A DNA stretch of 64,000 bases from contig CAZVCJ010000004.1 of assembly GCA_964625745.1 (NCBI GenBank), positions 1,289 through 65,288 of the forward strand, read 5' to 3'. Within the stretch, counting starts at the first letter, position 1. Every line of letters begins with the position of its first letter. The translations under genes were made by a program, and so were the position numbers. Source of the DNA: an uncultured Anaerolineae bacterium (GTDB lineage Bacteria; Chloroflexota; Anaerolineae; VGOG01). Shown here piece after piece: positions 1-64,000 of this stretch. The notes under the pieces are model-generated. The model did not search any database. It had not been told where the DNA came from and saw only the letters and a list, made by a program, of their open reading frames with translations.

Positions 1-3
1 ATT

Positions 4-270
4 ATGCCAATTGACATGCTCGCGTTTGTGGAAAGTGGTACGGATATAATCTATCCGCCGATCGTCATACCCCCCAGAAGTGACAATGGCCCAAGCAAAA
101 CATCTATTCGCGTACAGCTTTATCACCATTTCGTTGAGCCTGAACGTCGCCACCCCAACTCCGACTGGGATATATATTTCAATTTGAACATCGTTGAAGA
201 TACCGGCGAGCAGACGGTGGTATTCTTCAATCAAAGTTGGAAAAGATTAGCGTACACCTCTGATAAATGA
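4..270 (+). CDS. hypothetical protein (may be the C-terminal part of an ORF entering from the left edge)
   Basis: 88-aa ORF in the track with no motif I recognise. Only 3 nt of upstream sequence is available. Confidence 0.3.
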   Translation: MPIDMLAFVESGTDIIYPPIVIPPRSDNGPSKTSIRVQLYHHFVEPERRHPNSDWDIYFNLNIVEDTGEQTVVFFNQSWKRLAYTSDK

Positions 271-308
271 AATAAGCGTTCTCTCAAGTCACTAATGCCA
301 CCCAACCC

Positions 309-416
309 GGCGCTGGTGTGTCCTGAAAGCTGTCAATGGTTAGCCGGTGGAAGTCCGGTCGTGGTAACCGCTGTTTGCGGAGGCGAGGCTGTCTGAAGAG
401 CCCGGTGCGAGAAAAC
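309..416 (+). repeat. copy A of a duplicated ~107-nt non-coding element (candidate structured RNA/leader)
   Basis: Sequence: ggcgctggtgtgtcctgaaagctgtc...ccggtggaagtccggtcgtggtaaccgctgtttgcggagg...ctgaagagcccggtgcgagaaaac. About 13 differences from copy B (757-863). Lies upstream of small ORF 511-753. Confidence 0.8.
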
Positions 417-510
417 TGCACGCCGGGATCTGTGCGAAGGTGGTTGGGTAACTGGCTGTCCTACCGTGATTGCCGCTGTGTGTAGCGTATCGCTAGGAGC
501 AAAGTCGAAC

Positions 511-753
511 ATGAGCTATTGGGTCTACGAAAACTGGACGGCGGAGAACAAGGCTGTCATTCATAGCGGCAGTTGTGGCAACTGTAACGAAGGCCGCGGC
601 TGCCATGAACACATTCGCGGCGACCAGAACGGCCAATGGCTTGGCCCATACAACACACTTGACGAGGCTGAAGCTGCTGCAGAAGCCACCGGGCGACCGA
701 CGCGCCGGCACCGTTGCACGGAACTGGTAATGTCAGGGGTAAGCGCGCCCTAA
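511..753 (+). CDS. small Cys/His-rich hypothetical protein (80 aa)
   Basis: The ORF track gives 466-753. I prefer the ATG at 511, preceded by AGGAG at 495-499. Motif: HSGSCGNCNEGRGCHEH. Function not recognised. Confidence 0.5.
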   Translation: MSYWVYENWTAENKAVIHSGSCGNCNEGRGCHEHIRGDQNGQWLGPYNTLDEAEAAAEATGRPTRRHRCTELVMSGVSAP

Positions 754-756
754 CAA

Positions 757-863
757 GGCGCTGTGTGTCCTGAAAGCTGTCGTCTGCTAACCGGCGGAAG
801 TCCGGTCGTGGCAACCGCTGTTTGCGGAGGTGAGGTTATCTGAAGAGTCCGGTGCGAGAAAAC
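757..863 (+). repeat. copy B of the duplicated ~107-nt non-coding element
   Basis: Same orientation as copy A. Lies upstream of antitoxin-like ORF 919-1143. Confidence 0.8.
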
Positions 864-918
864 CCTTTGGCGAGCGATAGCTGCTCAAGGAAACGCTCTA
901 CGTAACGGAGGGAGAACA

Positions 919-1143
919 ATGGCTTATGCAACTGTTGCCGATTTGACGGTGGATCAGTTCAAAGTCCTCATGCGGGAAGTCGTCATCCAGACGCTTTCAG
1001 AAGTGCTGGGCGATCCCGATGAAGGATTGGAGTTACGCGACGACATCAAAGTCAAAATGCAACAGTCACTTGCGGCTGTAAAAGCAGGCACAAGGATCAT
1101 ACCTGCTGAGGAAGTTGCGGCTAAGTTGGGGTTGATCTGGTAA
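919..1143 (+). CDS. putative type II antitoxin (74 aa)
   Basis: Small acidic ORF ending ...IPAEEVAAKLGLIW. It sits 1 nt upstream of a RelE/ParE-like reading frame, with GGAGGGAG before the ATG. Confidence 0.55.
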   Translation: MAYATVADLTVDQFKVLMREVVIQTLSEVLGDPDEGLELRDDIKVKMQQSLAAVKAGTRIIPAEEVAAKLGLIW

Positions 1144-1144
1144 G

Positions 1145-1321
1145 ATGTACAACGTTGGATTCACATCCGATGGCGACGCCGACTTGGCCCGTTTGGACAC
1201 ACCGATAGCACAGCGCGTGCTCAGGAAGTTGCGCTGGCTGGCCGAGAACTTTGACGTCATCAAACCAGAAACATTGACTGGACAATGGGGAGGCATGTTC
1301 AAGCTGAGCGTCGGTGACTAG
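1145..1321 (+). pseudogene. RelE/ParE-family toxin remnant, truncated by a premature TAG
   Basis: Translates as MYNVGFTSDGDADLARLDTPIAQRVLRKLRWLAENFDVIKPETLTGQWGGMFKLSVGD*. The stop falls where family members continue (typically ...GDYR.IY). Only 58 codons. Confidence 0.5.
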
Positions 1322-1385
1322 CAGTGTAGCATAAGGAGAGCCGTCAATGGCGGAATCTCATGTTGAGATAATCTGGACAGACTAA

Positions 1386-1619
1386 ATGGGTAAGACACGC
1401 ATGATGTACTTTGAGAAAGATGATGTATTGCATCTGGCAATTTCGGATGAACCAGAAGCAGGGAGTGTCGAACTTGGCCCCAACATCACGGTCGAGTTGA
1501 ATGACAAAGGTGAAATGATCGGCATCGAGGTTTTGGAGGCCAGCCGCTTCATTCGGGATTCGATTATGGAATCGGTGCAGGCAAGGGTGCTGCGTGTCCC
1601 TGAGTTTCAACCTGCTTGA
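1386..1619 (+). CDS. DUF2283-like small protein
   Basis: 77 aa with MYFEKDDVLHLAISDE...GEMIGIEVLEAS, the pattern typical of DUF2283. Confidence 0.6.
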   Translation: MGKTRMMYFEKDDVLHLAISDEPEAGSVELGPNITVELNDKGEMIGIEVLEASRFIRDSIMESVQARVLRVPEFQPA

Positions 1620-1663
1620 TGATTCGGGGGCACTCGTTTAGCCCGTTCTGAGATTTATAGTTA

Positions 1664-1750
1664 GGTGCAGCGTCGCACCTTTGATATAAGGGCCATGAAG
1701 CCCTTAGGCGGGAATCCTTACCAAATTCTTGTCCAGGGGCTTCTTTTGTT
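1664..1750 (+). promoter_or_regulatory. possible attenuator-like leader upstream of the GltS-like genes
   Basis: Hairpin GGTGC/GCACC at 1664-1679. Hairpin AAGGGC/GCCCTT at 1688-1705. The second is mutually exclusive with stem GAAGCCC (1697-1703)/GGGCTTC (1737-1743), which is followed by TTTTGTTTT and then the RBS. Confidence 0.25.
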
Positions 1751-1768
1751 TTGGAGGTAGTACAGGCT

Positions 1769-4330
1769 ATGATTGGCAAATACCACATCGAAACCAGACC
1801 TGCTCCCCTCTCTTCGCCTTACCCGGCGAAGTTCCGGCTCGGGGAGGAGGACGAATACGTCAAGTATGGCCACGGCGCCCTTAATCCTGGTCGGCGAGGC
1901 GGCGACCCCTTCTGGACGCCGCAGGTCATCACCCAGATATGGTACCAGGCGGAGACGGGGAGGATACCCATCTCAGGGGGCGGCTACGGCGGGGCCTTCG
2001 CCGGAGAGGGCTTCGACGGCCTATGGCTGGACATGTCGGAGATCGTGCGCCCTACCCGCGACGGCATCCACGGGAGGGAATACATCTCCACGGCCATTGA
2101 CCTGGGGAGGAAGTCTCCGATGCTGAAGTTCGATGCCGCTGGTCGGTTGGCCCTCCAACTGCCACCGCTTCTGGAGATCCCCATACCCATTCTCTTCAAT
2201 CCCCTGCCCCTGCCCACGCCGGGGCGGGGAGCCAGGCTCGCTGTGGCTAAGGCCGCCGCCCGCCTGGGCACTTTCGCCTTCGTAGATCCGGAGGAGTGGG
2301 ACGATGACCTCCTGCCCTACGCCGATTACATCGCCCCCCGCCTTTTCAATTCCCAATCTCCAACCCTTCGGCTAGACTCAGGGCAGGCCTCCAACCTCCA
2401 ACTTCCAACCCTTCGGCCAGGCTCAGGGCAGGCCTCCAATCCTTCGACTACGCTCAGGACAGGCTTCCAACTGGTAGAGCTCGATTACGAGGAGGAGACT
2501 ATCCCCCTTTGGGAGAGGATGAAGGCCCTTAGGCCGGAGGCGGTCATCTCCCTCAGGCTACCCCTGGCCCCTGGAGTGGAAAGGGAGGTCGAAAGCCTGG
2601 TGCGGGCCGGTGCCGAGGTCATCCACCTCTACGCCGACGACTATGGCCGCGAGTTGCACGGAGGCAGCCATCCCCGGCACCTCACGGAGGCTCTGCGAGC
2701 GGTGCATGACCATCTGGTGGAGCTGGGCTTGCGAGACGAGGTTACCCTGCTGGTGAGCGGAGGCATCGCCGCCGCTGAGCACGTTCCCAAGGCCATCGCC
2801 TGCGGGGCGGATGGGGTGGTTGTGGACTTCTCTCTCCTGGTCGCCCTGGGATGCGCACTGTGGGCGGATGAGCGCCATCCCTGCCCGGTGGAGGGCGGGG
2901 AAGTTGGCCCCGATTGGGGAGCCCAGCGCATCGTGAACCTCATGGCCGCCTGGCGGGACCAACTGCTGGAGGTGCTGGGGGCTATGGGGATGCGCGATGT
3001 GCGGCGCCTGCGCGGGGAGACGGGCCGGGCCATTTTCTACCCGGAGGAGGAAGAACACTTCCGTTCTCTGTTCCCCCTGAGGCGAAAGGAGACTTCCGTC
3101 ACCCAGTTGCCGCCAGACTTCCCGGAGGGGGACTTGCGGTGGACGCCGGAACTCCTCCAGGCCACTCACATCCAGGCCGAGACAGGGCGTCTCCCTGAAC
3201 TGGACATCGAGGCGCGGGTGGGATGCTCAGGTGGAGGGTTTGACTGTCTGCGGTTCGCTTTCGAGCACGAAGGTGACCAGGTGCCCTTCGAGGAGGACGA
3301 AGAGCTCGATCTTTCCCTGGAGTTGAACCGGCGGGGAGAGGGCCCTCGGCTTTACATGCCGCTTCCCTTCTACGGGGCAGGGATGTCCTTCGGCTCCATA
3401 AGCCTCAACACGATGCTTGCCAGGGCCAAGGCGGCCAGGACTCTGGGCATCTTCGTATGCACCGGCGAGGGAGGCTACCCTGATGAACTCGTCCCCTATG
3501 CCGACCACGTCATCACCCAGGTGGCCACGGGTCTCTTCGGCGTGCGGGAGGAGACCATCCAGCGGGCTCCCATCGTGGAGTTCAAGTACGCGCAAGGGGC
3601 CAAGCCGGGTTTGGGAGGCCACCTGCTCGCCAGCAAGGTAACGCTTGCCGTGGCCCACATGCGGGAGGCGGTGGCAGGGCGCAGTCTTTATTCTCCGTTC
3701 CCCTTCCACAGCGTCTACTCGGTGGAGGATCACAAGAAGCACGTGGACTGGATCAAGGCCATGAATCCCCGTGCCCTGGTATCGGTGAAGGTCTCCACTC
3801 CCACGGACGTGGACATGGTGGCAGTGGGCATCTACTATGCCGGGGCCCACATCATTCACCTGGACGGCACTTATGGCGGGACGGGAGCGGCGCCCGAGGT
3901 CAGCAAGAAAAACATCGCCATGCCCATCGAATACGCCATTCCCAAGGTGCATCACTTTTTGGTGGAGGAAGGCATCCGCGATGAGGTCGTCTTGATGGCC
4001 TCAGGAGGCATCCGCACCGCCTACGACGTGGCCAAGGCCATCGCTTTAGGGGCCGACGGCGCCGTCATCGGCACGGCTGAGCTGGTGGCCCTGGGATGCA
4101 CCCGCCTGGGAACCTGTGAGAAGGACAAGGGCTGTCCCTTTGGCATTACGACTACTGACCCGGAGCTCTCTGCCCTCATTGACTCCGATGAGGGGGCACG
4201 GCGCATCGTCAACATGTATCGTTCGTGGCGGGCCCAATTGGTGGGCATTCTCAAGGCCCTGGGACTCAGACGTATTGGGGATTTGAAGGGAAGAACGGAT
4301 TTGCTGGCGTATTTGGAGGAATATGGATAG
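1769..4330 (+). CDS. glutamate synthase-like FMN-binding (GltB domain 2) protein with a degenerate N-terminal copy plus a canonical C-terminal copy
   Basis: The ORF track gives 1751-4330. I prefer the ATG at 1769, after GGAGG. C-terminal half: GAKPGLGGHL, SPFPFHSVYSVEDH, LDGTYGGTGAAP, MASGGIRT..ALGADGAVIGTA. N-terminal half has a weaker copy (VSGGIAAAEHVPKAIACGADGVVVD). Confidence 0.85.
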   Translation: MIGKYHIETRPAPLSSPYPAKFRLGEEDEYVKYGHGALNPGRRGGDPFWTPQVITQIWYQAETGRIPISGGGYGGAFAGEGFDGLWLDMSEIVRPTRDGIHGREYISTAIDLGRKSPMLKFDAAGRLALQLPPLLEIPIPILFNPLPLPTPGRGARLAVAKAAARLGTFAFVDPEEWDDDLLPYADYIAPRLFNSQSPTLRLDSGQASNLQLPTLRPGSGQASNPSTTLRTGFQLVELDYEEETIPLWERMKALRPEAVISLRLPLAPGVEREVESLVRAGAEVIHLYADDYGRELHGGSHPRHLTEALRAVHDHLVELGLRDEVTLLVSGGIAAAEHVPKAIACGADGVVVDFSLLVALGCALWADERHPCPVEGGEVGPDWGAQRIVNLMAAWRDQLLEVLGAMGMRDVRRLRGETGRAIFYPEEEEHFRSLFPLRRKETSVTQLPPDFPEGDLRWTPELLQATHIQAETGRLPELDIEARVGCSGGGFDCLRFAFEHEGDQVPFEEDEELDLSLELNRRGEGPRLYMPLPFYGAGMSFGSISLNTMLARAKAARTLGIFVCTGEGGYPDELVPYADHVITQVATGLFGVREETIQRAPIVEFKYAQGAKPGLGGHLLASKVTLAVAHMREAVAGRSLYSPFPFHSVYSVEDHKKHVDWIKAMNPRALVSVKVSTPTDVDMVAVGIYYAGAHIIHLDGTYGGTGAAPEVSKKNIAMPIEYAIPKVHHFLVEEGIRDEVVLMASGGIRTAYDVAKAIALGADGAVIGTAELVALGCTRLGTCEKDKGCPFGITTTDPELSALIDSDEGARRIVNMYRSWRAQLVGILKALGLRRIGDLKGRTDLLAYLEEYG
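2346..2470. repeat. in-frame repeat block inside the GltS-like ORF: 3 x 'ccaacccttcgg..ctcagg.caggc.tccaa' with TCCAACC-type heptamer flanks
   Basis: Direct reading. Peptide: [40 protein letters not shown]. Confidence 0.85.
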
Positions 4331-7010
4331 ACTCTCATTTGCTCAGAAGATCATCGCCTCTCGCAGGGGCTTGATGGAAGGCATGCCTCCTCGGCTGACG
4401 CACAAGGCCGAGGCCGAGGGCGGCTGCGGGGTGGTGGGCCTGGCCTGCTCCGAGCCAGTGGCCGGGCGAACCATCCTCGCGCCTTCGGCGCAGATGCACA
4501 ACCGTGGCAACGGCAAGGGCGGAGGCATCGCCGCTGCCGGCCTCTCGCCTCAGCAGATGCGGGTCTCGCGGGAGCAGTTAGCCAATGATTACCTGATCCA
4601 GGTTGCCATTCTGGACCCGGCGGCCAGAGAGGACGTGGAACGGGAATTCATCTCCCCCTTCTTCGAGGTGCACCAGGCCTATCGTATCCCTACTTTGGAC
4701 GATTATCGCGAGGTGGAGGGGCTGGAGGTCCGCCCTCCCGACGTCTGGCGCTACTTCTGCCGCGTCAAGGAAAAGGAACTGATCCACTTCATTGAAGAGC
4801 ATGGCCTATCCGACCTCGATCCTCGCCGGGCCGAGGACGAGTTTGTCTATCAGAACACCTTCCGCCTGAACCGCCGTTTCTACGCCTCCCTGGGCGAGAA
4901 GCGGGCCTTTGTCCTCTCCCACGGCCGGGACATGATGGTCCTCAAAATTGTCGGCTACGCCGAGCAGGTGGCTCGATACTACCTGCTGGAGGATTTGGAG
5001 GCCCACGTCTGGGTTGCCCACCAGCGCTATCCCACCAAGGGGCGGGTCTGGCACCCGGGCGGGGCCCATCCCTTCATTGGCCTGGACGAGGCCCTGGTGC
5101 ACAACGGTGACTTCGCCAACTATCACGGCGTCTGCGAATACCTGAGGCAGCGCAACATCTATCCCCTCTTCCTGACCGACACCGAGGTCTCGGTGCTCCT
5201 CTTCGACCTCTGGAACCGGGTCTACGGCTATCCTCTCGAGTACATCATTGAGGCCCTGGCCCCGACCACGGAGCGGGATTTCGAGATGCTGCCTGAGGAA
5301 AAGCAGCGGGTCTACCAGGCCATCCAGACAGCCCACATCCATGGCTCCCCTGATGGTCCCTGGTTCTTCATCATCGCCAGGAGCCTGCCCCACGAGGCGA
5401 ATGGCCAAGGGTTGCCGTTGCAGCTCCTGGGGATCACCGACACTTCCATGCTCCGCCCTCAAGTGTTCGCTCTTCAGGAGGGTGCGGTGCAGATCGGTCT
5501 GATTGCTTCGGAGAAGCAGGCCATTGATGCCACCCTCAGAAGCCTGGCTGAGGACGATCCGCGCATCTGTCCCGTCGCCGACAGGTACTGGAACGCGCGA
5601 GGGGGGAGCTACACCGATGGGGGAGCCTTCGTCTTCACCGTGGAGCGCCCCCCCACCCCCCCCTGCCAGGGAGGGATGGGGGGGCGGGCCAGGTTGACCT
5701 GCACCGACAAGTTTGGCCGCGTCATCTCCACGCCGCCTGGGCAGAAACACAATAACCCTACTACCCCTTCGACTATGCTCAGGGCAGGCGTCTCCATTGC
5801 AGAGCCTCGCCTATCCCTGGAGAGGGCAGTCAGCACCCGCCTCGAAGCCGCAGAATCCCCAACTCTCTTTCGCTACATCGCAGGGAAGCCTGTCCTGAGC
5901 GAAGTCGAAGGGATGAGAACCTGGGATTACGGCACGCTGGCCTGGCTGTGCCGTCGCATGGAAAGGCTGGCCGAGGAGGGGGACAGGGAAAGAACCCTGG
6001 CCGTCGAGGTGTTGACCCTGCTCTACGACCGCCGTTACGATACCGGCGACAAGAAGCGAAGCTCGGTCGTGGCCATGCTCGAGGGGAGCATTTACGCCAT
6101 CCTCTGCGCCGTCCCGCTTTTGGGTGAGGGTCGCCCCGGTCGGTATCAGCGCCTCGATTGGGAGGGCCGGGGACAGTTGCGAGAGCCCGGAAGTACTGGG
6201 CAGATTCTGGTCATTGACGTGCGCTACTTTCCTTCCGAGGGGGAATCGAGCGCTGCCCGGCTCATCGTCGAAGCCTATCATGGGGGTTGGCGGCATTTCA
6301 TCGTCTTCGACTTCCGAGGGCAGCGGTTCTGTGCCTGCGGTCTCGGTCCTGACACAAGGGGCGTCCGCATGGACGTTTACGGCAGCGCAGGCGACTACCT
6401 GGGTTCGGGGCTGGACGGGGCGGAGGTGCATGTTCACGGCTCGGCGCAGGATCAGGTGGGGCAGATACTCAAAAGTGGCAAGCTGGTCATCCACGGCGAC
6501 GTCGGCCAGACCTTTATGTACGGGGCCAAAGGCGGGGAGGTTTACGTGCTGGGGAACGCCGCCGGCAGGCCGCTCATCAACGCCGTGGGTCGTCCCCGCG
6601 TGGTCATCAATGGCACCTGCCTCGACTACCTGGCCGAGTCCTTCATGGCTGGCGACCCCCTGAACGGCGGCGGGTTTGTCGTCCTGAACGGGATCACGTT
6701 TGACGAGAGGGGGCGGCGCGTGGAGCAGGAGACGCCCTATCCGGGCGGCAACCTCTTCTCCCTGGCCTCGGGCGGGGCTATTTATCTCAGGGATCCGCAC
6801 CGCAAGGTCGGCGAGGATCAGCTCAATGGGGGTCGTTTTGTCCCTCTCACTCCTGCCGATTGGGAGCTCATCTTGCCCTACCTGTCGGAGAACGAAAGAT
6901 TATTCGGCATCTCTGTCACCGATGACCTTCTGACCGCTGGCGGCGCTAAGCGGCGCCCTGCCGAGGTCTATCGCAAAGTCGAGGCCACCAGGCTGGCGGT
7001 GCTGATTTAA
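4323..7010 (+). CDS. glutamate synthase-like protein: class II glutamine amidotransferase domain + GXGXG (GltB C-terminal) domain
   Basis: 895 aa. GGCGVVG nucleophile region, HQRYPTKG, ALVHNGDFANY. C-terminal half: GQRFCACGLG, GSAGDYLGSGLDGAEVHVHGSAQDQVG, GDVGQTFMYGAKGGEVYVLGNAAGRP. The start overlaps the upstream stop. Confidence 0.85.
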   Translation: MDRLSFAQKIIASRRGLMEGMPPRLTHKAEAEGGCGVVGLACSEPVAGRTILAPSAQMHNRGNGKGGGIAAAGLSPQQMRVSREQLANDYLIQVAILDPAAREDVEREFISPFFEVHQAYRIPTLDDYREVEGLEVRPPDVWRYFCRVKEKELIHFIEEHGLSDLDPRRAEDEFVYQNTFRLNRRFYASLGEKRAFVLSHGRDMMVLKIVGYAEQVARYYLLEDLEAHVWVAHQRYPTKGRVWHPGGAHPFIGLDEALVHNGDFANYHGVCEYLRQRNIYPLFLTDTEVSVLLFDLWNRVYGYPLEYIIEALAPTTERDFEMLPEEKQRVYQAIQTAHIHGSPDGPWFFIIARSLPHEANGQGLPLQLLGITDTSMLRPQVFALQEGAVQIGLIASEKQAIDATLRSLAEDDPRICPVADRYWNARGGSYTDGGAFVFTVERPPTPPCQGGMGGRARLTCTDKFGRVISTPPGQKHNNPTTPSTMLRAGVSIAEPRLSLERAVSTRLEAAESPTLFRYIAGKPVLSEVEGMRTWDYGTLAWLCRRMERLAEEGDRERTLAVEVLTLLYDRRYDTGDKKRSSVVAMLEGSIYAILCAVPLLGEGRPGRYQRLDWEGRGQLREPGSTGQILVIDVRYFPSEGESSAARLIVEAYHGGWRHFIVFDFRGQRFCACGLGPDTRGVRMDVYGSAGDYLGSGLDGAEVHVHGSAQDQVGQILKSGKLVIHGDVGQTFMYGAKGGEVYVLGNAAGRPLINAVGRPRVVINGTCLDYLAESFMAGDPLNGGGFVVLNGITFDERGRRVEQETPYPGGNLFSLASGGAIYLRDPHRKVGEDQLNGGRFVPLTPADWELILPYLSENERLFGISVTDDLLTAGGAKRRPAEVYRKVEATRLAVLI
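5646..5688. repeat. C-run/G-run palindromic element in-frame in the inter-domain linker
   Basis: Sequence: cgCCCCCCCaCCCCCCCCtgccagggagggatGGGGGGGcggg. Peptide: RPPTPPCQGGMGGRA. Confidence 0.8.
5766..5914. repeat. composite repeat in-frame in the linker ('ccttcgactatgctcagggcaggc' ... 'cctgtcctgagcgaagtcgaaggg')
   Basis: Shares modules with 2441-2465, 21381-21405 and 19110-19135. Peptide: PSTMLRAGVS...IAGKPVLSEVEGM. Confidence 0.75.
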
Positions 7011-7043
7011 GCAGTTTGCCACGGCGATTCGGACATTACGCTT

Positions 7044-7144
7044 AGTGTCAACTTAAGACTTCGGAGGTTTCCGGCAGTGCCTTTGCTGGCAAAATCGCGT
7101 CTGAAAACCTCCGAAGTCTGGCTCGTTCTTTTAAAGTTGACACT
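7044..7144. repeat. ~100-nt imperfect palindrome between convergent genes (possible bidirectional terminator or REP-like element)
   Basis: Perfect 15-bp inner stem: AGACTTCGGAGGTTT (7056-7070) with AAACCTCCGAAGTCT (7105-7119). Outer stem: AGTGTCAACTTAA with TTAAAGTTGACACT. Confidence 0.7.
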
Positions 7145-7170
7145 TATGGTTACGCTTGCGCCTCCTGGCT

Positions 7171-8364
7171 TCAAACTGGGATCGTCAGGCTCTCCAGGTC
7201 GCGGGGGTAGTAGGTGATCAATTCCAGGCCGCCCTCGGTGATGACGACGGTGTCGGAGTGGCGAAAGCCGCCTAGCCCGGCGACGTAGAGGCCCGGCTCG
7301 ACGGTGAGGACCATGCCTGGCTGCAGCACGGTGTGATCGCCGCTGTCGAGAAACGGCCCCTCGTGATAGCGCAGGCCGATGGCGTGGCCGCTGTGATGCT
7401 TCCAGTAGGGCATCAGGTCGTGCGCTTCGTAATAACGCCGCACGGCGCGGTCCACCTCGCTGCATTTGACCCCCGGCCTCAGAGCCTCGAAGGCGACTTC
7501 CTGGGCGGCCTTCGTATGTTCGAAGAAACGCTGTTGCTCATCGCTGGCCGGGCCGATGATCATAGTGCGTTCCAGCTCTGAGTGGTAGCCCCATATCGCC
7601 GCGCCTGCGCCGGTGACCAGCACGTCGCCGGCCATGAAGGTGACGTTCATGGCCAGGGCGTGGGGAATGGCCGCGTGCCGCCCGATCTGGCCGCGATAGC
7701 CCGCCTCCGCGCCCTGGGAGAACATGCTCCGCGCCCGATAGAGCGGGCCCAGCGTGTCCACCAACGCCAGCGTCGCCTCCTGGCTGGCCCGCAGGCTCAC
7801 CTCCGTCTCCGTTGCGCCGACCCGCGTGTATCGTTGCAGCAGCCGATGGACCAGGTTGCCCCATTTTGCGCTCTCGCGGATGAGGGCCAGCTCGGCGGGA
7901 CTCTTGACCGCCATCTGCGCTTCCACAAAACTACTGATGCGGACCACTTCGGCGCCGGTTAGCTCAGACAGGTTCGGCCCCTGGTAACCCAGGATCCAGG
8001 GGTAGCCGTCGGTGTCGGCGCCGATGCGGCCAGCGATCCCCATGTCCTCCAGCACGCCCTTGAGAATGACCATCGGGTGTGGATGGTCGGGATACTCAGG
8101 GTAGTGATCCACCCGATCCACCACCGCCTCGGCCTGGGCGTGTTCGAGCTCCAGGCGCGGCACAAAGAGCGCGCGCTCGCCCTGGGCGTTGACGGCCAGC
8201 GCCATGGGGCGTTCCGTGGGGATGAAGGCGAAGTCGGTGAAATAGGTTACATAATAGTTGTCGAACAGGACAGCGCCCGACAGACCTTCGGCGCCGACAT
8301 ACTCGACCAGCTTTTGCGCACGCGCCTCGAATTCTTCTTTGGGAATTTGAATCGTCCGCTGCAT
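7171..8364 (-). CDS. M24 family Xaa-Pro aminopeptidase/dipeptidase
   Basis: 397 aa. Creatinase-like N-terminal domain plus metal-ligand region HHSGHAIGLRYHEGP...TVEPG. Confidence 0.9.
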   Translation of the reverse strand: MQRTIQIPKEEFEARAQKLVEYVGAEGLSGAVLFDNYYVTYFTDFAFIPTERPMALAVNAQGERALFVPRLELEHAQAEAVVDRVDHYPEYPDHPHPMVILKGVLEDMGIAGRIGADTDGYPWILGYQGPNLSELTGAEVVRISSFVEAQMAVKSPAELALIRESAKWGNLVHRLLQRYTRVGATETEVSLRASQEATLALVDTLGPLYRARSMFSQGAEAGYRGQIGRHAAIPHALAMNVTFMAGDVLVTGAGAAIWGYHSELERTMIIGPASDEQQRFFEHTKAAQEVAFEALRPGVKCSEVDRAVRRYYEAHDLMPYWKHHSGHAIGLRYHEGPFLDSGDHTVLQPGMVLTVEPGLYVAGLGGFRHSDTVVITEGGLELITYYPRDLESLTIPV

Positions 8365-8386
8365 TTCTCCTCCTTAATTTTGATGA

Positions 8387-8881
8387 TCACGCCCAGGCCC
8401 AGATCGCCCACAGCGCGATCATCGTCAACCCTATCCCAAACTGCAACACGAAAGCCCAGCCCCAGCCAATGGCCATGCCTTTGGTGACCGCCAGGGCTTT
8501 TTTGCGATCCTTGCTGGAGATGAATTCGGTCAAAAAGAGTGCGCCCAGCGCGGCAGCGATCCCGCCCAGGGGACTGAAGACGATGCTGCCCACTGTCCCC
8601 GCGACGAAGGCGATAGCGATAGAGAGCCACCTGGCACCCTCTTGGCGAGCCTTCTTGCTAATGAGCAGGTTGTCAGAGACCTCACCCAGGATCGCCAACA
8701 CAGTGATGATGACGAACAGCACTGCGCCCAACGTCCCGAAGCCAGCGACAATGCCGTAGAGCAGCGCCAGCAACCAGATGACGATAAGGCCGGGGAAAAC
8801 GGGGACGATCAGCCCGCCAAGGCTCACCAACATCCCCAGGAGTATTAGCAGGTTGAGTAGAAGCTCTAGTCCGGGATCCAT
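8387..8881 (-). CDS. DUF456 family membrane protein
   Basis: 164 aa with 4-5 hydrophobic segments and PGLIVIW..LLYG..G, typical of DUF456. Confidence 0.7.
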   Translation of the reverse strand: MDPGLELLLNLLILLGMLVSLGGLIVPVFPGLIVIWLLALLYGIVAGFGTLGAVLFVIITVLAILGEVSDNLLISKKARQEGARWLSIAIAFVAGTVGSIVFSPLGGIAAALGALFLTEFISSKDRKKALAVTKGMAIGWGWAFVLQFGIGLTMIALWAIWAWA

Positions 8882-8917
8882 TTGTCGTTGAAGTGCATCA
8901 ATCTGTGTGCGTCCGTT

Positions 8918-8997
8918 GAATCACTGACTTCACTGAAGCCTCTGAGATCACTGAGGCCCTTTCAGTGTGATCAGTGTTCTCAGTGCCTCAGTGATTC
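8918..8997. repeat. imperfect palindrome rich in CACTGA/TCAGTG words
   Basis: gaatcactga (8918-8927) pairs with tcagtgattc (8988-8997), with several internal cactga/tcagtg copies. Lies between the subtilase stop and the DUF456 start. Confidence 0.6.
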
Positions 8998-9152
8998 CGT
9001 GGTAGGCACAATTCTAGCATCGCCAGACCGATTGGTCAAAGAGAAGCCCCGATCTGGGACTGACCGCAAGATCGAGGCTGTGACATTTGCAGCTATTCCT
9101 TTTCTCAACGGTGGCCGATCTCGCTTCCTCCTCACCAGGAGCCAGAGAAGAG

Positions 9153-10961
9153 CTAATCGGAGCTATAGTTCTTGAATAGCAAAGGTAGATAGCTCGTCCA
9201 GCACTGCGTATATACAGCGGTTACGGGAATTATTAGTGGGCTGTGCTCGTAATTGGTCATTGTACTGATAACGGTGATCGTCGTGATATAAGGGCCGTAA
9301 TTTGGCAGGTTGTCTTTATCTATGGAAACCATTGCCGAAGATGGCGTGTAGCCCTCAGGGCCGCTAATGGAGAGCCAGTCATCTATCGCCGTAGCGCTCC
9401 ACGTAGCACAGTTTGTATTCGGATTGGTGATTGTCCGCAACGGGAGAACGCCGTGGTCGCAGACGCGACCCAGGTCAACGACATTGGCGGGTTCCACTTC
9501 AAGGTAGTGGGTCGTTGTCATCACAGCGGCGGCCGCATCAATGCGTCCCCAGCCGAAGTATTCATCCCAACCAGGATCGCCCAGGTCAACAGCCGTGGAC
9601 GTGATGATGCCCGTTACCTGGACGTTGGTCAAATGGGGGTTAACCGACCAGAGCAGTGCTGCCAATCCCGATACCTGGGCAGCGGCCGCATAAGTACCGA
9701 CGAGGGGTGCGGCTGGTTTACAGGAAGGTAAGATACAGACACCCCAGATTCCGACTCCAGGTGCGGCAACATCCACCTTGTCATTGTAGGTGGTCGAGTA
9801 ATTGCGGGGGTATTCATCCTGACGGCCAGTGGCAGCAACGGAGACAACGTGCTCAAGAGCTGCTGGATATTGGTAGGCATCTGGGGGAACAGGATTATTT
9901 ACTCTGGGATCGCCCGACCCGGCAACGATAAGAGCGCCCTTAGAATAAGCATAATTTACTACATTCTGCGTTGAATGGGGGTAGTTGGAGCAGGTGAGTG
10001 AGAAGCTTAGGTTTATGATCTTGGCCCCATTATCAGCAGCATAGATAATTCCCCCGTTTATGTCAGCAATAGACCCGCCACCGTACTGATCGAGCACCTT
10101 AACGGGCATGATCTCAGCCCCCCAGGAGACGCCAGCGATGAGTATCGCGTTGTTGGTCTCTGCTGCCGCGACGCTTGCCACATAGGTCCCGTGCCAAAGA
10201 TCATCCTGAGGTTCGCCGTGCCAGTTGACAAAATCCCAGCCGTGCACATCGTCTACAAAGCCATTCCCATTCCTATCGTCGTCGATCCCATTGGTCGCCT
10301 TGTCATTCCCGTTCATATCCGTGCCCGTCTCCCCAGGATTTGTCCATATCTTATCTTTCAACTCGGGGTGCTCGAGATCAACACCCGTACCAATGACAGC
10401 GATAACGACTTTCTCGCTGCCAGTGGTGATGTCCCAGGCGGCAGGGGCTCCAATTTTGGACAGGTTCCAAGGAAAATACGGATCATCGGGGATGACATCC
10501 AGAGCGCGAAGACTGTAGCCAGGCTCGATTGCGATAGGGTCTGCAATCTGAACGACGTAATTGGGCTCGGCGTACTCCACCAGAGGGTTCCGCTTTAGCT
10601 TCTCTATCTTCTCTAGCTCCCGGCCCTCGGGCACCGATAGCAGCATGATGCCAAGTTGGCCCATCTCGTTCAGGATCTCCGCCTTTTCAGCGAGAAGCAA
10701 AGACTGGACACTGGCCTTTGGAATGCCCTCCTTGAATTTGACGATGATCTCACCCGCCTTGAACTCCACCGCGCCACGCCCCCCCTCTTTCCCCCCCAAA
10801 GCTTGCCCTGAGCAAGGCTGAAGGGTTGGGGGGGATGAGGGGGGGGCTGGAGCGGTTGTCGGCGGCATTGGGTCTTCGGCGGAAGAAAGGCAGGGGAGAA
10901 GGAGAAAAAGGGCAGTCAAGAGAAGGGTTAAGATCCTTCTGGTCATTGGTATATTCTTCAT
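9153..10961 (-). CDS. secreted S8 (subtilisin) family homologue with I9 propeptide; probably non-catalytic
   Basis: Has a signal peptide, a propeptide (IIVKFKEG...) and DDDRNGNGFVDDVHGWDF. The expected catalytic motifs read AVIGTGVD (Asp->Gly), HGTYVAS (His kept), VAGSGD (Asn lost) and VGTYAAAAQVSG (Ser->Tyr). Confidence 0.85.
   Translation of the reverse strand: MKNIPMTRRILTLLLTALFLLLPCLSSAEDPMPPTTAPAPPSSPPTLQPCSGQALGGKEGGRGAVEFKAGEIIVKFKEGIPKASVQSLLLAEKAEILNEMGQLGIMLLSVPEGRELEKIEKLKRNPLVEYAEPNYVVQIADPIAIEPGYSLRALDVIPDDPYFPWNLSKIGAPAAWDITTGSEKVVIAVIGTGVDLEHPELKDKIWTNPGETGTDMNGNDKATNGIDDDRNGNGFVDDVHGWDFVNWHGEPQDDLWHGTYVASVAAAETNNAILIAGVSWGAEIMPVKVLDQYGGGSIADINGGIIYAADNGAKIINLSFSLTCSNYPHSTQNVVNYAYSKGALIVAGSGDPRVNNPVPPDAYQYPAALEHVVSVAATGRQDEYPRNYSTTYNDKVDVAAPGVGIWGVCILPSCKPAAPLVGTYAAAAQVSGLAALLWSVNPHLTNVQVTGIITSTAVDLGDPGWDEYFGWGRIDAAAAVMTTTHYLEVEPANVVDLGRVCDHGVLPLRTITNPNTNCATWSATAIDDWLSISGPEGYTPSSAMVSIDKDNLPNYGPYITTITVISTMTNYEHSPLIIPVTAVYTQCWTSYLPLLFKNYSSD
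10777..10846. repeat. full-length nested C7/G7 palindromic element, in-frame in the subtilase ORF
   Basis: Sequence: cgC7-tcttt-C7-aaagcttgccctgagcaaggctgaagggtt-G7-atga-G8. Peptide: SSPPTLQPCSGQALGGKEGGRGA. Confidence 0.85.
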
Positions 10962-11133
10962 TGGTTCTTCACCTCCGTGTAAGCAGTCGGCTAAAAGTTT
11001 CTCTTTTCCCCACCCTCGGTAGACAACAGTTTATCACAATGGAGATGTTTTGTCAAGAGGCGGTTGTTCCAGAGTGCTGCCAGTTCGGTCTGGGAAGTCA
11101 TGGAACCTTTCTTATCGCTCGGAGAGCCTGAGC

Positions 11134-12516
11134 TTACGGCGAAGGAGAATAATGCTTCATGACCAGCGGCACATATAGATAGTAAATCGAGGGGGTTTCG
11201 GTTGGCGTCGGCGTCCAGGTTGAGGTTGGGCTGGGGGTTGGTGTGCCAGTCGGCGTCGGCGTGCTAGTTTCCGTTGGTGTTACTGTTACAGTGGGTGTGG
11301 GTGTAGCAGTCGGTGTCGGTGTGTGAGTTGGCGTTGTTGTTGCAGTGGGCGTGGGTGTAGGGGTGGGAGGGGTGTACTTGCTTACCCCACCGCCATAGGT
11401 GCCGAACCAAACGTTACACTCGTTGTCTACGTCTATGGAGGTAATGATGTCACTTTCCAGCCCTGAGTTTGAAGTATTATAGCACGTCCAGTGATCTCCA
11501 TCGAATTTGCACACCCCGTACCACCAGGTGCTGATCCAAATGTTCCCCTCGCAGTCTATGGCGATAGCATTGACCCGACTGCCCGCAAGACCACTCTCTC
11601 CAGCAATGTAGGTTGTCCAGTTCACGCCATCGAATTGGCTCGCCGCGGCATTGAAGCAGTTTAGGCAATCACACCACTCATCGTATCCATCGGTACACCC
11701 TCCAAACCACTTCTCGTTGGCGCTGTCTACGGCGATGGATTGGACGTAGTTACTCGCCAGCCCTGAGTTTGAGGTGTTGTAGATTGTCCAGGTGACGCCG
11801 TCGAACTTGATCACCCCGTTATAGGTGCCGATCCACACACTGCCGGAGTTGTCTACGGCTATGGCGTTGATAGAGTCAGACTTTAACGCTCCGTTTGCCG
11901 TGTTATAGGTCGTCCAGTTCACTCCATCGAACTTGCTCACTCCGTACCCGTATCCATCGCTCAGCCTGGTGCCGAACCAAATGTTTCCCGCCTGGTCTAC
12001 GGCAATGGCGGAGACCTTGTTGAACACCAGCCCAGAGTTTGAGGTGGTATAGGTTGTCCAGGCATCGTCGCTCTTGTTGTGGGGAGTGCCGCCGTCGTCG
12101 AGCTTGCTCACCCCGCCCGTAGTGCCAAACCACTTGTTACCCTCCTGGTCTATGGCGATGGCGTTGACGCGGTTGGACACCAGATCAGAGTTTGACGTAT
12201 TGTAGGTCGTCCAGTTCTCCCCGTCGAAGACGCTGACCCCCCTGGTAGTACCGAACCACATGTTATCTCCGTCCACAGCCATGGACAAGACGTAATCATA
12301 CGCCAATCCATCGGACTGCCTGTAGGTCGTCCAGATGCCCTCGTCAGTGTGGTGAAGGTTAGCGGCTTGGGATGAAGAGGTCAGCCTGCTACGAAGAGCA
12401 GGAGGGATCCCGCGCTCAAAGGTTGTCAGAAGGGCCACCAGAAGAACAGAGGCCATCGTCAGATACAGCAATCTGGTGAGTATGGAAGTAACCCGCCTGG
12501 TTGTCAGCCTGATCAT
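11134..12516 (-). CDS. secreted two-component-regulator-propeller (Reg_prop) repeat protein with C-terminal Pro/Thr linker
   Basis: 460 aa with an N-terminal signal anchor. About 7 repeats of (W)FGT..GVSKFDG..WTTYNTSNS.L.S..V.AIA.D. PT-rich linker, then ...IYYLYVPLVMKHYSPSP. Confidence 0.8.
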   Translation of the reverse strand: MIRLTTRRVTSILTRLLYLTMASVLLVALLTTFERGIPPALRSRLTSSSQAANLHHTDEGIWTTYRQSDGLAYDYVLSMAVDGDNMWFGTTRGVSVFDGENWTTYNTSNSDLVSNRVNAIAIDQEGNKWFGTTGGVSKLDDGGTPHNKSDDAWTTYTTSNSGLVFNKVSAIAVDQAGNIWFGTRLSDGYGYGVSKFDGVNWTTYNTANGALKSDSINAIAVDNSGSVWIGTYNGVIKFDGVTWTIYNTSNSGLASNYVQSIAVDSANEKWFGGCTDGYDEWCDCLNCFNAAASQFDGVNWTTYIAGESGLAGSRVNAIAIDCEGNIWISTWWYGVCKFDGDHWTCYNTSNSGLESDIITSIDVDNECNVWFGTYGGGVSKYTPPTPTPTPTATTTPTHTPTPTATPTPTVTVTPTETSTPTPTGTPTPSPTSTWTPTPTETPSIYYLYVPLVMKHYSPSP

Positions 12517-12788
12517 AGAAATCCTCCTCGCAGCTTAATGAGCTACTCTAACGTTTACTCTGGTTACCTCTGTGCTAAAAACGCCAGCCTCAGGGCGTGC
12601 AAGGGCGCGGCCTTGGCTGGCGTCTCATCGGTTGCGGTGTTTGCTTCGTGGGCCTGAGCAGCCATCAAGGTCACCCTCGCACCCATCGGCCAAGCTTCGT
12701 TGAACCATCTCTATTGTATCACATCGGGGGCTGTTTTGCAAACTGTGGTTGACTTTCGGCCATAAGGTGGTAAAATAAGGGCAGCCAT

Positions 12789-12937
12789 CAGCCTGAAGAA
12801 CTGGTGCTGGATTGTATTCTTGCGGTTTTGTCACCTCCAGCGCCGCCTGTTCACGGCGGCGTGCAGCAAAAGCCGCACCAGCCTGAAGAACTGGTGTTGG
12901 ATGGTATTTTTGCCCAGCGCCGCCTGTTCACGGCGGT
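12789..12937. repeat. two direct copies of a ~60-70 nt element, each ending in a GC hairpin, upstream of polA
   Basis: Sequence: cagcctgaagaactggtg(c/t)tggat(t/g)gtatt...cagcgccgcctgttcacggcgg. Copies at 12789-12861 and 12879-12937. Hairpin: CGCCGCC-tgttcac-GGCGGCG. Confidence 0.8.
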
Positions 12938-12960
12938 GCGGGTAAGACAAGGAGATTCGA

Positions 12961-15735
12961 ATGTCCAAGGGAAAGGTCACTCACGCTTCCAAGCTGGTGC
13001 TCATTGATGGTCACGCTTTGGCTTACCGTGCTTACCACGCCCTGCCGAAGGAGTTAAGCACCTCCAAAGGTGAGTTGATCAACGCGGTCTTCGGCTTCAC
13101 CTCCATGCTCCTCAACGTGCTGCGCGACGAGAAGCCCGACTACATCGCCGTGGCCTTCGACGTGGGCAGGACCTTCCGCCACGAGGAGTACAAGGAGTAC
13201 AAAGCCCACCGGGCCAAGATGCCCGATGAACTGCGCACCCAGATGGCTCGCATCCAGGAGATCGTCCACGCCCTGAGCATCCCCATCATCGAGGTGGAGG
13301 GCTACGAGGCGGACGACGTGCTGGGTACCCTGGCCCAGAAGGCGGAAAAAGAGGGCTTGGAAACGCTGATCGTCACCGGCGACACCGACACCTTCCAACT
13401 GATTGACGATCACACGCGGGTGCTGACCTCCCGCCGCGCCTTCTCCGATACCGTGGTGTACGACCAGCAGGGCATCGAGGAGCGCTACGGCCTCCAGCCC
13501 CAACAGCTCATTGACTACAAGGCCCTCGTTGGAGACACCTCCGACAACATTCCCGGTGTGCGAGGCATAGGCAAGAAGACGGCCACCCAGCTCCTCCAGC
13601 GGTACGGCAGCGTGGAGGAAATCTATGCCCACCTCGACGAGGTGGGGAGCCCCCGTTTCCGCGACGCTCTGGAGCAGGGCCGCCAGAGCGCGTTTCTGAG
13701 CAAGTTCCTGGCCACCATCGTCACCGACCTATCGGTCGAGCTGGATTGGGAGGCCTGCCGGACCGCTGAGCTCGATCAGGACAAAGTGAAAGAGCTTTTC
13801 AGGGAGCTGGAGTTCCGCACCCTGCTGAATCGGCTGCCGACGACGGAACGTCATGCCCCCCCTCAACAGCTTTCCATGTTCCAGGAAGCCGAGCAGGTCA
13901 AGGAGGAGAAAGCCGCTCCTGCCAGCTATCAAATCGTGGGAGATGAAGAGGCTCTGGACAAGCTGGTGGCTCGACTGTCAAGAGCGGCGGCCATCACCCT
14001 GGACACGGAGACCACCAGCACCGACGCGATGGTCGCTGATTTAGTAGGCATCGCCCTGACGGATAGGGAGGGTGAGGGGTACTATGTACCCGTGGGACAC
14101 GGGCTGGGAGCAGGAGAGCAGCTTCCCCTCGATTACGTCCTGGAAAAGCTCAGGCCGGTGCTGGAAGATGAATCCATCGCCAAGTATGCCCACAACAGCA
14201 AATACGACCTCACTGTTCTGGTTCGTCACGGCGCGCAGGTTCAGGGCTTATCCTTCGACACCATGATCGCCGAGTGGCTGGCCGATCCAGCCAGCCGCAA
14301 CCTGGGGCTCAAGAACCTGGCCTGGGCGCGGCTGGGGGTGGAGATGCAGCCCATCACCGACCTCATCGGCAGTGGCAAGGCTCAGCTTACCATGGCCCAG
14401 GTGCCCATCGCGCAGGCAGCCAGCTATGCCGCCGCTGACGTGGATATGACCCATCGCCTGGTGAAAGTACTGGAGCCTGAGCTGAAGGAGAGGGAGCTGT
14501 GGCCCCTCTTCACCGAGGTGGAGATACCTCTGGTACCCGTCCTGGTCGAGATGGAGATGACGGGGGTGAAGCTGGACGTGGAGTACCTGGGGGAGATGTC
14601 CCGCCAGCTCCAGGGGCAACTGAGCACCCTGGAGCAGGAGATCCAGGAGACGGTGGGCTACCCCTTCAACATCAACTCCACCCAGCAGCTCAGCGACGCC
14701 TTGTTCATCAACCTGGGGCTACCGGCTAAGGGGGTGCAGAAGACCAAATCCGGCCACTATTCCACCGCTGCCAGTGTGTTGGAGACACTCAAGGGACAAC
14801 ACCCGGTCATTGACCTCATCCTGGAACAACGGGAGCTGGCCAAGCTCAAGTCCACCTACGTGGATGCCCTGCCGCAGTTGTTGAACGAGCACACGGGGAG
14901 AGTGCACACCTCTTACAACCAGACGGGGACGGTAACTGGCCGCATAAGCTCCAGCAATCCAAATCTCCAGAACATCCCCATTCGCACCGAGGTGGGGCGG
15001 GAGGTGCGGCGCGCGTTCGTAGCCGAGGAGGGAGCGCTGTTGTTGGCTGCTGACTACTCCCAGGTGGAGTTGCGCATCCTGGCCCACATCTCCCAGGACC
15101 CCGCCATGCTGGCCACCTTCGCGCGGGATGAAGACATCCACACCAGCACTGCTGCTTTTCTGTTCGATGTGCCGTTGGATCTGGTGGATCGAGAGATGCG
15201 GCGCGTGGCCAAAAGTATCAACTTTGGAATCACCTACGGCATGAGTGGCTACGGCATGGCCTGGCGGACAGGGCTTTCCCAGAAGGAGGCTGAGCGTTTC
15301 ATCCAGGAATACTTCACCAAATACTCGCGGGTCAAAGCGTACCTCGATGAGACCAAGCGCAAGGCTCGCGACCTGGGCTACGTGGAGACTCTCCTGGGCC
15401 GACGGCGCTACTTCCCTGAGTTGAGAAGTGACAGCAGGGCCCATCAAAACGTCAGGGCCTCTGCTCAGCGGATGGCCATCAATGCGCCCATTCAAGGCTC
15501 CGCGGCCGACATCATCAAAATCGCCATGATCAGGCTGCACCAGGCTCTGAAGGAGCGAGGCTTGAAGAGCGACATGACCCTCCAGGTTCACGACGAACTG
15601 GTGCTGGAGGTGCCCGAGGGCGAACTGGAGGTGGTCGCCTCCCTGGTCAAGTCCATCATGGAAGGGGCCTTCCAACTGGACGCGCCGCTGAAGGTGGACA
15701 TGAAGGTGGGCGGGAACTGGCTGGAGATGGAGTGA
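12961..15735 (+). CDS. polA: DNA polymerase I
   Basis: 924 aa. 5'-nuclease N-terminal domain (LIDGHALAYRAYHAL), 3'-5' exonuclease motif (LDTETTS), polymerase motifs (DYSQVELRILAH, QVHDELVLE). Confidence 0.97.
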   Translation: MSKGKVTHASKLVLIDGHALAYRAYHALPKELSTSKGELINAVFGFTSMLLNVLRDEKPDYIAVAFDVGRTFRHEEYKEYKAHRAKMPDELRTQMARIQEIVHALSIPIIEVEGYEADDVLGTLAQKAEKEGLETLIVTGDTDTFQLIDDHTRVLTSRRAFSDTVVYDQQGIEERYGLQPQQLIDYKALVGDTSDNIPGVRGIGKKTATQLLQRYGSVEEIYAHLDEVGSPRFRDALEQGRQSAFLSKFLATIVTDLSVELDWEACRTAELDQDKVKELFRELEFRTLLNRLPTTERHAPPQQLSMFQEAEQVKEEKAAPASYQIVGDEEALDKLVARLSRAAAITLDTETTSTDAMVADLVGIALTDREGEGYYVPVGHGLGAGEQLPLDYVLEKLRPVLEDESIAKYAHNSKYDLTVLVRHGAQVQGLSFDTMIAEWLADPASRNLGLKNLAWARLGVEMQPITDLIGSGKAQLTMAQVPIAQAASYAAADVDMTHRLVKVLEPELKERELWPLFTEVEIPLVPVLVEMEMTGVKLDVEYLGEMSRQLQGQLSTLEQEIQETVGYPFNINSTQQLSDALFINLGLPAKGVQKTKSGHYSTAASVLETLKGQHPVIDLILEQRELAKLKSTYVDALPQLLNEHTGRVHTSYNQTGTVTGRISSSNPNLQNIPIRTEVGREVRRAFVAEEGALLLAADYSQVELRILAHISQDPAMLATFARDEDIHTSTAAFLFDVPLDLVDREMRRVAKSINFGITYGMSGYGMAWRTGLSQKEAERFIQEYFTKYSRVKAYLDETKRKARDLGYVETLLGRRRYFPELRSDSRAHQNVRASAQRMAINAPIQGSAADIIKIAMIRLHQALKERGLKSDMTLQVHDELVLEVPEGELEVVASLVKSIMEGAFQLDAPLKVDMKVGGNWLEME

Positions 15736-15739
15736 AGCC

Positions 15740-17044
15740 ATGACCTACGAAGGACACTTTAAGGCCGCGCTGCCCTGCGGGGTGCGCGATCTCTTTTTGG
15801 AAAGTGCGGCTAAGCTCTCCAGGCTGATGGCCATTTGGCGTCAGCTCTTCGATAGCTGGGCCTACACGGAGATCATCCCCCCCACCTACGAACACTACGA
15901 CGTCCTGATGGCCGGCAGCGATGCCGACTTCGAGAGGAGGATCTTCCGCGTGCTGGACCGCGAGGGCAACATCCTGGCCTTGCGCCCCGACATCACCACC
16001 CAGGTGGCCCGCATCGTGGGGACGAAGCTACACGACCTGCCCCTGCCCCTCCGCTTCTACTATCTCACCAACGTCTTCCGCTTCGAGGAGCCGCAGGCGG
16101 GCCGCCAGCGGGAATTCTATCAGGCAGGGTTGGAGCTCATCGGCGCCACCGGCCCCGAAGCCGATGCCGAGATGGTCGCTATACTTATTGAAGCCCTGCA
16201 ACGGGTGGGTCTTCAGGGCTTTCAGATCAACCTGGGCCAGATGGCGTTCTTCAGGGCCATCGTGGCCGAGCTGGATCTCTCGCCCGCCCAGGTGGAGGAG
16301 CTCAAGGGAGCTATTGATCGCAAAGACGAGGTGGGCTTGAGGAAATCCCTGAGGAAGTGGAAGATAGACGATGGTCACGCGATGGCCTTGCGCGAACTAC
16401 CCAATCTCTGTGGCGGTGAGGAGGCATTGGAGCGAGCAGCCAGCCTGGCCCCCAACGTTGGTGCCTCCCAGGCCATAGAGAACCTCAGTCACATTTATGG
16501 CCTGCTAACGGCCCAGGGTCTGGCTGAGTACCTGGTCATTGATCTCGGCGAGGCGCGAGGTATGGACTATTACACAGGTATCACCGTCGAAGGCTTCAGC
16601 CCTGGCCTGGGCTTCTCCATCTGCAACGGAGGACGCTACGACGAGCTCATCGGCCTCTATGGCCGCCCACTTCCAGCGGTGGGCTTCGGTCTGGGGGTGG
16701 AACGGGTGCTACTGGCTCTGGAGGAACAGGGTGAGCAAGAAGTGCACCTGGCTCCTCACCTCCTGGTGGCTGCCAAGGCGGCCTCGATGGGCAGAGCCAT
16801 CTTGCAGCGCCTGCGCCGCCGGGGACTGAAGGTGGAAGTGGATGTGATGGCCCGAGACGAGGCTGGCTTGCTGGAGCATGCGCGAGTGCGCGGGATTGCC
16901 TGGGTCATCGTTGGCGGGGACGCAGAAAAGGCTTTGCTCGCCACAGCCGACAGCCAGCGCTGGGTGAGCTGGGAAAGTCTGTTAGAACTTCCCCCCCAGA
17001 GTTGGGGGGGACGGAGGGGGGGCGAGGAGGTTGTGCATGAGTGA
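15740..17044 (+). CDS. hisZ: ATP phosphoribosyltransferase regulatory subunit
   Basis: 434 aa. HisRS-like catalytic-core fold without an anticodon domain (RFYYLTNVFRFEEPQAGRQREFYQAGLELIG). Overlaps the hisG start. Confidence 0.88.
   Translation: MTYEGHFKAALPCGVRDLFLESAAKLSRLMAIWRQLFDSWAYTEIIPPTYEHYDVLMAGSDADFERRIFRVLDREGNILALRPDITTQVARIVGTKLHDLPLPLRFYYLTNVFRFEEPQAGRQREFYQAGLELIGATGPEADAEMVAILIEALQRVGLQGFQINLGQMAFFRAIVAELDLSPAQVEELKGAIDRKDEVGLRKSLRKWKIDDGHAMALRELPNLCGGEEALERAASLAPNVGASQAIENLSHIYGLLTAQGLAEYLVIDLGEARGMDYYTGITVEGFSPGLGFSICNGGRYDELIGLYGRPLPAVGFGLGVERVLLALEEQGEQEVHLAPHLLVAAKAASMGRAILQRLRRRGLKVEVDVMARDEAGLLEHARVRGIAWVIVGGDAEKALLATADSQRWVSWESLLELPPQSWGGRRGGEEVVHE
16991..17022. repeat. 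short form of the C7/G7 palindromic element, in-frame at the hisZ C-terminus
   Basis: Sequence: C7-agagtt-G7-acgga-G7. Peptide: LPPQSWGGRRGG. Confidence 0.85.
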
Positions 17045-17732
17045 GACCTTCTCCCTTGCTCCCCTGAGGGTAGCTTTGCCAAAAGGACGTCTCCTCCAGC
17101 CATGTCTTGAGCTCTTCCAGGACCTGGGCTGTGCCGGCCTCATGGGAATCCTCTCCTCTCGCTGCCTCCTCTGGGAGGAAACGGAACAGGGGCTCAGCTT
17201 CATGGTGATCAGGCCCGCAGACGTGCCCGTCTACGTGGAGCACGGTGCGGCTGACCTGGGGATCGTTGGTCGTGACGTATTACGCGAGGAGCAGCGGGAT
17301 GTCTACGAGCCCATGAGCCTGGGCTTCGGTCGCTGCCGGCTGGTGGTGGCCGGGCCGCCTGAGATCCGCCACGAGAACCTGCATCTGCGCCACCGGCTGC
17401 GAGTGGCCACCAAGTATCCTCGCCTGGCCCGCCAGTACTTCCTGAAACAAGGCATCTCAGCCGAGGTGGTCAGCCTCTCAGGCTCGGTGGAATTGGCCCC
17501 CCAGGTGGGCCTGGCCGATCTGGTCGTTGATATGGTGGATACGGGCCGCACCCTGCGCGAGAACAACCTGGTGGAGATTGATGAGATCATGTCCTCCGAA
17601 GCCTGCCTGATCGTGAACCGCGCCGGCCACAAGCTCAGGCTGAAGGAGATCAACCTCCTGATGAGGCGGATCGCGGACGCAACAAGTGTCATTGCGAGCC
17701 CCGCAGGGGCGAAGCAATCTCCTCCGGGCTAA
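17037..17732 (+). CDS. hisG: ATP phosphoribosyltransferase, short form
   Basis: LRVALPKGRL and VDMVDTGRTLRENNL. The ORF track starts at TTG 17031; ATG 17037 is preferred. The last ~15 codons and the stop lie inside repeat 17688-17938. Confidence 0.9.
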   Translation: MSETFSLAPLRVALPKGRLLQPCLELFQDLGCAGLMGILSSRCLLWEETEQGLSFMVIRPADVPVYVEHGAADLGIVGRDVLREEQRDVYEPMSLGFGRCRLVVAGPPEIRHENLHLRHRLRVATKYPRLARQYFLKQGISAEVVSLSGSVELAPQVGLADLVVDMVDTGRTLRENNLVEIDEIMSSEACLIVNRAGHKLRLKEINLLMRRIADATSVIASPAGAKQSPPG

Positions 17733-17938
17733 GTGAGATAGGGATTGCTTCGTCGCTCCGCTCCTACCCAGAAACTTCCCCACACCCCCGCTCTCTCCCC
17801 AAAGGGGCGAGGGGGCAAGTCCCCTCTCCCTCGCAGGGAGAGGGTTAGAGCCTGCCCTGAGTGGAGCGAAGGGGTGAGGGTGGGATGTTTTTGCCCCTAC
17901 GGATATGGCGCGATGCGCCATGGAAGACTCGCAATGAC
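17688..17938. repeat. composite MITE-like repeat filling the hisG-hisC spacer
   Basis: Terminal inverted repeat: gtcattgcgag (17688-17698) with ctcgcaatgac (17928-17938). Internal hairpin: cgaagcaatc/gattgcttcg. One 43-nt unit (ggggcgagggggcaag...cctcgcagggagagggtt) at 17804-17846. Confidence 0.75.
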
Positions 17939-17960
17939 GCAGACGGCGTGATCGTGGGAG

Positions 17961-19103
17961 ATGAACTGGATGACTGCCTTCAACGTTGAGGATTTGCTCA
18001 GACCTGACATCTACGAGATGGAAGAATACACGCCCATTGAGCCGCTCGAGGTGTTGAGCGCGCGTTTGGGCTTGCCTGCGGAGCGCATCATCAAGCTGGA
18101 CGGTAACGAGAACCCCTACGGCCCGTCACCGCGAGCCCTGGCAGCCCTGGCCGATTACCGGGGTTACCACATCTATCCGGATCCTGAGCACACCCTGCTG
18201 CGGGAGGCCATCCAGGACTACGTCGGCGTGGATAAGGCCCACATCATGTTCGGCAACGGCTCCGATGAACTCATTGACCTGGTCATGCGCCTCTTCCTGG
18301 GGTCGGGGGAGGCCATCATCAACTGCCCGCCCACCTTCGGCATGTACTCCTTCGACGCCGCTATCTGCGGGGCGCAGGTGGTACGTGTTCCTCGTCGGGC
18401 CGATTTCTCCCTCGACGTGGAAGCGATACGCCGGCAGGTTCTTGACCACCCGACCACCCGACCATCCGACCATCTGACCAAGAAGTTGTTGTTCGTGAAT
18501 TCCCCCAACAACCCCGACGGCAGCTTGACCTCGCGGGAGGATCTGTTGCAGTTGCTGGAGCTTCCCCTGGTGGTAATCATTGATGAAGCCTATGCAGAGT
18601 TCAGCGGCACCAGCCTGGTTGATCTGGTGCCTGAGCATCCCAACCTCATCGTGCTCAGGACCTTCAGCAAGTGGGCAGGGCTGGCTGGCCTGCGGATCGG
18701 ATACGGCGTCTTCCCGCTGGGCATCATCCGGCACCTGTGGAAGATCAAGCAGCCCTACAACGTCAACGTGGCCGCTCAAGCCGCAGCCCTGGCCTCACTG
18801 GAGGATCTGGAGTACCTGCAAGCTAACGTGCAGCGGATCGTGGCCGAGCGGGAGAGGCTTTGTGCCGAGTTGGGGAAGCTCGACTTCCTGCATCCTTACC
18901 CCAGTCAGAGTAATTTCATCTTGTGCCGAGTCCTGGGGCGGGATGCTCGTCAGCTCAAGCTGTCTCTGGAGAGGGAGGGGATTCTCATACGCTATTTCGG
19001 CAAGCCTGGTCTCAGGGATTGCATCCGCATCAGCGTCGGCAAACCCGATCAGACGGAAGCCTTGCTCCAAGCGCTGCGCAGACCGTCATTGCGAGGAGCG
19101 TAG
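17961..19103 (+). CDS. hisC: histidinol-phosphate aminotransferase
   Basis: 380 aa. [33 protein letters not shown] (PLP lysine). The stop lies inside the repeat starting at 19085. Confidence 0.92.
18444..18480. repeat. period-8 tandem repeat (GACCACCC x ~4.5) in-frame in hisC
   Basis: Sequence: gaccaccc gaccaccc gaccatcc gaccatct gacca. Peptide: [12 protein letters not shown]. Confidence 0.9.
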
Positions 19104-19390
19104 CGACGCTTGTCCTGAGCTTGTCGAAGGGAAGCAACCCCCTCCGTGGTGGAGATTGCTTCGCCACTCAGAAATCTCCCCTCACCCCTGCCCTCGCCCC
19201 AAGGGGGCGAGGGGGTAAGTTCCCTTTCCCTCGCAGGGAAAGGGTTGGGGCGAGGGGGCAAGTTCCCTTTCCCTCGCAGGGAAAGGGTTGGGGCGAGGGG
19301 GCAAGTTCCCTTTTCCTCGCAGGGAGAGGGTTGGGGCGAGGGGGCAAGTTCCCTCTCCCTCATAGGGAGAGGGTTAGGGTGAGGGTGAAA
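19085..19390. repeat. composite repeat filling the hisC-hisB spacer, including a 4 x 43-nt tandem array (19204-19375)
   Basis: Modules, in order: gtcattgcgag...tgtcctgagcttgtcgaaggga...gagattgcttcg, then 4 head-to-tail units (ggggcgagggggcaagttCCCTTTCCCTcgcAGGGAAAGGGtt) starting at 19204, 19247, 19290 and 19333. Each unit holds a 10-bp hairpin. Confidence 0.9.
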
Positions 19391-19414
19391 TGACACACCC
19401 ATAGGTGAGAAAAC

Positions 19415-20008
19415 ATGAACGAAAACCGCACGGCGAAGGTTCATCGTCAAACAAAAGAAACCCAGGTGGAGGTGGTGCTAAGCCTGGATGGAAGGGGCGA
19501 GTACGAGATCGAGACCGGGGTAGGCTTCCTCGATCATGCGCTCTCCCATCTGGCCCTCCACGGCCTTTTCGACCTGACGGTGCGCGCCCAGGGCGACCTG
19601 GAGGTGGACGAGCATCACACGGTGGAGGACGTGGCCATCTGCCTGGGGAAGGCCCTCGACGAGGCCCTGGGGGAGCGAGCGGGCATCGTGCGCATGGCCC
19701 ATAGTTACGTGCCCATGGATGAGGCCCTGGCTTTCGTGGCCCTCGACCTGGGGGGACGGGCTTACGCGGTGGTGAAAGCCGATTTCGCCACCCCTCGCGT
19801 CGGGGGTTTGGCCACCAGCCTCATTCCGCATTTCCTGGAGACCCTGGCCTACCACGCCCGCATGAACCTGCACGCCCGCGTCGTCTACGGCCGCGATGAC
19901 CATCACAAGGCTGAGGCTCTGTTCAAGGCGTTGGGGCGGGCGCTGGGCGTGGCGACCAGGATCGAGCCTCGCCGCGCCGATGTGCCCTCCACCAAAGGGA
20001 TTCTATAG
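19415..20008 (+). CDS. hisB: imidazoleglycerol-phosphate dehydratase
   Basis: 197 aa. [10 protein letters not shown] and [10 protein letters not shown] metal-binding motifs. Confidence 0.95.
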
Positions 20009-20044
20009 GCCTATTAACCACTAAGTCACGAAGACACAAAGGAA

Positions 20045-20443
20045 ATGCAGATGAAATATGCTCCTATCTCTGACGAAGAAGAACGTATCGCCAAAATGAT
20101 TGTAGGCTCTGCTTATGCTGTTCACAAAACCCTCGGCCCTGGCTTGCTGGAGAATGTCTATGAAGTTTGCTTCTGTCATGAATTGACCAAATGCGGTCTG
20201 TCCTTTCTCCGACAAGTTGTTGTGCCGATTGTGTACGATGGCATAACGTTCGATGAGGGGCTGCGACTGGACGTGTTGGTAGAGGATTTGGTCATTTGTG
20301 AGTTGAAAGCAGCACAGACGATGCATCCCGTTTTCCTGGCTCAGCTCTTGACCCAGTTGAAGTTGACTGGGAAGCGGCTTGGTTTTCTGATCAATTTCAA
20401 TGTGCCGCTGATCAAACATGGCATCAAGCGAGTAGTTTTGTAA
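20045..20443 (+). CDS. GxxExxY family protein (PD-(D/E)XK-like) inserted in the his cluster
   Basis: 132 aa with GPGLLENVYEVCFCHEL...DVLVEDLVICELKA. Visibly more AT-rich than its neighbours. Flanked by cacgaagacacaaag / cttcgtgtcttggtgtctttgtgg words. Confidence 0.85.
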   Translation: MQMKYAPISDEEERIAKMIVGSAYAVHKTLGPGLLENVYEVCFCHELTKCGLSFLRQVVVPIVYDGITFDEGLRLDVLVEDLVICELKAAQTMHPVFLAQLLTQLKLTGKRLGFLINFNVPLIKHGIKRVVL

Positions 20444-20502
20444 TCTTCGTGTCTTGGTGTCTTTGTGGTAGAAAGGTGTGGTAGACAGGTACGGCAGAGA
20501 AG

Positions 20503-21111
20503 ATGATCGCCATTATTGACTACGGAGTGGGGAACCTGCGTAGCGTCCAGAGGGCCTTTGAGTACGTGGGAGCTGAGGTGACAGTCACCGCCCACCGGGA
20601 GACCATCGAATCGGCGTCGGCAGTGGTGCTGCCTGGGGTGGGAGCCTTCGGCAAAGCGATGTCCAATCTGGAGCGGGCAGGGCTGACTGATGTCATCTGC
20701 CAGGTCATCGCCCAAGGGCGCCCCTTCCTGGGCATCTGCCTGGGTTTGCAGCTCCTGTTCGAGGAGAGCGATGAGATGGGCCAGCACCGGGGCCTGAGCG
20801 TCTTTGGCGGCAGCGTCAAGCGTTTCGAGGTCGGCCTCAAGGTGCCCCAGATCGGCTGGAACCAGATTCACATCCAGCGGGCCAGCCCTCTGTTGGAAGG
20901 TGTAGCCGACGGTAGCTACGCCTATTTCGTCCATTCCTACCACGTCGCTCCCGCTGATCCCGAAATCGTCCTGGCTACCACCGACTATGAGATTGACTAC
21001 GCCTCCATCATCGGCCAGGGCAGCGTCTTCGGCATCCAGTTCCATCCTGAGAAGAGCCAGGCGGTGGGGCTGAGGATTCTGCGCAATTTCACGGCGTTAG
21101 TTGGGGATTAA
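20503..21111 (+). CDS. hisH: imidazole glycerol phosphate synthase, glutamine amidotransferase subunit
   Basis: 202 aa. GVGAFG, GICLGLQLL (Cys nucleophile), HSY, QFHPEKS. Confidence 0.95.
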   Translation: MIAIIDYGVGNLRSVQRAFEYVGAEVTVTAHRETIESASAVVLPGVGAFGKAMSNLERAGLTDVICQVIAQGRPFLGICLGLQLLFEESDEMGQHRGLSVFGGSVKRFEVGLKVPQIGWNQIHIQRASPLLEGVADGSYAYFVHSYHVAPADPEIVLATTDYEIDYASIIGQGSVFGIQFHPEKSQAVGLRILRNFTALVGD

Positions 21112-21113
21112 CT

Positions 21114-21977
21114 ATGATCGTCTTTCCTGCCATTGATCTGCGTCAGGGAAAGTGTGTCCGCCTGCGTCAAGGGCGCCCCGAGGCGGAAACCGTCTTCTCT
21201 GATGATCCCGTGGCCATGGCTGAGCATTGGGTCTCCCAGGGCGCCGGGTGGCTCCACGTGGTGAACCTCGATGGTGCCTTCGGCCAGGCTTCATCGCCCC
21301 CCCTCGGTCCCCCCCAAAGTTGGGGGGGAAGTTCCAGGAATCTACGGGTGGTCGAGGAGATAATAAGCTCCAACTTCCAACCCTTCGGCTACGCTCAGGC
21401 CAGGCCTCCAACCTCCAACCTCCAAATCCAGTTCGGCGGCGGCCTGCGCACTATGGCCGACATCGAGCAGGCGTTGGAGTTGGGTCTGGACCGAGTCATT
21501 CTGGGAACGGTAGCAGTGGAAGAGCCGAGCCTGGTGGCCGAGGCTGTCCAGCGCTTTGGAGCCGAGCGAATCGTGGTAGGCATTGATGCTCGAAAGGGAA
21601 AAGTAGCCACCCACGGTTGGCGGCAGGTCTCATCCGTCGCTGCTACTGAGCTGGCTCTTCGAGTGAGGGAACTGGGTGTGGAGCGCGTCGTCTACACCGA
21701 CATCGCCCGCGACGGAATGCTCAGCGGAGTCAACGTCGAAGCCACCAGGGAGTTGGCTCAGCACACAGGGTTGAAGATCATCGCCTCAGGAGGCGTTTCC
21801 TCATTGAATGACCTGCGTCGCCTTAAGGAAGCCGAGGCGAGCGGGGTGGAGGGCGTCATCATTGGCCAGGCGCTGTACAGTGGGGCGCTGGAATTGCGGG
21901 AGGCGATAGAGATAGCGAGCGAATCGGCGAATCAGCGAGCGAGTCAGCGAATTGAGGGAGTGAGGTCAGGATGTTAG
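21114..21977 (+). CDS. hisA: ProFAR isomerase (HisA) carrying two in-frame repeat insertions
   Basis: [34 protein letters not shown]. About 25-30 extra residues lie between DGA and GGG compared with what I recall of typical HisA. Confidence 0.9.
21295..21328. repeat. short C7/G7 palindromic element in-frame in hisA (opposite orientation to the hisZ copy)
   Basis: Sequence: cgC7-tcggt-C7-aaagtt-G7. Peptide: [13 protein letters not shown]. Confidence 0.85.
21368..21430. repeat. 'ccaacccttcggctacgctcaggccaggcctccaa' module with TCCAACC heptamer flanks, in-frame in hisA
   Basis: Peptide: [22 protein letters not shown]. Same family as 2346-2470. Confidence 0.85.
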
Positions 21978-22759
21978 CTAAGCGGATCATACCCTGTTTA
22001 GATGTCAAAGACGGGCGGGTGGTCAAGGGGATCAATTTCGTCAACCTGCGGGACGCGGGAGATCCAGTGGAGCAGGCCCAGGTCTACGATGCCGAGCGAG
22101 CCGATGAGTTGGTCTTTTTGGACATCACGGCCTCCCACGAGCGGCGCGATATCACCATCGAGATGGTGCGCCACGTAGCCGACACCGTCTTCATTCCCTT
22201 CACCGTGGGCGGGGGTATTCGCACCATTGAGGACATCAGGGCCATCCTGATGGCTGGCGCCGACAAAGTCTCGATCAACACCGCGGCGGTCAAGAATCCA
22301 TCGTTGATCACCGAAGGGGCGAAACACTTCGGCAGCCAGTGCATCGTGGTGGCGATTGATGCCAAGCGAGTAGTAACAACGGACACATGGATTAAACGGA
22401 CTGGGGCTCCTCAGTGGGAGGTCTATATCAACGGTGGACGTACGCCGATGGGGCTTGATGCTGTAGAGTGGGCTAAGGAGGTGGACGAGCGAGGGGCGGG
22501 GGAGATCCTGCTCACCAGCATGGACTGCGACGGCACTCAGGAGGGCTACGATATCGAGTTGACTAGAGCCATCGCCGAGGCTGTATCCATCCCCGTCATC
22601 GCCTCAGGTGGGGCGGGCAAGCTGGAGCACTTCCACCAGGTTCTTACCGTGGGCCAGGCCGATGCTGCTCTGGTCGCTTCCCTCTTTCACTACAAGCAGT
22701 TGACCATAGCCCAGGTGAAGGAGTACCTGGCGGCGCAAGGTGTGCCAGTTAGATTGTAG
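21971..22759 (+). CDS. hisF: imidazole glycerol phosphate synthase, cyclase subunit
   Basis: 262 aa. [33 protein letters not shown]. Confidence 0.95.
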
Positions 22760-22775
22760 CCATCGGGGGTGACCA

Positions 22776-23114
22776 GTGGAATTGAAAGCAGAGATCAAAT
22801 GGGACGACCGGGGCCTGGTGCCGGCCATCGTCCAGGACGCGCAAACGGACCAGGTGCTGATGCTGGCCTACATGAACCAACTGGCCCTGGAAAAGAGCAT
22901 CTCCACGGGTGAGACCCATTTCTGGAGCCGCAGCCGGTCGGAGTTGTGGCACAAAGGCGCCACCTCTGGCCACACCCAACGCATCGTGGAAATACGCTAC
23001 GATTGCGATGCTGACACCTTGCTGCTCCGTGTCGAGCCGCGCGGCCCGGCCTGCCACACCGGCCACCAAAGTTGCTTCTATCGCTGCTTGTGGGAGAAAG
23101 AGAGCACTGCATGA
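22776..23114 (+). CDS. hisI: phosphoribosyl-AMP cyclohydrolase
   Basis: 112 aa. [35 protein letters not shown] start. Confidence 0.9.
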
Positions 23115-23127
23115 CATTGGCCTTTCC

Positions 23128-23163
23128 CCCTCCCTCCTCTTGGGTTTGGGAGAGGGAGGAGGG
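23128..23163. repeat. imperfect CCCTCC/GGAGGG palindrome in the hisI-hisE spacer
   Basis: Sequence: ccctccctcctct-tgggtttggg-agagggaggaggg. Confidence 0.6.
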
Positions 23164-23183
23164 CTGGGGGGAGGGTGAGGGCT

Positions 23184-23465
23184 ATGAGCACCATACTAGA
23201 AGACTTGTTCAACGTCATTCAGGACCGCAAAGTCAATCCCAGGGAAGGCTCCTATACCTGCCACCTTTTCGCCGCAGGGGAAAACGAGATCCTCAAGAAG
23301 ATGGGCGAGGAGGTGGTGGAAACCATCGTGGCAGCCAAGGGGGAAGACGATGAGCGATTGGTCTACGAGGTGGCCGATCTCCTCTATCATACCCTGGTGC
23401 TCCTGGCCTACCGCGACATCGAGCTGGCCGACGTGGAAGACGAACTGGCCAGGCGATTCAGGTGA
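23184..23465 (+). CDS. hisE: phosphoribosyl-ATP pyrophosphatase
   Basis: [31 protein letters not shown]. The ORF track starts at GTG 23175; ATG 23184 is preferred. Confidence 0.88.
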
Positions 23466-23502
23466 GTTTTAGTCGATTTGTATCCAGAAAGGAGAAAGCG
23501 AA

Positions 23503-25389
23503 ATGAACAATGAAGCATCGAGAAGGCTTGCTGTAGGCATCTGCTTGCTGCTGCTAACCCTGACTTCTCCCGGCAGGGGAAACGATGCAACTGCGGGTAG
23601 TGCCCATGAGGATCTGATGAGTACAGAGACAACCGCCCCGACAACAGTGGTGACTACATCTGGATCAACCGTGCAATCTCAGACGAGATCTTCCTGGTCG
23701 TGTCTCCCTCGCTACAGTGAGCCGGAAACGATCCTAACCCTGTACCGACCAACCGATCTACACCACATGGTTTCTGCCGACTTCACTGGCGATGGCTGGC
23801 CGGATGTCGTTCTAGCGAGGGCGCTTTGGCAAAGTGACGAAATCTTCGAACTGGATATCCTGCTAAACGATGGGGACGGGAACCTGGTGTTGGGAACATC
23901 CGAGATCTTCTCGGGAACGGTCCCCTCTGTGATGGATGCACGCGAATTGGTGCTGGCCGACTTCAACGGGGATGGCCGTGCTGACATATTCTTTGCCGAT
24001 GAGGGAAACGATAGCCCTCAGGGGACTGGGTATCAGAACACGCTGGTATTGTCAGCGCCTGGTGGCAAGTTGGTGGATGCTACTGACAATCTACCTCAAC
24101 AGAGTGCTTTTACGCACTCTGCCGCCGCCGCTGACATTGACGGGGATGAGGACGTTGACCTTTACGTTGGAAACCTGTGGGGATATACCCCTCAGATTCT
24201 GCTGAACGCGGGAGGCAATGCCGTGTTTACCGTGGCGACAGGGCGTCTCCCATTTCCAGTGGAAGACACTGATTACGGTGCATACACGACCAGTGAGTTT
24301 GTCGATGTTAATAACGATACCTTCCCGGACCTGATACTTGGTGACGCGGGTGATGATCTAGAAGGAGGGCCCGATTCTCTGGTGCTGTTGAACGACGGTA
24401 CCGGCCATTTCTCGATTCTGGCTAACGCAATCCCGTCGAAACCGTTTGCAGAAACGGACATAGCCCTGGACATTGACGCGGACGACATCAACGGCGATGG
24501 ATATCAGGATCTATTCATCGTTTTCACAAAGGACGATCCCTTTTACATGGGCAGGTACATCCAGATACTGATAAACAACCAAGACGGCACCTTCCGCGAC
24601 GAAACCCCTGCGCGATTGCCGCAGTCCGATAACGATGATCCCTGGATCAAGTGGGTCTATCTGCTTGACCTTGATATGGATGGGCATCTTGACATCGTGG
24701 CAACCCCGTTGGGGCCGCCAGGGCCCCTGTTTTACCTTAACAACGGGGATGGCACCTTCCGTCCACTGCCCAACGTGTTCAACATCGGAACTGACAATCT
24801 ATTCACGTTTCTTGACATTGATCAGGATGGGTTTCTTGATGTCCTCTGGTCCTGGGGCGGATGCCAACATGGGGCCTGTCCCGAGGATCATTTCCTTGTC
24901 CGTGCTCTTGGTTGTCCCGTGTTCTTGCCCCTGGTGCTCAAGAACTTCTATCCTTCGCAGCCAACGCCCACTCCCACCCAGCCGGTTGAGTCGGTGATAG
25001 TCCACCTTGCACAGGGTGACGCGTGGGTCCCAGCCGGTACCCCGATTATCCTGGCAACTCGCTGGATAGTAGACCAGCCAGGGCTCGTAGATGACTATCT
25101 GGCCTCGTTGGATCTCACGGTCACTTTGGATGGCGAGCCGCTGCCCGGCGTGATGGATTATTGGGGCGGGGTAGAGGAGTATGGAGACTTCGACGGAGAT
25201 GGAGACACCGACTACGTGTCGAACTGGGAGTATTCCGTGGGGGTGCTCAGTTCGGGAACCCACCAGGTTGAATCCGAATTCTATCTTCAGCGGCCCATCA
25301 CGGATGGATTTGATCTGGACGAGGATGGTGTCCCAGACGTGTACAGTGGCTCATGGGAGTACTTCCTGCAGATCACAGTTGGAGAATGA
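23503..25389 (+). CDS. secreted FG-GAP/VCBS repeat protein
   Basis: 628 aa with a signal peptide. Repeated ADFNGDGRADIFF / DIDGDEDVDLYVG / DINGDGYQDLF / DLDMDGHLDIV / DIDQDGFLDV. Internal PVFLPLVLKNFYPSQPTPTPT, followed by an extra ~140-aa domain. Confidence 0.8.
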   Translation: MNNEASRRLAVGICLLLLTLTSPGRGNDATAGSAHEDLMSTETTAPTTVVTTSGSTVQSQTRSSWSCLPRYSEPETILTLYRPTDLHHMVSADFTGDGWPDVVLARALWQSDEIFELDILLNDGDGNLVLGTSEIFSGTVPSVMDARELVLADFNGDGRADIFFADEGNDSPQGTGYQNTLVLSAPGGKLVDATDNLPQQSAFTHSAAAADIDGDEDVDLYVGNLWGYTPQILLNAGGNAVFTVATGRLPFPVEDTDYGAYTTSEFVDVNNDTFPDLILGDAGDDLEGGPDSLVLLNDGTGHFSILANAIPSKPFAETDIALDIDADDINGDGYQDLFIVFTKDDPFYMGRYIQILINNQDGTFRDETPARLPQSDNDDPWIKWVYLLDLDMDGHLDIVATPLGPPGPLFYLNNGDGTFRPLPNVFNIGTDNLFTFLDIDQDGFLDVLWSWGGCQHGACPEDHFLVRALGCPVFLPLVLKNFYPSQPTPTPTQPVESVIVHLAQGDAWVPAGTPIILATRWIVDQPGLVDDYLASLDLTVTLDGEPLPGVMDYWGGVEEYGDFDGDGDTDYVSNWEYSVGVLSSGTHQVESEFYLQRPITDGFDLDEDGVPDVYSGSWEYFLQITVGE

Positions 25390-25492
25390 GGGATGACGGC
25401 CAATGTCGTGCGGGACGGAACAGACCACTGGATATCAGCAATCATCGGTGCGATTTGCTGAGAATCGCGCCCCAGTCACACGAAGGAGTATC

Positions 25493-26041
25493 ATGTCAGA
25501 AGAAAACAAGGCCCTTGTTGATCGTCCCACCCAGGCGTTCAACGACGGCAACCTGGATGCCTTTGTCGGTCACATCGAAGGGGAGAGCATACGGCTGTGG
25601 TTGAACAACGGGTGCACTGTTTTCTACGACAGTGAGCAGGATATCGAAGTGGACGCCCGCCAGGTTGCGGAGGAGTCAGCGTCTTTTGGCCTGGGCTTCG
25701 GCCTTGGCTGGACCGAAACCAGCTACGAGGGTTATCAGTTCCGCATAGATCCCAATACCCAGCAATACCTGCTAGAGAAGAGAGACATGGACGGCACCTG
25801 GACCACCTTGCTCGACTGGACCTTCTCGTCGGCGATCCAGCAGGGCACGGCAAGCAACCATCTGCGCGTCGTCCGAGAAGGCGAAGACCTCAGCATGTAC
25901 GCTAACGGAACCCAGGTCGCCACGTACTACGAGCGCAGCTTCCTCGGTTCCGGGAGAGATGCCGGTGTCCGCGTCTACAGCCAGGACGCTGCCCCCGTTG
26001 ACGTCCGCTTCGACAACTTCCACGTGAGCTGTGTGCCGTAA
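25493..26041 (+). CDS. hypothetical protein
   Basis: The ORF track gives 25403-26041. ATG 25493 follows GAAGGAG. The C-terminal half is vaguely ConA/LamG-like (HLRVVREGEDLSMYANG...VRFDNFHV). Confidence 0.5.
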   Translation: MSEENKALVDRPTQAFNDGNLDAFVGHIEGESIRLWLNNGCTVFYDSEQDIEVDARQVAEESASFGLGFGLGWTETSYEGYQFRIDPNTQQYLLEKRDMDGTWTTLLDWTFSSAIQQGTASNHLRVVREGEDLSMYANGTQVATYYERSFLGSGRDAGVRVYSQDAAPVDVRFDNFHVSCVP

Positions 26042-26074
26042 TGTGGGCAGTTCAAATTCTTCTGGAGGAGCACA

Positions 26075-27649
26075 ATGAAGATCAAACGTGCATTGCTAAG
26101 TGTTTCCAACAAAGAGGGGCTGGTCGAATTCGCCCAGGGGCTGGCCGAGCTGGGCGTGGAGTTGGTCGCCACCGGTGGCACGGCCCGCGCCCTTAGAGAA
26201 GCGGAACTTGCTGTACGCCCAATAGAAGATGTCACGGGCTTTCCGGAGATCCTGGACGGGCGGGTCAAAACCCTGCACCCGGCTGTTCATGGCGGCATTC
26301 TGGCCCGCCGCGACCAGGCGCACCTGGCGGAGCTGGAGGCCCAGGGCATTGCCACCATTGATCTGGTGGCGGTCAACCTGTACCCCTTCGCCGAGACCGT
26401 TGCCAAGCCAGGGACAACGCTGGCTGAGGCCGTCGAGCAGATTGACATCGGCGGCGTGGCCCTGCTCAGGGCGGCGGCCAAGAACTTTGCCTACGTGGCC
26501 GTGGTGTCCGACCCCGCGGACTACGCCACCACCCTGGCCGAGTTGCGAGGGCAGGACGACCTCTCCCTCGCCACTCGCCAGCACCTGGCACTGAAGGCCT
26601 TCTGCCATACGGCCAGCTACGATGCGGCCATCAGCCGCTACCTGTCCACCCGTTTCGAGGAAGCAGCCTTCCCCGTCACACTGCACCTCAGCTTGACAAA
26701 GCTAGCTGACCTCCGCTACGGGGAGAATCCACACCAGCAGGCTGCTCTCTATAGCCTGGGTGCAACTGGGAGTCCTCTGGGTGGAAACCTGTTGCAGGGC
26801 AAGGTTCTGTCCTACAACAACATCCTGGACCTGGACGCCGCTTGGCGAATCGCGAGTGACTTCGCCGCCCCCACTGTGGCCATCATCAAACACGGTAATC
26901 CTTGCGGCGTGGCCAGCGACCCAAGCCTGGCCGATGCCTTCCGAGCGGCCCTGGCCAGCGACCCCGTCTCCGCTTTCGGGAGCATCATCGCCACTAATCG
27001 TCCCTTCGATGGGGAGGTGGCCCTGGCTTTGGGTGATCTGTTCGTCGAGGCCATCGCTGCCCCCGCTTTCACTTCCGAAGCGCTGGAGGTTCTGGCCGAG
27101 CGCCCCAACTGCCGCCTGCTGGAGATGTCGGACACGGAAGATTCGGCCTGGGAGATGAGGAGCGTGCAGGGCGGGATGTTGGTCCAGGAAGAGGATAGCA
27201 TCCTGAGCGGCTCGACTGAGCTCGCCGAAGTCCTGTCGAAGGGCACGATTGCTGAGGATGAAGCGGATTGGAAGGTGGTGACTGAGCGCAAACCGACGGT
27301 GGAGGAACTCGAAGCTCTGGGCTTTGCCTGGAAGGTGGCAAAGCACGTCAAGTCCAACGCCATCGTTTTGGTCCGCGGGATGGCTACGGTGGGGGTGGGG
27401 GCAGGGCAAATGAGTCGCCTGGACGCTGTGCGCCTGGCCGTGGCCAAGACTGGCCAACGGGCGCAGGGGGCGGTCCTGGCCTCCGACGCTTTCTTCCCCT
27501 TCCCCGATGGAGTGGAGGAGGCGGCCAGGGCCGGGGTAACGGCCGTCGTGCAGCCGGGGGGGTCCAGGGGCGATGCCGCCGTCATCGAGGCTGCCAACGC
27601 TCATGGCTTAACCATGCTCTTCACCGGGGTGCGGCACTTCAGACATTAG
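26075..27649 (+). CDS. purH: bifunctional AICAR transformylase / IMP cyclohydrolase
   Basis: 524 aa. ALLSVSNKEGL, GRVKTLHP, IIKHGNPCG, VVQPGGS.RD. Confidence 0.96.
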   Translation: MKIKRALLSVSNKEGLVEFAQGLAELGVELVATGGTARALREAELAVRPIEDVTGFPEILDGRVKTLHPAVHGGILARRDQAHLAELEAQGIATIDLVAVNLYPFAETVAKPGTTLAEAVEQIDIGGVALLRAAAKNFAYVAVVSDPADYATTLAELRGQDDLSLATRQHLALKAFCHTASYDAAISRYLSTRFEEAAFPVTLHLSLTKLADLRYGENPHQQAALYSLGATGSPLGGNLLQGKVLSYNNILDLDAAWRIASDFAAPTVAIIKHGNPCGVASDPSLADAFRAALASDPVSAFGSIIATNRPFDGEVALALGDLFVEAIAAPAFTSEALEVLAERPNCRLLEMSDTEDSAWEMRSVQGGMLVQEEDSILSGSTELAEVLSKGTIAEDEADWKVVTERKPTVEELEALGFAWKVAKHVKSNAIVLVRGMATVGVGAGQMSRLDAVRLAVAKTGQRAQGAVLASDAFFPFPDGVEEAARAGVTAVVQPGGSRGDAAVIEAANAHGLTMLFTGVRHFRH

Positions 27650-27707
27650 CAGATTCAGGTGCCAGGCACTTTCGGAAGTGCCTGGCACCTAAGTTGAGGG
27701 AGGGATC

Positions 27708-29015
27708 ATGAAAGTTCGTCGTCTCAGCCAGATGACCACAGATGAGATAGCCGCGTTGAAGAGGAGGTCGGGGCTGGATATTGAGTGGCTCTTGACTTCG
27801 GTAAAGCCCATCGTCGAGGACGTGAAGGCGCGGGGGGACGCCGCGCTTATCGAGTACACAGCCCGCTTCGACGGCGTGCACCTCTCCGCTGCCGACCTCA
27901 AGGTCTCCGAGGAGGAGGTCAGGCGTGCCTACGAGCAAGTTAGCCCGGAGACCCTGGATGCCTTTCGCCAGTCGGCGCGAAACGTCCGCGCGTTTCAAGA
28001 GCGTAGCATGCCTGAAGGGATGTGGCTGACGGAGATCGTCGAGGGGGTGCTGGTGGGACAGAGAGTCACGTCCATCGAGTCAGTGGGCCTGTACGTTCCC
28101 GGCGGCAAGGGAGACTACCCTTCGGTGATGCTGATGCTGGGCATTTGTGCTCAGGTCGCTGGGGTGAAGAAAGTCGTAGCCTGCACCCCTCCCACCTCCG
28201 AGGGGAGCGTCAACAGCGGGACACTGGTGGCCGCCGACCTGGCGGGCGTGACGGAGATCTACAAGCTTGGCGGGGCCCAGGCCATCGCAGCCATGGCCTT
28301 CGGCACCGAGACCGTGCCCAGGGTGGACAAGATCGTGGGGCCTGGCAGCCCCTACGTGATGGCGGCCCGGCAACTGGTGGCTGGCGTCGTGGATCTGGGA
28401 AACGTAGCGGGACCCAGCGAGGCCATCATCCTGGCCGACAGGGAGGCCGATCCCTGGAACGTGGCTTTGGACCTTCTCGTCCAGGGGGAGCACTCCAAAG
28501 ATGCCGCCTCCCTGCTGGTCACCCATAGCCAGGAACTGACTGGGCACGTCCAAGAAGCTCTGCCCGAACTGCTCGCCGATTTACCCGATGAGCGGCGGCA
28601 GATATGTGAGACCGTGCTATCCCAGTACGGTGGCGCCATCCTGACCGAATCCCTGGGCCAAAGCATCGATTTCGTCAACGACTACGCACCGGAGCACCTC
28701 CAGTTGGCCGTCCAGAACCCCCTGGCGGTGCTGTCACGGATACGCCATGCTGGTACTATCCTGTTGGGCCAGAGGACAACGTTCACCTTCGGCGACTTCT
28801 CTCTGGGGCCGACCAACGTCATCCCCACCGGCGGCTTCGCCAGGGTTCAATCCCCCGTATCCGTCCACGATTTCCTGAAGCACAACTCCGTGTGCTACGT
28901 TCTCGACCGTGCTGGGTTTGATGCCCTGGCCGAGGGCAGCGCGACCTTTGCCGAGTACGAGGGGTTTCCTGCTCATGCTATGGCTGTGAGGAGGAGGGAT
29001 GAGGCACCGAGTTAA
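27708..29015 (+). CDS. hisD: histidinol dehydrogenase
   Basis: 435 aa. VGLYVPGG, IVGPGSPYV, QGEHS.DA, NDYAPEHL. Confidence 0.95.
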   Translation: MKVRRLSQMTTDEIAALKRRSGLDIEWLLTSVKPIVEDVKARGDAALIEYTARFDGVHLSAADLKVSEEEVRRAYEQVSPETLDAFRQSARNVRAFQERSMPEGMWLTEIVEGVLVGQRVTSIESVGLYVPGGKGDYPSVMLMLGICAQVAGVKKVVACTPPTSEGSVNSGTLVAADLAGVTEIYKLGGAQAIAAMAFGTETVPRVDKIVGPGSPYVMAARQLVAGVVDLGNVAGPSEAIILADREADPWNVALDLLVQGEHSKDAASLLVTHSQELTGHVQEALPELLADLPDERRQICETVLSQYGGAILTESLGQSIDFVNDYAPEHLQLAVQNPLAVLSRIRHAGTILLGQRTTFTFGDFSLGPTNVIPTGGFARVQSPVSVHDFLKHNSVCYVLDRAGFDALAEGSATFAEYEGFPAHAMAVRRRDEAPS

Positions 29016-29048
29016 CAAGGCGACCAGGAATGAGGGTTCATTGTCTTG

Positions 29049-29077
29049 TTGCCAGGAACGTTGAAAGCTGGTATAAT
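29049..29077 (+). promoter_or_regulatory. sigma70-type promoter for hicBA
   Basis: TTGCCA (29049-29054), 17-nt spacer ending TGG (extended -10), then TATAAT (29072-29077). Confidence 0.55.
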
Positions 29078-29113
29078 GGTATTGGTTTGCAGGGCGTCTC
29101 AAAGGGAGGGGAG

Positions 29114-29356
29114 ATGAGCAAGTATAGGCTACCTTTGGTTATTGAGCCCCTGGAAGAGGGCGGGTATCTAGCTACCAGTCCTGCGTTTCCTGGGCTGTTG
29201 GTTCAGGCGGATACGGTGGAAGAGGCACTAGCCTTGGCCCCCGGCGTGGCCCGAGCTTTGATTGAGGCCATGCGGGAGAAAGGGGTGCCTTTGCCAGCGG
29301 GTTTGCAAGCGGTAGAAGCGCCGCCTTTTCGCACTGAGGTATTGGTGCTAGCATGA
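29114..29356 (+). CDS. hicB: HicB family antitoxin
   Basis: 80 aa: YRLPLVIEPLEEGGYLATSPAFPGLLVQADTVEEAL. GGGAGGGGAG RBS. Overlaps hicA by 4 nt. Confidence 0.8.
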   Translation: MSKYRLPLVIEPLEEGGYLATSPAFPGLLVQADTVEEALALAPGVARALIEAMREKGVPLPAGLQAVEAPPFRTEVLVLA

Positions 29357-29562
29357 GGTACCGCGAGTTGACCAAGAAGCTGAGGAAGCTGGATTGTGAG
29401 TTTGTGCGTCAAGCTCCTGGTTCTCACGAGATCTGGTGGAATCCAGCCAACCGTCGTTTTACTTCGATCCCTCGCCACAAGGGCAAGGATTTGCCCAAGG
29501 GGACAGTGAGAGCTATCTTGCGTCATTTGGGCATTGAGCCTGACGAATTCTGGCAGGCGTGA
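29353..29562 (+). CDS. hicA: HicA family mRNA interferase toxin
   Basis: 69 aa: MRYRELTKKLRKLDCEFVRQAPGSHEIW...IPRHKGKDLPKGTVRAILRHLGI. Confidence 0.85.
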   Translation: MRYRELTKKLRKLDCEFVRQAPGSHEIWWNPANRRFTSIPRHKGKDLPKGTVRAILRHLGIEPDEFWQA

Positions 29563-29570
29563 AGTGAGGA

Positions 29571-31244
29571 ATGTCAATGATCAAGCATGAAATCACCAAA
29601 TTGATCCAACAAGCCATCCGCAAAGCCCAAAGGGAGGGCGACCTGCCTTCTTTCACCGTACCCGAAATCCCCCTGGAGCACCCCAGGCAGACTGAACACG
29701 GCGACTACGCCACGCCCATCTGTCTGCAATTGGCCAACCTGGCCCGCATGGCTCCCATCAAGATAGCCAACATCGTCGTCAAGCATCTGCCGGAGACAGA
29801 CTACTTGGGCAAGATCGAGATTGCCCATCCTGGCTACATCAACTTCGCCCTGGGTGATGCCTGGCTGGCTCAGCAGGTGGAGGCGATCCTGGCGGCTGGC
29901 GAGGACTATGGCAACATTGACATCGGCCAGGGCAAGAAGGTGCAGGTGGAGTACGGCAGCGCCAATCCCACTGGCCCGCTGCACGTGGGCAGCGGGCGCA
30001 ACGTGGTGTTGGGCGATAGCCTGGCCAACGTGCTGGAGGCGGCTGGCTATGAAGTCCAGCGGGAGTACTACGTCAATGACGCCGGCTCGCAGATGCTACT
30101 TTTCAACGAGACCCTCTACGCCCGCTATGCTCAGGCCCTCGGCTGCGAAGGCCCTATTCCTGAAAAGGGTTATCGTGGAACTTACCTGGCCGAGTGGGGG
30201 CAAGAGATCGCCAAGGAGGAGGGCGACAAGTACTTGAACATGCCCCAGGCTGAGGCGGTGGCGGCCATCGGCAAGGTGGGGCTGGCCAAGGCGCTGGGCT
30301 GCATTGAAGGCGACGTGGAGCTATTGGGCATCCATTACGATCGCTGGTATTCGGAGCAGAGCCTCTACGACGATGGCTACTTCGCCAGGATCATGACCCT
30401 CCTCCGTCAGAGCGGGCACATCGTCGAGCGAGAGGGGGCGGTATGGTTCACGGCTACTGACCTGGGCGGGGACAAGGACGAGGTGATTGTTCGTTCCGAC
30501 GGCCAGCCGGGCTATTTCGCTTCGGACATCGCCTATCATTACAACAAGTTCGTGGCACGGGGCTTCGATTGGGTCATTGATATCTGGGGCGCGGATCATC
30601 AGGGCCACGTCCCGCGGATGAAGGCCATGATGCGCGCGCTGGGATTGGGCCCGGAGAGGCTGACCCTGCTCATCTATCAGTTGGTCACTCTCAAGCGCGG
30701 AGGCGAGGTGGTGCGCCTCTCCAGGCGCACTGGTGACATCATCACCCTGCGGGAGGTCATCGAGGACGTGGGCCCTGATGCGGTGCGCTTCTTCCTCCTG
30801 TCGCGCGCTGCGGACAGTCAGATGGACTTCGACCTGGACCTGGCCGTGGAGCAGTCGGCCGAGAACCCCGTTTACTACGTCCAGTATGGCCACGCCCGCA
30901 TCGCCAGCATCCTGCGGTACGCCAGGCAACCGATTCCCGATTTCGCAGATGGTGGCGTATCACTGTTGCGGCATCCCGCGGAATTGGCCCTCGTCCGCTA
31001 CATGCTACTGTTGCCCGAGGTGGTGGAGCAAGCAGCTGAGAACCTGGCCCCCCACTACCTGACCTACTACGCCCAGGACCTGGCCAGCGCGTTTCATTCC
31101 TTCTACAAAGAGTGCCGCGTCGTCTCCTCCGATCCCGCCGACGCCGAACTAAACAAAGCCCGTCTCAAGTTGGTCTCGGCGGCCCAGGTCGTGTTGGCCA
31201 AAACGTTGAGACTGATGGGCATGACTGCGCCGGAGAGGATGTGA
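29571..31244 (+). CDS. argS: arginine--tRNA ligase
   Basis: 557 aa. SANPTGPLHVGSGRN, GADHQGH, LSRRTGD, C-terminal DALR domain. Confidence 0.95.
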   Translation: MSMIKHEITKLIQQAIRKAQREGDLPSFTVPEIPLEHPRQTEHGDYATPICLQLANLARMAPIKIANIVVKHLPETDYLGKIEIAHPGYINFALGDAWLAQQVEAILAAGEDYGNIDIGQGKKVQVEYGSANPTGPLHVGSGRNVVLGDSLANVLEAAGYEVQREYYVNDAGSQMLLFNETLYARYAQALGCEGPIPEKGYRGTYLAEWGQEIAKEEGDKYLNMPQAEAVAAIGKVGLAKALGCIEGDVELLGIHYDRWYSEQSLYDDGYFARIMTLLRQSGHIVEREGAVWFTATDLGGDKDEVIVRSDGQPGYFASDIAYHYNKFVARGFDWVIDIWGADHQGHVPRMKAMMRALGLGPERLTLLIYQLVTLKRGGEVVRLSRRTGDIITLREVIEDVGPDAVRFFLLSRAADSQMDFDLDLAVEQSAENPVYYVQYGHARIASILRYARQPIPDFADGGVSLLRHPAELALVRYMLLLPEVVEQAAENLAPHYLTYYAQDLASAFHSFYKECRVVSSDPADAELNKARLKLVSAAQVVLAKTLRLMGMTAPERM

Positions 31245-31281
31245 GCGAAGAGTTTCGTGTTGCGAGTTCCGGGTTTCGGGT

Positions 31282-31310
31282 TTGACAACTCCAGGTCTTG
31301 GCAGTATAAT
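31282..31310 (+). promoter_or_regulatory. consensus sigma70 promoter for tRNA-Val
   Basis: TTGACA (31282-31287), 17-nt spacer, TATAAT (31305-31310). The tRNA 5' end is 11 nt downstream of the -10. Confidence 0.65.
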
Positions 31311-31320
31311 CAGAACTGAG

Positions 31321-31394
31321 GGGCGAATAGCTCAGTTGGATAGAGCGCTTCCCTTACAAGGAAGAGGTCACAGGTTCAAGTCCTGTTTCGCCCA
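31321..31394 (+). tRNA. tRNA-Val (anticodon TAC)
   Basis: Hand-folded cloverleaf. Acceptor GGGCGAA/TTCGCCC, D arm GCTC-AGTTGGATA-GAGC, anticodon arm CTTCC-CTTACAA-GGAAG, T arm ACAGG-TTCAAGT-CCTGT, discriminator A. Followed by CC-T, so no complete encoded CCA. Confidence 0.9.
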
Positions 31395-31421
31395 CCTTGA
31401 TTGATAATGACGCTCAAAACG

Positions 31422-31460
31422 AAAGGTTCTGGCGAATCGTCTGTCAGAACCTTTTGCTTT
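31422..31460. terminator. bidirectional intrinsic terminator shared by tRNA-Val and the giant ORF
   Basis: AAAGGTTCTG-13 nt-CAGAACCTTT, followed by TTTTGCTTT on + and TTTCGTTTTG on -. Confidence 0.6.
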
Positions 31461-31484
31461 GCGAAACTTTGGGGATATGGATGT

Positions 31485-34400
31485 CTAGGTCTTGCGCCTC
31501 CAGATCAGCGCAACCGCGAGGGCGGCGAGCACAACCAGCGCTGCCAACCCCAGCCACGACGCCAGCAACTCTAGCCTGTTCACCGGCACGATGATGCCGC
31601 CAACGGGCACTGGGGGCTGAGGAGGCGGCTGCCCAGGGCCCCCGGGTTCTGTGATGACGCCATTGGCGACGAGGTCGTCATCACCATCACCGCCATCGGT
31701 GATGGTGATGGTAATGACATTGTCACCATCGTTGTCACCCATGGGGATCTGGTACCAATGGTTGGCCGGATTGGCGACCGTCGGGCCATACTTCCAATAC
31801 TGGGTATCGGGGGGCATGTCGTCTGGCAGGGAGATAGTGACCTCCACTGTCCCGCCGGGAGCAAGGCCCTCGATGGTGAAGTTGAAAAAGCCGTGGAGGA
31901 AATCCAGGCTTGGGGCATCAGCAGGGGATGGATTCCCCACGCCGGCGATGAAGGAGAAGTATCCCGCGCTGGCCTGTAGGGTGAAGCTCCCCGACCCTGT
32001 GCTGGTTGGCAGATCGTTGGCTGTATCATCACAAGCGTTGCCCACACCATCTCCATCGAGGTCTTCCTGGCCAGGGTTGGCATGGTTGGGACAGTTATCG
32101 CAGGCATCGCCTGCCTCATCATCATCGGCGTCAGCCTGATCTGGGTTCGACACCAATGGGCAGTTGTCCTCATCGTCGGGAATACTGTCGCCGTCACTAT
32201 CAGACAGAGCAACCTCCACGTAGAGTGGCCCCTCCAGGCGTATGTTCCCGACCAGGTCGTGCGCTTCTAGCCAGAGAGCGTACGTGCCTCCCGTGTCGGG
32301 CCGCAGTGTGTAAACCCATTCCTCTCCGACGCGGGCCGTCAGGTCACGGTAGGAGGCTGCATCCGGCGGATCCACGCGCACGTAGACTTCGTCTACGCCA
32401 CCGCCATCGCTCACCTGGCCAGCCAGGACCAGCGTCGGCGACAACTCATACATCATGGTGATGACGACGGTGGTGGTCAGCGCCGGCGGCACCACGTCCA
32501 GTTGATAGGTCAGACTGATCGGCTCGGGCGTGCGGTTGCCCACACCGTCCAGGCCGTAGATAGAGAGCGTAACCGATAGGCCGTCTGCGCCCTCAATCAA
32601 GGGTAGTGGGTAGTTCCACCTCCCTGCTGTGGAGAGGGCTGCGCTTTGCGGCGTCAGGCTCAGGCGGCTGCGGTTGTACGTGCCTTCGTTCAGTAGTGGA
32701 TTGAGGTCGCAGATATTCAGTTGCCACATGCCCTGGGATGCCTCTCCGATGAAGGTGCTGAGCGACGAGAAGGGCTGTGCAGGCCGGTCGAAGTATGGTT
32801 CTGTCGGATCGTCCTGGATGGGCGCGTGCAGCGGCCCGCTGGCGGCGTCGTCGAGCCACACGTCGTAGTTGGCGAAGCCGTAGGTCGCGCCACTGGGAGC
32901 GATCACCAGGGCGCGCGTCCCCGACGGAGAGACCAATTCAGCCACGATCTCCTCACGAGCGGGATGGGTGGCGTTGAAGCCCAGGTCCACGTCGCCGACG
33001 ATGAAGGCATCGGCCACGGTGAAGGTTCGGGTGATCTCACCCCCACCACAGTAGGTCGTGGCGGTGATGACGTCGGTGATGATGCCGGTAATGACGATGG
33101 GCGCGGTAGGAACGTCGTCGTAGAAGTGGGCTGTGTCGGTGGGAGCCTGGGTGCTGAGCAAGGTGGCTGCTGACTCACAGACGGTTTCCTCGTCTACCTC
33201 GCGGCAGACCTGCACCACGACGCTGCTATGGGTGTCGCTGATCGGGCCGGTGAGCAACTCTCCACCCGGGCCAATGAACTGCCCGTCCACAGCGGCTCGC
33301 GCTTCGTCATCCAGCGCCACTGTCGGCGGCGTAGCATCCACCACTACGACGTGCCACGGTATCGTCCAATCGCTGACGTGGTCGTAGCCGTCGGTGGCCC
33401 TGGCCCGAAGCTCGAACTCGTCACCGTCGCTCCCGACTACATTCCATTCGCACGTCCACTGTCCATCGTGGGGCATGGCGTCGGGGCAATTGAGCACGGT
33501 GACGCCGCCCAGCGGGTCGCGCACCTCCACTTCCACCAGCGGCACGCCCGATGGGTCGGAGGCGTAACCGCGCACGGTGTTGGCACCCGGCCCGACGACC
33601 AGCTTCGGGACCTCAATGCCCACGTGCTGTGGCGGGTCAATGTCCACGGCGTGGTCGGCCCACACCCACTCCAGCGGCGGCTGCGTTGGGATGCCGGTCG
33701 TCCCGCTGAAGGGATTGCGGGCATCGAACACCAGGCCGTCCAGTATCGCCCACTGCAAAAGCTGGCGGCAAACCTCCGGCGGCAGGCCGTCCACGTTGAC
33801 ACAGCGCTCGTAGCGCCAGTTGCTCTCTACCTCCACGACCCCGCTGAAAGTCACTGTCACGGTGTCGCCGGGGGCGACGGAACCTACGTTCAGTTGCCGG
33901 TACTCCATGTAGCCTTGATCCAGGCGGCTGCCGTCCGGCAGGCTCAGGGCGGAGTAGGCCAGGACGAACGCCTGGACGTCCAGGGCCTCGCTCGTGCCCC
34001 GGTTGGAAACGCGCAAGGTGTAGCTGATGACGTCGTCCTGGCCCACTGGCGGGTGGGTGTTGTCCAGAAAGGTGAACTGCTGGCTCTTGGGGCCAGATTC
34101 CTGGAAGAGGGTCTCCCACTGCCAGAAAAGGTCGTCGCCGAACAGGGCGTAGGTGGTGCCCAGCGGCTCCACAGTAAGCTCCACGCGCAGGTCGCTATCC
34201 ACGAAACCCTGGCTGGTGGGCGGTTCCTGCAAGGCCTCGGTGTACGGGCAGAGCAGTGGCCCCAGGCTGGGCCAGCGGTAGAAATTCGGCAGCACGAAGT
34301 TGCGCTGCGTCGCCGCTTGCACCGCGGCCAGCGGATTGACGGCCAGCACGCTGTTGAGCAGGTTCCGGTCCGGCATGGCCGACCACAGGCGCAGGGCGTC

Positions 34401-37400
34401 TTCCTCGCTCGCCGCCGCCAGCAGGCCAAGAGAGTTGGTCGCCGGATTGGAGATGTCCAGCAGGTCGAACGGCAAGTACAGGTCCGTGATGCCGTTGTTC
34501 CACTGGTACTGCTCAGCCGTAAGCCAGAGGCTCAAATCCCATCCTTCGGTGACCTCGTTCCACTCCCACAGGGCGGCCGTCTCGCTATCCACCACCCACA
34601 CCAGGTAGTCGGCCTGCATGGCCATGCTCTGGAGCGCGGCGACGGTCTGGCTCTGGCGCACCTGTTCAAACTCTGGCCATTCCGACGTCACCAGCTCAGG
34701 CAGGTTACCCGGCAGGTAGATGCCGGGCGCGGGGCCGCCATAGGGATTGAGGAGCTGCGTTGCACCGCCCGACCTGGTGTCCAGGTAGATGAACAGGTCG
34801 CCTTCGACGTCCCAGTTGGCGCCGACCCAGGCCAGGCGCAAGGCGTTGGCATCCCAGGTAGCGTAGAATTCCTGGTTCTCAGAGAGGGATGCGCCGGTCG
34901 GGGCTCGGTCGGCCACGCTGCGGCTCCGTCCCATTTGCGTGCAGCCGCTGTCCATCCAGCCGTGGTAGAGGAGGCCGGTTGGCAACTGCGTGCGGATGAG
35001 GTCTGGCGTGAGGGGCGCGTCCACGTAGACCGGCCCCTCGGTCTGCTCCTGCCAGTTGCCATAGATGTCCACCGAAACGACGTGGGCGTACACCTCATGC
35101 GCTTCACTGATGACCTGAGTATAGCTGTAGGCCGTCCCTGCGGGGACATAAAGCGTCCCTTCCGTGTTCGTCGGGCTGTCGGTCCAGCCAACCCGGTAGC
35201 CCGCGACGCCGCTGCCGTCGGTAGACAGCGTCCACTCGATGACCAGTTGGTTGCCGTCGGTGATGGTCTGGCGCGGCTCAACGGGGTGGTACGCGCCCAG
35301 GGCATCGAAGTAGCCCAGCGTGATGGTGACGGCCTCGGGTGCTTGCATATCGAAGAGCAGCGTAGCAGTGGTGGCGTTGGTGTGACTGGCGAAGTCGGTA
35401 GCTCTGGCGGTGACGTCGTAATTCACACCGTCCGGATCGGCGTCATCGATGGGCCAGGTGTAGCGCCAGACGGGGCTGATGGCTTCGCCCGTCAGCGAAG
35501 CGGCGCCCCAGCCACGGTCGTCGGGGTTCACGTCCACGCGCGCTACGCCGAAGTTGTCCGCAGCGTTACCAGAGAGGACGGCCGCTCCCTGGGCAGCGCG
35601 TCGGGCCGTGGTGATGACCGTGGTGTCGAAGGTGGGTGGTGCCGGGGGCTGCAGGTCCACCGTGACCGTGATGGGGTGCGTCGTGGTCTGCACCTGGCTT
35701 ATCCAGTCGGACACTTCAGAATTGAGAGTGTAGTAGCCTTCACCCAGCGGTGTGTAGGATGTAGTCCACGTCGTTTCGGTGACTGCGCCAGGATCGGGCG
35801 AGTCGGGCCAGCCAGTATCGTAGAACGGTGCGCTGTTGACGGTGACGGTGAGGGTCTGCAGATAGTTCTCCGCGTAGGCCTGGCCTTCTACGCCGAAGGC
35901 TGCGGTCGTCGAGAACGCCGTGCCGTTGCTGGGGGTGATGACGGCCGAGTCCAGCGATAGTGGTGGTGGCGGCGTCGGCGTGGGCGTCGGGGTGGGTGTC
36001 GCTGTTGGCTCCTGGGTTGGTGTGGGCGTCGGACCCCATTCCGACGGTGGCCACGGCGTCGGTGTGGGCGGTATCGGCACGTCTATTGGATAGGTCGCCG
36101 TGGTGCAATGGTCGTAGGCATCGCAGACGTAGTGAGCCAGAAACGGAAGCGCGCCGTTGACCTGGCAGGTGGCCGTGATTCGAACCAGCCGGTTGGTGTC
36201 GGTGGTCACCTCGCTATACCAGGATGAAATCTCGTGGAAGTAGGTGCGCTGCCAGGTATCCTCAGGGCAGGGACAGCCGATGAAAGTATCCTCGTCCAGG
36301 TTCAAGTCCTCGACATAACAGGTCACCTCGGTAGGGCCAAACGGTAGGCTTAGCCATTTGAGGCCAGGCTCGGCGCGCGGAGCGGCCGTGTCTACCATCC
36401 CGTTCCAGACCGCCGCCTTGCCACCGTGATAGGGCCAGGGCTGTACGTCATGGCTCTCCAACCTGAGCTCGTAGAAGCCCTCCAGATCCGGCATCTCGTA
36501 GGTCCAGGTGGTCGTAGTGATGCCCCAGCCAGATTCAGCCAGCGTGGCGCGTCCGCTGTGGTAGTAGTACCATGACTTCCAGAGCTCGGCGACCGGCTCG
36601 AATTTCACGTACAGGATGCCGACGCCGCTGTCGACCGGTCCCGGATCGGTGATGACGCCGGTCAGGGTCACGTCGTTGCAGGCGATGGCGTCGGTGTATG
36701 GCCCCATGTATTGCAGGTCGGCTACTGGTGGGGTGTTGTCCACCTCGAACACACCGTAGACCGCTTCTGGTAAGTAGTTGCCCGCGTCGTCCCTGGCGCG
36801 CATGTAGAGGGTGTACACGCCGGTGGGGTTGGGCAGCGCATTTCCTTCGTTGTCAAAGGCAGGCAGTGCGTAGTTCAGCTCCCATTGATGGGCTGAACCG
36901 TCCCCGGCAGAGAATCTGAGGCTCGTCCAGCCACCGCCGGCCCTGACGTGCGTCTCTTCCTCCGGGCTTATCCGCCGACGATGCTGGCCTTGCAGCAGCA
37001 CGTACAGGGATCCATTGGTGCTGTCTTCTACTGTACCTTTCACCCAGACCCACCAGCGTCCCTGGCTGTCGTCCCAGGCCTTGCCGCGCACTTCGGTCAC
37101 AGTGAGCTGCGGCGGGGTGCGATCAATGAACACACCGATGCTGGAGGGATTGCCCACGTTGTCGGCAGGATCGTTGGCGCGGACGCTCAGGGTGTGCCAC
37201 CCTTCCCCCACAGCACTGGTGTCCCAATCCCAGGTCCAGGTCTCTGCGCCGTCGGCTTCCTGCCACGCTCCACCATCCACCCTGACCTCCACCTTGGTCA
37301 CGTAGGTGTTGTCCCGCGCCTCGCCGCCGATGGGCAGCGTGCCGGTTTCGCCAATGTGCTGGTCGTCGGCCAGCGAGGTGATGTCTGCGGTAGGCAGGGT

Positions 37401-40400
37401 GCCGTCCACTATGACCTCGTCTTCGACCTGCTGCTCGCTTCTGCCCAGCGGCGTGGTGGTTTCGTGCAGCGCCGTCCGGTTGATGTGCAGGTGTTCCCCG
37501 TCGTGGGTTGTGCGCGACACCAGGCACTCAGTCACCGAGTCGTCCAACGCTTTGACCTTTTGGTACAGGGTCTTGATTTCCGAGGCTGAGAGCACCCCTG
37601 GCCATACGGCGAGTTCGTCCACCAGGCCGCGGAAGTAGTTGCCCCAACGGGCCTTGCCGATGCGCAGGGGGCCGCTGCCCCAGTAGTAGCGGGCGGTGGT
37701 GTCCTGAGCCACCTGCACGCCGTCGCGGTAGATAGTGCGCTGCCCGGTCCCGAAGTCGTAGCTACAGGCCCAGTGGTGCCAGTCGGTGTCGCTGTACTGA
37801 TTCGACGTGACCAGGTAGTTGGTCGTGTCAAAGGCGCAGATGAACCGGTTGTTGCTCCAGAAGCCGATGTATAAGTCCCTGTCGGAGCCGGCGCTTCCCT
37901 GGCTGACGATGTATTCGTCTCGGTTGGTCCACTCACGTTTGGCCCAGAAGGCGATGGTGAAGGAGGACCCAGCGATCGGCACGTCGGCGCCGGTGATGAC
38001 GTCGTCAGTCCCGTCGAACTTGACCGCGTTGTAGGCTATGCCCTCCTTGCCGGCCTGAGGGCATTGCCCGGCGCTGCACTCAGCGGCGCCGTAGCCGCTG
38101 CGGGCGGCGTTGTTGAAGGTTTCGGCTCCGCTGACCTCGTCGAAGGGATAGACCACCAGCGCGCCCAGGTAGTCGTCTACGACTTCGCCTTCCGACAGGG
38201 CGCGGGGATAGATGGTCAATTCGTCGAAGTAGCCCTTGAAGAACCGCTTGTCGTCGCAACCGTAGGTGTTGCAGGGTTGGACACCCACAGCCACACCCAT
38301 GATCACAGATTGTGTGTGCAAGTTCGAGGACGACCGCTCGCCAGTGGCACGCAGTTTGCCGTCCACGTAGAGGTGCTGGCCGCCCACGCCGCCGCCGAAG
38401 GTATTAGCCACGTGGTGCCATTGGCCATCGGCGAAGTTCTTGCCCGACGAGCAGATGACCTCAGACTCCGTGGTATTCGGGTTGCCCTCGCCTAGCTTCG
38501 CGCAGAGGTTGCCGTTGAGGAGATAAATGTCGCGGTCGTGGTCATCGTAGTTGAACGCAGCAGCGTCGCCTACAGAGTAGATGCCACAAGTGTCACATTC
38601 GGCCTTGAACCAGAAGGTAATGCCGTAGGAGGAAACAGACAAGCCCACGCCCCCTGCCCTGATCCAAGCACCTTCCTCAAAGGTTGCACCACCCGTTTCA
38701 TGGTGTCCCTCGAAATACACGGCGTTGCCACGCTTGCCTTCCTTTCCAGATGGTATGTAGTCTTGCCAACAGCTAGCGTCGTGGTCAAAGCCGGAACTGT
38801 CGGCGAAAGTGCAGGCCGTATCCCCTTCTTCGTCGAAGTGGAACAGGGCAGCGATGCGCGGCTCGGCGCAGGTCACGTCCAGGAGGTAGCTTTTGCCGGG
38901 TGCCTCTGTGCGCCCCCGCTCGCCGCGCAGCTCGCCGTTCATCCCCACCCCCTGGGAGTAGACGGTGTACTGGCCGTTCAAGCTCCAGGCCACCGCCCAG
39001 CCGCCGTTCACCGGATCGTTGCTCACGGCAGCCTCCCAGCCTGCTTGATCGGAGAGGTTGCCGACGGTGAATTCGTCCGGCGTGTTTGACCCAGCCAGGA
39101 TGCGCCCGCGCAGGGAACGGTTGCTGCCGCTCCGGCTGGTGTAGATGACGAGGGTTCGGCCGCTCAGGGGATCGTAAGCGATCCGGGGACTCCATTCGCT
39201 GGCTGCGCTGGCAGAGACGGCCTCTGGTTCGGTGGCTGACTGGCCGGAGATGTAGGCGGTGTAGATATCGCTGCCCCGCTCCCACACTGCCTGATAGCGG
39301 TCGCCAACCCAGGCCAGCTTGGGAAAGCTCACATTGCTCGCGGAATCCAGCGTCAGCACCCCACCGCTCTTGTCGCCGTTGGCGAGCACGTGGCGCACCT
39401 TGATTTGCTCGTCGCCTGAGCACTCTCGCATCCAGGCTACCAGGAAGTTATCGCCATCGCTGGCCACGGTAGCGCCCCAGGCCTCACATTCTCCACCCGC
39501 AGACTCTACCTGGTGCAAACTCAGCGAGCCCCAGTTGGATGTAGCGCTCCTCCACGTAACCCAATAGGTGCCGTAGTTGTTCTTATATGAATAGACCACC
39601 AGGCACCTGCCGCTGTCGTTACAGGCGATGGCTGGCTCCGACGTTGCGCTCCAGCCTGCTTCGGCGAACACGTCAACGCCGCTGTCCGTGATGCCAGCGG
39701 GCGAGACACGGTAGCCGCGCACACGGTAGTCTTCTCGACTCACGGCAGCGTAGGCCGTGTTCCAGCCGTTGACCGATACGGCAGCCAGGCTCAACGCCTT
39801 TGGATAGCTGGTAGCGTGGCTATCGGTCTGCCAGGGGTCCCAGGCCCAGACCGACGGCGTGTGCAACTGCGACTTCACGTCGGTGGTGAGGGTCACGGTC
39901 TGGTTGCCGGTGCCCGCCGGCACGGTGAGGTCGGTGTACAGCGACTGGGACTTGTCCTTGGCGATGTCGAAGGTCATCTCCAGGGGGAAGCCCGTCAGCG
40001 GGTCGGCCTCTAGCTCGGTCGTGCCGCGCACCCAGAGGGGGCTGCCTGTCTCCACGTTGTTCTGCACGGTGGTGGTGAAGGGGAAGGTCTGCGTGGGCTT
40101 CACGACTTTGTCTGGGTCCCCCACCTCGGTGTACACCCCGATGGGGTTGGTGTTCCAGATGTAGGGGTTAAAGAGATTGTTGTTGTAGCAGTCCCGCCGC
40201 TCGCTTTCGTCATCGAGCTTGCCGCACTCGGTGTGTAGCGTGCGCTCGAAGAGGTCGTCCATTCCGTCACTATCCGCGTCGGCGTTCAAGGGATCGCTGA
40301 AAATCCTGGTTTTCTCAGGATACCTGTAGTAGAAGTCCCAGCCCTCTGTTTCCGCCGCGTCGGTGATGCCGTCGCCGTCGGTGTCGGGGCGGTTGGGATC

Positions 40401-43400
40401 GCTGCCCAGGAACGCTTCCTCCTGGTCCGAGAGGCCATCGCCGTCGGTGTCGGCGTCGCGCGGGTCGAAGACGTAGCCCCCTTCGTCAAAGCGAATGGCC
40501 GCCATCTGCAACTCCCAGGCGTCGGACAGGCCATCGCCATCGGTATCCCACCTGGTGTCATCAGGGTCGTTTCCGCCGTAGTCCTGAGCCATCAACCCGT
40601 CGCCGTCGGCGTCTTTGAACTTGAGATCCGAGGCCCACCCACTCACCTGCACGAACTCATCCAGGGTATTGGGAAAAACGTCCATCACGATGTTGCTGCC
40701 CAGGTCGGCCGGGTCCGCTTCGCCCTCCAGACCTCTGTCCACGCAGACGACGACGGGTATCGCCCAGGAAATCACCCAGAGCACTGCCCAGCACTCGACG
40801 CCGGGGAGGGCGTAGCCAGTGGAGAGGATCAGGGGGACGGTGCGGTTGATACCCGCCTCGGAGACGGTGCTGATGGCCGAGAGATCGTCGTCGAACCAGC
40901 CCTTGTAAAAAGTGCGCCCCCAGGCCTCGTAGGCATCGCTGACATGCCAGGGGTTAACCCTATTCGTGTCCCCAAGGTGGGTGGACATGGATTTCTTTTT
41001 TGTGTCCAGCTCGTATTCGAAGCTGGTGGACCGGATTTGATCTTTGTCGTACTTCCAGATATACAGGGACGTCCAGTATTCCCGGGGAAGCTCGTGAATC
41101 ACCGTGCTGGTGATGGTGGTTTTGAACTCGAACTGAGCGCCGGGCACCATGCCCCGCTCTGGGTTGACCAGCCTGGAGTCCAGCGTGCCCATTTTGACCA
41201 GGCCGTCGTCTTCTTCATCTATCGCCAGCTCGAAGGAGAAGAACGTCTTGGCCACCGCCTCGGTGACCACGCCTGTGATGGTAAATCCCGCGCCCGTCAG
41301 CCACAGGAGAACGTCCACCAGCGTCATGATACCGACGATGATGGCGCCGATGACGGTCAGGGAGAACACAGCCAGCATGATGGTCACGATGGCCGCGGCG
41401 AAGGTTTGGGCCAGCAACATGGAGAGGCCCAGTCCCCGCCTCAGGCCTTCGTTTTTGCACAGGGCGTAGATGAAAATGCCGAAGACGATGCCCAGACCGG
41501 CGATCATGCCGATCAGCCCTGCGATCCTGGACATGCCGATGAACTGTGATGAGCTCTTGAGAACCTGGGTCGTCGCACTGAGCACGCTGACGCCGCTGTA
41601 GGTCAGGGCCCTGATCATCCCCACAACCATCCGAAGGGGCGAGAGGATCAGCATGTAGCCCAGAGCTATCCCGACAATGGCATGCACCGCCATTTGGGCT
41701 TCTGTATTGGTGCCCAGATACTCCCTGGTCAGGAAATACACGCCGACGGCAAGGCCGGCCAGTACGAGCATTGCGCCAGCGGTCACTGCTCCCTTCGCTC
41801 CCAACCAGCGGCCCACATTCTTCCACTTGGCGATCAGGTTCCCGAGAGTGTGGCCGAATGGTTGTATCGCCCCCCTCGCTCCGGCTTGCGAGCTTCTGAC
41901 GATCTGGGCCAGAAACTCCAAAGCCTTTGTGGAGTAGAGGAAGTTGCGCATGATCCACATCTGGACCACGGCCACCACTGCCTTCGCTCCGAACGTAGCC
42001 ATGACAGCAGCAATGGGCCGGTCGGAAGTCTGGTACTTCTGTGTCAACAGGGTGCCGCCGCTTTGAACGGCTACGTGGACGCCAGTATATAGTGTGAGAT
42101 AGTAGATCTGGCCCACGAACACCGCGCCGGTGCGCAGATCCTCAGGGTGCTCCTCGTCCACGTACTCGTCGGCGAAGTCCTTTTCGTAGCGATTCTCTAG
42201 CTCCTCCCAGTAGTCCTCGATGGGATAGGGCTCCCAGGCGTCGTCTCGGTAGCGATACGGCGCCCAGTTCATGCCGGCCACCGTCTGCACCTCTACGTCG
42301 TCCGGCTTGAGGTCTAGCTTGAGCTGATGGTTGTCATCGGACCAAGTGATGGTGGATGCGCCGACTCGATCCTCGTCCAGGTTCAGGCTGCGGAAGCGCT
42401 CTTCCCGGGCAAAGAGCAGCGTCGGGGCGACAGGCACGTGGGGGGTGAAGTGGTCGTCCAGGATCTTCACGGCTTCGGTCATGCCGACGGTCGCCACTGC
42501 TTCGTCCATGGTGGGGTAGGTGTCGGTGACGACGCTCATGATGTTGCCCGCAGTGTCACTGATGCGCCAGGTGCTGGTAACGGAAACGCCGCTATTGGTG
42601 GTGTGATTGAAGCGGCTGTAGATCTCGGTGATAGTGATGTCCAGCTCGTCGTTGCCCCTGATGCACTCGTCATCGGTGGGGTCGTCGGGATCCTTTTCGT
42701 CCCACTCCTCGCAGTCCCGGCCGGCCAGGAAGGTGAGTTCCAGGCCCCTGGTCAGGAACATGAGGGCGGAATCGTCGTCCAGGTCATCGTCCACGTCGGG
42801 GTCCTCGTACACGATGGCGAAATCGGTGCCGTGATCCTCGCGCACGGCCAGGCCGGTTAGTTTCCATTCATCGTCGTACGTGTGGACGATCTCTGCTTCG
42901 TTTTTCTCCTCGTAGCTTGTGCAGCGGCCATCCTCGTAACGCTCGCACACGTCCACCAGTGCCTGGACAACCCACACCAGGCGCACCTGGTGGGCGTTGC
43001 CCCACTGGTCGGCCGGCTGGTACAGCATCCTGCCCGAGAAGGCCACGCGTGCGCTGCCCTTTGGCTCGGTGACCAGGACCAGCGGGACGTACACGGCCTT
43101 GTCCGTGCCATCCTCGTTCAAATCCATGATGGAGATGCCGTAAGCTTCCAGGTCGTTCTGAGGCGGCAGGTTGTTGGGCGAGCCTGTGGTCTTGATCTCC
43201 AGCATGGGTATCAACTTGACGTCGCCGTTGTCGTTGGGCGAGTGGGAGGTGCTGTGGTCCAGGTCGTAGAAGGTCTTGCCGTCGGTGTCCTGCATCTGGC
43301 CCTGGTCGTCGCCCTGCGGCCAGTCCAGCACGTTGAAGGCGTACCACAGGTGGTCGGGATCCGTCGGGCGCAGTTGGAACTCTACAAAAGTAGGCAGGTC

Positions 43401-45191
43401 TTCGGTCAGGTTATCCACCACCAACTGGAAGGGTGCATCGGCGGTGTAGGTGGTGTCGCCCTTGTAATACGGCGAGAGGTCCAGATTGTCGGGCACGTCG
43501 TCGTTGTCGTTGTCGCGGTCGAAGAGGTCGGGTGTGCCGTCGTTGTCCATGTCCGGTGGGAGAGCGCTTTCGGAGGCCCGGCCGGTGTTCCACTCGCGCC
43601 CGTCGTCAAGGCCATCCCTGTTGGTATCAAGCTCCGTGGGATCGCTGTACCACATCTTATCTTTGTAGGAGAAGCCGTTGATCTCCTCAGGATCCTCGAT
43701 GCCGTCGCTGTCGGAGTCGTCAGAGTCATCGGCGGTGCCCAGGATACATTCTTCGAAGTCGGTCAGGCCATCTTCGTCGGTGTCGCCGGTGTCATCGGGG
43801 TCACATTCGGGGGCGGAGGATTCGTTGTTGTCGTTGTTGTTGGAGGCAAGAGCAGGGAGTTGGATATTGGATATTGGGTATTGTGTATTGTGTGAGGTGT
43901 CTAGCGGGTTGAGGTTGGGATTCCAGTTGGGCTGGGTTAAGAGGGCTTCGAGGTCGCGCTGCATGTCGCTTTCCTGCTGAAGGGCTTCCTGTTCCTGGGC
44001 GCGTGTCTGCTGCTGCTCGAAGAATGCCGCCACCCGCAGGCTCTGCAACAGCGGCGAGAAAATCAGCGAGACGATCACGGTCACGGCCAACGCGATGTAC
44101 AGGCGACTGGAGCGTTTGTGGATCACAAGCATGATGGACAGAATCAGCGAGAAGACCAGTGGGATTGCAAAGCGGAGATCAGGGATTAGAGATTGGAGGT
44201 TGGAGATTGGAGACTGGAGATTGGGGGCTGCGGATCCTGACACCCCAGATCCGAAATCCGCATTCCGAAATCCGAAATCAATTGTCGCTTCGGCGCGGCT
44301 TTCCTGATCGTCCGGACCCGGTGGGAACTGGAGGCGCAGGATCTGGCGCAGAGGCAGGCCATCCGCACTGATCCACAGTTCGCCCTCGCCCGTCATCTTC
44401 ACGTAAGTCTTGGGCAGGTCCAGACTAACGCCGGGTGGCAGCTCCCCCTTCTCGGTCAGGTACTTCTCCAATTGGTCGCGCACATAAGCGGCGTAACTCC
44501 GCCCATCAACGTCAAACGTGAAACGTGAAATGTGAGGCGTGAGGCGTGAGTCCACGTTTTCACGCTTCACGTTCTTGGCCGCTGCCAGGAATGCCATGAA
44601 GTCGCCCTGGGGCGCGAAGAGGCCCGTGAAGTTGGGGATTTCCTGCCAGGCCTGCGTGTCCTGGCGGGCGTAGGCCCGGTCGCCATCCACCTTGATTTCC
44701 ACGCCGCTGCCGGGGTCCACCACGCTGCCGCCCTGCGACCACAAGGTCAGGTGCAGTTGCCGCTCGTGGAGGTCGGTTTCACCTTCCAGGTGCAGGGCTT
44801 CTTCTTTGCTCGTGCGGCCCACGTTGAGGATGGTGGGCTTGGGGATCACGGTCTGCTTGATGTCGGCCGTGAAGTGGTAGGCACCGGCCTGCTGGGCGCG
44901 CCGCCAGGCGGCCTGCACTGCGTGCTCTGGCGATGCCGCCGCAGTCACGGATGGCGCCTGGGCATACACCTGCTCGCTGGGAGCGCCCAGATCGGTGCTC
45001 TCCACAACCGATGCGAGCCGTGCCAGTGCGTCGTGAGCTCGCTCTCGGATTCGGTTTGCTCCTCCTTGCAGGGACGCGGCGATTGTGGGCAGTTCGCTGA
45101 GAACAGCCATCTGAGCGGCTAGTACCGCAACGCCAAGCACTACGGCGCACAATGCCAGAATCAGGCGATTGGGTGAGGATGGGTGCTTCAA
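31485..45191 (-). CDS. giant (4568 aa) membrane-embedded surface protein with TSP3-like Ca-binding repeats, LamG x2, Ig-like domains, a P-domain and a C-terminal TM anchor
   Basis: TTG start with GGAGG 10 nt upstream. Landmarks: N-terminal signal anchor; TM pair ~44045-44165; Asp-rich DxDxDG repeats ~43480-43830, ~40245-40612 and ~32030-32205; 5-7 TM helices ~41270-42010; two LamG/ConA-like domains ~37560-38850; PT linker ~35955-36075; proprotein-convertase P-domain-like ~32655-33040; C-terminus ...PVNRLELLASWLGLAALVVLAALAVALIWRRKT. Confidence 0.9.
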   Translation of the reverse strand: MKHPSSPNRLILALCAVVLGVAVLAAQMAVLSELPTIAASLQGGANRIRERAHDALARLASVVESTDLGAPSEQVYAQAPSVTAAASPEHAVQAAWRRAQQAGAYHFTADIKQTVIPKPTILNVGRTSKEEALHLEGETDLHERQLHLTLWSQGGSVVDPGSGVEIKVDGDRAYARQDTQAWQEIPNFTGLFAPQGDFMAFLAAAKNVKRENVDSRLTPHISRFTFDVDGRSYAAYVRDQLEKYLTEKGELPPGVSLDLPKTYVKMTGEGELWISADGLPLRQILRLQFPPGPDDQESRAEATIDFGFRNADFGSGVSGSAAPNLQSPISNLQSLIPDLRFAIPLVFSLILSIMLVIHKRSSRLYIALAVTVIVSLIFSPLLQSLRVAAFFEQQQTRAQEQEALQQESDMQRDLEALLTQPNWNPNLNPLDTSHNTQYPISNIQLPALASNNNDNNESSAPECDPDDTGDTDEDGLTDFEECILGTADDSDDSDSDGIEDPEEINGFSYKDKMWYSDPTELDTNRDGLDDGREWNTGRASESALPPDMDNDGTPDLFDRDNDNDDVPDNLDLSPYYKGDTTYTADAPFQLVVDNLTEDLPTFVEFQLRPTDPDHLWYAFNVLDWPQGDDQGQMQDTDGKTFYDLDHSTSHSPNDNGDVKLIPMLEIKTTGSPNNLPPQNDLEAYGISIMDLNEDGTDKAVYVPLVLVTEPKGSARVAFSGRMLYQPADQWGNAHQVRLVWVVQALVDVCERYEDGRCTSYEEKNEAEIVHTYDDEWKLTGLAVREDHGTDFAIVYEDPDVDDDLDDDSALMFLTRGLELTFLAGRDCEEWDEKDPDDPTDDECIRGNDELDITITEIYSRFNHTTNSGVSVTSTWRISDTAGNIMSVVTDTYPTMDEAVATVGMTEAVKILDDHFTPHVPVAPTLLFAREERFRSLNLDEDRVGASTITWSDDNHQLKLDLKPDDVEVQTVAGMNWAPYRYRDDAWEPYPIEDYWEELENRYEKDFADEYVDEEHPEDLRTGAVFVGQIYYLTLYTGVHVAVQSGGTLLTQKYQTSDRPIAAVMATFGAKAVVAVVQMWIMRNFLYSTKALEFLAQIVRSSQAGARGAIQPFGHTLGNLIAKWKNVGRWLGAKGAVTAGAMLVLAGLAVGVYFLTREYLGTNTEAQMAVHAIVGIALGYMLILSPLRMVVGMIRALTYSGVSVLSATTQVLKSSSQFIGMSRIAGLIGMIAGLGIVFGIFIYALCKNEGLRRGLGLSMLLAQTFAAAIVTIMLAVFSLTVIGAIIVGIMTLVDVLLWLTGAGFTITGVVTEAVAKTFFSFELAIDEEDDGLVKMGTLDSRLVNPERGMVPGAQFEFKTTITSTVIHELPREYWTSLYIWKYDKDQIRSTSFEYELDTKKKSMSTHLGDTNRVNPWHVSDAYEAWGRTFYKGWFDDDLSAISTVSEAGINRTVPLILSTGYALPGVECWAVLWVISWAIPVVVCVDRGLEGEADPADLGSNIVMDVFPNTLDEFVQVSGWASDLKFKDADGDGLMAQDYGGNDPDDTRWDTDGDGLSDAWELQMAAIRFDEGGYVFDPRDADTDGDGLSDQEEAFLGSDPNRPDTDGDGITDAAETEGWDFYYRYPEKTRIFSDPLNADADSDGMDDLFERTLHTECGKLDDESERRDCYNNNLFNPYIWNTNPIGVYTEVGDPDKVVKPTQTFPFTTTVQNNVETGSPLWVRGTTELEADPLTGFPLEMTFDIAKDKSQSLYTDLTVPAGTGNQTVTLTTDVKSQLHTPSVWAWDPWQTDSHATSYPKALSLAAVSVNGWNTAYAAVSREDYRVRGYRVSPAGITDSGVDVFAEAGWSATSEPAIACNDSGRCLVVYSYKNNYGTYWVTWRSATSNWGSLSLHQVESAGGECEAWGATVASDGDNFLVAWMRECSGDEQIKVRHVLANGDKSGGVLTLDSASNVSFPKLAWVGDRYQAVWERGSDIYTAYISGQSATEPEAVSASAASEWSPRIAYDPLSGRTLVIYTSRSGSNRSLRGRILAGSNTPDEFTVGNLSDQAGWEAAVSNDPVNGGWAVAWSLNGQYTVYSQGVGMNGELRGERGRTEAPGKSYLLDVTCAEPRIAALFHFDEEGDTACTFADSSGFDHDASCWQDYIPSGKEGKRGNAVYFEGHHETGGATFEEGAWIRAGGVGLSVSSYGITFWFKAECDTCGIYSVGDAAAFNYDDHDRDIYLLNGNLCAKLGEGNPNTTESEVICSSGKNFADGQWHHVANTFGGGVGGQHLYVDGKLRATGERSSSNLHTQSVIMGVAVGVQPCNTYGCDDKRFFKGYFDELTIYPRALSEGEVVDDYLGALVVYPFDEVSGAETFNNAARSGYGAAECSAGQCPQAGKEGIAYNAVKFDGTDDVITGADVPIAGSSFTIAFWAKREWTNRDEYIVSQGSAGSDRDLYIGFWSNNRFICAFDTTNYLVTSNQYSDTDWHHWACSYDFGTGQRTIYRDGVQVAQDTTARYYWGSGPLRIGKARWGNYFRGLVDELAVWPGVLSASEIKTLYQKVKALDDSVTECLVSRTTHDGEHLHINRTALHETTTPLGRSEQQVEDEVIVDGTLPTADITSLADDQHIGETGTLPIGGEARDNTYVTKVEVRVDGGAWQEADGAETWTWDWDTSAVGEGWHTLSVRANDPADNVGNPSSIGVFIDRTPPQLTVTEVRGKAWDDSQGRWWVWVKGTVEDSTNGSLYVLLQGQHRRRISPEEETHVRAGGGWTSLRFSAGDGSAHQWELNYALPAFDNEGNALPNPTGVYTLYMRARDDAGNYLPEAVYGVFEVDNTPPVADLQYMGPYTDAIACNDVTLTGVITDPGPVDSGVGILYVKFEPVAELWKSWYYYHSGRATLAESGWGITTTTWTYEMPDLEGFYELRLESHDVQPWPYHGGKAAVWNGMVDTAAPRAEPGLKWLSLPFGPTEVTCYVEDLNLDEDTFIGCPCPEDTWQRTYFHEISSWYSEVTTDTNRLVRITATCQVNGALPFLAHYVCDAYDHCTTATYPIDVPIPPTPTPWPPSEWGPTPTPTQEPTATPTPTPTPTPPPPLSLDSAVITPSNGTAFSTTAAFGVEGQAYAENYLQTLTVTVNSAPFYDTGWPDSPDPGAVTETTWTTSYTPLGEGYYTLNSEVSDWISQVQTTTHPITVTVDLQPPAPPTFDTTVITTARRAAQGAAVLSGNAADNFGVARVDVNPDDRGWGAASLTGEAISPVWRYTWPIDDADPDGVNYDVTARATDFASHTNATTATLLFDMQAPEAVTITLGYFDALGAYHPVEPRQTITDGNQLVIEWTLSTDGSGVAGYRVGWTDSPTNTEGTLYVPAGTAYSYTQVISEAHEVYAHVVSVDIYGNWQEQTEGPVYVDAPLTPDLIRTQLPTGLLYHGWMDSGCTQMGRSRSVADRAPTGASLSENQEFYATWDANALRLAWVGANWDVEGDLFIYLDTRSGGATQLLNPYGGPAPGIYLPGNLPELVTSEWPEFEQVRQSQTVAALQSMAMQADYLVWVVDSETAALWEWNEVTEGWDLSLWLTAEQYQWNNGITDLYLPFDLLDISNPATNSLGLLAAASEEDALRLWSAMPDRNLLNSVLAVNPLAAVQAATQRNFVLPNFYRWPSLGPLLCPYTEALQEPPTSQGFVDSDLRVELTVEPLGTTYALFGDDLFWQWETLFQESGPKSQQFTFLDNTHPPVGQDDVISYTLRVSNRGTSEALDVQAFVLAYSALSLPDGSRLDQGYMEYRQLNVGSVAPGDTVTVTFSGVVEVESNWRYERCVNVDGLPPEVCRQLLQWAILDGLVFDARNPFSGTTGIPTQPPLEWVWADHAVDIDPPQHVGIEVPKLVVGPGANTVRGYASDPSGVPLVEVEVRDPLGGVTVLNCPDAMPHDGQWTCEWNVVGSDGDEFELRARATDGYDHVSDWTIPWHVVVVDATPPTVALDDEARAAVDGQFIGPGGELLTGPISDTHSSVVVQVCREVDEETVCESAATLLSTQAPTDTAHFYDDVPTAPIVITGIITDVITATTYCGGGEITRTFTVADAFIVGDVDLGFNATHPAREEIVAELVSPSGTRALVIAPSGATYGFANYDVWLDDAASGPLHAPIQDDPTEPYFDRPAQPFSSLSTFIGEASQGMWQLNICDLNPLLNEGTYNRSRLSLTPQSAALSTAGRWNYPLPLIEGADGLSVTLSIYGLDGVGNRTPEPISLTYQLDVVPPALTTTVVITMMYELSPTLVLAGQVSDGGGVDEVYVRVDPPDAASYRDLTARVGEEWVYTLRPDTGGTYALWLEAHDLVGNIRLEGPLYVEVALSDSDGDSIPDDEDNCPLVSNPDQADADDDEAGDACDNCPNHANPGQEDLDGDGVGNACDDTANDLPTSTGSGSFTLQASAGYFSFIAGVGNPSPADAPSLDFLHGFFNFTIEGLAPGGTVEVTISLPDDMPPDTQYWKYGPTVANPANHWYQIPMGDNDGDNVITITITDGGDGDDDLVANGVITEPGGPGQPPPQPPVPVGGIIVPVNRLELLASWLGLAALVVLAALAVALIWRRKT
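43860..43894. repeat. period-7 array (TTGGATA type, 5 units) in-frame in the giant ORF
   Basis: Units: ttggata ttggata ttgggta ttgtgta ttgtgtg. Peptide: HNTQYPISNIQ. Confidence 0.9.
44172..44283. repeat. period-7 array of 16 units (TTGGAGA type switching to ATCCGAA type) in-frame in the giant ORF
   Basis: Units counted directly. Peptide: [33 protein letters not shown]. Confidence 0.9.
44507..44576. repeat. period-7 array (AAACGTG type, inverting to CACGTTT type) in-frame in the giant ORF
   Basis: Units: aaacgtg aaacgtg aaatgtg aggcgtg aggcgtg agtccac gttttca cgcttca cgttctt. Confidence 0.9.
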
Positions 45192-45475
45192 AAAAAGTGT
45201 GCCTCCTTCGATTCAAGGCCAACCAGCGATGGAGCATGTCACGCAGACCTGGGGAAAACGAGCAAGCGGCAACCATCAGGGTATATTGACCCTGATCTGT
45301 TGCCACCTGGGTGTTGCAGAACATCGTTCGAACGTTGAGCCAGCATCGCAGGGGGGGTATGCCATCTGGTACTCCGGTACTGCGGATGAACAAAGGGCCA
45401 TTCTGAAATTCTGTGCCAGTTTATCACAGTCGCGTCAAATGTCAAGTTTACGTATTCATTCACTCCAATGCCCCG

Positions 45476-46501
45476 TCAAGCCTCCCGCGCCACCAGCACT
45501 TTCAGCGTTCCAGGTTGGGCCGCGTGCCCGAAGGCGGCGAGCACCTCGGAGAGGGGATAGCGAGCCTGGATCAGAGGGGTAACCTCCACCAGCCCCCGCT
45601 CCAGTAGCCGCATCGCTGGAGCGAACGGCCCACAGCGCGAGCCGACCAGCGTGATCTCATCCACCACGGCCATAGTCAGATCCGCGTCGAGCGGCTTCTG
45701 TAACTTCCCCCCCAGAGCCCGCCCTGAGCAGGGTCGAAGGGTTGGGGGGGATTGAGGGGGGGCGTGGTAGGTGGATTTCAACACGATGGTGCCCCGGGGG
45801 CGGACGAGTCGCCGCGCGGCGGCGTATCCTCCCGGATGACCGGTCGCCTCGACGACGACGTCGGCCCCTCCCTGGACGGTCGCATCATCCAGCGCTGTGG
45901 GGATGCCTTGCCGCGCCACGATTTCCAGTTTCTCACGATGGTGTCCCACCACGGTCAGATGGCAGCCCGTGAGAGCCAACACCTGGGCGCAGAGCAACCC
46001 CAGCTTGCCGTCACCCACCACGATGACGCGGTCTGTGGGACGCACGTGTACCTGCTGGACGATCTCACAGGCGGCGGCCAGCGGCTCGGTGAAGACAGCG
46101 ACCTCGTCTGAGACGGCGTCGGGCACGGGATGGAGGTTGGTGATGGGCAAGGTCAAGTACTCGGCGAAAGCCCCGTCGCGGGTTCTGATGCCCAGCGTGG
46201 TACGATTGGGGCAATGGGTAGGGCGGTTGGCCCGGCAGGTGGGACAGGTGCCGCAAGCAACGTTGATCTCACCCACCACGCGGCGGCCTTCCCATGCCTT
46301 GGCCCCCGGCGCGCGCTCGACCACGCCCACGAACTCGTGGCCGGGAACGCCTCGGAACTGGTGGTATCCCTTCACCAGCTCCAGGTCGGTGTTGCACACC
46401 GCGGCCACGTTCACGCGGATGAGCGCCTCGCCTGGCGGCGGCTCTGGTGTGGGGTAGTCATTCACTAACTTCAGTTTTCCATCAAGCAGCAGTGCACGCA
46501 T
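45476..46501 (-). CDS. zinc-type medium-chain alcohol dehydrogenase/reductase family protein
   Basis: 341 aa. GHEFVG, CGTCPTCRANRPTHC, VVGDGKLG. Carries repeat 45707-45762 in-frame. Confidence 0.88.
   Translation of the reverse strand: MRALLLDGKLKLVNDYPTPEPPPGEALIRVNVAAVCNTDLELVKGYHQFRGVPGHEFVGVVERAPGAKAWEGRRVVGEINVACGTCPTCRANRPTHCPNRTTLGIRTRDGAFAEYLTLPITNLHPVPDAVSDEVAVFTEPLAAACEIVQQVHVRPTDRVIVVGDGKLGLLCAQVLALTGCHLTVVGHHREKLEIVARQGIPTALDDATVQGGADVVVEATGHPGGYAAARRLVRPRGTIVLKSTYHAPPQSPPTLRPCSGRALGGKLQKPLDADLTMAVVDEITLVGSRCGPFAPAMRLLERGLVEVTPLIQARYPLSEVLAAFGHAAQPGTLKVLVAREA
45707..45762. repeat. C7/G7 palindromic element with 'gccctgagcagggtcgaagg' core, in-frame in the dehydrogenase
   Basis: Sequence: C7-agagcccgccctgagcagggtcgaagggtt-G7-attga-G7. 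Peptide: PPQSPPTLRPCSGRALGGK. Same frame and orientation relative to its host as the subtilase copy. Confidence 0.85.
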
Positions 46502-46824
46502 GGCTGTTCCTCATCCTTCTTGTCAATTCCCCTGACCCTGGTGTGTTTCAAATGAGTTGGATAAGACGTCGTAGAAAAGTCCTTTGCTATTATATCCCAC
46601 CCAGCCGTTTTTGTCCAGCTTAACGGCTGGCCCCCAAATCAGTAGATCCAAAATCTCCAGCAGAGGCAGCTCCCATGCCGCTGGTCCGCGGGCGTGGGAG
46701 CCCGCCCTGCTCAAAACTTGGATCTACAGAGTCTACGAACGCCAACTTGTCTCTACAGACAAAGTGTGCTATACTTGGTTTGTCAGTCACTATCTCTGAG
46801 CAGGTAAACGATAGGAGACACTCT

Positions 46825-47152
46825 GTGTCCAGGTGGGCAGTCCATGACCGCTACGGCAATGAAATCTACATGACGCGGGAGCGGTGGGATTACATTCTTC
46901 CTTCGCTATCACGATGAACTCGATGGTCTCCTGGATGAGCTGCTTGACGCGCTGAGAAAGGGACGACGAAGACAAGAGCCAGCTAACCCAAGCAAGTATA
47001 AGTACTACAGACGTTGTGATGCATTGCCGCTGGAATACAACACCATCGTTGTAGTGGTCAAGTTTGCGACGCGAGTACGTCCAGATGGAACATTTGCCTC
47101 CAACAACTTTGTAATCACTGCCTGGGGCACGTATATTTGTGGTGAAGGATAG
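46825..47152 (+). pseudogene. small gene interrupted by a +1 frameshift near 46885-46915
   Basis: Frame a gives VSRWAVHDRYGNEIYMTRERWDYILPSLSR*. The next frame continues ...FLRYHDELDGLLDELLDALRKG...VVVVKFATRVRPDGTFASNNFVITAWGTYICGEG*. Confidence 0.4.
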
Positions 47153-47162
47153 GATATGTATT

Positions 47163-47582
47163 ATGAGTGAGCTTCGCTTGCATGAGACAGAACTCGTGAA
47201 CAAGGACGGGCAAAGGATATGTCTGGCCTACGAAGAGGTGGGCGATATCCTTGAAATCGTGTTCGGCGATGTCGAGGCCACCTGTGCCATCGAACTGACG
47301 GATAACATCGTACTGCGCTTTCACCGTGAACAAGGCCGCGCCGCTGGCCTCACCATCCTCGACTTCTCCATTCTTACCTCTCCAACCGAACTGGGAGTTC
47401 GCAGCTTCGCCCTCACCGGCCTGGACGACCTGCCAGAAGAGCTATGGGAGACGGTGGTGCGTATCATCACCACACCGCCCGTCAACCAGTTCCTCAAGGT
47501 CACGACCTTCTACGCTTCTCCTGCCGATCAAGTCCCCCTGACCTATGTCGAAGGCCCCAGCGAGCTGGTCATGGTGGCATAG
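47163..47582 (+). CDS. DUF2283-like protein
   Basis: ICLAYEEVGDILEIVFGD...IVLRFHREQGRAAGLTILDFS. The ORF track starts at 47139; ATG 47163 is preferred. Confidence 0.5.
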   Translation: MSELRLHETELVNKDGQRICLAYEEVGDILEIVFGDVEATCAIELTDNIVLRFHREQGRAAGLTILDFSILTSPTELGVRSFALTGLDDLPEELWETVVRIITTPPVNQFLKVTTFYASPADQVPLTYVEGPSELVMVA

Positions 47583-47661
47583 TTTGAATCCACTGAATTA
47601 TGAAAAGAGCCCTTTGTCTCTCGACATCGGGCTCTTTCGTTATCACCAACTCATCGAAGCT

Positions 47662-49113
47662 TCAGTCAGGCTTCCACCGCAACTTCGGTTGCCTGGCCGC
47701 TCTGACCTCGTCCAGCCGCGTGACGGGGGTAGTTTGGGGCGCTCCGTGCAAGATGTCGGGGTTCTCCTGGGCTTCCCTGGCGATGTTGAGCATGGCCTCG
47801 GCGAAGGCGTCCAGGGTCTCCTTGCTCTCGGTCTCGGTAGGCTCGATCATCAGGGCCTCAGGCACGATGAGGGGGAAGTAGACGGTGGGCGGGTGAAAAC
47901 CGTAGTCCATCAGCCGCTTGGCTATGTCCAGCGTGTGGACGTCGGGGGCCTGCGACAAGGGTCCCGATAGCACGAACTCGTGCATGCAGGTGCGGTCGTA
48001 GGGCAGCGGGTAAACCTTCCTGAGCCTGGCCAGGAGGTAGTTGGCGGCCAACACCGCGTCCTCGCTGACCTGCCTCAAGCCCTCGGCTCCCAGCATCCTG
48101 ATGTAGGTGTAGGCCTTGATGAACACGCCAAAGTTGCCGTAGAAGGCCTTGACCCGGCCGATGGAGGCTTCGGGCATCTCCAGGTGGTAGGTTGGATATT
48201 GGATATTGGAGATTGTAGATTGGACTGCGATTTGGCCAGGCAAGTACTTTGCCAGTCGCTCTGAGGCGCCGACGGGGCCGGAGCCGGGTCCGCCCCCGCC
48301 GTGGGGGGTGGAGAAGGTCTTGTGCAGATTGTAGTGCAGCACGTCGAAGCCCAGGTCGCCGGGCCTGGCGATGCCCAACAGGGCGTTCATGTTGGCTCCG
48401 TCGCCATACATCAGGCCGCCGCACTGGTGGACGATTTCACAGACCTCCAGCACGTTCTCCTCGAACAGGCCCAGGGTGTTGGGGTTGGTCAGCATCAGGC
48501 CGACCACCGTGTCGTCGCAGTGGGCCTTCAGTTCCTCCAGGTGCACGTTGCCCCGCTGGTCGGATTTGATCTCCACCACCTGGTAGCCGCTCATGGCGGA
48601 GGAGGCGGGGTTGGTGCCGTGAGCCGAGTCGGGTATGAGGACTTTGGTGCGCTTTGTATCACCTCGCTCCTCGTGGTAAGCTCGCATCACCAGGATACCG
48701 GTGAACTCGCCGTGGGCCCCGGCCGCGGGCTGCAGGCTCACCGCTGCGAAGCCACCGATCCCCTTCAGGTACTCCTGCAGCTCGTACATGAGCCTCAGGT
48801 TGCCCTGGACAGTGCAGTGATCCTGATAGGGATGGGTGCGGGTGAAGCCGGGGAGCTTCGCTGCCTCCTCGTTAATCTTAGGATTATATTTCATGGTACA
48901 GGAGCCCAGCGGGTAGAAGCCGGTGTCCACGGCGTGGTTGAGCTGGGAGAGGTGGACGTAGTGGCGCATCAGGTCAATCTCGCTGACCTCAGGCAGCGGG
49001 AGGTCTTTCCGCAACAGCTCTTGCGGCAGCTTGGTCGCAGGCACATCGAGTTCTGGCAGGAAAACGGCCTTCCGGCCTGGCGAGCTGATCTCGAAAATCA
49101 AATGCTCGGTCAT
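47662..49113 (-). CDS. gcvPB: glycine dehydrogenase (decarboxylating) subunit 2
   Basis: 483 aa. [16 protein letters not shown] (PLP lysine), [23 protein letters not shown]. Confidence 0.95.
48185..48226. repeat. period-7 array (TTGGATA type, ~6 units) in-frame in gcvPB
   Basis: Units: tggtagg ttggata ttggata ttggaga ttgtaga ttggact. Peptide: [13 protein letters not shown]. Confidence 0.9.
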
Positions 49114-50501
49114 GGCGTCACCTCCTCCAAAGCCTCTACCAGGCTGTCTATCTCGGTCCTGGTGTTCATCTCCGTCACGCAGAGGAGCATGTGATTCTCC
49201 AGATGGGGATAGTCACGGCCCAGGTCGTAGCCGCCGATGATGCCCCATTCCAGCAGTGCCTGGTTGATCTCGCTGGGCGGCCTGGGGCAGCGGACGACGA
49301 ACTCTTTGAAGAAGGGCTTGTCTCCCACCAGCTCGAAGCCGGGGATGGCGGCGATCTGCCTGGCAGCGTAGTGGGCCTTGTGATAGCAAAGCTCGGCCAC
49401 CTGGCGTAGCCCGCTCTTTCCCAGGGCCGCCAGGTAGGCCCCGGCCGCCAGAGCACAGAGGGCCTCGTTGGAGCAGATGTTAGAGGTGGCTCTCTCGCGA
49501 CGGATGTGTTGCTCACGAGCCGACAGGGTCAAGACGAAGCCCCGTCGTCCTTCGGTATCCACTGTCTCGCCGACCAGCCGCCCCGGCATCTTGCGCATGT
49601 ACTCCTCCCGACAGGCGAAGAGGCCCAGATACGGCCCGCCGAAGTTGAGGGGGTTGCCCAACGGCTGACCCTCTCCCACCACGATGTCGGCCCCGCATTC
49701 GCCCGGAGGGGTGAACAGGCCCAGGGAGATAGGATCCACTGCGACCACGAGAAGCGCCCCGGCCTCGTGTGCCGCATCAGCTAATCTGTTCAATCCGTTC
49801 TCAGAATCCACTGACAGCAACTGGCCAAGGAAGTCTGGCTGCTGGATGATCAAGCAGGCGGTGTCGTCATCGAGTTGGAGGTTGGAGGTTGGAGGTTGGA
49901 AGTTGGAAGTTAGAGGTTGGGAGTTGGAACTCGAAACCCCAAACCCCAAACTCGAAACTTCCAGTTCTGGGCCTGGTGTGTAGGTGCGCAGGGTGGCGCG
50001 GTACTCAGGGTGCACGGTGGGGGAGACGACGATCTTGCGCCGTTTGCCACGGGAGACGTTCACTGCCATGATTGCGGCCTCGGCCAGGCTGGTGGCTCCG
50101 TCGTAGTGGGAGGCGTTGGCTACCTCCATGCCCGTGAGGGCGCAGACCATGCTCTGGTACTCGAAGATGGCCTGCAGCGTGCCCTGGCTGATCTCAGGCT
50201 GGTAGGGGGTGTAGGCGGTGTAGAACTCCGAGCGGCCGGTGATGTGACCCACCACACTGGGCACGAAGTGGTTGTAGGCCCCCGCGCCCAGGAAGCAGGC
50301 GTGGTGGTCGAGGTCGGCGTTCTCCTCGCTCATGCTTCTCAGCTCCGCCAGGATCTCCAGCTCGGATAGGGGAGGGGGCAGCTTAAGCTCAGGATAGCGC
50401 ACACTCTCTGGCACATCCAGGAAGAGGTCAGCGACGGTCTCCACCCCAATCTCGGCCATCATCGCCGCCCGGTCGGGGTCGGTATGGGGGATGTAGGACA
50501 T
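49110..50501 (-). CDS. gcvPA: glycine dehydrogenase (decarboxylating) subunit 1
   Basis: 463 aa. [33 protein letters not shown]-like ([19 protein letters not shown]). Confidence 0.95.
49874..49964. repeat. period-7 array of 13 units (GTTGGAG x8, then CTCGAAA/CCCCAAA x5) in-frame in gcvPA
   Basis: Units counted directly. Peptide: [28 protein letters not shown]. Confidence 0.9.
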
Positions 50502-50899
50502 CAGTGGCCTCCTTCCTTTTCCTCCGCGGCCACGTGCTCTTGATATTGCTCAGGGGTCAGCAGGGCGTCCAGTTCCGAGAGATCGCTGGGGGTGAACTGG
50601 ACGAACCAGCCCTCGCCGAAGGGATCGTCGTTGACTAGCTGAGGGGAAGACAGCGCCTCATTGATCTCAGTGATCTCCCCGCTGATAGGCATATAGACGT
50701 CGGCAGCGGTTTTAGCCGATTCCACAACAGCGAAGACCTCGCCCTGGTCGAAGACGTCGCTCACCTCAGGCAGCTCCACGTAGACGACGTCGGAGAGCTG
50801 AGACTGAGCGTAGTCGGTGATGCCCGCCGTGGCCAGGTTGCCGACGACGCGCACCCATTCGTGAGTCTTCACGTAGCGGCAATTCTTATCTACTTTCAT
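50501..50899 (-). CDS. gcvH: glycine cleavage system H protein
   Basis: 132 aa. YVKTHEWV, VESAKTAADVYMPISGE (lipoyl-lysine motif). Confidence 0.95.
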   Translation of the reverse strand: MKVDKNCRYVKTHEWVRVVGNLATAGITDYAQSQLSDVVYVELPEVSDVFDQGEVFAVVESAKTAADVYMPISGEITEINEALSSPQLVNDDPFGEGWFVQFTPSDLSELDALLTPEQYQEHVAAEEKEGGH

Positions 50900-50956
50900 T
50901 TTTGCATCTCCTTTCTTTTGGTCAGATAGTCCTTGGTCGGATGGTCATTGGTCATT

Positions 50957-53900
50957 CTACTCTTCTGCCACAGGGAAGCGGGTGAGAACTGTAGCCCACT
51001 CCTGGAGGAGCATCTTGTCGCCCAAAGAGAGCTCTTCCACCGGCTTGGTGGGTGGGACTTTGTCGTGGGGGAGGGGGATGATGCCGATTTGCACTCCCTC
51101 CCGGTTGTATTTCTGGTCAACGTAGGCCAGGCCAACCTGGAACCCTTCGGTGTCCAAGGCGCAACTGGTGACGCGGCCTATGTACTTGCCTCGCTTGTCA
51201 ACCACCGGGTCTCCCAGCTTGGCCATCCTCACCCCCTTCTCGTCCATGCGGAAACGAAGCAGCTCCATGTTCCTGGTGGCTTCTTTTTCCAGCAGGGTTT
51301 TCCTGCCGATGAAGTAGGGCTTGTGGAACTTCACGTAGGAGCCAAAGCCGGCCTCGATGGGAGAGATGTTGTACGGCCCGGCCAGATCGTGTCCGTGCAG
51401 CGGCAGGCCGGCCTCGGTTCTGGTCGAGTCTCTGGCGGCCAGGCCCGCTGGCTTCAGGTCATAATCCCGGCCTTTCTCCAGCAGCAGATTCCACATCCTG
51501 GGAGCGTTGTCGGGGTGCAGGTAGAGCTCGTAGGCGATGTCCTCTCCGGTGTAGCCGGTGCGGGACACGATGAGCTCCATGCCCGCCAACTCCGTCTCGA
51601 TGAACTCGGTTCGGCTGATCCGGGCCAGCTTCTCTCGCAGCTTTTCATCTTCAGTCAAGCTCTGGAGGATGGCCAGGGAATTGGGGCCCTGGATGGCCAA
51701 GTCAACCCGCTGGTCGTCCCCTGACGCCGGATCCTTCAAGTCGCGGATGATGGCGGGACCCTCGATCTCGATGTCCGGATGCTCTCTGTCTATCAGGCAT
51801 TTGCCGGAGTTGACGGCGTTCAGCCAGGCCAGGTCTTTCTCGGCGTTGGAGGCGTTGATCACCAGCATGTAGCGGTCCGCCGCCCGGCGGTAGATGAACA
51901 CGTCATCAATCACGTTGCCATCGGGGTCGAGGAGGTAGGAGTATTGAGATTGCCCATCCCCGATCCAGCGCACGTAGTTGGACGTGACCGCGTCGAGGAA
52001 AGCGGTGGCGTGCTCGCCGGCCACCTCCACCACTCCCATGTGAGCCACGTCGAACAGCCCCGCCGTCTCCCTCACGGCTCTATGCTCCTCGCCGACGCTG
52101 GTGTACCAGACCGGCATCTCCCATCCAGCGAAGGGTATCACTTTCTTCGTTAGCTTCAGATGCTCTTCGTAGAGGACGGTTCGCTTGAGCTCGCCTTCTT
52201 CTTGCCACTGCCACTCCTCCTTCTCCACCTCGGACCTGACGCTTTCCAGGCTCTTCTGGCCGACGAAGTAGGGCTTGGAGACGTGGAACAGGGAATCGTG
52301 GCCCGCTTGATAGAGGGAGAGGCCGATCGGAGTTTCGAGTTTCGAGTTTCGAGTTTCGAGTTTCGAGATTTTAGTTTCGAGTTTCGAGATTTGAGATTTG
52401 ATATTAGGTGTTGCATCTTCGTCTAGATCCTTCACCACCACCGGCCCCTCGACCTTGCGGAAGATGTCGTCTTCGTCGAACAGGATGTACCCGTCGGCGA
52501 GGCCCCGGAACCAGGCCTTCACCCTGTCGGTGTTCTCAGGATTGGTCATCACGACGTAGTGGTCACGGCCCCATTGGTCCGGCTCCAGGCGCAGGATGGC
52601 GATGCTATCAATGAGCTGCCCCTGGGCATCCAGCAGGAAGGAACGCTGGCTCTCGCCTGGTTGCAGCCTGGACACGTCGTTGGTGGAGACCTGCTGCAGG
52701 AAGGGCGTGGCCCTCTGGCCAATCACCTCCAGCAGTCCCATGTCTGACGTTTGACGTTTCACGTTTGACGTTTCACGTTTCACGCTCGACGTTTCACGCA
52801 AGAAGTAGTAATGTGGGTAGCCAATCCCCTGTGCTGGCGTCTCCACCTCCGCTCCCCTCGCCAGCTCTTCCACCTCAAGCTTCACTTCCTCCAGGATGTC
52901 CAGATCAATCTTCCCCCTCCACAGCGGCCCTGTCAGTCCGATGTAGCTGAAAGGCTTGACGTTGACGATGAGGCGGTGGATGAACTCGGCGATCTTGTCC
53001 ATTTCCGCCCTGCCCATCCCTCGCTGGGTGAGCCAGGGCGTACCCAGGCGGATGCCGCTGGCCTCGCTGGCGTCGGCGTCGTCGGGGATAGTGTTCTTGT
53101 TGACCACGATGCCCGCCAGGTCCAGGATGCGGGCTGCGATCTCGCCCTTGAGGGGGAAGCCCTCCGGGGACTTGAGGGGATTGAGGTCAATCACCAGGAG
53201 GTGGGTGTTCGTCCCGCCGTAGGCCAGCTTCAGGCCGCGCCTCTGCAGCCCGTCGGCCAGGGCCACGCAGTTCTCCACGATCCTGTGTTGCAGGCGTTTG
53301 AACTCTTCCGTCTGAGCTATCCTGGCGGCGACGGCCATGGCTGCGAACTTGTGCACGTGAGGTCCGCCCTGCCGACCGGGGAACACGGCGTTGTCTATCA
53401 GTTCGGCCAGGTCCTCGTCGGTGGTCATGATCACCGCTCCGCGCGGGCCGAAGAAGGTTTTGTGGGTGGTGAAGGTAGTGACGTCGGCGATGCCTACGGG
53501 ATTCGGGTAGGCGCCCGCTATGGCTAATCCTGCAGTGTGGGCGATGTCGGCCATGAGGAGCGCCCCGCAGGCGTCGGCGATCTCCCGGAACTTCTCCCAG
53601 TCGGGGGCCCAGGAATAGGAGGTGAATCCGCCCACGATGATCCTGGGCCTGTGCTCCAGGGCCAGCTCCATGATCTGGTCGTAGTCCAGCTTTTCGGTGG
53701 CCCTGCTGGCGGCGTAGGAGACCACGTTGTAGCGGCGGCCGGAGATGTTGAAAGGGCTGCCGTGGGTGAGGTGTCCGCCCTGGGGGAGAGCCAATCCCAT
53801 GATGGTGTCGCCTGGATCGAGGAGAGCGCTATAGACTGACAGGTTAGCGGGCGAGCCTGAGAGGGGCTGGACGTTCACGAAAATCTGGTCGGCGCTCACC

Positions 53901-54277
53901 CTCTCGTTGGCGAAACATGCAGCCACCCGCCTTTGGGCCAGGCACTCGATGAGGTCGGCGTATTCGACGCCCTTGTAGAACCGCCTGTCGGCGTAGCGCC
54001 TGTAGTTGGCCAGCTCGTGGTCGAACTGGAGGAGCAGTTCGATCTCGTCTCGGGTCATCTGCAGGCGGGGATAGCCCTCGGCGTAGATGTTGTTGAACAC
54101 GCTCCCCAGCGCCTCGCGAACCGGCTTGGGGCAGTAGCTCTCCGAGGGAATCATAATCAGCTTCCTGGCCTGCCTCTCCTCCTCGAAGGCGATCAGGTCG
54201 GCCACATCGGGATCCACCTCGGCCAGGTCCTTGCCGAAGACGAGGTCCCAATACTCTTGGCTTTTTTCTCTCTTCAT
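50957..54277 (-). CDS. fusion ORF: serine hydroxymethyltransferase + degenerate GcvT-like module + complete aminomethyltransferase (GcvT)
   Basis: aa 1-~490 SHMT (PSESYCPKPV, GGHLTHG, TTHKTFFGPRG). aa ~512-690 GcvT-like remnant (FLQQVSTNDVS...; ...FHVSKPYFVGQKSL). aa ~695-1106 GcvT (FAGWEMPVWY, GLFDVAHMG, VSRTGYTGE, KFHKPYFIGRKTL). Confidence 0.88.
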   Translation of the reverse strand: MKREKSQEYWDLVFGKDLAEVDPDVADLIAFEEERQARKLIMIPSESYCPKPVREALGSVFNNIYAEGYPRLQMTRDEIELLLQFDHELANYRRYADRRFYKGVEYADLIECLAQRRVAACFANERVSADQIFVNVQPLSGSPANLSVYSALLDPGDTIMGLALPQGGHLTHGSPFNISGRRYNVVSYAASRATEKLDYDQIMELALEHRPRIIVGGFTSYSWAPDWEKFREIADACGALLMADIAHTAGLAIAGAYPNPVGIADVTTFTTHKTFFGPRGAVIMTTDEDLAELIDNAVFPGRQGGPHVHKFAAMAVAARIAQTEEFKRLQHRIVENCVALADGLQRRGLKLAYGGTNTHLLVIDLNPLKSPEGFPLKGEIAARILDLAGIVVNKNTIPDDADASEASGIRLGTPWLTQRGMGRAEMDKIAEFIHRLIVNVKPFSYIGLTGPLWRGKIDLDILEEVKLEVEELARGAEVETPAQGIGYPHYYFLRETSSVKRETSNVKRQTSDMGLLEVIGQRATPFLQQVSTNDVSRLQPGESQRSFLLDAQGQLIDSIAILRLEPDQWGRDHYVVMTNPENTDRVKAWFRGLADGYILFDEDDIFRKVEGPVVVKDLDEDATPNIKSQISKLETKISKLETRNSKLETPIGLSLYQAGHDSLFHVSKPYFVGQKSLESVRSEVEKEEWQWQEEGELKRTVLYEEHLKLTKKVIPFAGWEMPVWYTSVGEEHRAVRETAGLFDVAHMGVVEVAGEHATAFLDAVTSNYVRWIGDGQSQYSYLLDPDGNVIDDVFIYRRAADRYMLVINASNAEKDLAWLNAVNSGKCLIDREHPDIEIEGPAIIRDLKDPASGDDQRVDLAIQGPNSLAILQSLTEDEKLREKLARISRTEFIETELAGMELIVSRTGYTGEDIAYELYLHPDNAPRMWNLLLEKGRDYDLKPAGLAARDSTRTEAGLPLHGHDLAGPYNISPIEAGFGSYVKFHKPYFIGRKTLLEKEATRNMELLRFRMDEKGVRMAKLGDPVVDKRGKYIGRVTSCALDTEGFQVGLAYVDQKYNREGVQIGIIPLPHDKVPPTKPVEELSLGDKMLLQEWATVLTRFPVAEE
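52330..52399. repeat. period-7 array (GAGTTTC type, 10 units) in-frame inside the GcvT-like remnant
   Basis: gagtttc x4, then gagattt tagtttc gagtttc gagattt gagattt gatatta. Peptide: NIKSQISKLETKISKLETRNSKLETP. Confidence 0.9.
52747..52802. repeat. period-7 array (ACGTTTC/G type, 8 units) in-frame at the SHMT/GcvT-like junction
   Basis: Units: acgtttg acgtttc acgtttg acgtttc acgtttc acgctcg acgtttc acgcaag. Peptide: RETSSVKRETSNVKRQTSD. Confidence 0.9.
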
Positions 54278-54436
54278 TTGTCAGCACTCCTTTGTGTGTG
54301 GCTAACTTGACATTGTTAGATTCCTGATAAGACTATCTGGTCTTGGACGTGGCCGCCAAACAACACTACATCGAATTGAAAGAAACGAATTCTTTGCCCT
54401 CCATTCGCTTTGGCTCATGTGGGTTTAGATTTGATT

Positions 54437-54473
54437 GGGGCGCGGGGTAAATCCCCAGCCTGCCCCGCGCCCC
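54437..54473 (-). terminator. GC-rich hairpin downstream of the RCC1 gene (weak terminator candidate)
   Basis: GGGGCGCGGGG-15 nt-CCCCGCGCCCC. No clear U-tract. Confidence 0.3.
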
Positions 54474-54493
54474 GCACTTGTAGTTTGGGACCT

Positions 54494-54994
54494 CTACCGC
54501 AGGATCAGCGGCAGGTACAGGTAGTAGCCCCAAAGCACATTCACCGGCGTCGTGCGCTGGGTGGTCGTGCCATCCCCGAGTTGACCAGACGAGTTACGGC
54601 CCCAGCACTTGCCCCCGCCGCCGGTCAGGGCGCAGGTGTGATACCAACCCGCCGCAATCGCGGCCACACCGCTCGCCAGGCCGCTCACGTTCACGGGCGT
54701 CGTGCGCCGGGTGGTCGTGCCGTCGCCGAGTTGACCATAGGTGTTGTCGCCCCAGCACTTGACCCCGCCGCCGCTGGTGAGGGCGCAGGTGTGATACCCA
54801 CCCCCCGCAATCGCGGTGGCGTTGGCGGCGATGGCCAACGGCAGTCCGCCAAGTGGCGCGCCTAGAGGGTTTCGGCCAGGAGAAGTGGCAGCCAGGCCTG
54901 GGACCTGGGCGTGGACGCTGCCGGCCAGCAGGGTCAGCAACACCCATACACCGATCAAACTGTTCAGACGCTTGAAATGACAAATGGGTTTCAT
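54494..54994 (-). CDS. small secreted RCC1-repeat protein
   Basis: 166 aa with a signal peptide. Two repeats of [31 protein letters not shown]. Ends [11 protein letters not shown]. Confidence 0.7.
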
Positions 54995-55188
54995 TTCCTT
55001 TCCTCCTCTTTTTGAATGACCACCGTTTTTTGGAGCACCATTTGGGCTCCCCGCTATTCCTCAATTCGATCACTTGCCTAAACGTTCATACTCTCCCTCC
55101 TAATCAGTTCCACATGCCTCGGCAAATCCTCGCCCCTGGCCCAGGCTGCTTGGCTTTAGCCGGGCAGCTCCATTGCCCAATTCACATT

Positions 55189-55560
55189 CTACGACCTGAA
55201 TTCCTGCAGGAAGCGAATGGTGTTGCGTATCTCATCAGCAGGCAGGGTGTTAAGCAGATTCAGTGTGCAGCACAGCAACTCGCCAAACTGACGACCGGTT
55301 AGGTGGACGGAGACAATAATGCCGGAGTGTTCTTTCCCAGCCTCGTACCATTCACGGGCATAGCGCACAAAATCCTTGATGTTGAAGGTCAGAAAGGCCC
55401 GTCCTTCGGCGGCAGCGTAATCCAATTGTTCCTCATCGGACAAGCCCATTCTACCGACTTCCTGAACGGCCACAGCATCAAAACCCCGCCGTCGCAGAGC
55501 AGCAGCCAGTTGAGGCCCTTTGGAGACATCCTCGTCAATGAGCAAGCGAATCTTGGCCAA
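55189..55560 (-). CDS. DUF5615 family PIN-like toxin candidate
   Basis: 123 aa: RLLIDEDVSKGPQLAAALRRRGFDAVAVQEVGRMGLSDEEQL..AAAEGRAFLTFNIKDF. Confidence 0.75.
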   Translation of the reverse strand: MAKIRLLIDEDVSKGPQLAAALRRRGFDAVAVQEVGRMGLSDEEQLDYAAAEGRAFLTFNIKDFVRYAREWYEAGKEHSGIIVSVHLTGRQFGELLCCTLNLLNTLPADEIRNTIRFLQEFRS

Positions 55561-55569
55561 GGTCTTACC

Positions 55570-56163
55570 TCATGGTCTGGCTGGAAGCAACTGACCTTTT
55601 GCACCGATCTTAAGGCTATGTTTCTCCATTACACGCTCCAGGCGATTCTCCTCGATGAGCGCCTCTATCTCCTCCTGATGGTCCAGGTAAAAACTGATGG
55701 CATCAAAAACGCCAGCAGGAGGTAGGTGGGGATAGGCTTCCAGAATTTCATCGAGTGTCTCGCTGGCCTTGTAATGCAACACGATGGCGCGCACCGGCAC
55801 GCGCGTTCCCTTGATGATCGGTTCGCCACCGGCAATGCCAGGCACGCGAACAATGTAAGGATGTTCCGTGGGCCTTGTTTCTAACTCAGCTACAAGCGGG
55901 CTTGCCTTTCCCATGATGCTCGTCTCCGTATCCACTTCGCCACGCTTATACTCCGCTCTCGCTTCCCTGATACTGGCCAAGTATTCGGGGTCGGACGACT
56001 CGCTGACGGTCTCCATCAAGTTCTCGAAGTCATCAGCACTTAGCAACACAACTATGGGGAGACCATCCTTCTCAATGAGCAGGCGATCTTTGCTGCGCCA
56101 TATCTCCTCAGCCAGTCGTTCAAAATCCATCTTGGCTTGTTCAAGACCGATCATCTTTATCAT
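55570..56163 (-). CDS. antitoxin candidate: Phd/YefM-like N-terminal domain fused to DUF433
   Basis: The ORF track starts at 56238, inside a heptamer array. ATG 56163 follows GAGGAGGA. N-terminal: ...LLIEKDGLPIVVLLSADDFENLMETV. C-terminal: IAGGEPIIKGTRVPVRAIV..Y.....EILEAYPHL. Confidence 0.7.
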   Translation of the reverse strand: MIKMIGLEQAKMDFERLAEEIWRSKDRLLIEKDGLPIVVLLSADDFENLMETVSESSDPEYLASIREARAEYKRGEVDTETSIMGKASPLVAELETRPTEHPYIVRVPGIAGGEPIIKGTRVPVRAIVLHYKASETLDEILEAYPHLPPAGVFDAISFYLDHQEEIEALIEENRLERVMEKHSLKIGAKGQLLPARP

Positions 56164-56177
56164 CTCATCCTCCTCTT

Positions 56178-56261
56178 CTGGAAGTTGGAAGCTGGAAAGT
56201 GGAAATTGGAGAACCAATCTCCAATATCCAATATCCAATATCTAACCTCCAGCTTCTCAGT
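56178..56261. repeat. period-7 array of 12 units with a strand switch at ~56213 (NTGGAAR x5, then TCCAATA-type x7): a long imperfect palindrome at a gene junction
   Basis: Units: ctggaag ttggaag ctggaaa gtggaaa ttggaga accaatc tccaata tccaata tccaata tctaacc tccagct tctcagt. Followed by tcagtgtt x2, which encodes the last residues of ORF 56257-57411. Confidence 0.9.
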
Positions 56262-57411
56262 GTTTCAGTGTTTCCACATGCCTCGCCAAATCCTCCCCCC
56301 TGGCCCAGGCTGTCTCCACCAGGGCGTACAAGCCGCCGGAGACCAGGGAGTGGCCGCCCAGGACGATGGGGATGGGAGCTGCGATGGCCGCCTGGGTGAA
56401 GCGGCGCACCCAGGGGTCGCTGATTTTCTCCGGCTGGCGCAGGTCGGAGTAGAAACGGTCGGCAGCGGAGGGCCAGATTTGCCGATGGGCAAAGAGGACA
56501 CGGCTGTCCAGAAAGGCGGCCCGGCTCATCTCCGCCAGGGTAGCGAAGAATCTCTCCAGTCCCACTTCCTCCAGATAGAATCCCAACAGGGACAGAGCCT
56601 CTCCCCGCGCCTGACGGCCACTGGCGCGCATGCCCCGCTCTTCTGAGAACAGGCGCACCCGGCAGGCTGTCTCGGACTCCAGGTAAGCCCAGGTCGAGGC
56701 CGACACTCGCCCTGCCACCAGAACTTCAGCCTCACGGTCGGTGAACAACTTCAGCGCCAGCTCGATGTGAGAAGTATCTAGCTCCAGGCTGTCCAGGTAG
56801 CGTCGGGTATGGGCACCTACGCCGGGATGGGGCTTCAGAGTCATCAGGTCACTGGGGGTGTCAACGTCCAACTGAGTAGCAGCGTTGCGGGGCAGTTCCT
56901 TACACGGCAGGTCGGCCCTCTTCACCAAGCGCCAGGCGAGATCGTTGTCAAGGGTGAGGGTCAAGGACTCTATCGAATTGATGGCTTCAGCAGGGGCAAA
57001 GGCGGCGAAGTCGGTGGAGTAAAAATTGTTAGCGATGACGAGCTCGTCAGCGGAGAGGAGGGTTTCGGCGATGCGGCCCATTTCCTTGGTGGAGAGCAGG
57101 GCGCCGCTTCCCCCTCCTATGTAGAAGACTTTGTCTATGTCATTCTTGTTGATCAGTTCGTGCAACCGCCGCCCAAAGTGGAATTCCTCTCCGGGTTTCC
57201 CCAGTTCGATGTGCACTGGCTTTCCTTGTAGCTTCTCGGCCAGGGAAGCGGAATTGGTGGCCAGCACGATGGGGCCGATGGCTTCGACGGCGAGAGCCCT
57301 CTCAATGGTGTCGAGGGTGATGGCCTGGCGAGCCAGGGCCACCATCCTCTCCACCTCGCTCCTCTCGCTGGAGCCTGTCATGATCACCAGGGACACCTTC
57401 GAACCGGGCAT
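56257..57411 (-). CDS. hypothetical protein; the N-terminal half resembles a MobA/CofC-like nucleotidyltransferase fold
   Basis: 384 aa. VFYIGGGSG..., QLDVDTPSDL. The C-terminal ~190 aa is not recognised. Confidence 0.55.
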   Translation of the reverse strand: MPGSKVSLVIMTGSSERSEVERMVALARQAITLDTIERALAVEAIGPIVLATNSASLAEKLQGKPVHIELGKPGEEFHFGRRLHELINKNDIDKVFYIGGGSGALLSTKEMGRIAETLLSADELVIANNFYSTDFAAFAPAEAINSIESLTLTLDNDLAWRLVKRADLPCKELPRNAATQLDVDTPSDLMTLKPHPGVGAHTRRYLDSLELDTSHIELALKLFTDREAEVLVAGRVSASTWAYLESETACRVRLFSEERGMRASGRQARGEALSLLGFYLEEVGLERFFATLAEMSRAAFLDSRVLFAHRQIWPSAADRFYSDLRQPEKISDPWVRRFTQAAIAAPIPIVLGGHSLVSGGLYALVETAWARGEDLARHVETLKH

Positions 57412-57430
57412 ATCGAGCTCACCTAATCTT

Positions 57431-57465
57431 GGGGGATGTTGGATATTGGGTATTAGAGATTATAG
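57431..57465. repeat. intergenic period-7 array (TTGGATA type, 5 units)
   Basis: Units: gggggat gttggat attgggt attagag attatag. Confidence 0.85.
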
Positions 57466-57495
57466 ACCGCGCCCCGCTTTTTGTCAAAAGGTGAA

Positions 57496-58686
57496 CTATT
57501 GGGTTGTCTCGGTGAGAGGATGCACAGCCACGACCTGCCCGTCTTCGAGGTAGACCCTGGTCACCCGCGGCAGGATGCTGGTGGTCACTTCGTAGTTGAT
57601 GGTTTCGGCCCAGGCAGCCACTTCCTCAGCGCTGATCGCGTCGTTGCCTTGCCGCCCCAGGAGCACCACTTCGTCATCCTGCTGCACGTCGGGGATGTGG
57701 CTGGCTTTCACCACAAACTGATCCATGCAGATCCGTCCTACGATGGGGGCGCGCCGGCCATGGATGAGCACCTGCCCTCTGTTGGAGAGAAGGCGATGGT
57801 AGCCGTCGCCGTAGCCGACGGGCACCAGGGCCACGCGGGTAGGCTCGCTGGTGGTATAGGTGCAGCCGTAGCTGATGCAGGAGCCAGTGGGGAGGGTACG
57901 CACTCGGGCCACCCGGCTCTTGAGGGTCATGGCCGGGCGCAGGGGGATGGTCGGCTTCTCTTCACTTGAAGGACGCAGGCCATAGAGGGCAATGCCGCAG
58001 CGCACCATGTCCAGGTGTGTCTGCGGCAGGGTCAGAGTAGCTGCACTGTTGGCCACGTGTTTGATAGGGATGATGAAACCCGCTCCCTCTAGTTTCTTCA
58101 CCACTTCGAGGTAGGTCTGAAACTGTTGAAAGGTGTATGCCTTGTCCGCCGCGTCGGCCATGGCGAAGTGGGTGTAGATGCCCTCCAGGATGAGGCCGGG
58201 CAGTTCGGATATGGCCTGGACGAAGTCTGCCACTTCATCAGGCAGCAGCCCGAAGCGACCCAATCCCGTGTCCACCTTGACGTGGATAGGGAGCACTTTC
58301 CCTTGATGAAGAGCTGCGGCAGAGAGGGCCTGGGCCTGTTCGGGGGTATTCACGGTGGGGGTTAAATCCCAGCGGACGATGGTTTCCGCCTGGGCTGGCA
58401 GAGTGTAGCCCATGATCAAAACGGGAGCCGTGATCCCCGCTTGTCGCAACTGGACGCCCTCCAGAGTGCGATGCACCGCCAGGCGGCTGGCCCCATTATC
58501 CAGGGCCGCCTCAGCTACCGGTACCGCGCCATGGCCGTAGCCGTTGGCCTTGACCACGGCCATCAACTCTGTCTTCTCCCCAATGAGTCGCTTGAGCTCT
58601 CGTGCATTATGAGCGATGGCGTCCAGGTCTATCTCGGCCCAGGTCAGGCTGACGTTTGACGTTTCACGTTTGACGTTTACATCCAT
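57496..58686 (-). CDS. alr: alanine racemase
   Basis: 396 aa. WAEIDLDAIAHN, AVVKANGYGHG (PLP lysine), YGLRP, GYGDGY. N-terminal 12 residues are encoded by a heptamer array. Confidence 0.92.
   Translation of the reverse strand: MDVNVKRETSNVSLTWAEIDLDAIAHNARELKRLIGEKTELMAVVKANGYGHGAVPVAEAALDNGASRLAVHRTLEGVQLRQAGITAPVLIMGYTLPAQAETIVRWDLTPTVNTPEQAQALSAAALHQGKVLPIHVKVDTGLGRFGLLPDEVADFVQAISELPGLILEGIYTHFAMADAADKAYTFQQFQTYLEVVKKLEGAGFIIPIKHVANSAATLTLPQTHLDMVRCGIALYGLRPSSEEKPTIPLRPAMTLKSRVARVRTLPTGSCISYGCTYTTSEPTRVALVPVGYGDGYHRLLSNRGQVLIHGRRAPIVGRICMDQFVVKASHIPDVQQDDEVVLLGRQGNDAISAEEVAAWAETINYEVTTSILPRVTRVYLEDGQVVAVHPLTETTQ
58651..58678. repeat. period-7 array (GACGTTT x4) forming codons 3-12 of alr
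   Basis: Units: gacgttt gacgttt cacgttt gacgttt. Peptide: MDVNVKRETSNVS. Confidence 0.9.
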
Positions 58687-58689
58687 CCC

Positions 58690-60069
58690 TCACCTCTCAG
58701 AAAAGGGTTTTCGCTCCACGAACTTGCCCGCTCCCACCTGGCCCACGAACTCGTTGTCTCTGACGATGACCTTGCCGCGAGCGATAGTCATCACGGGATA
58801 GCCTCTGACCGTGACGTGTTCGTAGGAGCTGTAGTCTACATTCATGTGCAGGTTCTCTGTGGTCAGGATGCGCTCCTGGTGGGGATCGAAGATCACGATG
58901 TCAGCATCGGAGCCAACGGCGATGGCGCCCTTGCGAGGCGAAAGGCCAAACAGCCTGGCGGGAGCGGTGGACACCAATTCAACGAATCTGTTGATGGAAA
59001 AACGACCTTGGTTTACGCCGAAGTGATAGATGAGAGGCAAACGGGTCTCTATGCCCGGCGCGCCGTTGGGGATTTGGGTGAAGTCGTCCCGGCCTCGTTG
59101 CTTATGAGTGGCGAAGTTCCAGGGGCAATGATCGGTGGAGATGGTCTGTAGGGTGCCGGCAGCCAGGGCTTGCCAAAGGGGTTCCCAATTGGACTTGTCC
59201 CTGAGCGGCGGTGAGAGCACGAACTTCGCTCCCTCGAAGCCGGGCCGTTCGTACTCGTCCTCCGAGAGGATCAAGTGCTGGGTGCACACCTCGCCGTAGA
59301 CGCGCTGCCCCTGGGCCCGGTGTCTTCGTACAACCTCCAAAGACTCCCGGCAGGTCAGATGTGCCAGGTAGACGGGGCACTTCGTGAGGCGAGCCAGAGC
59401 GATGACCCGGTTGGTTGCCTCAGCTTCGGCCAGAGGAGGCCGGCTGCAGGGGTGATAGCGAGGGCCAGTCTTGCCCTCAGCCAGCAACTTCTGCTTGAGA
59501 TACTCGATCACCCAGTGGTTTTCGGCGTGTACGATGGGGAGGACACCGCAGGCAGCGGCTACGGCCATGAGGTCTAGGATCTGGTCATCATTCACCATCA
59601 GGGCCGGGTAGGTGGTGTACAGTTTGAGGCTAGTGTAGCCAGCGGCAGCCAGTTCTTTGATTTCAGCCAGGGTTTCGGGGCGAGCGTTGGTGGCCGTCAG
59701 GTGCAGGCCGTAGTCAATGGCTGTGCGTCCATCGGCCTGCGAGCGCCGCTCGGCCACTGCCTGATGTAGGCTCTGGCCTGGCTTGGGGTCAATAAAATCA
59801 ATGACTGTGGTCGTGCCCCCACAGGCGGCGGCGATAGTGCCCGTGGTGAAGTCGTCGCTGGAGGTGATGTCGCCAATGGTCATCTCCAGGTGAACGTGGA
59901 CGTCAACGCCCCCCGGCATGACGTACTTATCGGTTGCATCAATCACCTCGTCGCCCTCTAGCCTGTGCCCGATGAGAGCGATGACGCCATCCTTGATTCC
60001 GACATCGGCCTGATAGGTCTCGGTAGCGGTGACGATTGTGCCGTTTCGGATAACCAGGTCCATTTTCAT
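58690..60069 (-). CDS. dihydropyrimidinase / D-hydantoinase family cyclic amidohydrolase
   Basis: 459 aa. PGGVDVHVHL, SLKLYTTY (carboxylated-Lys context), VHAEN, STDHCP. Confidence 0.88.
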   Translation of the reverse strand: MKMDLVIRNGTIVTATETYQADVGIKDGVIALIGHRLEGDEVIDATDKYVMPGGVDVHVHLEMTIGDITSSDDFTTGTIAAACGGTTTVIDFIDPKPGQSLHQAVAERRSQADGRTAIDYGLHLTATNARPETLAEIKELAAAGYTSLKLYTTYPALMVNDDQILDLMAVAAACGVLPIVHAENHWVIEYLKQKLLAEGKTGPRYHPCSRPPLAEAEATNRVIALARLTKCPVYLAHLTCRESLEVVRRHRAQGQRVYGEVCTQHLILSEDEYERPGFEGAKFVLSPPLRDKSNWEPLWQALAAGTLQTISTDHCPWNFATHKQRGRDDFTQIPNGAPGIETRLPLIYHFGVNQGRFSINRFVELVSTAPARLFGLSPRKGAIAVGSDADIVIFDPHQERILTTENLHMNVDYSSYEHVTVRGYPVMTIARGKVIVRDNEFVGQVGAGKFVERKPFSER

Positions 60070-60092
60070 GATAGCACGGGTGCAGACCCCCG

Positions 60093-61433
60093 TTACGCAA
60101 GGTTATGCTTCTCGATGAAATCCTCCAGCACTTCGGTCAGGTTGGGCCGTCCGATTTCCTGCAGGTTATAGTAAACGCGCGTGGAGGGCTTATTGATCTT
60201 GATAAATCGCCCCAGATCAATTGGCGTGCCGATGACCACCGCATCACATTCGGTGTTGTTGATCGTGGCCTCCAGGTCTCTTAGCTGCTGCTCGCCATAC
60301 CCCATGGCCGGCAAGACAGTTCCAATCTCCGGATAAGTCTCGAAGGTTTCGGACAGCCTACCCACCGTGTACGGTCGCGGGTCAACCAAGCCTGCCGCAC
60401 CAAATCTCCGGGCGGCAACTACCCCCGCGCCGATCTTCATCTCTCCATGGGTGAGGGTCGGACCGTCTTCGACTGCCAGCACCTTCTTGCCCCTGACTAC
60501 AGCCGGATCATCTATGTCGAGGGTCGAGGCAGCATGTATGACAACCGCCTCGGGGTTCACGGCGGCGATATTCTTCCGCACGGTCTCGATACCGGCAGCA
60601 TCCGCACTGTCTACCTTGTTGATGACCACCACATCGGCAATTCTTAGAGTTACCTCGCCCGGATAATAACGCAGTTCGTGACCTGGACGATGTGGATCGA
60701 CGATTGTCACTTGCAGGTCGGGTGCGTAGAACGAAAATTCATTGTTACCACCATCCCAGAGAATCACGTCACAGCCGTCCGGGTCGTTTTCGGCCTCTCT
60801 AAGAATGGCCTCATAATCTACGCCGGCATAGACGACATTGCCGTGAACAATGTGAGGCTCATACTCTTCCATCTCCTCTATAGTGCATTTGTGCTTTTCC
60901 AGATCGGACAACTCCGCGTAACGCTGCACCTTCTGGGCGACGAGGTCACCATAAGGCATGGGGTGGCGGACGACCACGACCTTCATGCCCTTCTCCTTCA
61001 ATATCTCAGTGATCCTCCGTGAGGTTTGGCTTTTGCCGCAACCGGTTCGGACCGCCCCCACTGCAATGACCGGTTTGGAACTCCTGAGCATGGTATCCTT
61101 GGGGCCCAGTAACACAAAACTGGCGCCCGCCGCTTCCACGATGGCGCTGACGGACATGACATGCTGGTATGAAACATCGCTGTAAGCGAAGTTGCACTCG
61201 TCCACGTGCAGATCTTCAATCAGCCTGGGAAGGTCTTCTTCTGGATAAATCGGGATGCCTTCCGGATAGAGTTGGCCGGCCAATTCGGGCGGGTATCCTC
61301 GGCCCGCGATGTCCGGGATTTGGGTCGCAGTGAAAGCAACGACGTTATAGGCCTCGTTGCCGCGGTAATAGACGTTGAAGTTGTGGAAATCTCTTCCCGC
61401 GGCGCCGATGATGATCACAGTCCTCTTCGACAT
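60093..61433 (-). CDS. COG2403-like protein (cyclic 2,3-diphosphoglycerate synthetase-like / predicted P-loop NTPase)
   Basis: 446 aa. VIIIGAAGRDFHNFN, VGAVRTGCGKSQTS (P-loop). Family recognised from memory only. Confidence 0.6.
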   Translation of the reverse strand: MSKRTVIIIGAAGRDFHNFNVYYRGNEAYNVVAFTATQIPDIAGRGYPPELAGQLYPEGIPIYPEEDLPRLIEDLHVDECNFAYSDVSYQHVMSVSAIVEAAGASFVLLGPKDTMLRSSKPVIAVGAVRTGCGKSQTSRRITEILKEKGMKVVVVRHPMPYGDLVAQKVQRYAELSDLEKHKCTIEEMEEYEPHIVHGNVVYAGVDYEAILREAENDPDGCDVILWDGGNNEFSFYAPDLQVTIVDPHRPGHELRYYPGEVTLRIADVVVINKVDSADAAGIETVRKNIAAVNPEAVVIHAASTLDIDDPAVVRGKKVLAVEDGPTLTHGEMKIGAGVVAARRFGAAGLVDPRPYTVGRLSETFETYPEIGTVLPAMGYGEQQLRDLEATINNTECDAVVIGTPIDLGRFIKINKPSTRVYYNLQEIGRPNLTEVLEDFIEKHNLA

Positions 61434-61463
61434 GATCTTCCCCCTTTTTCTTTTTGAAGTTGA

Positions 61464-62465
61464 CTAGCTCCCTAGCGTTGCCACCATCACGGCTTTGATG
61501 GTGTGAACTCTATTCTCAGCTTCGTCAAAGACGATGGAGGCCGGCGACTCGAATACCTCTTCGGTCACTTCCATCGCCTCCAGTTCGAATCTCTGGTAAA
61601 TGTCTTCACCGATAACCGTTTCACGATTATGAAAGGCCGGGAGACAATGCATGAACTTGACATTAGCATTGCCGGTCTTCTCCATTGCCTGTTCGTTGAC
61701 CTGGTACGGCCTTAGCAGATTGATCCTTTCTTGCCAGACCTCCTCTGGTTCCCCCATGGAGACCCAGACGTCCGTGCACAGGAAATCGCAATCCTTGACA
61801 CCGCTGTCCAAATCATCGGTGAGGGTGATTTTCGCTCCGGTCTGCCTGGCGATCTCCTGGGCTTTGGCGACCAGCTCCGGGTGCGGCTGAACGCTCCTGG
61901 GAGCCACGGATCGAAAATCCATTCCCATTTTGGCCGCCCCCACCAACAGCGAATTGCCCATGTTGTTGCGGGCATCGCCCAGGTAGGCAAACTTGACCTG
62001 GCTGAGCGGCTTGTCGCTGTGCTCCATCATGGTCAATAAATCAGCCAGCACCTGGGTGGGATGAAACTCGTTGGTCAGGCCGTTCCACACGGGCACTCCG
62101 GCAAATTGGGCCAGTATTTCCACCCTTTCTTGCCCAAAGCCCCGGTATTCGATCCCGTCGTACATCCTGCCCAGGACCCTGGCCGTGTCTTTCATGGTCT
62201 CTTTTGTGCCCAACTGGGAGCCCGTCGGTCCCAGGTAAGTCACGTGCGCTCCCTGATCGTAGGCTGCCGTTTCAAAAGCGCAGCGTGTTCGGGTCGAGGC
62301 TTTCTCAAAAATGAGCGCTATGTTCTTTCCCCTCAATCTCGGCTGCTCAGTTCCGGCGTATTTTGCCTTCTTCAGATCCGCAGAGAGGTTGAGCAGGAAC
62401 TGGATCTCGTTGGGAGTGAAGTCCAACAGAGTCAGAAAATGTCTGTTCCTTAGATTGAAAGCCAT
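61464..62465 (-). CDS. argF: ornithine carbamoyltransferase (ArgI/ArcB-like)
   Basis: STRTR, HPTQ, DVWVSMG and HCLP motifs. Collinear with E. coli ArgI as I recall it. The ORF track starts at 62504; ATG 62465 follows GGAGGGG. Confidence 0.92.
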
Positions 62466-62659
62466 TTTTCCCCTCCAATTTGTTTGGGTATTTGATACAT
62501 TCAAAAATTTCCCTGTCAGATCTTTCGAGATGCAATCCGAGGCGTTGTTGCCTTTCGGAAAGTAAAAGATAAGCAGGGAGATTACTATCTCATAAGCGAC
62601 GAGGTTGTCAAGCAGGCATTTCTCGCTGACTGTTTCAAACAGGGAAATTCATGGTTCGA

Positions 62660-63373
62660 TCATCCTCCCAGGTAAGCTCTCTTTACCTGTGGGTTTTCGG
62701 CCAGTTCCTCGGAGCTTCCTTCCAACACCACGTTTCCAGTCTCCAACACGTAGCCCCGCTGGGCGAAGCGCAGGGCCATGCGTGCGTTCTGCTCCACGAG
62801 AAGAATGGTCGTCCCTTCCTGGTTGATGTCTTTTAGCGCATCGAACAGGCTCATCATCAGCACAGGGGCTAACCCCATGGAGGGCTCGTCCAGGAGCATC
62901 ATCTTCCTTCCGCTCATGAGGGCCCTTCCGACGGCCAGCATCTGCTGCTCCCCGCCGCTCAGGGTGCCCGCCTTCTGGGTCTCCCTTTCTGCCAGGCGTG
63001 GGAAGAGGGAGAACACCAGGTCAAGATCTTGCTCGATCTGTTGGCCATCCTTGCGCGCGAAGGTGGCCAGCTTCAGATTCTCCATGACGGTCAGGTTGCC
63101 GAAAAGGCGTCTTCCCTCAGGGACGTGGGAGATGCCGAGTTCACTGACCACCTTGTCGGCGGGGTAATGGGACAGATTATTCCCCATGTAGGTCATCTTG
63201 CTCCCTGATTCGGCGGGGACCAGACGGGAGATTGCCCGCAAGGTGGTGCTCTTGCCGGCCCCATTGGCCCCGATGATGCACACGATCTCTCCCTCATCAA
63301 CCTGGAAGCTTATGCCGTGGAGGGCTCTGATCCCCTCATAGGAAACCCTCAGATTCTCAACTGATAGCAGCAT
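62660..63373 (-). CDS. livF: branched-chain amino acid ABC transporter ATP-binding protein
   Basis: 237 aa. GANGAGKST, LSGGEQQML, LLDEPSMGLAP. Confidence 0.9.
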   Translation of the reverse strand: MLLSVENLRVSYEGIRALHGISFQVDEGEIVCIIGANGAGKSTTLRAISRLVPAESGSKMTYMGNNLSHYPADKVVSELGISHVPEGRRLFGNLTVMENLKLATFARKDGQQIEQDLDLVFSLFPRLAERETQKAGTLSGGEQQMLAVGRALMSGRKMMLLDEPSMGLAPVLMMSLFDALKDINQEGTTILLVEQNARMALRFAQRGYVLETGNVVLEGSSEELAENPQVKRAYLGG

Positions 63374-64000
63374 CAGGCTATGCCCTCCTTGCCCAGATAG
63401 GCATCAATGACCCTGGGATTGCTTCGGATTTCTTCCGGGGAGCCCTCGGCGATGACTTCTCCAAAGTCCAGGGTCTGAATGATCTCGCAGAGGTCCATGA
63501 CTACTTTCATCCTGTGCTCAATGAGGAAGATGGTCAACCCTAACTCATCTCTTACCCGCCGAATGACTTCCATCATCTCAACCAGCTCTTCCGGGTTCAT
63601 CCCTGCGGTAGGCTCGTCCAGGAGCAACAACTGGGGTTCAGAAGCCAGCGCCCTGGCTATCTCTACCCTTCTCTGGACGCCGTAGGGCAGGTTGATCACC
63701 ACCTGGTCCGCCAGGTGTCGGATCCCTACCATATCCAGAAGGTCATAGGCCATCTTTTCGCTCTTGGCTTCTTCCCTGTGGCGCTGACCTGTGCCGAAGA
63801 AGGCGCCGATCAATCCGTAGTGGATCTTCGAATAGCGGGCCAGCTTCACGTGATCCAGGACGGTCATGTGCCTCCACAGGCGTAGGGTCTGGAATGTCCG
63901 GCAGACGCCCTGGGCAGCGATCTGGTAAGGCTGAAGGCCCACCAAATTCTGACCATTAAAGATGATTTCCCCCTCAGTAGGCTGGTAGATGCCTGTGATG
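63373..64000 (-). CDS. livG: branched-chain amino acid ABC transporter ATP-binding protein (N-terminus beyond the right edge)
   Basis: The frame stays open to the window edge (...ITGIYQPTEGEIIFNGQNLVGLQPYQIA). LPYGVQRRVEIARAL, LLLLDEPTAGM. Stop overlaps the livF start. Confidence 0.9.
   Translation of the reverse strand, partial: ITGIYQPTEGEIIFNGQNLVGLQPYQIAAQGVCRTFQTLRLWRHMTVLDHVKLARYSKIHYGLIGAFFGTGQRHREEAKSEKMAYDLLDMVGIRHLADQVVINLPYGVQRRVEIARALASEPQLLLLDEPTAGMNPEELVEMMEVIRRVRDELGLTIFLIEHRMKVVMDLCEIIQTLDFGEVIAEGSPEEIRSNPRVIDAYLGKEGIA

Follow-up and report, generated by a model that had tools for sequence, protein, structure and literature searches.

Palindromic C7/G7 repeats, probably mobile, in genes of an Anaerolineae bacterium and its relatives

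The 64,000-nt stretch of DNA analysed here (the window) holds four canonical C7/G7 elements and one divergent variant, all within ORFs with Pfam support and at the positions given in a preliminary description, which had counted five copies. From first to last homopolymer run, copies 1-5 cover 10779-10846, 45707-45762, 16991-17022, 21297-21328 and 5648-5684. The pattern C7-N4-32-G7 matched eight times in the window compared with 0.03 matches expected by chance from dinucleotide-preserving shuffles, and 0 of 100 shuffles reached eight. Profiles built from related copies and run with nhmmer recovered copies 1-4 and nothing else; since they missed copy 5, it is classed as a divergent variant.

Both long copies lie in minus-strand genes. 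Copy 1 (10778..10847, + strand) is a four-run form, g-C7-TCTTT-C7-AAAG-(24-nt core)-TT-G7-ATGA-G8-c, located in a subtilase ORF (9153-10961) after the signal peptide and before the Fervidolysin-type prodomain, and encodes PAPPSSPPTLQPCSGQALGGKEGG in the host frame. Its core (10802..10825, +; CTTGCCCTGAGCAAGGCTGAAGGG; nhmmer E = 1e-05) is nested in the loop between AAAG and TT. Copy 2 (45698..45763, +) is a three-run form of 42 + 24 nt, CTGTAACTT-C7-AGAG-(core)-TT-G7-ATTGA-G7-c, with its loop core at 45718..45741 (+; CCCGCCCTGAGCAGGGTCGAAGGG; nhmmer). The host is a zinc-type MDR dehydrogenase ORF (45476-46501), in which the element encodes APPQSPPTLRPCSGRALGGKLQK after the strand TIVLKSTYH. Translation verified the long-copy peptides previously proposed as PPTL(Q/R)PCSG(Q/R)ALGGK (PPTLQPCSGQALGGK and PPTLRPCSGRALGGK).

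The two short copies are three-run forms of 42 nt. Copy 3 (16982..17023, +; TTAGAACTT-C7-AGAGTT-G7-ACGGA-G7-c; profile E = 5e-13) encodes LELPPQSWGGRRGG within the last 18 codons of hisZ (15740-17044), in the C-terminal tail and directly upstream of the GAGGAGG ribosome-binding site and ATG of hisG, and is a gene-junction copy, not an internal one. Copy 4 (21296..21337, -), reading g-C7-TCGGT-C7-AAAGTT-G7-AAGTTCCAG on the + strand, has its loop inverted relative to the outer arm and the majority configuration, and forms a 14-residue insert between strand beta-2 and helix alpha-2 of HisA (hisA, 21114-21977). Both copies translate to PPQSWGG, as had been stated. The palindromic centre offered as the reason does not hold, as the loop ARAGTT is not palindromic; the peptide is common to both since their loops read the same way on the + strand, and the flipped loop (AACTTT) gives PPQLWGG, found in hisA orthologues P0003, P0007, P0010 and P0011. 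The divergent copy 5 (5646..5688, no strand assigned), a palindrome of the form C7-A-C8-TGCCAGGGAGGGAT-G7, encodes PPTPPCQGGMGG in the linker of a GltS-like (GATase/GXGXG) ORF (4323-7010).

More than 106 C7/G7 matches were obtained from a collection of species-representative genomes, where canonical copies occur in at least 23 Chloroflexota species-level MAGs. Elements span 42-70 bases, often with a 24-base second repeat in the loop. The three-run form is 42 nt (NNNNAACTT-C7-ARAGTT-G7-AYYGA-G7-N), the four-run form (C7-N5-C7-ARAGTT-G7-N5-G7) is 44, 45 or 46 nt with run and spacer lengths differing among copies, and core-bearing units are 66-70 nt. When every unit was read so that its loop is ARAGTT, 50 copies had their additional run on the G side and 10 had it on the C side, and 10 of 54 three-run units lay within an outer CCCCTCTCC/GGAGAGGGG palindrome compared with 2.8 expected. 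The arms were better conserved than the spacers. Hairpin folds were predicted for the C7/G7 units and for copy 5, and G7-N5-G7 satisfies the formal G4 motif (G3-N1-G3-N5-G3-N1-G3), in line with the G-quadruplex capability suggested earlier; an Rfam search of the elements gave no match.

The long elements had been described as nested. The nesting is correct, and the nested part is a separate repeat family, independent of the C7/G7 unit. The core (consensus CCTGYCCTGAGCnnnGTCGAAGGG) used one insertion point and one orientation in 15 of 15 long forms, comprising 13 related loci and the two window copies, and it is also found inserted by itself or amid heptamer repeats: among 37 cores (flank consensus gagG^ttgG), 11 were in loops and about 10 had heptamer units on either side. 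Outside the C7/G7 elements, a search with nhmmer located 8 more cores in the window. Two stand-alone copies in the GltS-like ORF, at 5765..5788 (-; encoding PSTMLRAG; E = 2e-07) and 5889..5912 (+; PVLSEVEG; E = 7e-07), are each an exact 8-aa insertion compared with L009. A copy between CCTCCAA/TTGGAGG heptamer units (21381..21404, -) makes up the second hisA insertion (18 residues), 43 nt downstream of copy 4, and three more (2364-2387, 2409-2432 and 2440-2463, all -) are spaced by TTGGAGG-type heptamer units inside a Glu_synthase-domain ORF (1751-4330). The remaining two are a weaker intergenic copy between hisG and hisC (17851..17873, +; E = 0.04) and one of the PFDKLR type (CTTGTCCTGAGCTTGTCGAAGGG) just past the hisC stop codon (19109..19131, +; E = 0.014). 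The genome also contains STRR-like heptamer arrays.

A related hairpin repeat occupies 19204..19385 (+) as 4.2 tandem copies of a 43-nt unit, AAGTT-CCCTTTCCCT-CGC-AGGGAAAGGG-TT-GGGG-CGA-GGGGGC, with the layout of the three-run element (AACTT-hairpin-G run-spacer-G run-C); one of the units is missing from assembly L107, which is otherwise 99.9% identical. This array is intergenic, which speaks against the claim that the family occurs only inside ORFs.

Nor is that claim borne out in related genomes, where 87% of 99 copies fell in genes predicted by a simple codon-usage gene finder compared with 83% of random positions, and 13 lay outside predicted genes. The near equality of these fractions indicates that the elements are indifferent to coding status, and their positions were spread evenly along genes. 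Both orientations were in use, as previously noted, and all six orientation/frame classes were occupied (2, 14, 12, 10, 29 and 19 copies), giving different peptides. As every strand and frame combination is used, conservation is at the DNA level. The loop was in sense rather than antisense orientation in 58:28 copies, a 2:1 excess among copies that are not phylogenetically independent, which could reflect selection. The window copies are open in frame, as had been claimed; freedom from stop codons is, however, largely automatic for this composition, each copy being open in 2-6 of six frames (mostly 4-6). C and G runs yield Pro and Gly in every frame on either strand.

The inserts were also placed on a host structure, as the preliminary description had proposed. 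Both halves of HisA match solved HisA structures in a single frame that runs through the insert. An AF2 model of HisA is confident overall (pLDDT 86); within the TIM barrel, values fell below 50 at the two inserts only (residues 60-72 and 91-99), and the one further weak stretch was the non-conserved C-terminal tail, with pLDDT ~55 from residue 271. The reading frames and this model suggest that the elements are translated within their host proteins. The Pro-Pro...Gly-Gly encoded by all copies could in principle mark a linker or turn motif (PPxxGG) selected at the protein level, and poly-G artefacts do exist on two-colour Illumina chemistry. Both explanations have a negligible chance of being right: the nucleotides are conserved while the peptides change with frame and strand, the copies make no use of synonymous Pro and Gly codons, predicted genes do not include 13 of the 99, and the same copies appear mid-contig in independent ENA, JGI, NCBI and Logan assemblies. 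The independent assemblies and the DNA-level conservation across frames effectively refute them.

Orthologue alignments show a true repeat family sitting in frame in real genes, with the presence/absence polymorphism that the preliminary description had proposed to look for. In orthologues of hisA, the MDR dehydrogenase and the subtilase (80-99% identical), the same codon was either empty or occupied by a short or a long (+24-nt core) form. The hisA site carries the 42-nt element in the window, is empty in L110, against which copy 4 is an exact 42-nt insertion, and has an additional 24-nt core in L111; syntenic L110 also lacks copy 3 in its hisZ tail. Among MDR proteins 88-99% identical, the site was empty (P0122, 99% identical, and P0128), +42 (P0123-P0127, +14 aa) or +66 (window, +22 aa), and the short-form orthologue L113 lacked exactly the 24 nt (8 aa) of the copy 2 core. 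The subtilase site has the short form in L085 and a long form with a different core variant in L086, and copy 5 is a 9-aa (27-nt) insertion compared with the ~90% identical orthologue in L009. Conversely, sister genomes carry copies where window sites are empty, in hisD (+42), hisF, purH (+39) and the GltS-like gene (+33). All 10 measured indels were multiples of 3 (24, 24, 24, 24, 27, 33, 39, 42, 42 and 42), even though a four-run unit is itself 44-46 nt long. In the MDR empty/filled strain pair, 11 of 13 mismatches were within 25 nt of the site, so this strain-level difference appears to stem from allele exchange and not from an excision or insertion.

The orthologous copies also differed in sequence. 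Arms were mutated to CCTCCCC (L111), TCCCTCT (L113) and CCCTCCC (L009), the hisA loop read S or L depending on the orthologue, and at a shared purH site L075 carries the L110 element in reverse complement. Runs of 7-9 C or G are slippage-prone and run and spacer lengths do vary, as would suit contingency tracts that switch host genes by phase variation. We consider this highly improbable, as the hosts are housekeeping genes (hisA, hisZ, hisD and purH), every examined copy was in frame, and copies 3 and 4 were unchanged in three independent assemblies 99.8-99.9% identical to the window. Selection for functional hairpin/cruciform or G-quadruplex/i-motif structures, such as the nucleoid or topoisomerase-type protein sites, transcription or translation pause sites and mRNA stabilisers suggested for REPs, would fit the predicted folds, the formal G4 motif, the conserved arms, the sense excess and persistence in at least 23 species. 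It is improbable all the same, because presence varies between 99% identical proteins, sister genomes differ in copy positions, placement is even along genes and takes in every frame and either strand, orthologous copies have decaying arms and Rfam gave no match.

A target-site duplication and flank complementarity were sought at the insertion sites and neither was found; Pfam revealed no transposase in the window, a crude motif scan revealed no HUH/RAYT motif in ~0.9 Mb of related loci, and no recurrent gene family was found beside the elements. Appearance at new sites could also reflect ectopic templated repair. Where DNA is broken or a fork stalls in C-rich or G-rich sequence (Pro/Gly codons), the site would be patched from an ectopic hairpin copy guided by microhomology with the homopolymer arms, and strand switching at the palindrome would generate the loop and whole-unit inversions. 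The missing duplication, conserved target and transposase suit this explanation, as do empty sites that were already C-rich or G-rich (hisD, CCCCTCCCACCTCCGAGGGGAG; GltS-like, AGGTGGAGGGG), the 33- and 39-nt net inserts, which come with replaced flanking bases and resemble a patch more than clean cut-and-paste, and the frequent in-situ inversions typical of template switching at palindromes. Against it, three independent three-run insertions were exactly 42 nt with identical ends, the core is always 24 nt at one junction in one orientation, which looks like defined element ends, and homopolymers are not abundant at the empty sites of hisA and the MDR gene. We regard templated repair as unlikely, though less so than functional structures.

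These results favour, with a probability of about 0.72, the reading that the C7/G7 units are very small non-autonomous palindromic mobile repeats native to an Anaerolineae clade. Such elements would be copied to further places in the chromosome, leaving no detectable target duplication and largely irrespective of whether the site is coding, and in this gene-dense genome most would land in genes. Surviving copies would keep the reading frame and sit in tolerant loops, termini and gene junctions, where they would be transcribed and translated as short disordered Pro-Pro-x-Gly-Gly segments. After insertion, the 6-nt loop or the whole unit inverts in situ, the arms decay through point mutation, and alleles would pass between strains via short recombination tracts. 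The 24-nt repeat inserts between ARAG and TTGG of the loop, invariably in one orientation, at a junction that also serves between TTGGAGG heptamer units. As a tentative mechanism, a hairpin of single-stranded DNA might be the intermediate, bound in trans by an enzyme whose gene lies elsewhere; the obvious candidate would be an HUH/RAYT-like protein.

Heterocystous cyanobacteria carry STRR heptamer arrays. The SDRs of Nostocales, associated with Elhai et al. 2008 (Genome Res 18:1484), are reportedly 21-27 nt, mobile-looking and far below MITE size; some are said to be hairpins, nested in one another and in other repeats. Compared by description only, the 24-nt core closely fits the SDRs, and nesting in other repeats and STRR-like heptamer arrays recur here, whereas the phylum is another, the C7/G7 host hairpin is longer and most copies are in genes.

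The likeness to Rickettsia RPEs proposed earlier holds for behaviour and not for family membership, since size and sequence are unrelated. As PMC3184786 and PMC3733652 describe them, RPEs are ~105-146 bp and restricted to Rickettsia (Ogata et al. 2000); they share in-frame palindromic repeats within functional protein-coding genes, presence/absence between close relatives, peptides in tolerant surface positions and the lack of a known transposase. C7/G7 units, by contrast, are 42-46 nt (66-70 with the core), have homopolymer arms and unrelated sequence, and are used in six frames in free-living Chloroflexota. REPs are GC-rich palindromes of 20-40 nt in high copy, often in inverted pairs and mainly extragenic, downstream of genes (PMC3733652, PMC3116915), although intragenic REPs encode 20-30 extra residues in Opitutus terrae, R. 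conorii and Thauera (Di Nocera et al. 2013, PMC3733652; Bertels and Rainey 2011, PMC3116915). C7/G7 elements resemble REPs/REPINs (PMC3733652, PMC3116915) as GC-rich palindromes in high copy, often in inverted pairs and without target-site duplication, that can sit within genes, but they carry neither a GTAG nor a CGTC tag, the motif scan of related loci revealed no RAYT, and they do not avoid coding sequence. MITEs are 70-400 bp with target-site duplications and terminal inverted repeats matching an IS; those such as Nezha, Correia and the Coxiella QMITEs are likewise non-autonomous and hairpin-folding, with occasional in-frame ORF fusion and empty/filled sites in relatives (PMC10969869, PMC5896051), whereas C7/G7 elements lack both IS-matching terminal inverted repeats and target-site duplications. 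The C7/G7 elements apparently represent an undescribed family of a known kind (RPE/SDR/intragenic-REP-like), and they are probably selfish or neutral rather than functional.

All five C7/G7 units of the preliminary description were present in the window, and their translations matched the peptides claimed for them. They lie at about 10778-10847 in a subtilase gene with a Fervidolysin-type prodomain (copy 1), 45698-45763 in a zinc-type MDR dehydrogenase gene (copy 2, inserted peptide PPTLRPCSGRALGGK), 16982-17023 in the tail of hisZ (copy 3), 21296-21337 in hisA (copy 4) and 5646-5688 in a GATase/GXGXG glutamate-synthase-like (GltS-like) gene (copy 5), and Pfam supported all five host ORFs. The window has a G+C content of 59.9%, and 17 of its 22 C or G runs of at least 7 nt fell within these five loci; the pattern C7-N4-32-G7 gave eight overlapping matches over the five loci compared with 0.03 expected from dinucleotide-preserving shuffles. 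Folding as single-stranded DNA predicted the expected hairpin for every copy, and an assembly artefact was excluded. Profiles built from related copies matched copies 1-4 and no other position in the window; they missed copy 5, which we therefore regard as a divergent relative.

Scanning one genome per species with the pattern CCCCCCC-ARAG-N0-30-TTGGGGGGG revealed at least 106 loci. Among the matches listed, canonical forms occurred in at least 23 MAGs labelled Anaerolineae, Anaerolineales or Chloroflexota, and isolated canonical copies also turned up in two MAGs of cyanobacteria, in a Truepera MAG (L072, at the end of a contig) and in an 'uncultured bacterium' MAG (locus L068). The other listed matches, from unrelated phyla, mostly had different loops, and most of them look like chance palindromes. 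Both cyanobacterial copies, at 2656-2675 of L007 (a Leptolyngbya MAG, on a 7.9-Mb contig) and 4863-4882 of L105 (a Coleofasciculaceae MAG), consist of canonical C7-AAAGTT-G7 with a partial outer G run and may stem from horizontal transfer, from an older family held in common or from chance. Aligned copies showed a four-run unit of 44-46 nt, cg-C7-N5-C7-ARAGTT-G7-N5-G7-c, and a three-run unit of 42 nt, NNNNAACTT-C7-ARAGTT-G7-AYYGA-G7-N, which reach 66-70 nt when a 24-nt core is nested in the loop; sequence conservation ended at the outermost runs, and the density was estimated at 40-80 units per Mb. The flanks contained no target-site duplication, no direct repeat and, for four-run units, no complementarity above chance, and no duplication was seen at empty/filled junctions in the hisA, hisD, MDR and purH/GltS-like comparisons. 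Rfam placed the repeats of the window and of 13 loci with a copy outside a predicted gene outside any RNA family, matching only tRNA and a PYLIS element; PYLIS_3, the pyrrolysine insertion sequence of mttB, scored 58.7 bits at 2510-2609 (minus strand) of L082, an Anaerolineae MAG. Formally, a G-quadruplex or i-motif sequence needs four tracts of G (or of C), each 3 nt or longer, with intervening loops of 1-7 nt; G7-N5-G7, read as G3-N1-G3-N5-G3-N1-G3, fits this pattern, and the competing hairpin is predicted to be stable.

The identical peptide of oppositely oriented copies had been ascribed to their palindromic centre, an explanation that failed as stated, since the ARAGTT loop is asymmetric and the loop and the outer part invert independently. 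The four-run spacers were TCTTT/ATGAA or TTCAT/AAAGA, pairs that are reverse complements of each other around the same ARAGTT loop, and, with the loop fixed, 50 of the three-run copies among the matches listed had their extra run on the G side and 10 had it on the C side. The palindrome is remodelled in place, by inversion of the loop or of the whole unit, and we infer template switching at the inverted homopolymer arms as the likeliest source of these inversions. In the hisC-hisB spacer (19204-19385), a 43-nt hairpin unit, AAGTT-CCCTTTCCCT-CGC-AGGGAAAGGG-TT-GGGG-CGA-GGGGGC, is repeated 4.2 times in tandem, and its layout resembles the three-run unit; L107, otherwise 99.9% identical, has one such unit fewer.

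Orthologous sites were polymorphic for the presence of the units in hisA, the MDR dehydrogenase, the subtilase and the hosts of copies 3 and 5. HisA residues 1-62 and 102-269 aligned to solved HisA structures, with about 30 extra residues between them, and the site after AFGQASS occurred in three states among orthologues 80-90% identical: empty (proteins P0043, P0051, P0058, P0073 and P0085), with a short C7/G7 unit (PPLGPPQ[S/L/P]WGGSSK), or long with the core (PPQPFDKLRTPLWGG in P0022). In the nucleotide alignment, the window hisA carried an insert of exactly 42 nt relative to L110, while L111 hisA carried the C7/G7 unit of the window plus the 24-nt core, with the loop in the opposite orientation. 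The MDR site was empty in P0122, which is 99% identical to the window protein, held a 14-aa short form in P0123-P0127 and a 22-aa long form in the window; the nucleotide alignment gave steps of +42 and then +24. Between the window and the empty allele, 11 of 13 mismatches lay within 25 nt of the site, which suggests that this difference arose by allele exchange through a short recombination tract rather than by clean excision. The subtilase site contained a short form in L085 and long forms in L086 and the window, with two different core variants; additionally, copy 5 was a 27-nt insertion relative to L009, and the hisZ tail of L110 lacked copy 3. Mutated arms at orthologous copies, together with presence/absence at 99% identity, argue against strong selection on the structure. 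Phase variation found no support: copies 3 and 4 were identical in three assemblies 99.8-99.9% identical to the window, with no run-length differences.

The his-pur region of the window was compared with syntenic L110 and L111 (83-95% amino-acid identity), as well as with L009, L031 and L075. Units were found where the window is empty: L111 had them in hisD (+42 nt) and hisF, L110 and L075 in purH (a net +39 nt), L009 in the GltS-like gene (a net +33 nt) and L031 in the gcvPB region. In purH, the L075 unit was the reverse complement of the L110 unit, at the same codon. All measured indels were multiples of three (24, 24, 24, 24, 27, 33, 39, 42, 42 and 42 nt), even where units of 44-46 nt and replaced flanking bases were involved. 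This regularity is a signature of selection on the translated frame and argues against removal at the RNA level. The his operon also contains, between hisB and hisH, a gene of the PDDEXK_3 nuclease family (20045-20443, plus strand) that is 95% identical to its L110 copy, above the conservation of its neighbours, and absent from L111; it may be mobile or of the homing type. Small toxin-antitoxin-type genes (HicB-like, DUF5615, a DUF433/Phd-YefM fusion and DUF2283) lie between housekeeping operons of the window (29030-29356, 47139-47582 and 55189-56238), and a 4568-aa ORF with TSP3_bac, Laminin_G_3 and Big domains (31485-45191, minus strand) encodes a giant surface protein whose syntenic counterpart in L110 has 6042 aa.

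The nesting proposed earlier was confirmed, and the inner part proved to be a repeat family of its own: between ARAG and TT lies a separate 24-nt repeat with the consensus CCTGYCCTGAGCnnnGTCGAAGGG. The window contained ten cores, eight in ORFs and two intergenic, and the stand-alone cores at 5765-5788 and 5889-5912 of the GltS-like gene were each an exact 8-codon insertion relative to an orthologue about 90% identical. About 0.9 Mb of related DNA held 37 full-length cores (29 in predicted genes), of which 11 lay inside C7/G7 loops and about 10 between TTGGAGG-type heptamer units, and some cores formed tandem arrays; the core flanks showed a weak consensus, gagG^ttgG. All 15 long C7/G7 forms of the window and the matches listed had the core in one orientation with respect to the asymmetric loop, and the C7/G7 unit serves as a target for the core. 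Among the matches listed, 10 of 54 three-run units were in turn enclosed by an outer CCCCTCTCC...GGAGAGGGG palindrome, compared with 2.8 expected from re-paired flanks. The window purH (27190-27240) has a 16-aa insertion, ILSGSTELAEVLSKGT, that is missing from both syntenic orthologues and looks like a core-type repeat broken by a further insertion; L110 purH instead carries a threefold tandem EAAASYICID. The window also holds many period-7 tandem arrays (GTTGGAG, TTGGAGA, GAGTTTC, ACGTTTC, CCAATAT and others; 21405-21425, 43860-43883, 44174-44279, 44508-44535, 48192-48224, 49874-49963, 52330-52405, 52745-52798, 56178-56252 and 58650-58678), several inverted to give long hairpins and most inside ORFs, where they encode SNLQ-type peptides; by analogy, they recall the STRR heptamers of heterocystous cyanobacteria.

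Coding context was assigned with a codon-usage model, trained on Pfam-supported window genes and checked on held-out genes, and a simple ORF-based gene finder; the latter replaced a classifier of 240-nt flank frames that had called 13% of control positions 'same frame but stop'. The units had been described as confined to ORFs, which was not borne out: 86 of 99 copies (87%) lay in predicted genes, compared with 83% of positions drawn at random from these loci, and 13 lay outside. Copies were distributed evenly along gene length and used all six orientation/frame classes (2, 14, 12, 10, 29 and 19 copies), with different peptides that shared only PP...GG; selection at the peptide level was thus excluded. 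The ARAGTT loop was on the sense strand in 58 copies versus 28, a ratio of about 2:1 among phylogenetically non-independent copies. Freedom from stop codons, also claimed earlier, was real but unremarkable, because the composition of the element leaves most frames open; as an argument for stop-free design it is weak, a random 42-mer of 60% GC being open in at least five of six frames in about 29% of cases by our estimate. Copies at gene junctions can merge ORFs, as in the hisZ tail of the window and in L033. In L033, a 625-aa ORF has two tandem C7/G7 units (3105-3166) exactly between its LivM-like permease part and its LivG-like ATPase part, and the repeats seem to have joined two neighbouring genes in a single reading frame. 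A 1106-aa window ORF (50957-54277, minus strand) joins GCV_T (aminomethyltransferase) and SHMT through a linker of about 270 aa with heptamer arrays, and represents either a genuine fusion or a pair of genes run together by repeats free of stop codons.

AlphaFold2 modelled HisA from its alignment as a confident TIM barrel (pLDDT 86, pTM 0.84). The only barrel segments with pLDDT below 50 were the C7/G7 peptide (residues 60-72) and the heptamer/core insert (91-99), with helix alpha-2 intact between these two; the non-conserved C-terminal tail was also weak, at about 55 from residue 271. The MDR model (pLDDT 61) was too poor to place the insert, which was therefore located by alignment to solved homologues, directly after the strand TIVLKSTYH.

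These results fit tiny non-autonomous repeats whose copying to new sites is ongoing or recent, and which are tolerated in frame and probably translated as disordered Pro/Gly-rich loops. The main rival is templated patch repair that uses microhomology with the arms. As for the machinery, Pfam revealed no transposase among 28 window ORFs, a crude regular expression detected no HUH...Y/RAYT motif in about 0.9 Mb of related loci, and clustering of 555 neighbouring proteins gave no gene family recurring beside the elements, the only clusters to recur being common families such as ABC ATPases and Hdr-like oxidoreductases. A mechanism like that of REP/RAYT or IS200/IS605, acting on a single-stranded hairpin, would suit the lack of target-site duplication; this is a guess. 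A bolder proposal is that the C7/G7 hairpin and the 24-nt core form an undescribed system of ultra-small, codon-phase-neutral mobile DNA (units of 42 and 24 nt), adapted to the protein-coding genes of Anaerolineae and moving by hairpin-loop targeting unrelated to RAYT or IS transposases, with the homopolymer arms as an adaptation. Loop targeting is suggested by the multi-level nesting, of the core in the C7/G7 loop and of the C7/G7 unit in CCCCTCTCC/GGAGAGGGG palindromes, and adaptation of the arms by Pro-Pro...Gly-Gly being encoded in any frame on either strand. We consider this proposal unlikely, at roughly one chance in four.

The likeness to the RPEs of Rickettsia drawn earlier extends to behaviour (in-frame palindromic insertion, presence/absence in relatives) and not to family membership. 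The nearest behavioural counterparts are RPEs and the REPs that lie within genes of Opitutus terrae, Thauera and R. conorii (PMC3733652, PMC3184786). RPEs are about 100-150 bp and belong to the genus Rickettsia, whereas the present units are 42-46 nt (66-70 nt with the core) and belong to Anaerolineae MAGs, and their sequences appear unrelated to RPE-1 to RPE-8. A conserved tetranucleotide, GTAG or CGTC, marks the 5' end of REP palindromes (PMC3733652). REP/REPIN systems also have a cognate RAYT gene (a Y1 HUH transposase) with the repeats on its flanks. The C7/G7 units resemble REPs in being imperfect GC-rich palindromes of 20-40 nt at high copy number, but their consensus ends are cg-C7/G7-c or AACTT-C7/G7-c, without GTAG or CGTC, and 87% lie in predicted genes, whereas REPs are mostly extragenic, downstream of genes. 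Unlike MITEs, they have neither terminal repeats matching an IS nor target-site duplications. The small dispersed repeats (SDR) of Nostocales are reportedly 21-27 nt long, dispersed, nested in other repeats and marked by empty/filled sites; the 24-nt core is SDR-like by this description, with exact 24-nt empty/filled insertions and nesting in C7/G7 loops and between heptamers. For the core and the nesting, these cyanobacterial repeats are the nearest counterpart (Elhai et al. 2008, cited in PMC3116915). Full-text searches found no description of the C7/G7 family, which is apparently undescribed, while the kind of element is already known.

To our knowledge, how repeats far below transposon size move has been unsolved since RPEs and cyanobacterial SDR were described, and the Anaerolineae clade provides an independent second system, and a very active one, for this question. 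It combines empty, short and long alleles among near-identical strains, clear ends of exactly 42 and 24 nt, and orientation-specific nesting at one junction, so that target and end rules could be worked out from complete genomes, and a candidate enzyme sought by phylogenetic co-occurrence. The repeats also give rise to spurious motifs of 'hypothetical proteins' (PFDKLR and PVLSEVEG are examples) and likely disrupt metagenome assemblies and orthologue alignments of Chloroflexota. For the organisms themselves, they add disordered loops of 8-30 residues to housekeeping enzymes (HisA, HisD, PurH and products of PolA-region genes) and can join adjacent ORFs, as in hisZ-hisG and the LivM-LivG-like ORF of L033.

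Follow-up and report, generated by a model that had tools for sequence, protein, structure and literature searches.

YLP-box motifs on four unrelated exported proteins of an uncultured Anaerolineae bacterium: a candidate sorting or processing signal of Chloroflexota

Among the closest described counterparts of the motif analysed here, the YLP-box, are the tripartite signals LPXTG (sortase), PEP-CTERM (exosortase), PGF-CTERM (archaeosortase), GlyGly-CTERM (rhombosortase) and MYXO-CTERM (myxosortase). Like the YLP-box, they are lineage-restricted, have many carriers per genome and mark surface proteins that share a signal peptide but not their domains, often with a Thr/Pro-rich linker ahead, and they present a Pro-containing signature, hydrophobic residues and basic residues in that order. 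The hydrophobic part of the YLP-box, however, comprises 3-4 residues as compared to ~20 in the tripartite signals, so that the box is unable to span a membrane; it has a single basic residue where they have a cluster, and it may be internal. We know of no sortase-like partner for the YLP-box, nor of any prokaryotic C-terminal sorting signal that also occurs non-terminally in the same way.

The YLP-box is already curated as a putative ultrashort C-terminal sorting motif. Two NCBIfam models, NF050076.1 (sort_motif_YLP) and NF053834.1 (ultrashort_CTERM), are both named "YLP-box putative sorting motif", a label that the NCBI curators reached independently; the motif, which an earlier note on this DNA matched to none of the tags known to its author, is therefore not a new one. 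The curation consists of a name, without an attached mechanism or partner, and a full-text literature search returned no paper on the YLP-box motif, its mechanism or its partner. Because the motif is already curated, the addition made by the present locus is modest: variant boxes, and evidence for flexible position.

The window, the whole stretch of 64,000 nucleotides that was analysed, contains four box carriers with the following features (means of assignment in parentheses):

9153..10961, minus strand: secreted S8 subtilase, 602 aa (translation, Pfam)
9171..9191, minus strand: subtilase YLP-box YLPLLFK, Lys type, then NYSSD and stop (translation, pattern search)
11134..12516, minus strand: Reg_prop beta-propeller protein, 460 aa (translation, Pfam, hydrophobicity test)
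11155..11175, minus strand: Reg_prop YLP-box YVPLVMK, Lys type, then HYSPSP and stop (translation, pattern search)
11191..11370, minus strand: Pro/Thr-rich linker of 60 residues between the Reg_prop propeller and its box (translation)
23503..25389, plus strand: FG-GAP propeller protein with signal peptide, 628 aa (translation, Pfam)
24922..24942, plus strand: internal FG-GAP YLP-box FLPLVLK, Lys type, then NFYPSQ (translation, pattern search)
24961..25386, plus strand: FG-GAP post-box segment, a short PT linker (24961-24984) and an extra C-terminal domain
54494..54994, minus strand: secreted RCC1-repeat mini-protein, 166 aa (translation, Pfam)
54497..54517, minus strand: RCC1 YLP-box YLPLILR, Arg type, stop codon directly after (translation, pattern search)

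Six-frame translation of the whole window yielded exactly four matches to [YF][LV]PL[LVI][FLM][KR], all in signal-peptide proteins, and two much looser patterns matched at the same four sites only. Pfam assigns the carriers to four unrelated folds (S8 with fervidolysin prodomain, Reg_prop, RCC1 and FG-GAP), and all four boxes share a core of [YF]-[LV]-P, three hydrophobic residues and a basic residue. Translations, six-frame search and Pfam thus bear out the earlier report of one motif in four unrelated signal-peptide proteins, and the tails quoted there agree exactly with the translations of the four ORFs. In three carriers the box is separated from the stop by 0, 5 and 6 residues; the fourth box, that of the FG-GAP protein, is internal. 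With a signal-like N-terminus judged by a crude hydrophobicity test, the box is present in four of the five non-polytopic window proteins that have one, versus none of the 33 other genes (Fisher p=7e-5).

The subtilase consists of a signal peptide, a fervidolysin-like prodomain, the catalytic domain, a C-terminal beta-sandwich and the YLP-box tail, its translation ending with QCWTSYLPLLFKNYSSD before the stop. Directly upstream lies the gene for the Reg_prop protein, which has an N-terminal hydrophobic signal or anchor and ends with SIYYLYVPLVMKHYSPSP after the PT linker. The FG-GAP protein contains GCPVFLPLVLKNFYPSQPTPTPTQ and continues for another 134 residues, an extra C-terminal domain with no match in Pfam or NCBIfam; the identical protein is present on at least 24 contigs, so this architecture is not an assembly artefact. 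In public assemblies, the identical subtilase is found on 8 contigs and the identical RCC1 protein is indexed in 31 blocks. A 4568-aa protein of the window has a separate, transmembrane-type tail.

That the box is not a functional unit, being a coincidental resemblance, a repeat at the DNA level or the final beta-strand of each fold, is a reading already refuted, and we give it next to no probability. Matches expected by chance number 0.025 per window (mononucleotide shuffles) and 0.004 in the gene set (composition), against the four observed. Synonymous codons differ among the four boxes, which identifies the motif as one at the protein level and rules out a DNA repeat or mobile-element origin. 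A last strand of the fold is ruled out in turn by FG-GAP homologues that lack the box and keep the domain, by the 60 linker residues preceding the Reg_prop box, and by the disordered tail of the subtilase in an AlphaFold2 model (97 sequences), where residues 592-600 lack secondary structure and stay under a pLDDT of 50. As the pattern was drawn up post hoc, the real test lies in independent loci, and these confirm the YLP-box.

The C-terminal enrichment expected from the earlier note was found in a family-blind scan of metagenome DNA for YLPLxxR in ORFs, with YLPLxxS as a built-in control. Of 78 in-ORF matches, 45 are no more than 12 residues away from the stop (for 44 of these the distance is at most 4), versus 2 of 21 for the control (p=6e-5); the box is strongly biased to 0-5 residues from the C-terminus. 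About one in five credible boxes is non-terminal, located after a signal peptide, between modules or ahead of a transmembrane anchor. Since these boxes are genuine, the C-terminus is the favoured site but not a required one. A degron or quality-control tag at the C-terminus, read by a tail-specific or PDZ-domain protease, would fit a box that is C-terminal, hydrophobic and exposed. The actual C-terminal residues, however, are polar and variable (R, RN, QYP, NYSSD), not apolar; boxes also occur internally, and the box is conserved on abundant exoproteins, structural ones as well as enzymes, all of which makes a degron very unlikely.

Carriers are also enriched among signal-peptide proteins, again as anticipated: a signal-like hydrophobic segment is present in 17 of the 21 carriers whose N-terminus is complete, versus 45 of 126 neighbouring ORFs. 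Their domains (DUF11, S8, RCC1, Big_1/Invasin_D3, SdrD_B, PKD, CARDB, SpaA) are typical of surface proteins, and several loci have two adjacent carriers. Among the loci sampled, the YLP-box was found only in Chloroflexota: across 14 Chloroflexota loci, 9 of the 155 ORFs are box-terminated, versus none of the 756 ORFs from 66 loci in other phyla (p=1e-7), a restriction based on 80 loci only, picked through a subtilase query. Named carriers belong to Anaerolineae, Anaerolineales and Caldilineaceae.

In the best 120 homologues of the subtilase (50-100% identity) the box is nearly invariant, while the tail beyond it differs between homologues in both length and sequence. The box columns have an entropy of 0.26 bit, versus 1.11 bit in the 31 columns ahead of them and 0.98 bit across the catalytic domain, and by this alignment the box is under stronger purifying selection than its flanks. 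Most FG-GAP homologues end at the box, as ...GCPVFLP[LFV][VI]CRN plus 0-12 residues, and many others stop at ...GCP, just ahead of the box site, without a box; the YLP-box is an appended module outside the fold. A small Gly-rich family (>1,260 members) is box-terminated in 115 of its best 120 matches; the AlphaFold2 model of this small carrier is of low confidence (pLDDT 59). The box consensus is a basic residue, a hydrophobic stretch and [YF]-[LV]-P-[LVM]-[VIL]-[LMF]-[RK], frequently with [NQ]-[YFH]-P after it, and Lys replaces Arg in undoubted family members, e.g. YLPLILK and YLPLVLK. Cluster look-up returned PGAP names of "hypothetical protein" only.

Homologous subtilases of other phyla offer a further comparison. 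Of 56 such tails, 12 carry a match to the T9SS type A sorting domain, and further ones to dockerin_GC or JDVT-CTERM, or to a MYXO-CTERM protein model; to judge from these profile matches, the slot of the YLP-box in subtilases is filled in other phyla by known sorting domains. In FCB-group phyla the slot is shared with the T9SS C-terminal domain (PorU sortase), yet the latter, which belongs to diderm bacteria, folds into a domain of ~80 residues, while the YLP-box is a peptide of 7-10 residues, and TIGR04183 has no match in the four carriers. As regards LPXTG, the carriers have no Thr-Gly, no transmembrane helix and no LPXTG_anchor match, with at most 6 residues after the terminal boxes. For PEP-CTERM/archaeosortase-type signals they gave no NCBIfam match and have no transmembrane segment. 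An analogy with the sortase pilin motif (W...YPK, Lys nucleophile) was dropped, as most boxes have Arg instead of Lys.

Outside these systems, PTS1 (-SKL) and KDEL/HDEL are very short C-terminal peptides without a transmembrane segment that are read by a soluble or membrane receptor; unlike the YLP-box, they are eukaryotic and need a free carboxylate at the exact end, and they have no sequence similarity to it. The recognition sequences of subtilisin-like maturation enzymes, such as PatA/PatG of the cyanobactins, are short linear motifs by the scissile bond, with S8 readers and a short leaving group. The substrates of those enzymes are cytoplasmic precursors of ribosomal peptides, in contrast to the exported carriers of the YLP-box, and the window subtilase scores 37 bits against the NCBIfam PatA/PatG models (cutoff 421), which is generic S8 similarity.

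C-terminal bias, carrier signal peptides, restriction to Chloroflexota, conservation and a slot shared with known sorting domains together make the YLP-box a well-supported candidate sorting or processing signal. This comparative evidence supports the function proposed in the earlier note, with the amendment that the motif is not strictly C-terminal. We favour, with moderate confidence, the reading that the box, a linear motif without a transmembrane segment, serves in retention or sorting and is read in trans by a lineage-specific envelope component. The box, of 7-10 residues, sits in a disordered tail or linker of Chloroflexota proteins presumably exported through Sec; an envelope component of the lineage would read it in trans, and this reader would keep or sort the protein at the cell surface, a role akin to that of LPXTG, PEP-CTERM and T9SS C-terminal domains with no membrane-spanning segment. 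We infer Sec export, partner recognition and surface retention of box proteins. Against a sorting reading stand the share of credible boxes that are non-terminal, the want of a transmembrane segment to hold the substrate at the membrane for processing, and the failure to find a reader among the window ORFs examined or a recurrent candidate family among 150 neighbours of box genes.

The main rival is that the box is a site of proteolytic processing or shedding with no sorting function. A secreted protease would cleave it, be it a subtilase cutting behind Y-L-P-[L] or an enzyme of Arg/Lys specificity cutting behind the basic residue, so as to free modules, strip N-terminal anchors or trim tails. 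Cleavage at boxes between modules, after a signal peptide and linker, or ahead of a transmembrane anchor would release a domain. Y-L-P-L resembles the classic subtilisin substrates suc-AAPF and suc-AAPL (aromatic P4, Pro P2, Leu/Phe P1), and many carriers are subtilases, often adjoining other carriers (window 9153-12516; loci L008 and L009), in a sample biased by its subtilase query. Furthermore, in 14 of the 45 terminal boxes of the metagenome scan Arg is the very last residue, so that removal of whatever follows the basic residue would leave all carriers with one common C-terminus. Against this, a cut 0-5 residues from the end is pointless alone, yet that arrangement is the dominant and most conserved one; position 4 is frequently occupied by Val (YLPVVLR) or Ile (YLPIILR), neither of which suits the P1 site of subtilisin well; and AlphaFold2 did not dock the subtilase's own tail with confidence. 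On balance we regard processing without sorting as unlikely.

A bolder form of the trans-read motif, which we hold to be doubtful, is that the YLP-box represents the first sorting signal of bacteria to lack a membrane-spanning segment, read outside the cytoplasmic membrane by a receptor or transpeptidase. With a receptor, the 7-10 residue peptide would be recognised in the manner of PTS1 or KDEL; with a transpeptidase, a soluble or wall-associated enzyme, possibly one of the subtilases that bear a box, would cut within or after the box and the cut protein would be transferred to an envelope acceptor. If true, this would amount to a novel system of surface display specific to Chloroflexota. Members of this phylum abound in sludge, sediments and soils, and their envelope is little understood; proteases, adhesin-like giants and propellers are among the proteins they export. 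A tag on four of the five exported window proteins points to a system for surface display or processing. Once identified, the reader of the box would be a new type among prokaryotic sorting systems and would improve the annotation of carriers, and the box could serve biotechnology as a very small display tag.

The earlier note had found no sortase or exosortase gene in the window, and indeed no sortase, exosortase or rhomboid-like gene, nor any enzyme or receptor reading the box, was found among the window ORFs examined. A DUF456 membrane protein and an M24 peptidase beside the subtilase were rejected, both being missing from the orthologous loci L007-L009. Pfam analysis of 150 neighbours of terminal-box genes gave no recurrent candidate family; the only matches were Response_reg, Beta_helix, TPR, transposases and two to Peptidase_C14. 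This want of a partner gene would suit a self-sufficient physico-chemical anchor, in which the box, with no dedicated protein partner, acts as a seven-residue hydrophobic wedge with basic flanks that sticks to the membrane interface, wall or sheath. The consensus, a hydrophobic heptad with Tyr and central Pro between basic residues, and the presence of boxes at either protein end or inside linkers are consistent with such an anchor. However, Y-L-P, Pro especially, is near-invariant and the [NQ]-[YFH]-P tail is preferred, which argues for specific recognition rather than generic hydrophobicity; seven residues would give weak affinity, and restriction to one lineage is left unexplained. We therefore consider the anchor quite improbable.

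The window boxes resemble members of the two NCBIfam models in their Y-L-P, hydrophobic and basic core and in extreme C-terminal position, and the Lys-type boxes differ from them in having tails of 5-6 residues or an internal position. Current models miss Lys-type and non-terminal boxes: YLPLLFK, YVPLVMK and FLPLVLK gave no NF050076 or NF053834 match at E<=10, whether native or cut at Lys. The curated cutoffs are 15 bits for NF050076 and 10 bits for NF053834. Scanned by itself, the RCC1 tail scores 15.1 bits against NF050076, with all 11 profile positions aligned, and within the whole protein 11.5 bits. In-silico replacement of Lys by Arg in the FG-GAP box gave scores of 12.0 and 11.3 bits, the second of which exceeds the NF053834 cutoff, and the tail of a small protein at L007:17767-18057 passes both models.

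The earlier note had described the pattern [YF][LV]PL[LVI][FLM][KR] in four secreted proteins of unrelated fold. Its four ORF translations were borne out exactly, and Pfam confirmed four unrelated folds. In a six-frame translation of the window, this pattern and two far looser ones matched only at these four sites. Shuffled sequence yields 0.025 matches per window, and 0.004 matches in the gene set are expected from amino-acid composition. Synonymous codons differ among the four boxes, indicating that their similarity lies at the protein level.

Proteins of the window carrying the YLP-box
9153-10961, minus strand: subtilase; translated ORF with C-terminus ...QCWTSYLPLLFKNYSSD, then stop
11134-12516, minus strand: Reg_prop propeller; 60-residue Pro/Thr linker, then C-terminus SIYYLYVPLVMKHYSPSP and stop
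23503-25389, plus strand: FG-GAP protein; ...GCPVFLPLVLKNFYPSQ-PTPTPTQ-, then 134 further residues
54494-54994, minus strand: RCC1 protein, 166 aa; translated ORF

The interpretation offered by the earlier note is supported in part. Its reading of the box as a candidate sorting signal stands. The view that the motif was a new one does not, since two tiny NCBIfam models, NF050076.1 (sort_motif_YLP; 11 positions, cutoff 15 bits) and NF053834.1 (ultrashort_CTERM; 10 positions, cutoff 10 bits), already describe it, both as “YLP-box putative sorting motif-containing protein”. Against NF050076, the tail of the RCC1 protein aligned end to end, scoring 15.1 bits by itself and 11.5 bits when the whole protein was scanned; a related small protein from a locus orthologous to the window subtilase region (L007:17767-18057) exceeded both cutoffs. 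For the three Lys-type boxes of the window (YLPLLFK, YVPLVMK and FLPLVLK), neither model reported a match, native or truncated at the Lys; upon an in silico Lys-to-Arg change, the FG-GAP box reached 12.0 and 11.3 bits with the two models. These scores indicate that the window proteins are members of a known motif class, three of them as sub-threshold variants. No paper on the motif was found in full-text literature searches; what is new here is the addition of members and sub-threshold variants to a curated, uncharacterized class.

Nearly all of the 120 best subtilase homologues (50-100% identity; Anaerolineae or Chloroflexi wherever the source label names them) have the C-terminus ...QCW[RT][SN]YLPLLFK plus 2-12 variable residues. 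In a 97-sequence alignment, mean entropy is 0.26 bit over the seven box columns, compared with 1.11 bit in the 31 columns before the box and 0.98 bit in the catalytic domain. In the AlphaFold2 subtilase model from the same alignment, the last strand stops at residue 585, and residues 592-600 have pLDDT <50 and no secondary structure. Strong conservation in a segment that lacks structure is what marks a linear motif recognized in trans. Three other accounts of the box were excluded: chance, a DNA repeat and an element of the fold.

Among the 120 best homologues of the FG-GAP protein (P0121-P0240), most are 450-500 aa long and end in ...LGCPVFLP[LFV][VI]CRN plus 0-12 residues, while a large minority stop at ...GCP, lacking the box. 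The coexistence of both forms points to the box as an appended module, gained and lost within the family. These homologues have a conserved Cys at box position 6 (FLP[LF]VCRN) and a conserved ...GC-P ahead of the box; in the window copy, Leu replaces this Cys. The 628-aa window form, with box, PT linker and extra domain, recurs on at least 24 contigs, drawn from many samples, which shows the architecture to be real. The internal box is followed by a tail of the K-N-[YF]-x-[PS]-S type, as in the other two boxes of Lys type in this genome, which weakly suggests that the same constraint still acts on it.

Species-representative genomes scanned with the subtilase alignment yielded 80 loci, 14 from Chloroflexota and 66 from other phyla. 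A box no more than five residues from the stop ends nine ORFs in the Chloroflexota loci (155 ORFs of at least 80 aa) and none of the 756 ORFs in the remaining loci (p=1e-7). The terminal carriers include other subtilases, subtilase-adjoining Big_1/Invasin proteins of 2,000-2,800 aa and one 96-aa protein; one additional box in these loci is internal, flanked by two PT linkers. Of the subtilase matches themselves, seven of the 14 from Chloroflexota end in the box or, in one case, contain it, and a degenerate variant ends two more. Among 56 C-terminal tails of other-phyla homologues, 12 match the T9SS type A sorting domain and others match dockerin_GC or JDVT-CTERM, or a MYXO-CTERM protein model. 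A “choice of anchor” pattern of this kind is what comparative work classically cites in favor of a sorting signal, and we propose that the box would do in Chloroflexota the job of LPXTG, PEP-CTERM and T9SS domains.

A family-blind metagenome scan with the DNA pattern TAYCTGCCGCTGNTSNTSMGS, representing YLPL, two hydrophobic residues and Arg or Ser, gave 119 loci. The matches are biased toward C-termini: 45 of the 78 Arg-ended in-ORF matches with a stop in reach lie within 12 residues of it, 44 of these within four, versus two of 21 in the built-in Ser-ended control (p=6e-5). The derived consensus, x-[YH]-[RK]-[VIL]-Y-L-P-L-V-[LM]-R, is followed by nothing (14 cases), Asn (19 cases) or Gly. Among carriers whose N-terminus is complete, 17 of 21 have a signal-like segment, versus 45 of 126 neighbours; in the window, where signal-like N-termini were called by a crude hydrophobicity test on non-polytopic proteins only, the box occurs in four of five such proteins versus 0 of 33 other genes (p=7e-5). 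Carrier domains (DUF11, S8, RCC1, Big_1/Invasin_D3, SdrD_B, FG-GAP, PKD, CARDB, SpaA and Reprolysin) are the usual surface-protein repertoire.

Boxes also occur away from the C-terminus. About 10 of the 33 internal Arg-ended metagenome matches are credible boxes in exported proteins, a class that includes the window FG-GAP protein; the remainder are chance or homologous matches in cytoplasmic enzymes. Boxes follow a signal peptide and Pro-rich spacer (L137; Ser-ended in L104 and L125), lie between modules or PT linkers (L141, L146, L131, L158, L147), or precede a C-terminal transmembrane anchor by ~25 residues (L108, ending ...PLWLAILLLGGMGLYLRRTGNL). The L111 protein has two boxes, one internal and one terminal, on either side of a DUF11-type repeat, a layout suggestive of a duplicated terminal module. 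Such non-terminal positions favor the main rival explanation, a proteolytic processing or shedding site, as do the similarity between Y-L-P-L and subtilisin substrates and the many subtilases among carriers, although in a biased sample. However, in its prevailing and best-conserved arrangement the box is 0-5 residues from the C-terminus, so that a cut there would by itself accomplish nothing, and the would-be P1 position is frequently Val or Ile; we regard a processing site as unlikely.

We therefore lean, with somewhat better than even confidence, toward a linear retention or sorting motif that acts without a transmembrane segment and would be recognized in trans by an envelope component specific to Chloroflexota. 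A partner-less interfacial anchor fits less well and seems improbable, and a degron, also a poorer fit, very improbable. As the earlier note had stated, no sortase or exosortase gene is present among the window ORFs examined, nor is a rhomboid-like gene, and no enzyme family recurs among 150 neighbours of box genes.

The fifth signal-like, non-polytopic window protein (4568 aa; 31485-45191, minus strand) has a signal peptide and a transmembrane anchor at its end, with no YLP-box. In the tail (31488-31769), a choice-of-anchor U domain matches NF041766 at 57 bits, and the protein closes with a transmembrane-plus-basic segment, ...NRLELLASWLGLAALVVLAALAVALIWRRKT. A similar tail, ...PLSWLGLGGLVLGGLFLVQRR, is found at the end of another large, unrelated protein (L212:7200-9902). 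These organisms may therefore have a second sorting signal, of the transmembrane type.

A very abundant family (>1,260 homologues) consists of Gly-rich signal-peptide proteins of 92-112 aa with the layout ...YDLSWWTVDGGGG...GGDYTLGGGFWGG...YKVYLPLVLRQYP at the stop.

Small Gly-rich box proteins
L007:17767-18057, minus strand
L210:10001-10297
L212:10001-10279
L213:7732-8067 and 10001-10309

Each gene lies directly downstream of one for a large exported protein beginning ...FTYQGRLTDGGSPANGSYDF, without a box, and at L213 this pair of genes occurs twice, in tandem. AlphaFold2 confidence is low for the small protein, which may act as a subunit for anchoring or as an adaptor.

The window's gene for the Reg_prop carrier directly adjoins that for the subtilase. 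In the two more distant orthologous loci (L008:2365-10530 and L009:9197-15340), the order is a box-carrying subtilase, a protein of 2,000-2,700 aa that likewise ends in a box (YLPVLFK), and a GT2-like glycosyltransferase gene. Within 20503-29015, an otherwise contiguous his/pur biosynthesis cluster (hisH, hisA, hisF, hisI, hisE ... purH, hisD) harbors the gene for the FG-GAP carrier together with a gene of unknown function (182-212 aa). The RCC1 carrier is identical in many metagenome assemblies, although only about two RCC1 blades follow its signal peptide, not enough to make a propeller alone; full-length RCC1 carriers with the box are present at L112. Window positions 50957-54277 (minus strand), upstream of gcvH and gcvP, encode a protein of 1106 aa in which serine hydroxymethyltransferase (PF00464) is fused to the glycine-cleavage T protein (PF01571), a fusion also found in another Anaerolineales genome (L011:1402-4554).

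Follow-up and report, generated by a model that had tools for sequence, protein, structure and literature searches.

A single open reading frame of 4,568 codons plus stop, with a TTG start, occupies positions 31485..45191 on the minus strand of the window, by which we mean the whole stretch of 64,000 nucleotides that was analysed; all coordinates given here refer to it and all parts of the protein are encoded on the same minus strand. A Shine-Dalgarno sequence, GAAGGAGG, can be read 10 nt upstream of the TTG (45202..45209, minus strand), and a promoter-like site, TTGACA, 16 nt, (TG)TAAACT, is placed at 45418..45445 (minus strand) by consensus match only (10/12). This frame is a genuine, single, continuous giant gene. 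The longest stop-free run is 4,575 codons, compared with a mean of 268 and a maximum of 406 in 100 shuffles of the window, and the probability of encountering no stop over the ORF, calculated from base composition, is about 1e-57. Codon periodicity is strong (GC at positions 1/2/3 = 62/46/80%), and significant Pfam and NCBIfam domain matches are distributed along the entire ORF. An orthologue in an Ardenticatenaceae MAG (L003, 8267..22594) keeps an intact ORF of 4,775 aa that aligns with aa 73-4333 in one collinear HSP at 65.4% identity. The earlier note on this DNA, made from the sequence alone, had described a 4568-aa single ORF, and codon periodicity, the ribosome-binding site, the domain matches and this orthologue together bear that description out. 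In two other metagenomic contigs (L001 and L002) the homologous gene is broken into 3-5 ORFs; a scan for related loci with a single protein recovered only two loci. The giant gene stands alone amid housekeeping genes, without a dedicated secretion system, and is followed downstream by a tRNA-Val and by no small immunity-like gene. No conserved neighbour genes were found at this locus or at L001 and L002.

The protein begins with a basic N-terminus and a hydrophobic segment (aa 10-28, KD 2.62), which together (aa 1-28; 45108..45191) are predicted to form a Sec signal peptide or a signal anchor. The hydrophobic segment had been noticed before and called an anchor; the segment stands, and in relatives such as P0001 and P0013 it looks like a typical Sec signal peptide. 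It is followed by a domain that we term E1 (aa 88-307; 44271..44930), modelled by AF2 with a mean pLDDT of 81 and a core above 90. Foldseek comparison of this model with the PDB returned LprG (3mh9_C, E = 1.7e-6, probability 1.0, TM 0.51 when normalised to LprG), including the PIM-bound form, also at probability 1.0, and further matches within the same fold class were DUF1329, EPDR1 and VioE. The predicted half-barrel thus assigns E1 to the LolA/LprG-like fold superfamily by fold match. A TM hairpin (44046..44177) comes next, with two segments at aa 339-357 and 364-382 (KD 2.47 and 2.44) joined by a basic loop, HKRSSR; hydropathy and AF2 helices agree with the hairpin reported earlier, and it is conserved in relatives.

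The first cluster of thrombospondin type 3 (TSP3)-like DxDxDG repeats lies at aa 470-572 (43476..43784), with motifs at 470, 492, 522, 547 and 560, and within this segment the TSP3_bac match is weak. Strict D-x-[DN]-x-[DN]-G motifs occur nine times in the ORF (aa 470, 492, 522, 547, 1549, 1581, 1603, 1638 and 4377), and the score against TSP3_bac (PF18884), 39.3 bits with a cut-off of 25, places the protein among bacterial TSP3 repeat proteins. Such repeats had been claimed earlier, and they are indeed present on both sides of the membrane block described below.

Three heptamer arrays had also been pointed out in the ~340 aa that follow the N-terminal segment. Tandem Repeats Finder (TRF) recovers them as 7-nt tandem arrays in the DNA at 44508-44550, 44249-44279 and 44184-44224, together with a further pair at 43860-43893. 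The first (44508..44550; AACGTGA x4.0, GTGAGGC x2.7) falls in the coding sequence of E1 (aa 214-228), and the next two (44184..44279; ATCCGAA x4.4, GATTGGA x5.9) lie directly before the TM hairpin, where they encode IDFGFRNADFG and an 18-residue stretch. The last pair (43860..43893; TTGGATA x3.4, TATTGTG x3.1) is found past the hairpin (aa 433-444). Since these arrays are imperfect (83-100% matches) and occur all over the window, housekeeping genes included, they look like a genome-wide repeat habit and not a gene-specific switch, and phase variation through them was rejected.

The most conserved part of the protein consists of three consecutive regions. E2 (aa 580-1050; 42042..43454) is a highly conserved, acidic, beta-rich domain predicted by AF2 with pLDDT of about 80-90, in which 47 columns are at least 90% conserved, the C749/C757 pair among them. 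A structure search gave no PDB or BFVD Foldseek match at E <= 1e-3, a sequence search found nothing in Pfam, NCBIfam or PDB, and a profile of E2 with the membrane block against PDB sequences reached no better than a non-significant E = 0.19 (AopB). Weak Foldseek matches to gasdermin, pleurotolysin and EFF-1 (E >= 0.2, TM <= 0.15) were discarded as long-beta-hairpin noise. The polytopic membrane block (aa 1060-1309; 41265..42014), delineated by hydropathy, AF2 and the family alignment, contains helices a (1060-1081, marginal), b (1136-1158), c (1163-1197), d (1223-1246), e (1254-1276) and f (1280-1298). Across 170 relatives, KD exceeds 1.6 for helices b, d, e and f in 92-100% of sequences, for helix c in 75% and for helix a in 11%, so that a is only marginally hydrophobic in 89% of them. 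The estimate of about 5-7 TM helices at aa ~1060-1307 thus holds for the existence of a hydrophobic block, with the qualification that only five helices are strongly hydrophobic family-wide and the first is marginal. AF2 predicts a helix at aa 1060-1084, with confidence for helices a-c below 50. The loops a-b and c-d are net positive and rich in K/R. An aspartate, Asp1293, sits inside helix f and is D in 162 of the 170 sequences (95%); F1240 and G1282 are likewise near-invariant, and a Cys pair past helix f is present in 123/170. The post-membrane beta domain (aa 1310-1525; 40617..41264; AF2 pLDDT ~80) carries a hydrophobic loop closed by C1467/C1483, residues conserved in 154/156 and 152/155 sequences respectively, and a motif D-V-F-P-x-T-L-D-x-F (1504-1513). 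A long uncharacterised region had been reported ahead of the block, and aa 580-1525 are in fact free of any Pfam, NCBIfam or solved-structure match.

The distal part begins with a second TSP3 cluster (aa 1536-1660; 40212..40586; TSP3_bac E = 5.6e-10, best stretch 1581-1602) and an uncharacterised region (aa 1661-2235; 38487..40211) that is conserved in about 50-70% of full-length relatives and has no match in Pfam, NCBIfam or PDB. Two LamG/ConA-like domains follow (aa ~2242-2545; 37557..38468; Laminin_G_3 E = 9.9e-41 over two stretches, with a Laminin_G_2 match at aa 2242-2326), and then Ig-like modules of the Big_7, Big_3_3 and Big_13 types (aa 2600-2702; 37086..37394; Big_7 E = 2.4e-15), which are conserved in 97% of full-length relatives. 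A Pro/Thr-rich linker is read from the translation at aa 3039-3077 (35961..36077), and a DUF11/CARDB-like Ig-fold module is placed at aa 3711-3790 (33822..34061) by a match of the isolated segment that lies below the Pfam cut-off (DUF11 E = 1.3e-4). A proprotein-convertase P-domain-like module (aa 4067-4173; 32673..32993) scores 26.5 bits against PF01483, whose cut-off is 21; with no Pfam match to Peptidase_S8 anywhere in the ORF, the protein does not qualify as a subtilisin-like proprotein convertase. A third TSP3 cluster (aa 4331-4391; 32019..32201) gives TSP_3 E = 9e-4 and a local match to the TSP3 repeats of MtsC (59 bits). LamG/ConA-like domains, Ig-like modules, PT linker, a P-domain without attached protease and a final TSP3 cluster had all been listed by the earlier note, and each of them was recovered. 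As BLAST finds no internal repeat pairs at E <= 1e-3, the distal part is, judged by its sequence, a mosaic of modules and not a repetitive array.

Near the C-terminus, a choice-of-anchor U domain (aa 4427-4520; 31632..31913) scores well above the curated cut-off of NF041766 (E = 2.9e-30, 105 bits against 32) and directly precedes a TM helix with a basic tail (WRRKT; aa 4537-4568; 31488..31583; KD 2.56), in agreement with the hydrophobic anchor and basic tail (RRKT) proposed before. None of the known sorting-signal models matched the C-terminus itself. The LPXTG_anchor model (TIGR01167) reached 11.3 bits with 15.9 required, covering the TM and basic part only, and LPXTG is absent from the tail. 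The YLP box, which NCBIfam models as NF050076 ('YLP-box putative sorting motif'), is also absent, the protein's own tail reading ...LIWRRKT; the tail of the orthologue, RLWLPLLRR, has no HMM match. Three other secreted proteins in the window end with a YLP-like motif, one of them just below the cut-off of the YLP-box model.

We defined the family by a collinear match to a profile of aa 580-1525, that is, E2, the TM block and the post-TM domain. This profile retrieves 1,606 representatives of 50%-identity clusters at E <= 1e-3, of which 922 are retained at E <= 1e-30, and 1,606 clusters is accordingly a lower bound for the family size. Most full-length members have 3,000-6,500 aa, the longest figure being 6,469 aa, and the module begins around residue 500-600 in the majority of the full-length relatives listed. 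The region ahead of it, comprising signal peptide, E1, hairpin and TSP3, is shared as well, with family matches collinear from aa ~80 and a mean column identity of 46% in the alignment. Among the best 150 of the 1,606 representatives, 97 are at least 3,000 aa long and were taken as full-length relatives; they cover aa 100-1700 in 92-100% of cases, and the figure is 50-97% for the arm and 0-13% for the final 270 aa. E1 and E2, together with the membrane block, form a conserved, family-defining base of about 1,500 residues. The idea of an adhesin array upstream of the block has to be given up: no other part of the protein is as strongly conserved as this one, which consists of a LolA/LprG-like domain and a beta-rich domain without a solved-structure match. 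A core family of 1,500 aa that was fused to an adhesin in this organism was also considered and rejected, as the representative search and loci L001-L003 show full-length giants.

The arms of relatives carry PKD, PA14, cadherin-like, Big_x and LamG modules, and the C-termini of the orthologue and the sampled relatives consist of Ig, PKD, CARDB or LamG-type modules and sorting tags. A YLP-type motif is found within the last 18 aa of 35 of the 97 full-length relatives, with 0.0024 expected. All named matches belong to Chloroflexota except two, one labelled Gracilibacteria and one 'bacterium'; the named carriers include Anaerolineae, Caldilineaceae, Ardenticatenaceae, Chloroflexaceae, Herpetosiphonaceae and Thermoflexales, and the named matches come mostly from filamentous lineages. 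The search for homologues and their taxonomic spread that had been proposed for this gene thus shows that its layout is not unique. Literature searches found no description of the aa 580-1525 family, and we conclude that this is a large, so far undescribed family of giant proteins whose named members are almost all Chloroflexota. Anaerolineae and Chloroflexia are reported to be enriched in giant genes, many of them for surface proteins (PMC10608941).

Taken together, we favour with moderate confidence the interpretation that the gene encodes a giant adhesin-like surface protein rooted in the cytoplasmic membrane and belonging to this large, mostly chloroflexotal family. Export would be initiated by the Sec signal peptide, and the first ~1,650 residues would form a conserved base on the outer face of the membrane, held by 7-9 helices and built from the LolA/LprG-like domain, the TM hairpin, TSP3 repeats, E2, five robust and one marginal TM helices and the disulfide-bearing beta domain. 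The remaining ~2,900 residues would constitute an arm, stiffened by calcium, in which TSP3, LamG lectin-like, Ig-like and P-domain modules form a mosaic. This arm would reach through the envelope and bind carbohydrate or protein ligands, so as to serve in adhesion, in aggregation, or in holding filaments or sheaths together. Its far end may here be tied back to the membrane or passed to a sorting enzyme through the choice-of-anchor U domain and the TM/basic tail; in roughly one third of the full-length relatives looked at, the YLP-box putative sorting motif forms the end instead.

Anchoring the arm may not be the only task of the base, which combines a 95%-conserved Asp in helix f with a domain of lipid-binding type. 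One can imagine an active membrane device in which the base handles a lipid or glycolipid, or draws on an ion gradient to move or deploy the arm, for instance as a surface adhesin of a gliding or adhesion machinery in filamentous Chloroflexota. The match of E1 to LprG with bound PIM, the near-invariance of D1293, F1240 and G1282, a base conserved far more than the arm, and named matches mostly from filamentous lineages would all fit such a device. We nevertheless regard it as unlikely: no similarity to a transporter, stator (MotA/ExbB/TolQ) or lipid exporter was detected (best PomA, 8zyv_F, E = 1.5), nor any Pfam or NCBIfam match, the cytoplasmic loops are short and without a recognisable nucleotide-binding or signalling domain, no conserved partner genes are present, and a buried Asp can equally serve helix packing or oligomerisation. 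The bolder version, a new envelope machine in which the LolA/LprG-like domain, E2 and the Asp-bearing bundle of five or six helices insert, energise or move the adhesin arm, is slightly less probable again; if true, it would make the family a candidate for the surface component by which filamentous Chloroflexota glide, hold their filaments together or organise the envelope.

The membrane-rooted adhesin-like protein that we prefer presupposes that the regions before and after the block are both extracytoplasmic, which we infer from the positive-inside rule and the Cys pairs. The signal peptide, TSP3 repeats on both sides and the pairs C749/C757 and C1467/C1483 all point in this direction. If both sides are outside, an even number of membrane passes is required, and this count is not secure because helix a is so marginal in most relatives. 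With an odd number of passes, formed by helices b-f, aa 383-1059 including E2 would be cytoplasmic and only the C-terminal arm would be outside, and the block would then no longer be flanked by large extracytoplasmic regions on each side. The rarity of a hydrophobic helix a (11% of the 170 relatives) is in keeping with that arrangement, as is the K/R-rich a-b region, which would simply continue a cytoplasmic E2. We consider it improbable, however, as E2 is preceded by a signal peptide and a two-helix hairpin with the basic HKRSSR loop, an order that places it outside, its region opens with DxDxDG calcium repeats of the TSP3 type, four or five in number, and has an Asp+Glu content of 22%, it harbors the near-invariant pair C749/C757, and AF2 draws a helix at aa 1060-1084. 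Of the earlier picture of extracytoplasmic arrays flanking an internal polytopic segment, the multi-helix block and the extracytoplasmic-type domains on each side can be retained, the upstream domains not being an adhesin array and the sidedness being a matter of prediction.

A contact-dependent or polymorphic-toxin scaffold, teneurin- or Rhs-like, with a conserved N-terminal module carrying variable C-terminal cargo, appears very improbable. Teneurins have a type-II-like orientation, and the orientation proposed here would be similar; the N-terminus is conserved and the C-terminus variable, and in one relative (P0055) E2 is followed directly by RHS repeats and a weak YD-shell match. That relative is however a single case on a 6-kb contig, the orthologue and sampled relatives end in the Ig, PKD, CARDB or LamG-type modules and sorting tags described above, and a tRNA-Val, not a small immunity-like gene, follows the ORF. 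The idea was dropped because no toxin domain was found: domains of the toxin, Rhs, PAAR or immunity-like kind are absent from the Pfam and NCBIfam matches of the ORF. Finally, it is barely credible that the frame is open by chance in GC-rich DNA, results from chimeric misassembly or belongs to a decaying pseudogene that is read through: GC-rich DNA does yield long spurious ORFs (e.g., 910 aa on the opposite strand) and L001 and L002 hold the homologue as several ORFs, but shuffling never exceeded 406 codons, GC3 is 80%, domain matches are significant over the full length, an independent genome retains the collinear frame at 65% identity, and 97 of the 150 best representatives listed reach 3,000 aa or more.

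The cell envelope is poorly understood in Chloroflexota, a phylum that abounds in soils, sediments, wastewater flocs and microbial mats. The giant, membrane-rooted surface protein proposed here matters in this context, as its most conserved ~950 residues, membrane block included, are without a Pfam or NCBIfam model or a solved-structure relative. Definition of the base module could provide an annotation handle for thousands of fragments now labelled 'hypothetical' or 'thrombospondin type 3 repeat', and the family would illustrate how giant surface proteins can be rooted without any of the export and sorting signals that were looked for (RTX/T1SS, LPXTG). Asp1293, the hydrophobic loop of Cys1467-Cys1483 and the LolA-like domain are testable elements, and the occurrence of C-termini with either a TM/basic tail or a YLP box offers a natural experiment on surface-protein sorting in Chloroflexota.

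Several known systems resemble parts of this protein. The half-barrel of E1 (aa ~88-307) is, as modelled, common to LprG/LppX/LolA-like lipid-binding proteins, without similarity at the sequence level; E1 differs from them in being one domain of a giant polytopic protein and not a lipoprotein. Myxococcus CglD and MtsC have only their thrombospondin type-3 repeats in common with it, as local matches, and full scores of 30.7 bits (NF033765, cut-off 400) and 59.1 bits (NF047638, cut-off 350) leave it outside both families. The NF041766 and NF050076 models cover the last ~100 or the last 11 residues only and nothing of the 1,500-residue base. In EsaA/YueB/Pip-type proteins one TM is followed by a large ectodomain and then a five-helix bundle. 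The E2 part may be regarded as analogous in layout, a large ectodomain followed by about five helices, but E2 is beta-rich where theirs is an elongated helical stalk, a 3,200-residue arm continues past the helices here, and the YhgE/Pip and EsaA models of NCBIfam and Pfam have no match in the ORF. The Omnitrophota giants exceed 30,000 aa and carry SecA-DEAD and peptidase or carbohydrate-active domains (West-Roberts et al. 2023, bioRxiv 10.1101/2023.11.21.568195). They likewise have TM segments interspersed with predicted extracellular domains; their SecA-DEAD/preprotein-binding, peptidase or carbohydrate-active domains have no Pfam match here, and no sequence relationship was found.

The claim that the layout is not that of the usual giant adhesins is upheld, because RTX/T1SS features, an LPXTG/sortase signal and near-identical tandem repeats are all lacking, and no RTX-type family is among the Pfam matches at E <= 0.1, which sets the protein apart from RTX/T1SS adhesins. 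Those adhesins (LapA, SiiE, MpIBP) and the Bap/Ebh adhesins are likewise multi-thousand-residue proteins with calcium repeats, Ig-like spacers and LamG/ConA modules; the present protein differs from them in its root, a conserved N-terminal base for which 7-9 membrane helices are predicted.

The giant ORF (31485..45191, minus strand; ORF listing and translation) encodes 4,568 aa from a TTG start, with GAAGGAGG 10 nt 5' of the TTG and a promoter-like TTGACA-16-(TG)TAAACT within the 285 nt separating the ORF from the upstream gene. The longest stop-free stretch measures 4,575 codons, compared with a mean of 268 and a maximum of 406 in 100 whole-window shuffles, and, given the base composition, a stop-free run of 4,568 codons has a probability of about 1e-57. 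GC per codon position (62/46/80%) is a clear coding signature, and the GC content is like that of the surrounding DNA. Scanning GTDB species with one genome each revealed a relative in the Ardenticatenaceae MAG JAOSJS010000001.1 (a 10.4-Mb contig), whose locus (L003) holds an unbroken 4,775-aa ORF with 65.4% identity to the giant protein over aa 73-4333 in a single HSP. The claim of the earlier note that this is one giant continuous ORF is therefore borne out by the shuffles, codon-position GC and the intact orthologue. A chance ORF, a chimera and a recent pseudogene are ruled out, since an open frame exceeding 4,300 codons is kept in two distant genomes. At two loci on metagenomic contigs (L001 10001-23633 and L002 10001-22977), the homologue consists of three and at least five consecutive same-strand ORFs, respectively, in the same order as in the giant gene (for example, 1411 + 2309 + 810 aa); L001 is broken first by a frameshift and then by an in-frame stop, and these splits may reflect sequencing or assembly error or real decay (pseudogenisation).

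A word-indexed search with aa 600-1520 returned 114 proteins, all collinear with aa 60-1900 of the giant protein, and the named matches belong to Chloroflexota (Anaerolineae, Promineifilaceae, Caldilineaceae, Ardenticatenaceae, Chloroflexaceae, Herpetosiphonaceae and Thermoflexales) except two, one labelled Gracilibacteria and one 'bacterium'. An exhaustive profile search gave 1,606 representatives (50% identity) at E <= 1e-3, many of them 3,000-6,469 aa long, and 922 at E <= 1e-30; in most full-length representatives among the matches listed the module begins around residue 500-600. Across 97 representatives of at least 3,000 aa, aa 100-1700 are matched in 92-100%, aa 1700-4000 in 50-97% and the last 270 aa in 0-13%. 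The Ardenticatenaceae genome carries at least two paralogues, the L003 ORF and P0015. The locus is of value less as a single gene than for the family it represents, which is large and unannotated, and for that family's base module, the conserved N-terminal part. Gene neighbourhoods are unlike one another in the window, L001 and L002; here purH, hisD, argS and tRNA-Val lie to one side of the giant gene, and an alcohol dehydrogenase gene and glycine-cleavage genes to the other. The tRNA-Val(TAC) gene (31321-31396, plus strand), opposite in strand to the giant gene and directly downstream of its stop, has a perfect TTGACA-17-TATAAT promoter match ahead of it (together 31282-31396).

The base begins with a basic N-terminus and hydrophobic segment (aa 1-28, hydropathy), a region that in relatives is an ordinary signal peptide. 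It is followed by a domain at aa ~88-307 (E1) that had no match in sequence searches against the PDB; its AF2 model (21 sequences; mean pLDDT 81, core >90) is a LolA/LprG-like half-barrel, with M. tuberculosis LprG as the best Foldseek match (E = 1.7e-6, probability 1.0, TM 0.51) and PIM-bound LprG, DUF1329, EPDR1 and VioE, all of this fold, also found. A TM hairpin whose loop reads HKRSSR (aa 339-382, hydropathy and AF2) and four or five DxDxDG repeats (aa 470-572, motif reading) lead to E2 (aa 580-1050), an acidic, beta-rich domain (AF2 pLDDT 80-90) without a match in Pfam, NCBIfam, PDB sequences, PDB structures or BFVD. E2 is the most conserved part of the protein, with 47 columns at least 90% identical among ~240 relatives, including the pair Cys749/Cys757. 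It also harbors an I-Y-E-D-P motif whose Asp-Pro bond (aa 797-798, window ~42798-42803) is conserved (D 215/238, P 226/238) and, speculatively, could be a self-cleavage site. In P0055, a relative on a 6-kb metagenomic contig, RHS repeats and a weak teneurin YD-shell match (aa 974-1088) sit right after E2, the usual place of the membrane block. Behind that block lies a beta domain (aa 1310-1525, AF2 pLDDT ~80) with a D-V-F-P-x-T-L-D-x-F motif, in which the near-invariant Cys1467/Cys1483 (window ~40743-40793) close a hydrophobic, Pro-rich loop of variable length, which we speculate might dip into the membrane. The LolA/LprG-like domain, together with an intramembrane Asp (Asp1293 in helix f, Asp in 162/170 relatives), makes an active function of the base conceivable, though we regard it as unlikely.

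The membrane block (aa 1060-1309, hydropathy and AF2) has six segments above the hydropathy threshold in the giant protein, and AF2 places helices at 1060-1084, 1136-1158, 1163-1197, 1203-1246, 1254-1276 and 1280-1298, the first three with low confidence. Among 170 relatives, strong hydrophobicity is seen in 92-100% for helices b, d, e and f, in 75% for helix c and in only 11% each for helix a (1060-1081) and a seventh candidate after f (g); the 5-7 TM helices proposed earlier hold as a description, with only b-f strong throughout the family. Loops a-b (mean +7.6/-4.4) and c-d (+2.8/-1.2) are net positive in 78%, loops b-c and d-e are neutral, and a Cys pair directly follows helix f in 123/170. 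By the positive-inside rule and the Cys pairs, loops a-b and c-d would be cytoplasmic and the chain after f outside. E2 is likewise placed outside, because a signal peptide and a two-helix hairpin precede it, TSP3 calcium repeats stand at its start and it has a conserved Cys pair; the marginal helix a is therefore required as a sixth pass. The chief rival, a five-pass model with a cytoplasmic E2, would dispense with this weak helix and is rather improbable given those features of E2. With four passes (b, d, e, f), both sides would be outside as well. Extracytoplasmic regions on both sides of the block, as the earlier note proposed, are thus the best inference.

The arm, i.e., the rest of the protein, comprises four canonical TSP3 repeats (aa 1536-1660, Pfam and motifs), a stretch without domain match (aa 1661-2235), two LamG domains (aa ~2242-2545, E = 1e-40), Big_7, Big_3_3 and Big_13 (aa 2600-2702), a PT linker (aa 3039-3077), a DUF11/CARDB-like module (aa 3711-3790), a P-domain (aa 4067-4173) with no S8 protease domain anywhere in the giant ORF, further TSP3 repeats (aa 4331-4391), a choice-of-anchor U domain (aa 4427-4520, 105 bits vs. 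a cut-off of 32) and a TM helix with WRRKT (aa 4537-4568). Domain annotation thereby agrees with the modules listed previously (TSP3, two LamG, Ig-like, PT linker, P-domain without protease, C-terminal anchor). The word "arrays" does not stand, as the arm lacks internal repeats at BLAST E <= 1e-3 and is a mosaic. In the relatives sampled, the modules of the arm include PKD, PA14, cadherin-like, Big_x, DUF11 and LamG.

The C-terminal ends differ. A TM helix with an Arg/Lys cluster, as in the giant protein, terminates 8/97 full-length relatives, and [YFWH][LFIVMY]P[LIVMFAG][LIVMF] occurs in the last 18 residues of 35/97 vs. 0.0024 expected per stretch of that length, with the consensus hydrophobic-Y-L-P-(L/V)-(V/I), for which an NCBIfam model exists (NF050076, 'YLP-box putative sorting motif'). 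The L003 orthologue (65%) ends ...HRLWLPLLRRGDG, and the choice-of-anchor U domain fits interchangeable anchors. Three other window proteins, all on the minus strand, combine a hydrophobic, signal-peptide-like N-terminus with a YLP-type end: a subtilase with a fervidolysin-like prodomain (9153-10961, ...SYLPLLFKNYSSD), a Reg_prop propeller protein (11134-12516, ...YYLYVPLVMKHYSPSP) and a 166-aa RCC1-repeat protein (54494-54994; NF050076 14.9 bits vs. a cut-off of 15). Upstream of the orthologous giant gene, a 262-aa ORF (L003 559-1347, plus strand) has the YLP-like tail ...HLYVPVIIRGNH.

Besides those in the giant ORF, tandem arrays of several 7-nt units (3-8 copies) are scattered over the window (2388-2410, 21405-21425, 31252-31283, 48192-48224, 49874-49959, 52330-52405, 52747-52798, 56179-56251 and 58650-58678), both intergenic and in frame within coding sequence, e.g., the gcvP ORF (49110-50501). 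We take them to be similar to the STRR heptamers of cyanobacteria; with one unit more or fewer, the reading frame would change. A 1,106-aa ORF (50957-54277, minus strand) combines serine hydroxymethyltransferase (aa 95-433) with a GcvT aminomethyltransferase domain (aa 702-979) and could be a genuine fusion or two genes whose intervening stop was lost; its linker includes two arrays, translated RETSSVKRETSNVKRQTS and KSQISKLETKISKLETRNSKLET. A 43-nt unit, GGGGCGAGGGGGCAAGTTCCCTTTCCCTCGCAGGGAAAGGGTT, is repeated 4.2 times at 93% identity (19204-19385). Peptides of the SPLPRGER...GRGAGGEG and SPLRGGAGGG type occur within E1 of the relatives P0015 and P0089, at the site of the giant gene's 7-nt array just before the conserved F-T-R-Y-T-F, which suggests an insertion hot spot.

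We consider the giant protein to be probably a membrane-rooted, calcium-stiffened, adhesin-like surface protein on a conserved base found almost only in Chloroflexota; the adhesive role is suggested by the domain inventory and by a fast-evolving arm on that base. A toxin is very improbable, as toxin domains were not found in the protein. The observation of the earlier note, a giant single ORF with an internal membrane block, is confirmed and its interpretation supported in part. Enrichment of giant genes, often for surface proteins, is reported for Anaerolineae and Chloroflexia (PMC10608941). Tested for membership of the RTX/T1SS, LPXTG, CglD/MtsC and proprotein convertase families, the protein fails in each case, and qualifies only at the domain level (TSP3_bac, Laminin_G_3, Big_7, P-domain and choice-of-anchor U) and for the unnamed aa 580-1525 family. 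Giant proteins of Omnitrophota, in which TM segments are interspersed with extracellular domains, provide a precedent (bioRxiv 10.1101/2023.11.21.568195); they have no domain in common with it. The protein is best likened to the giant adhesins and would work in a similar way.
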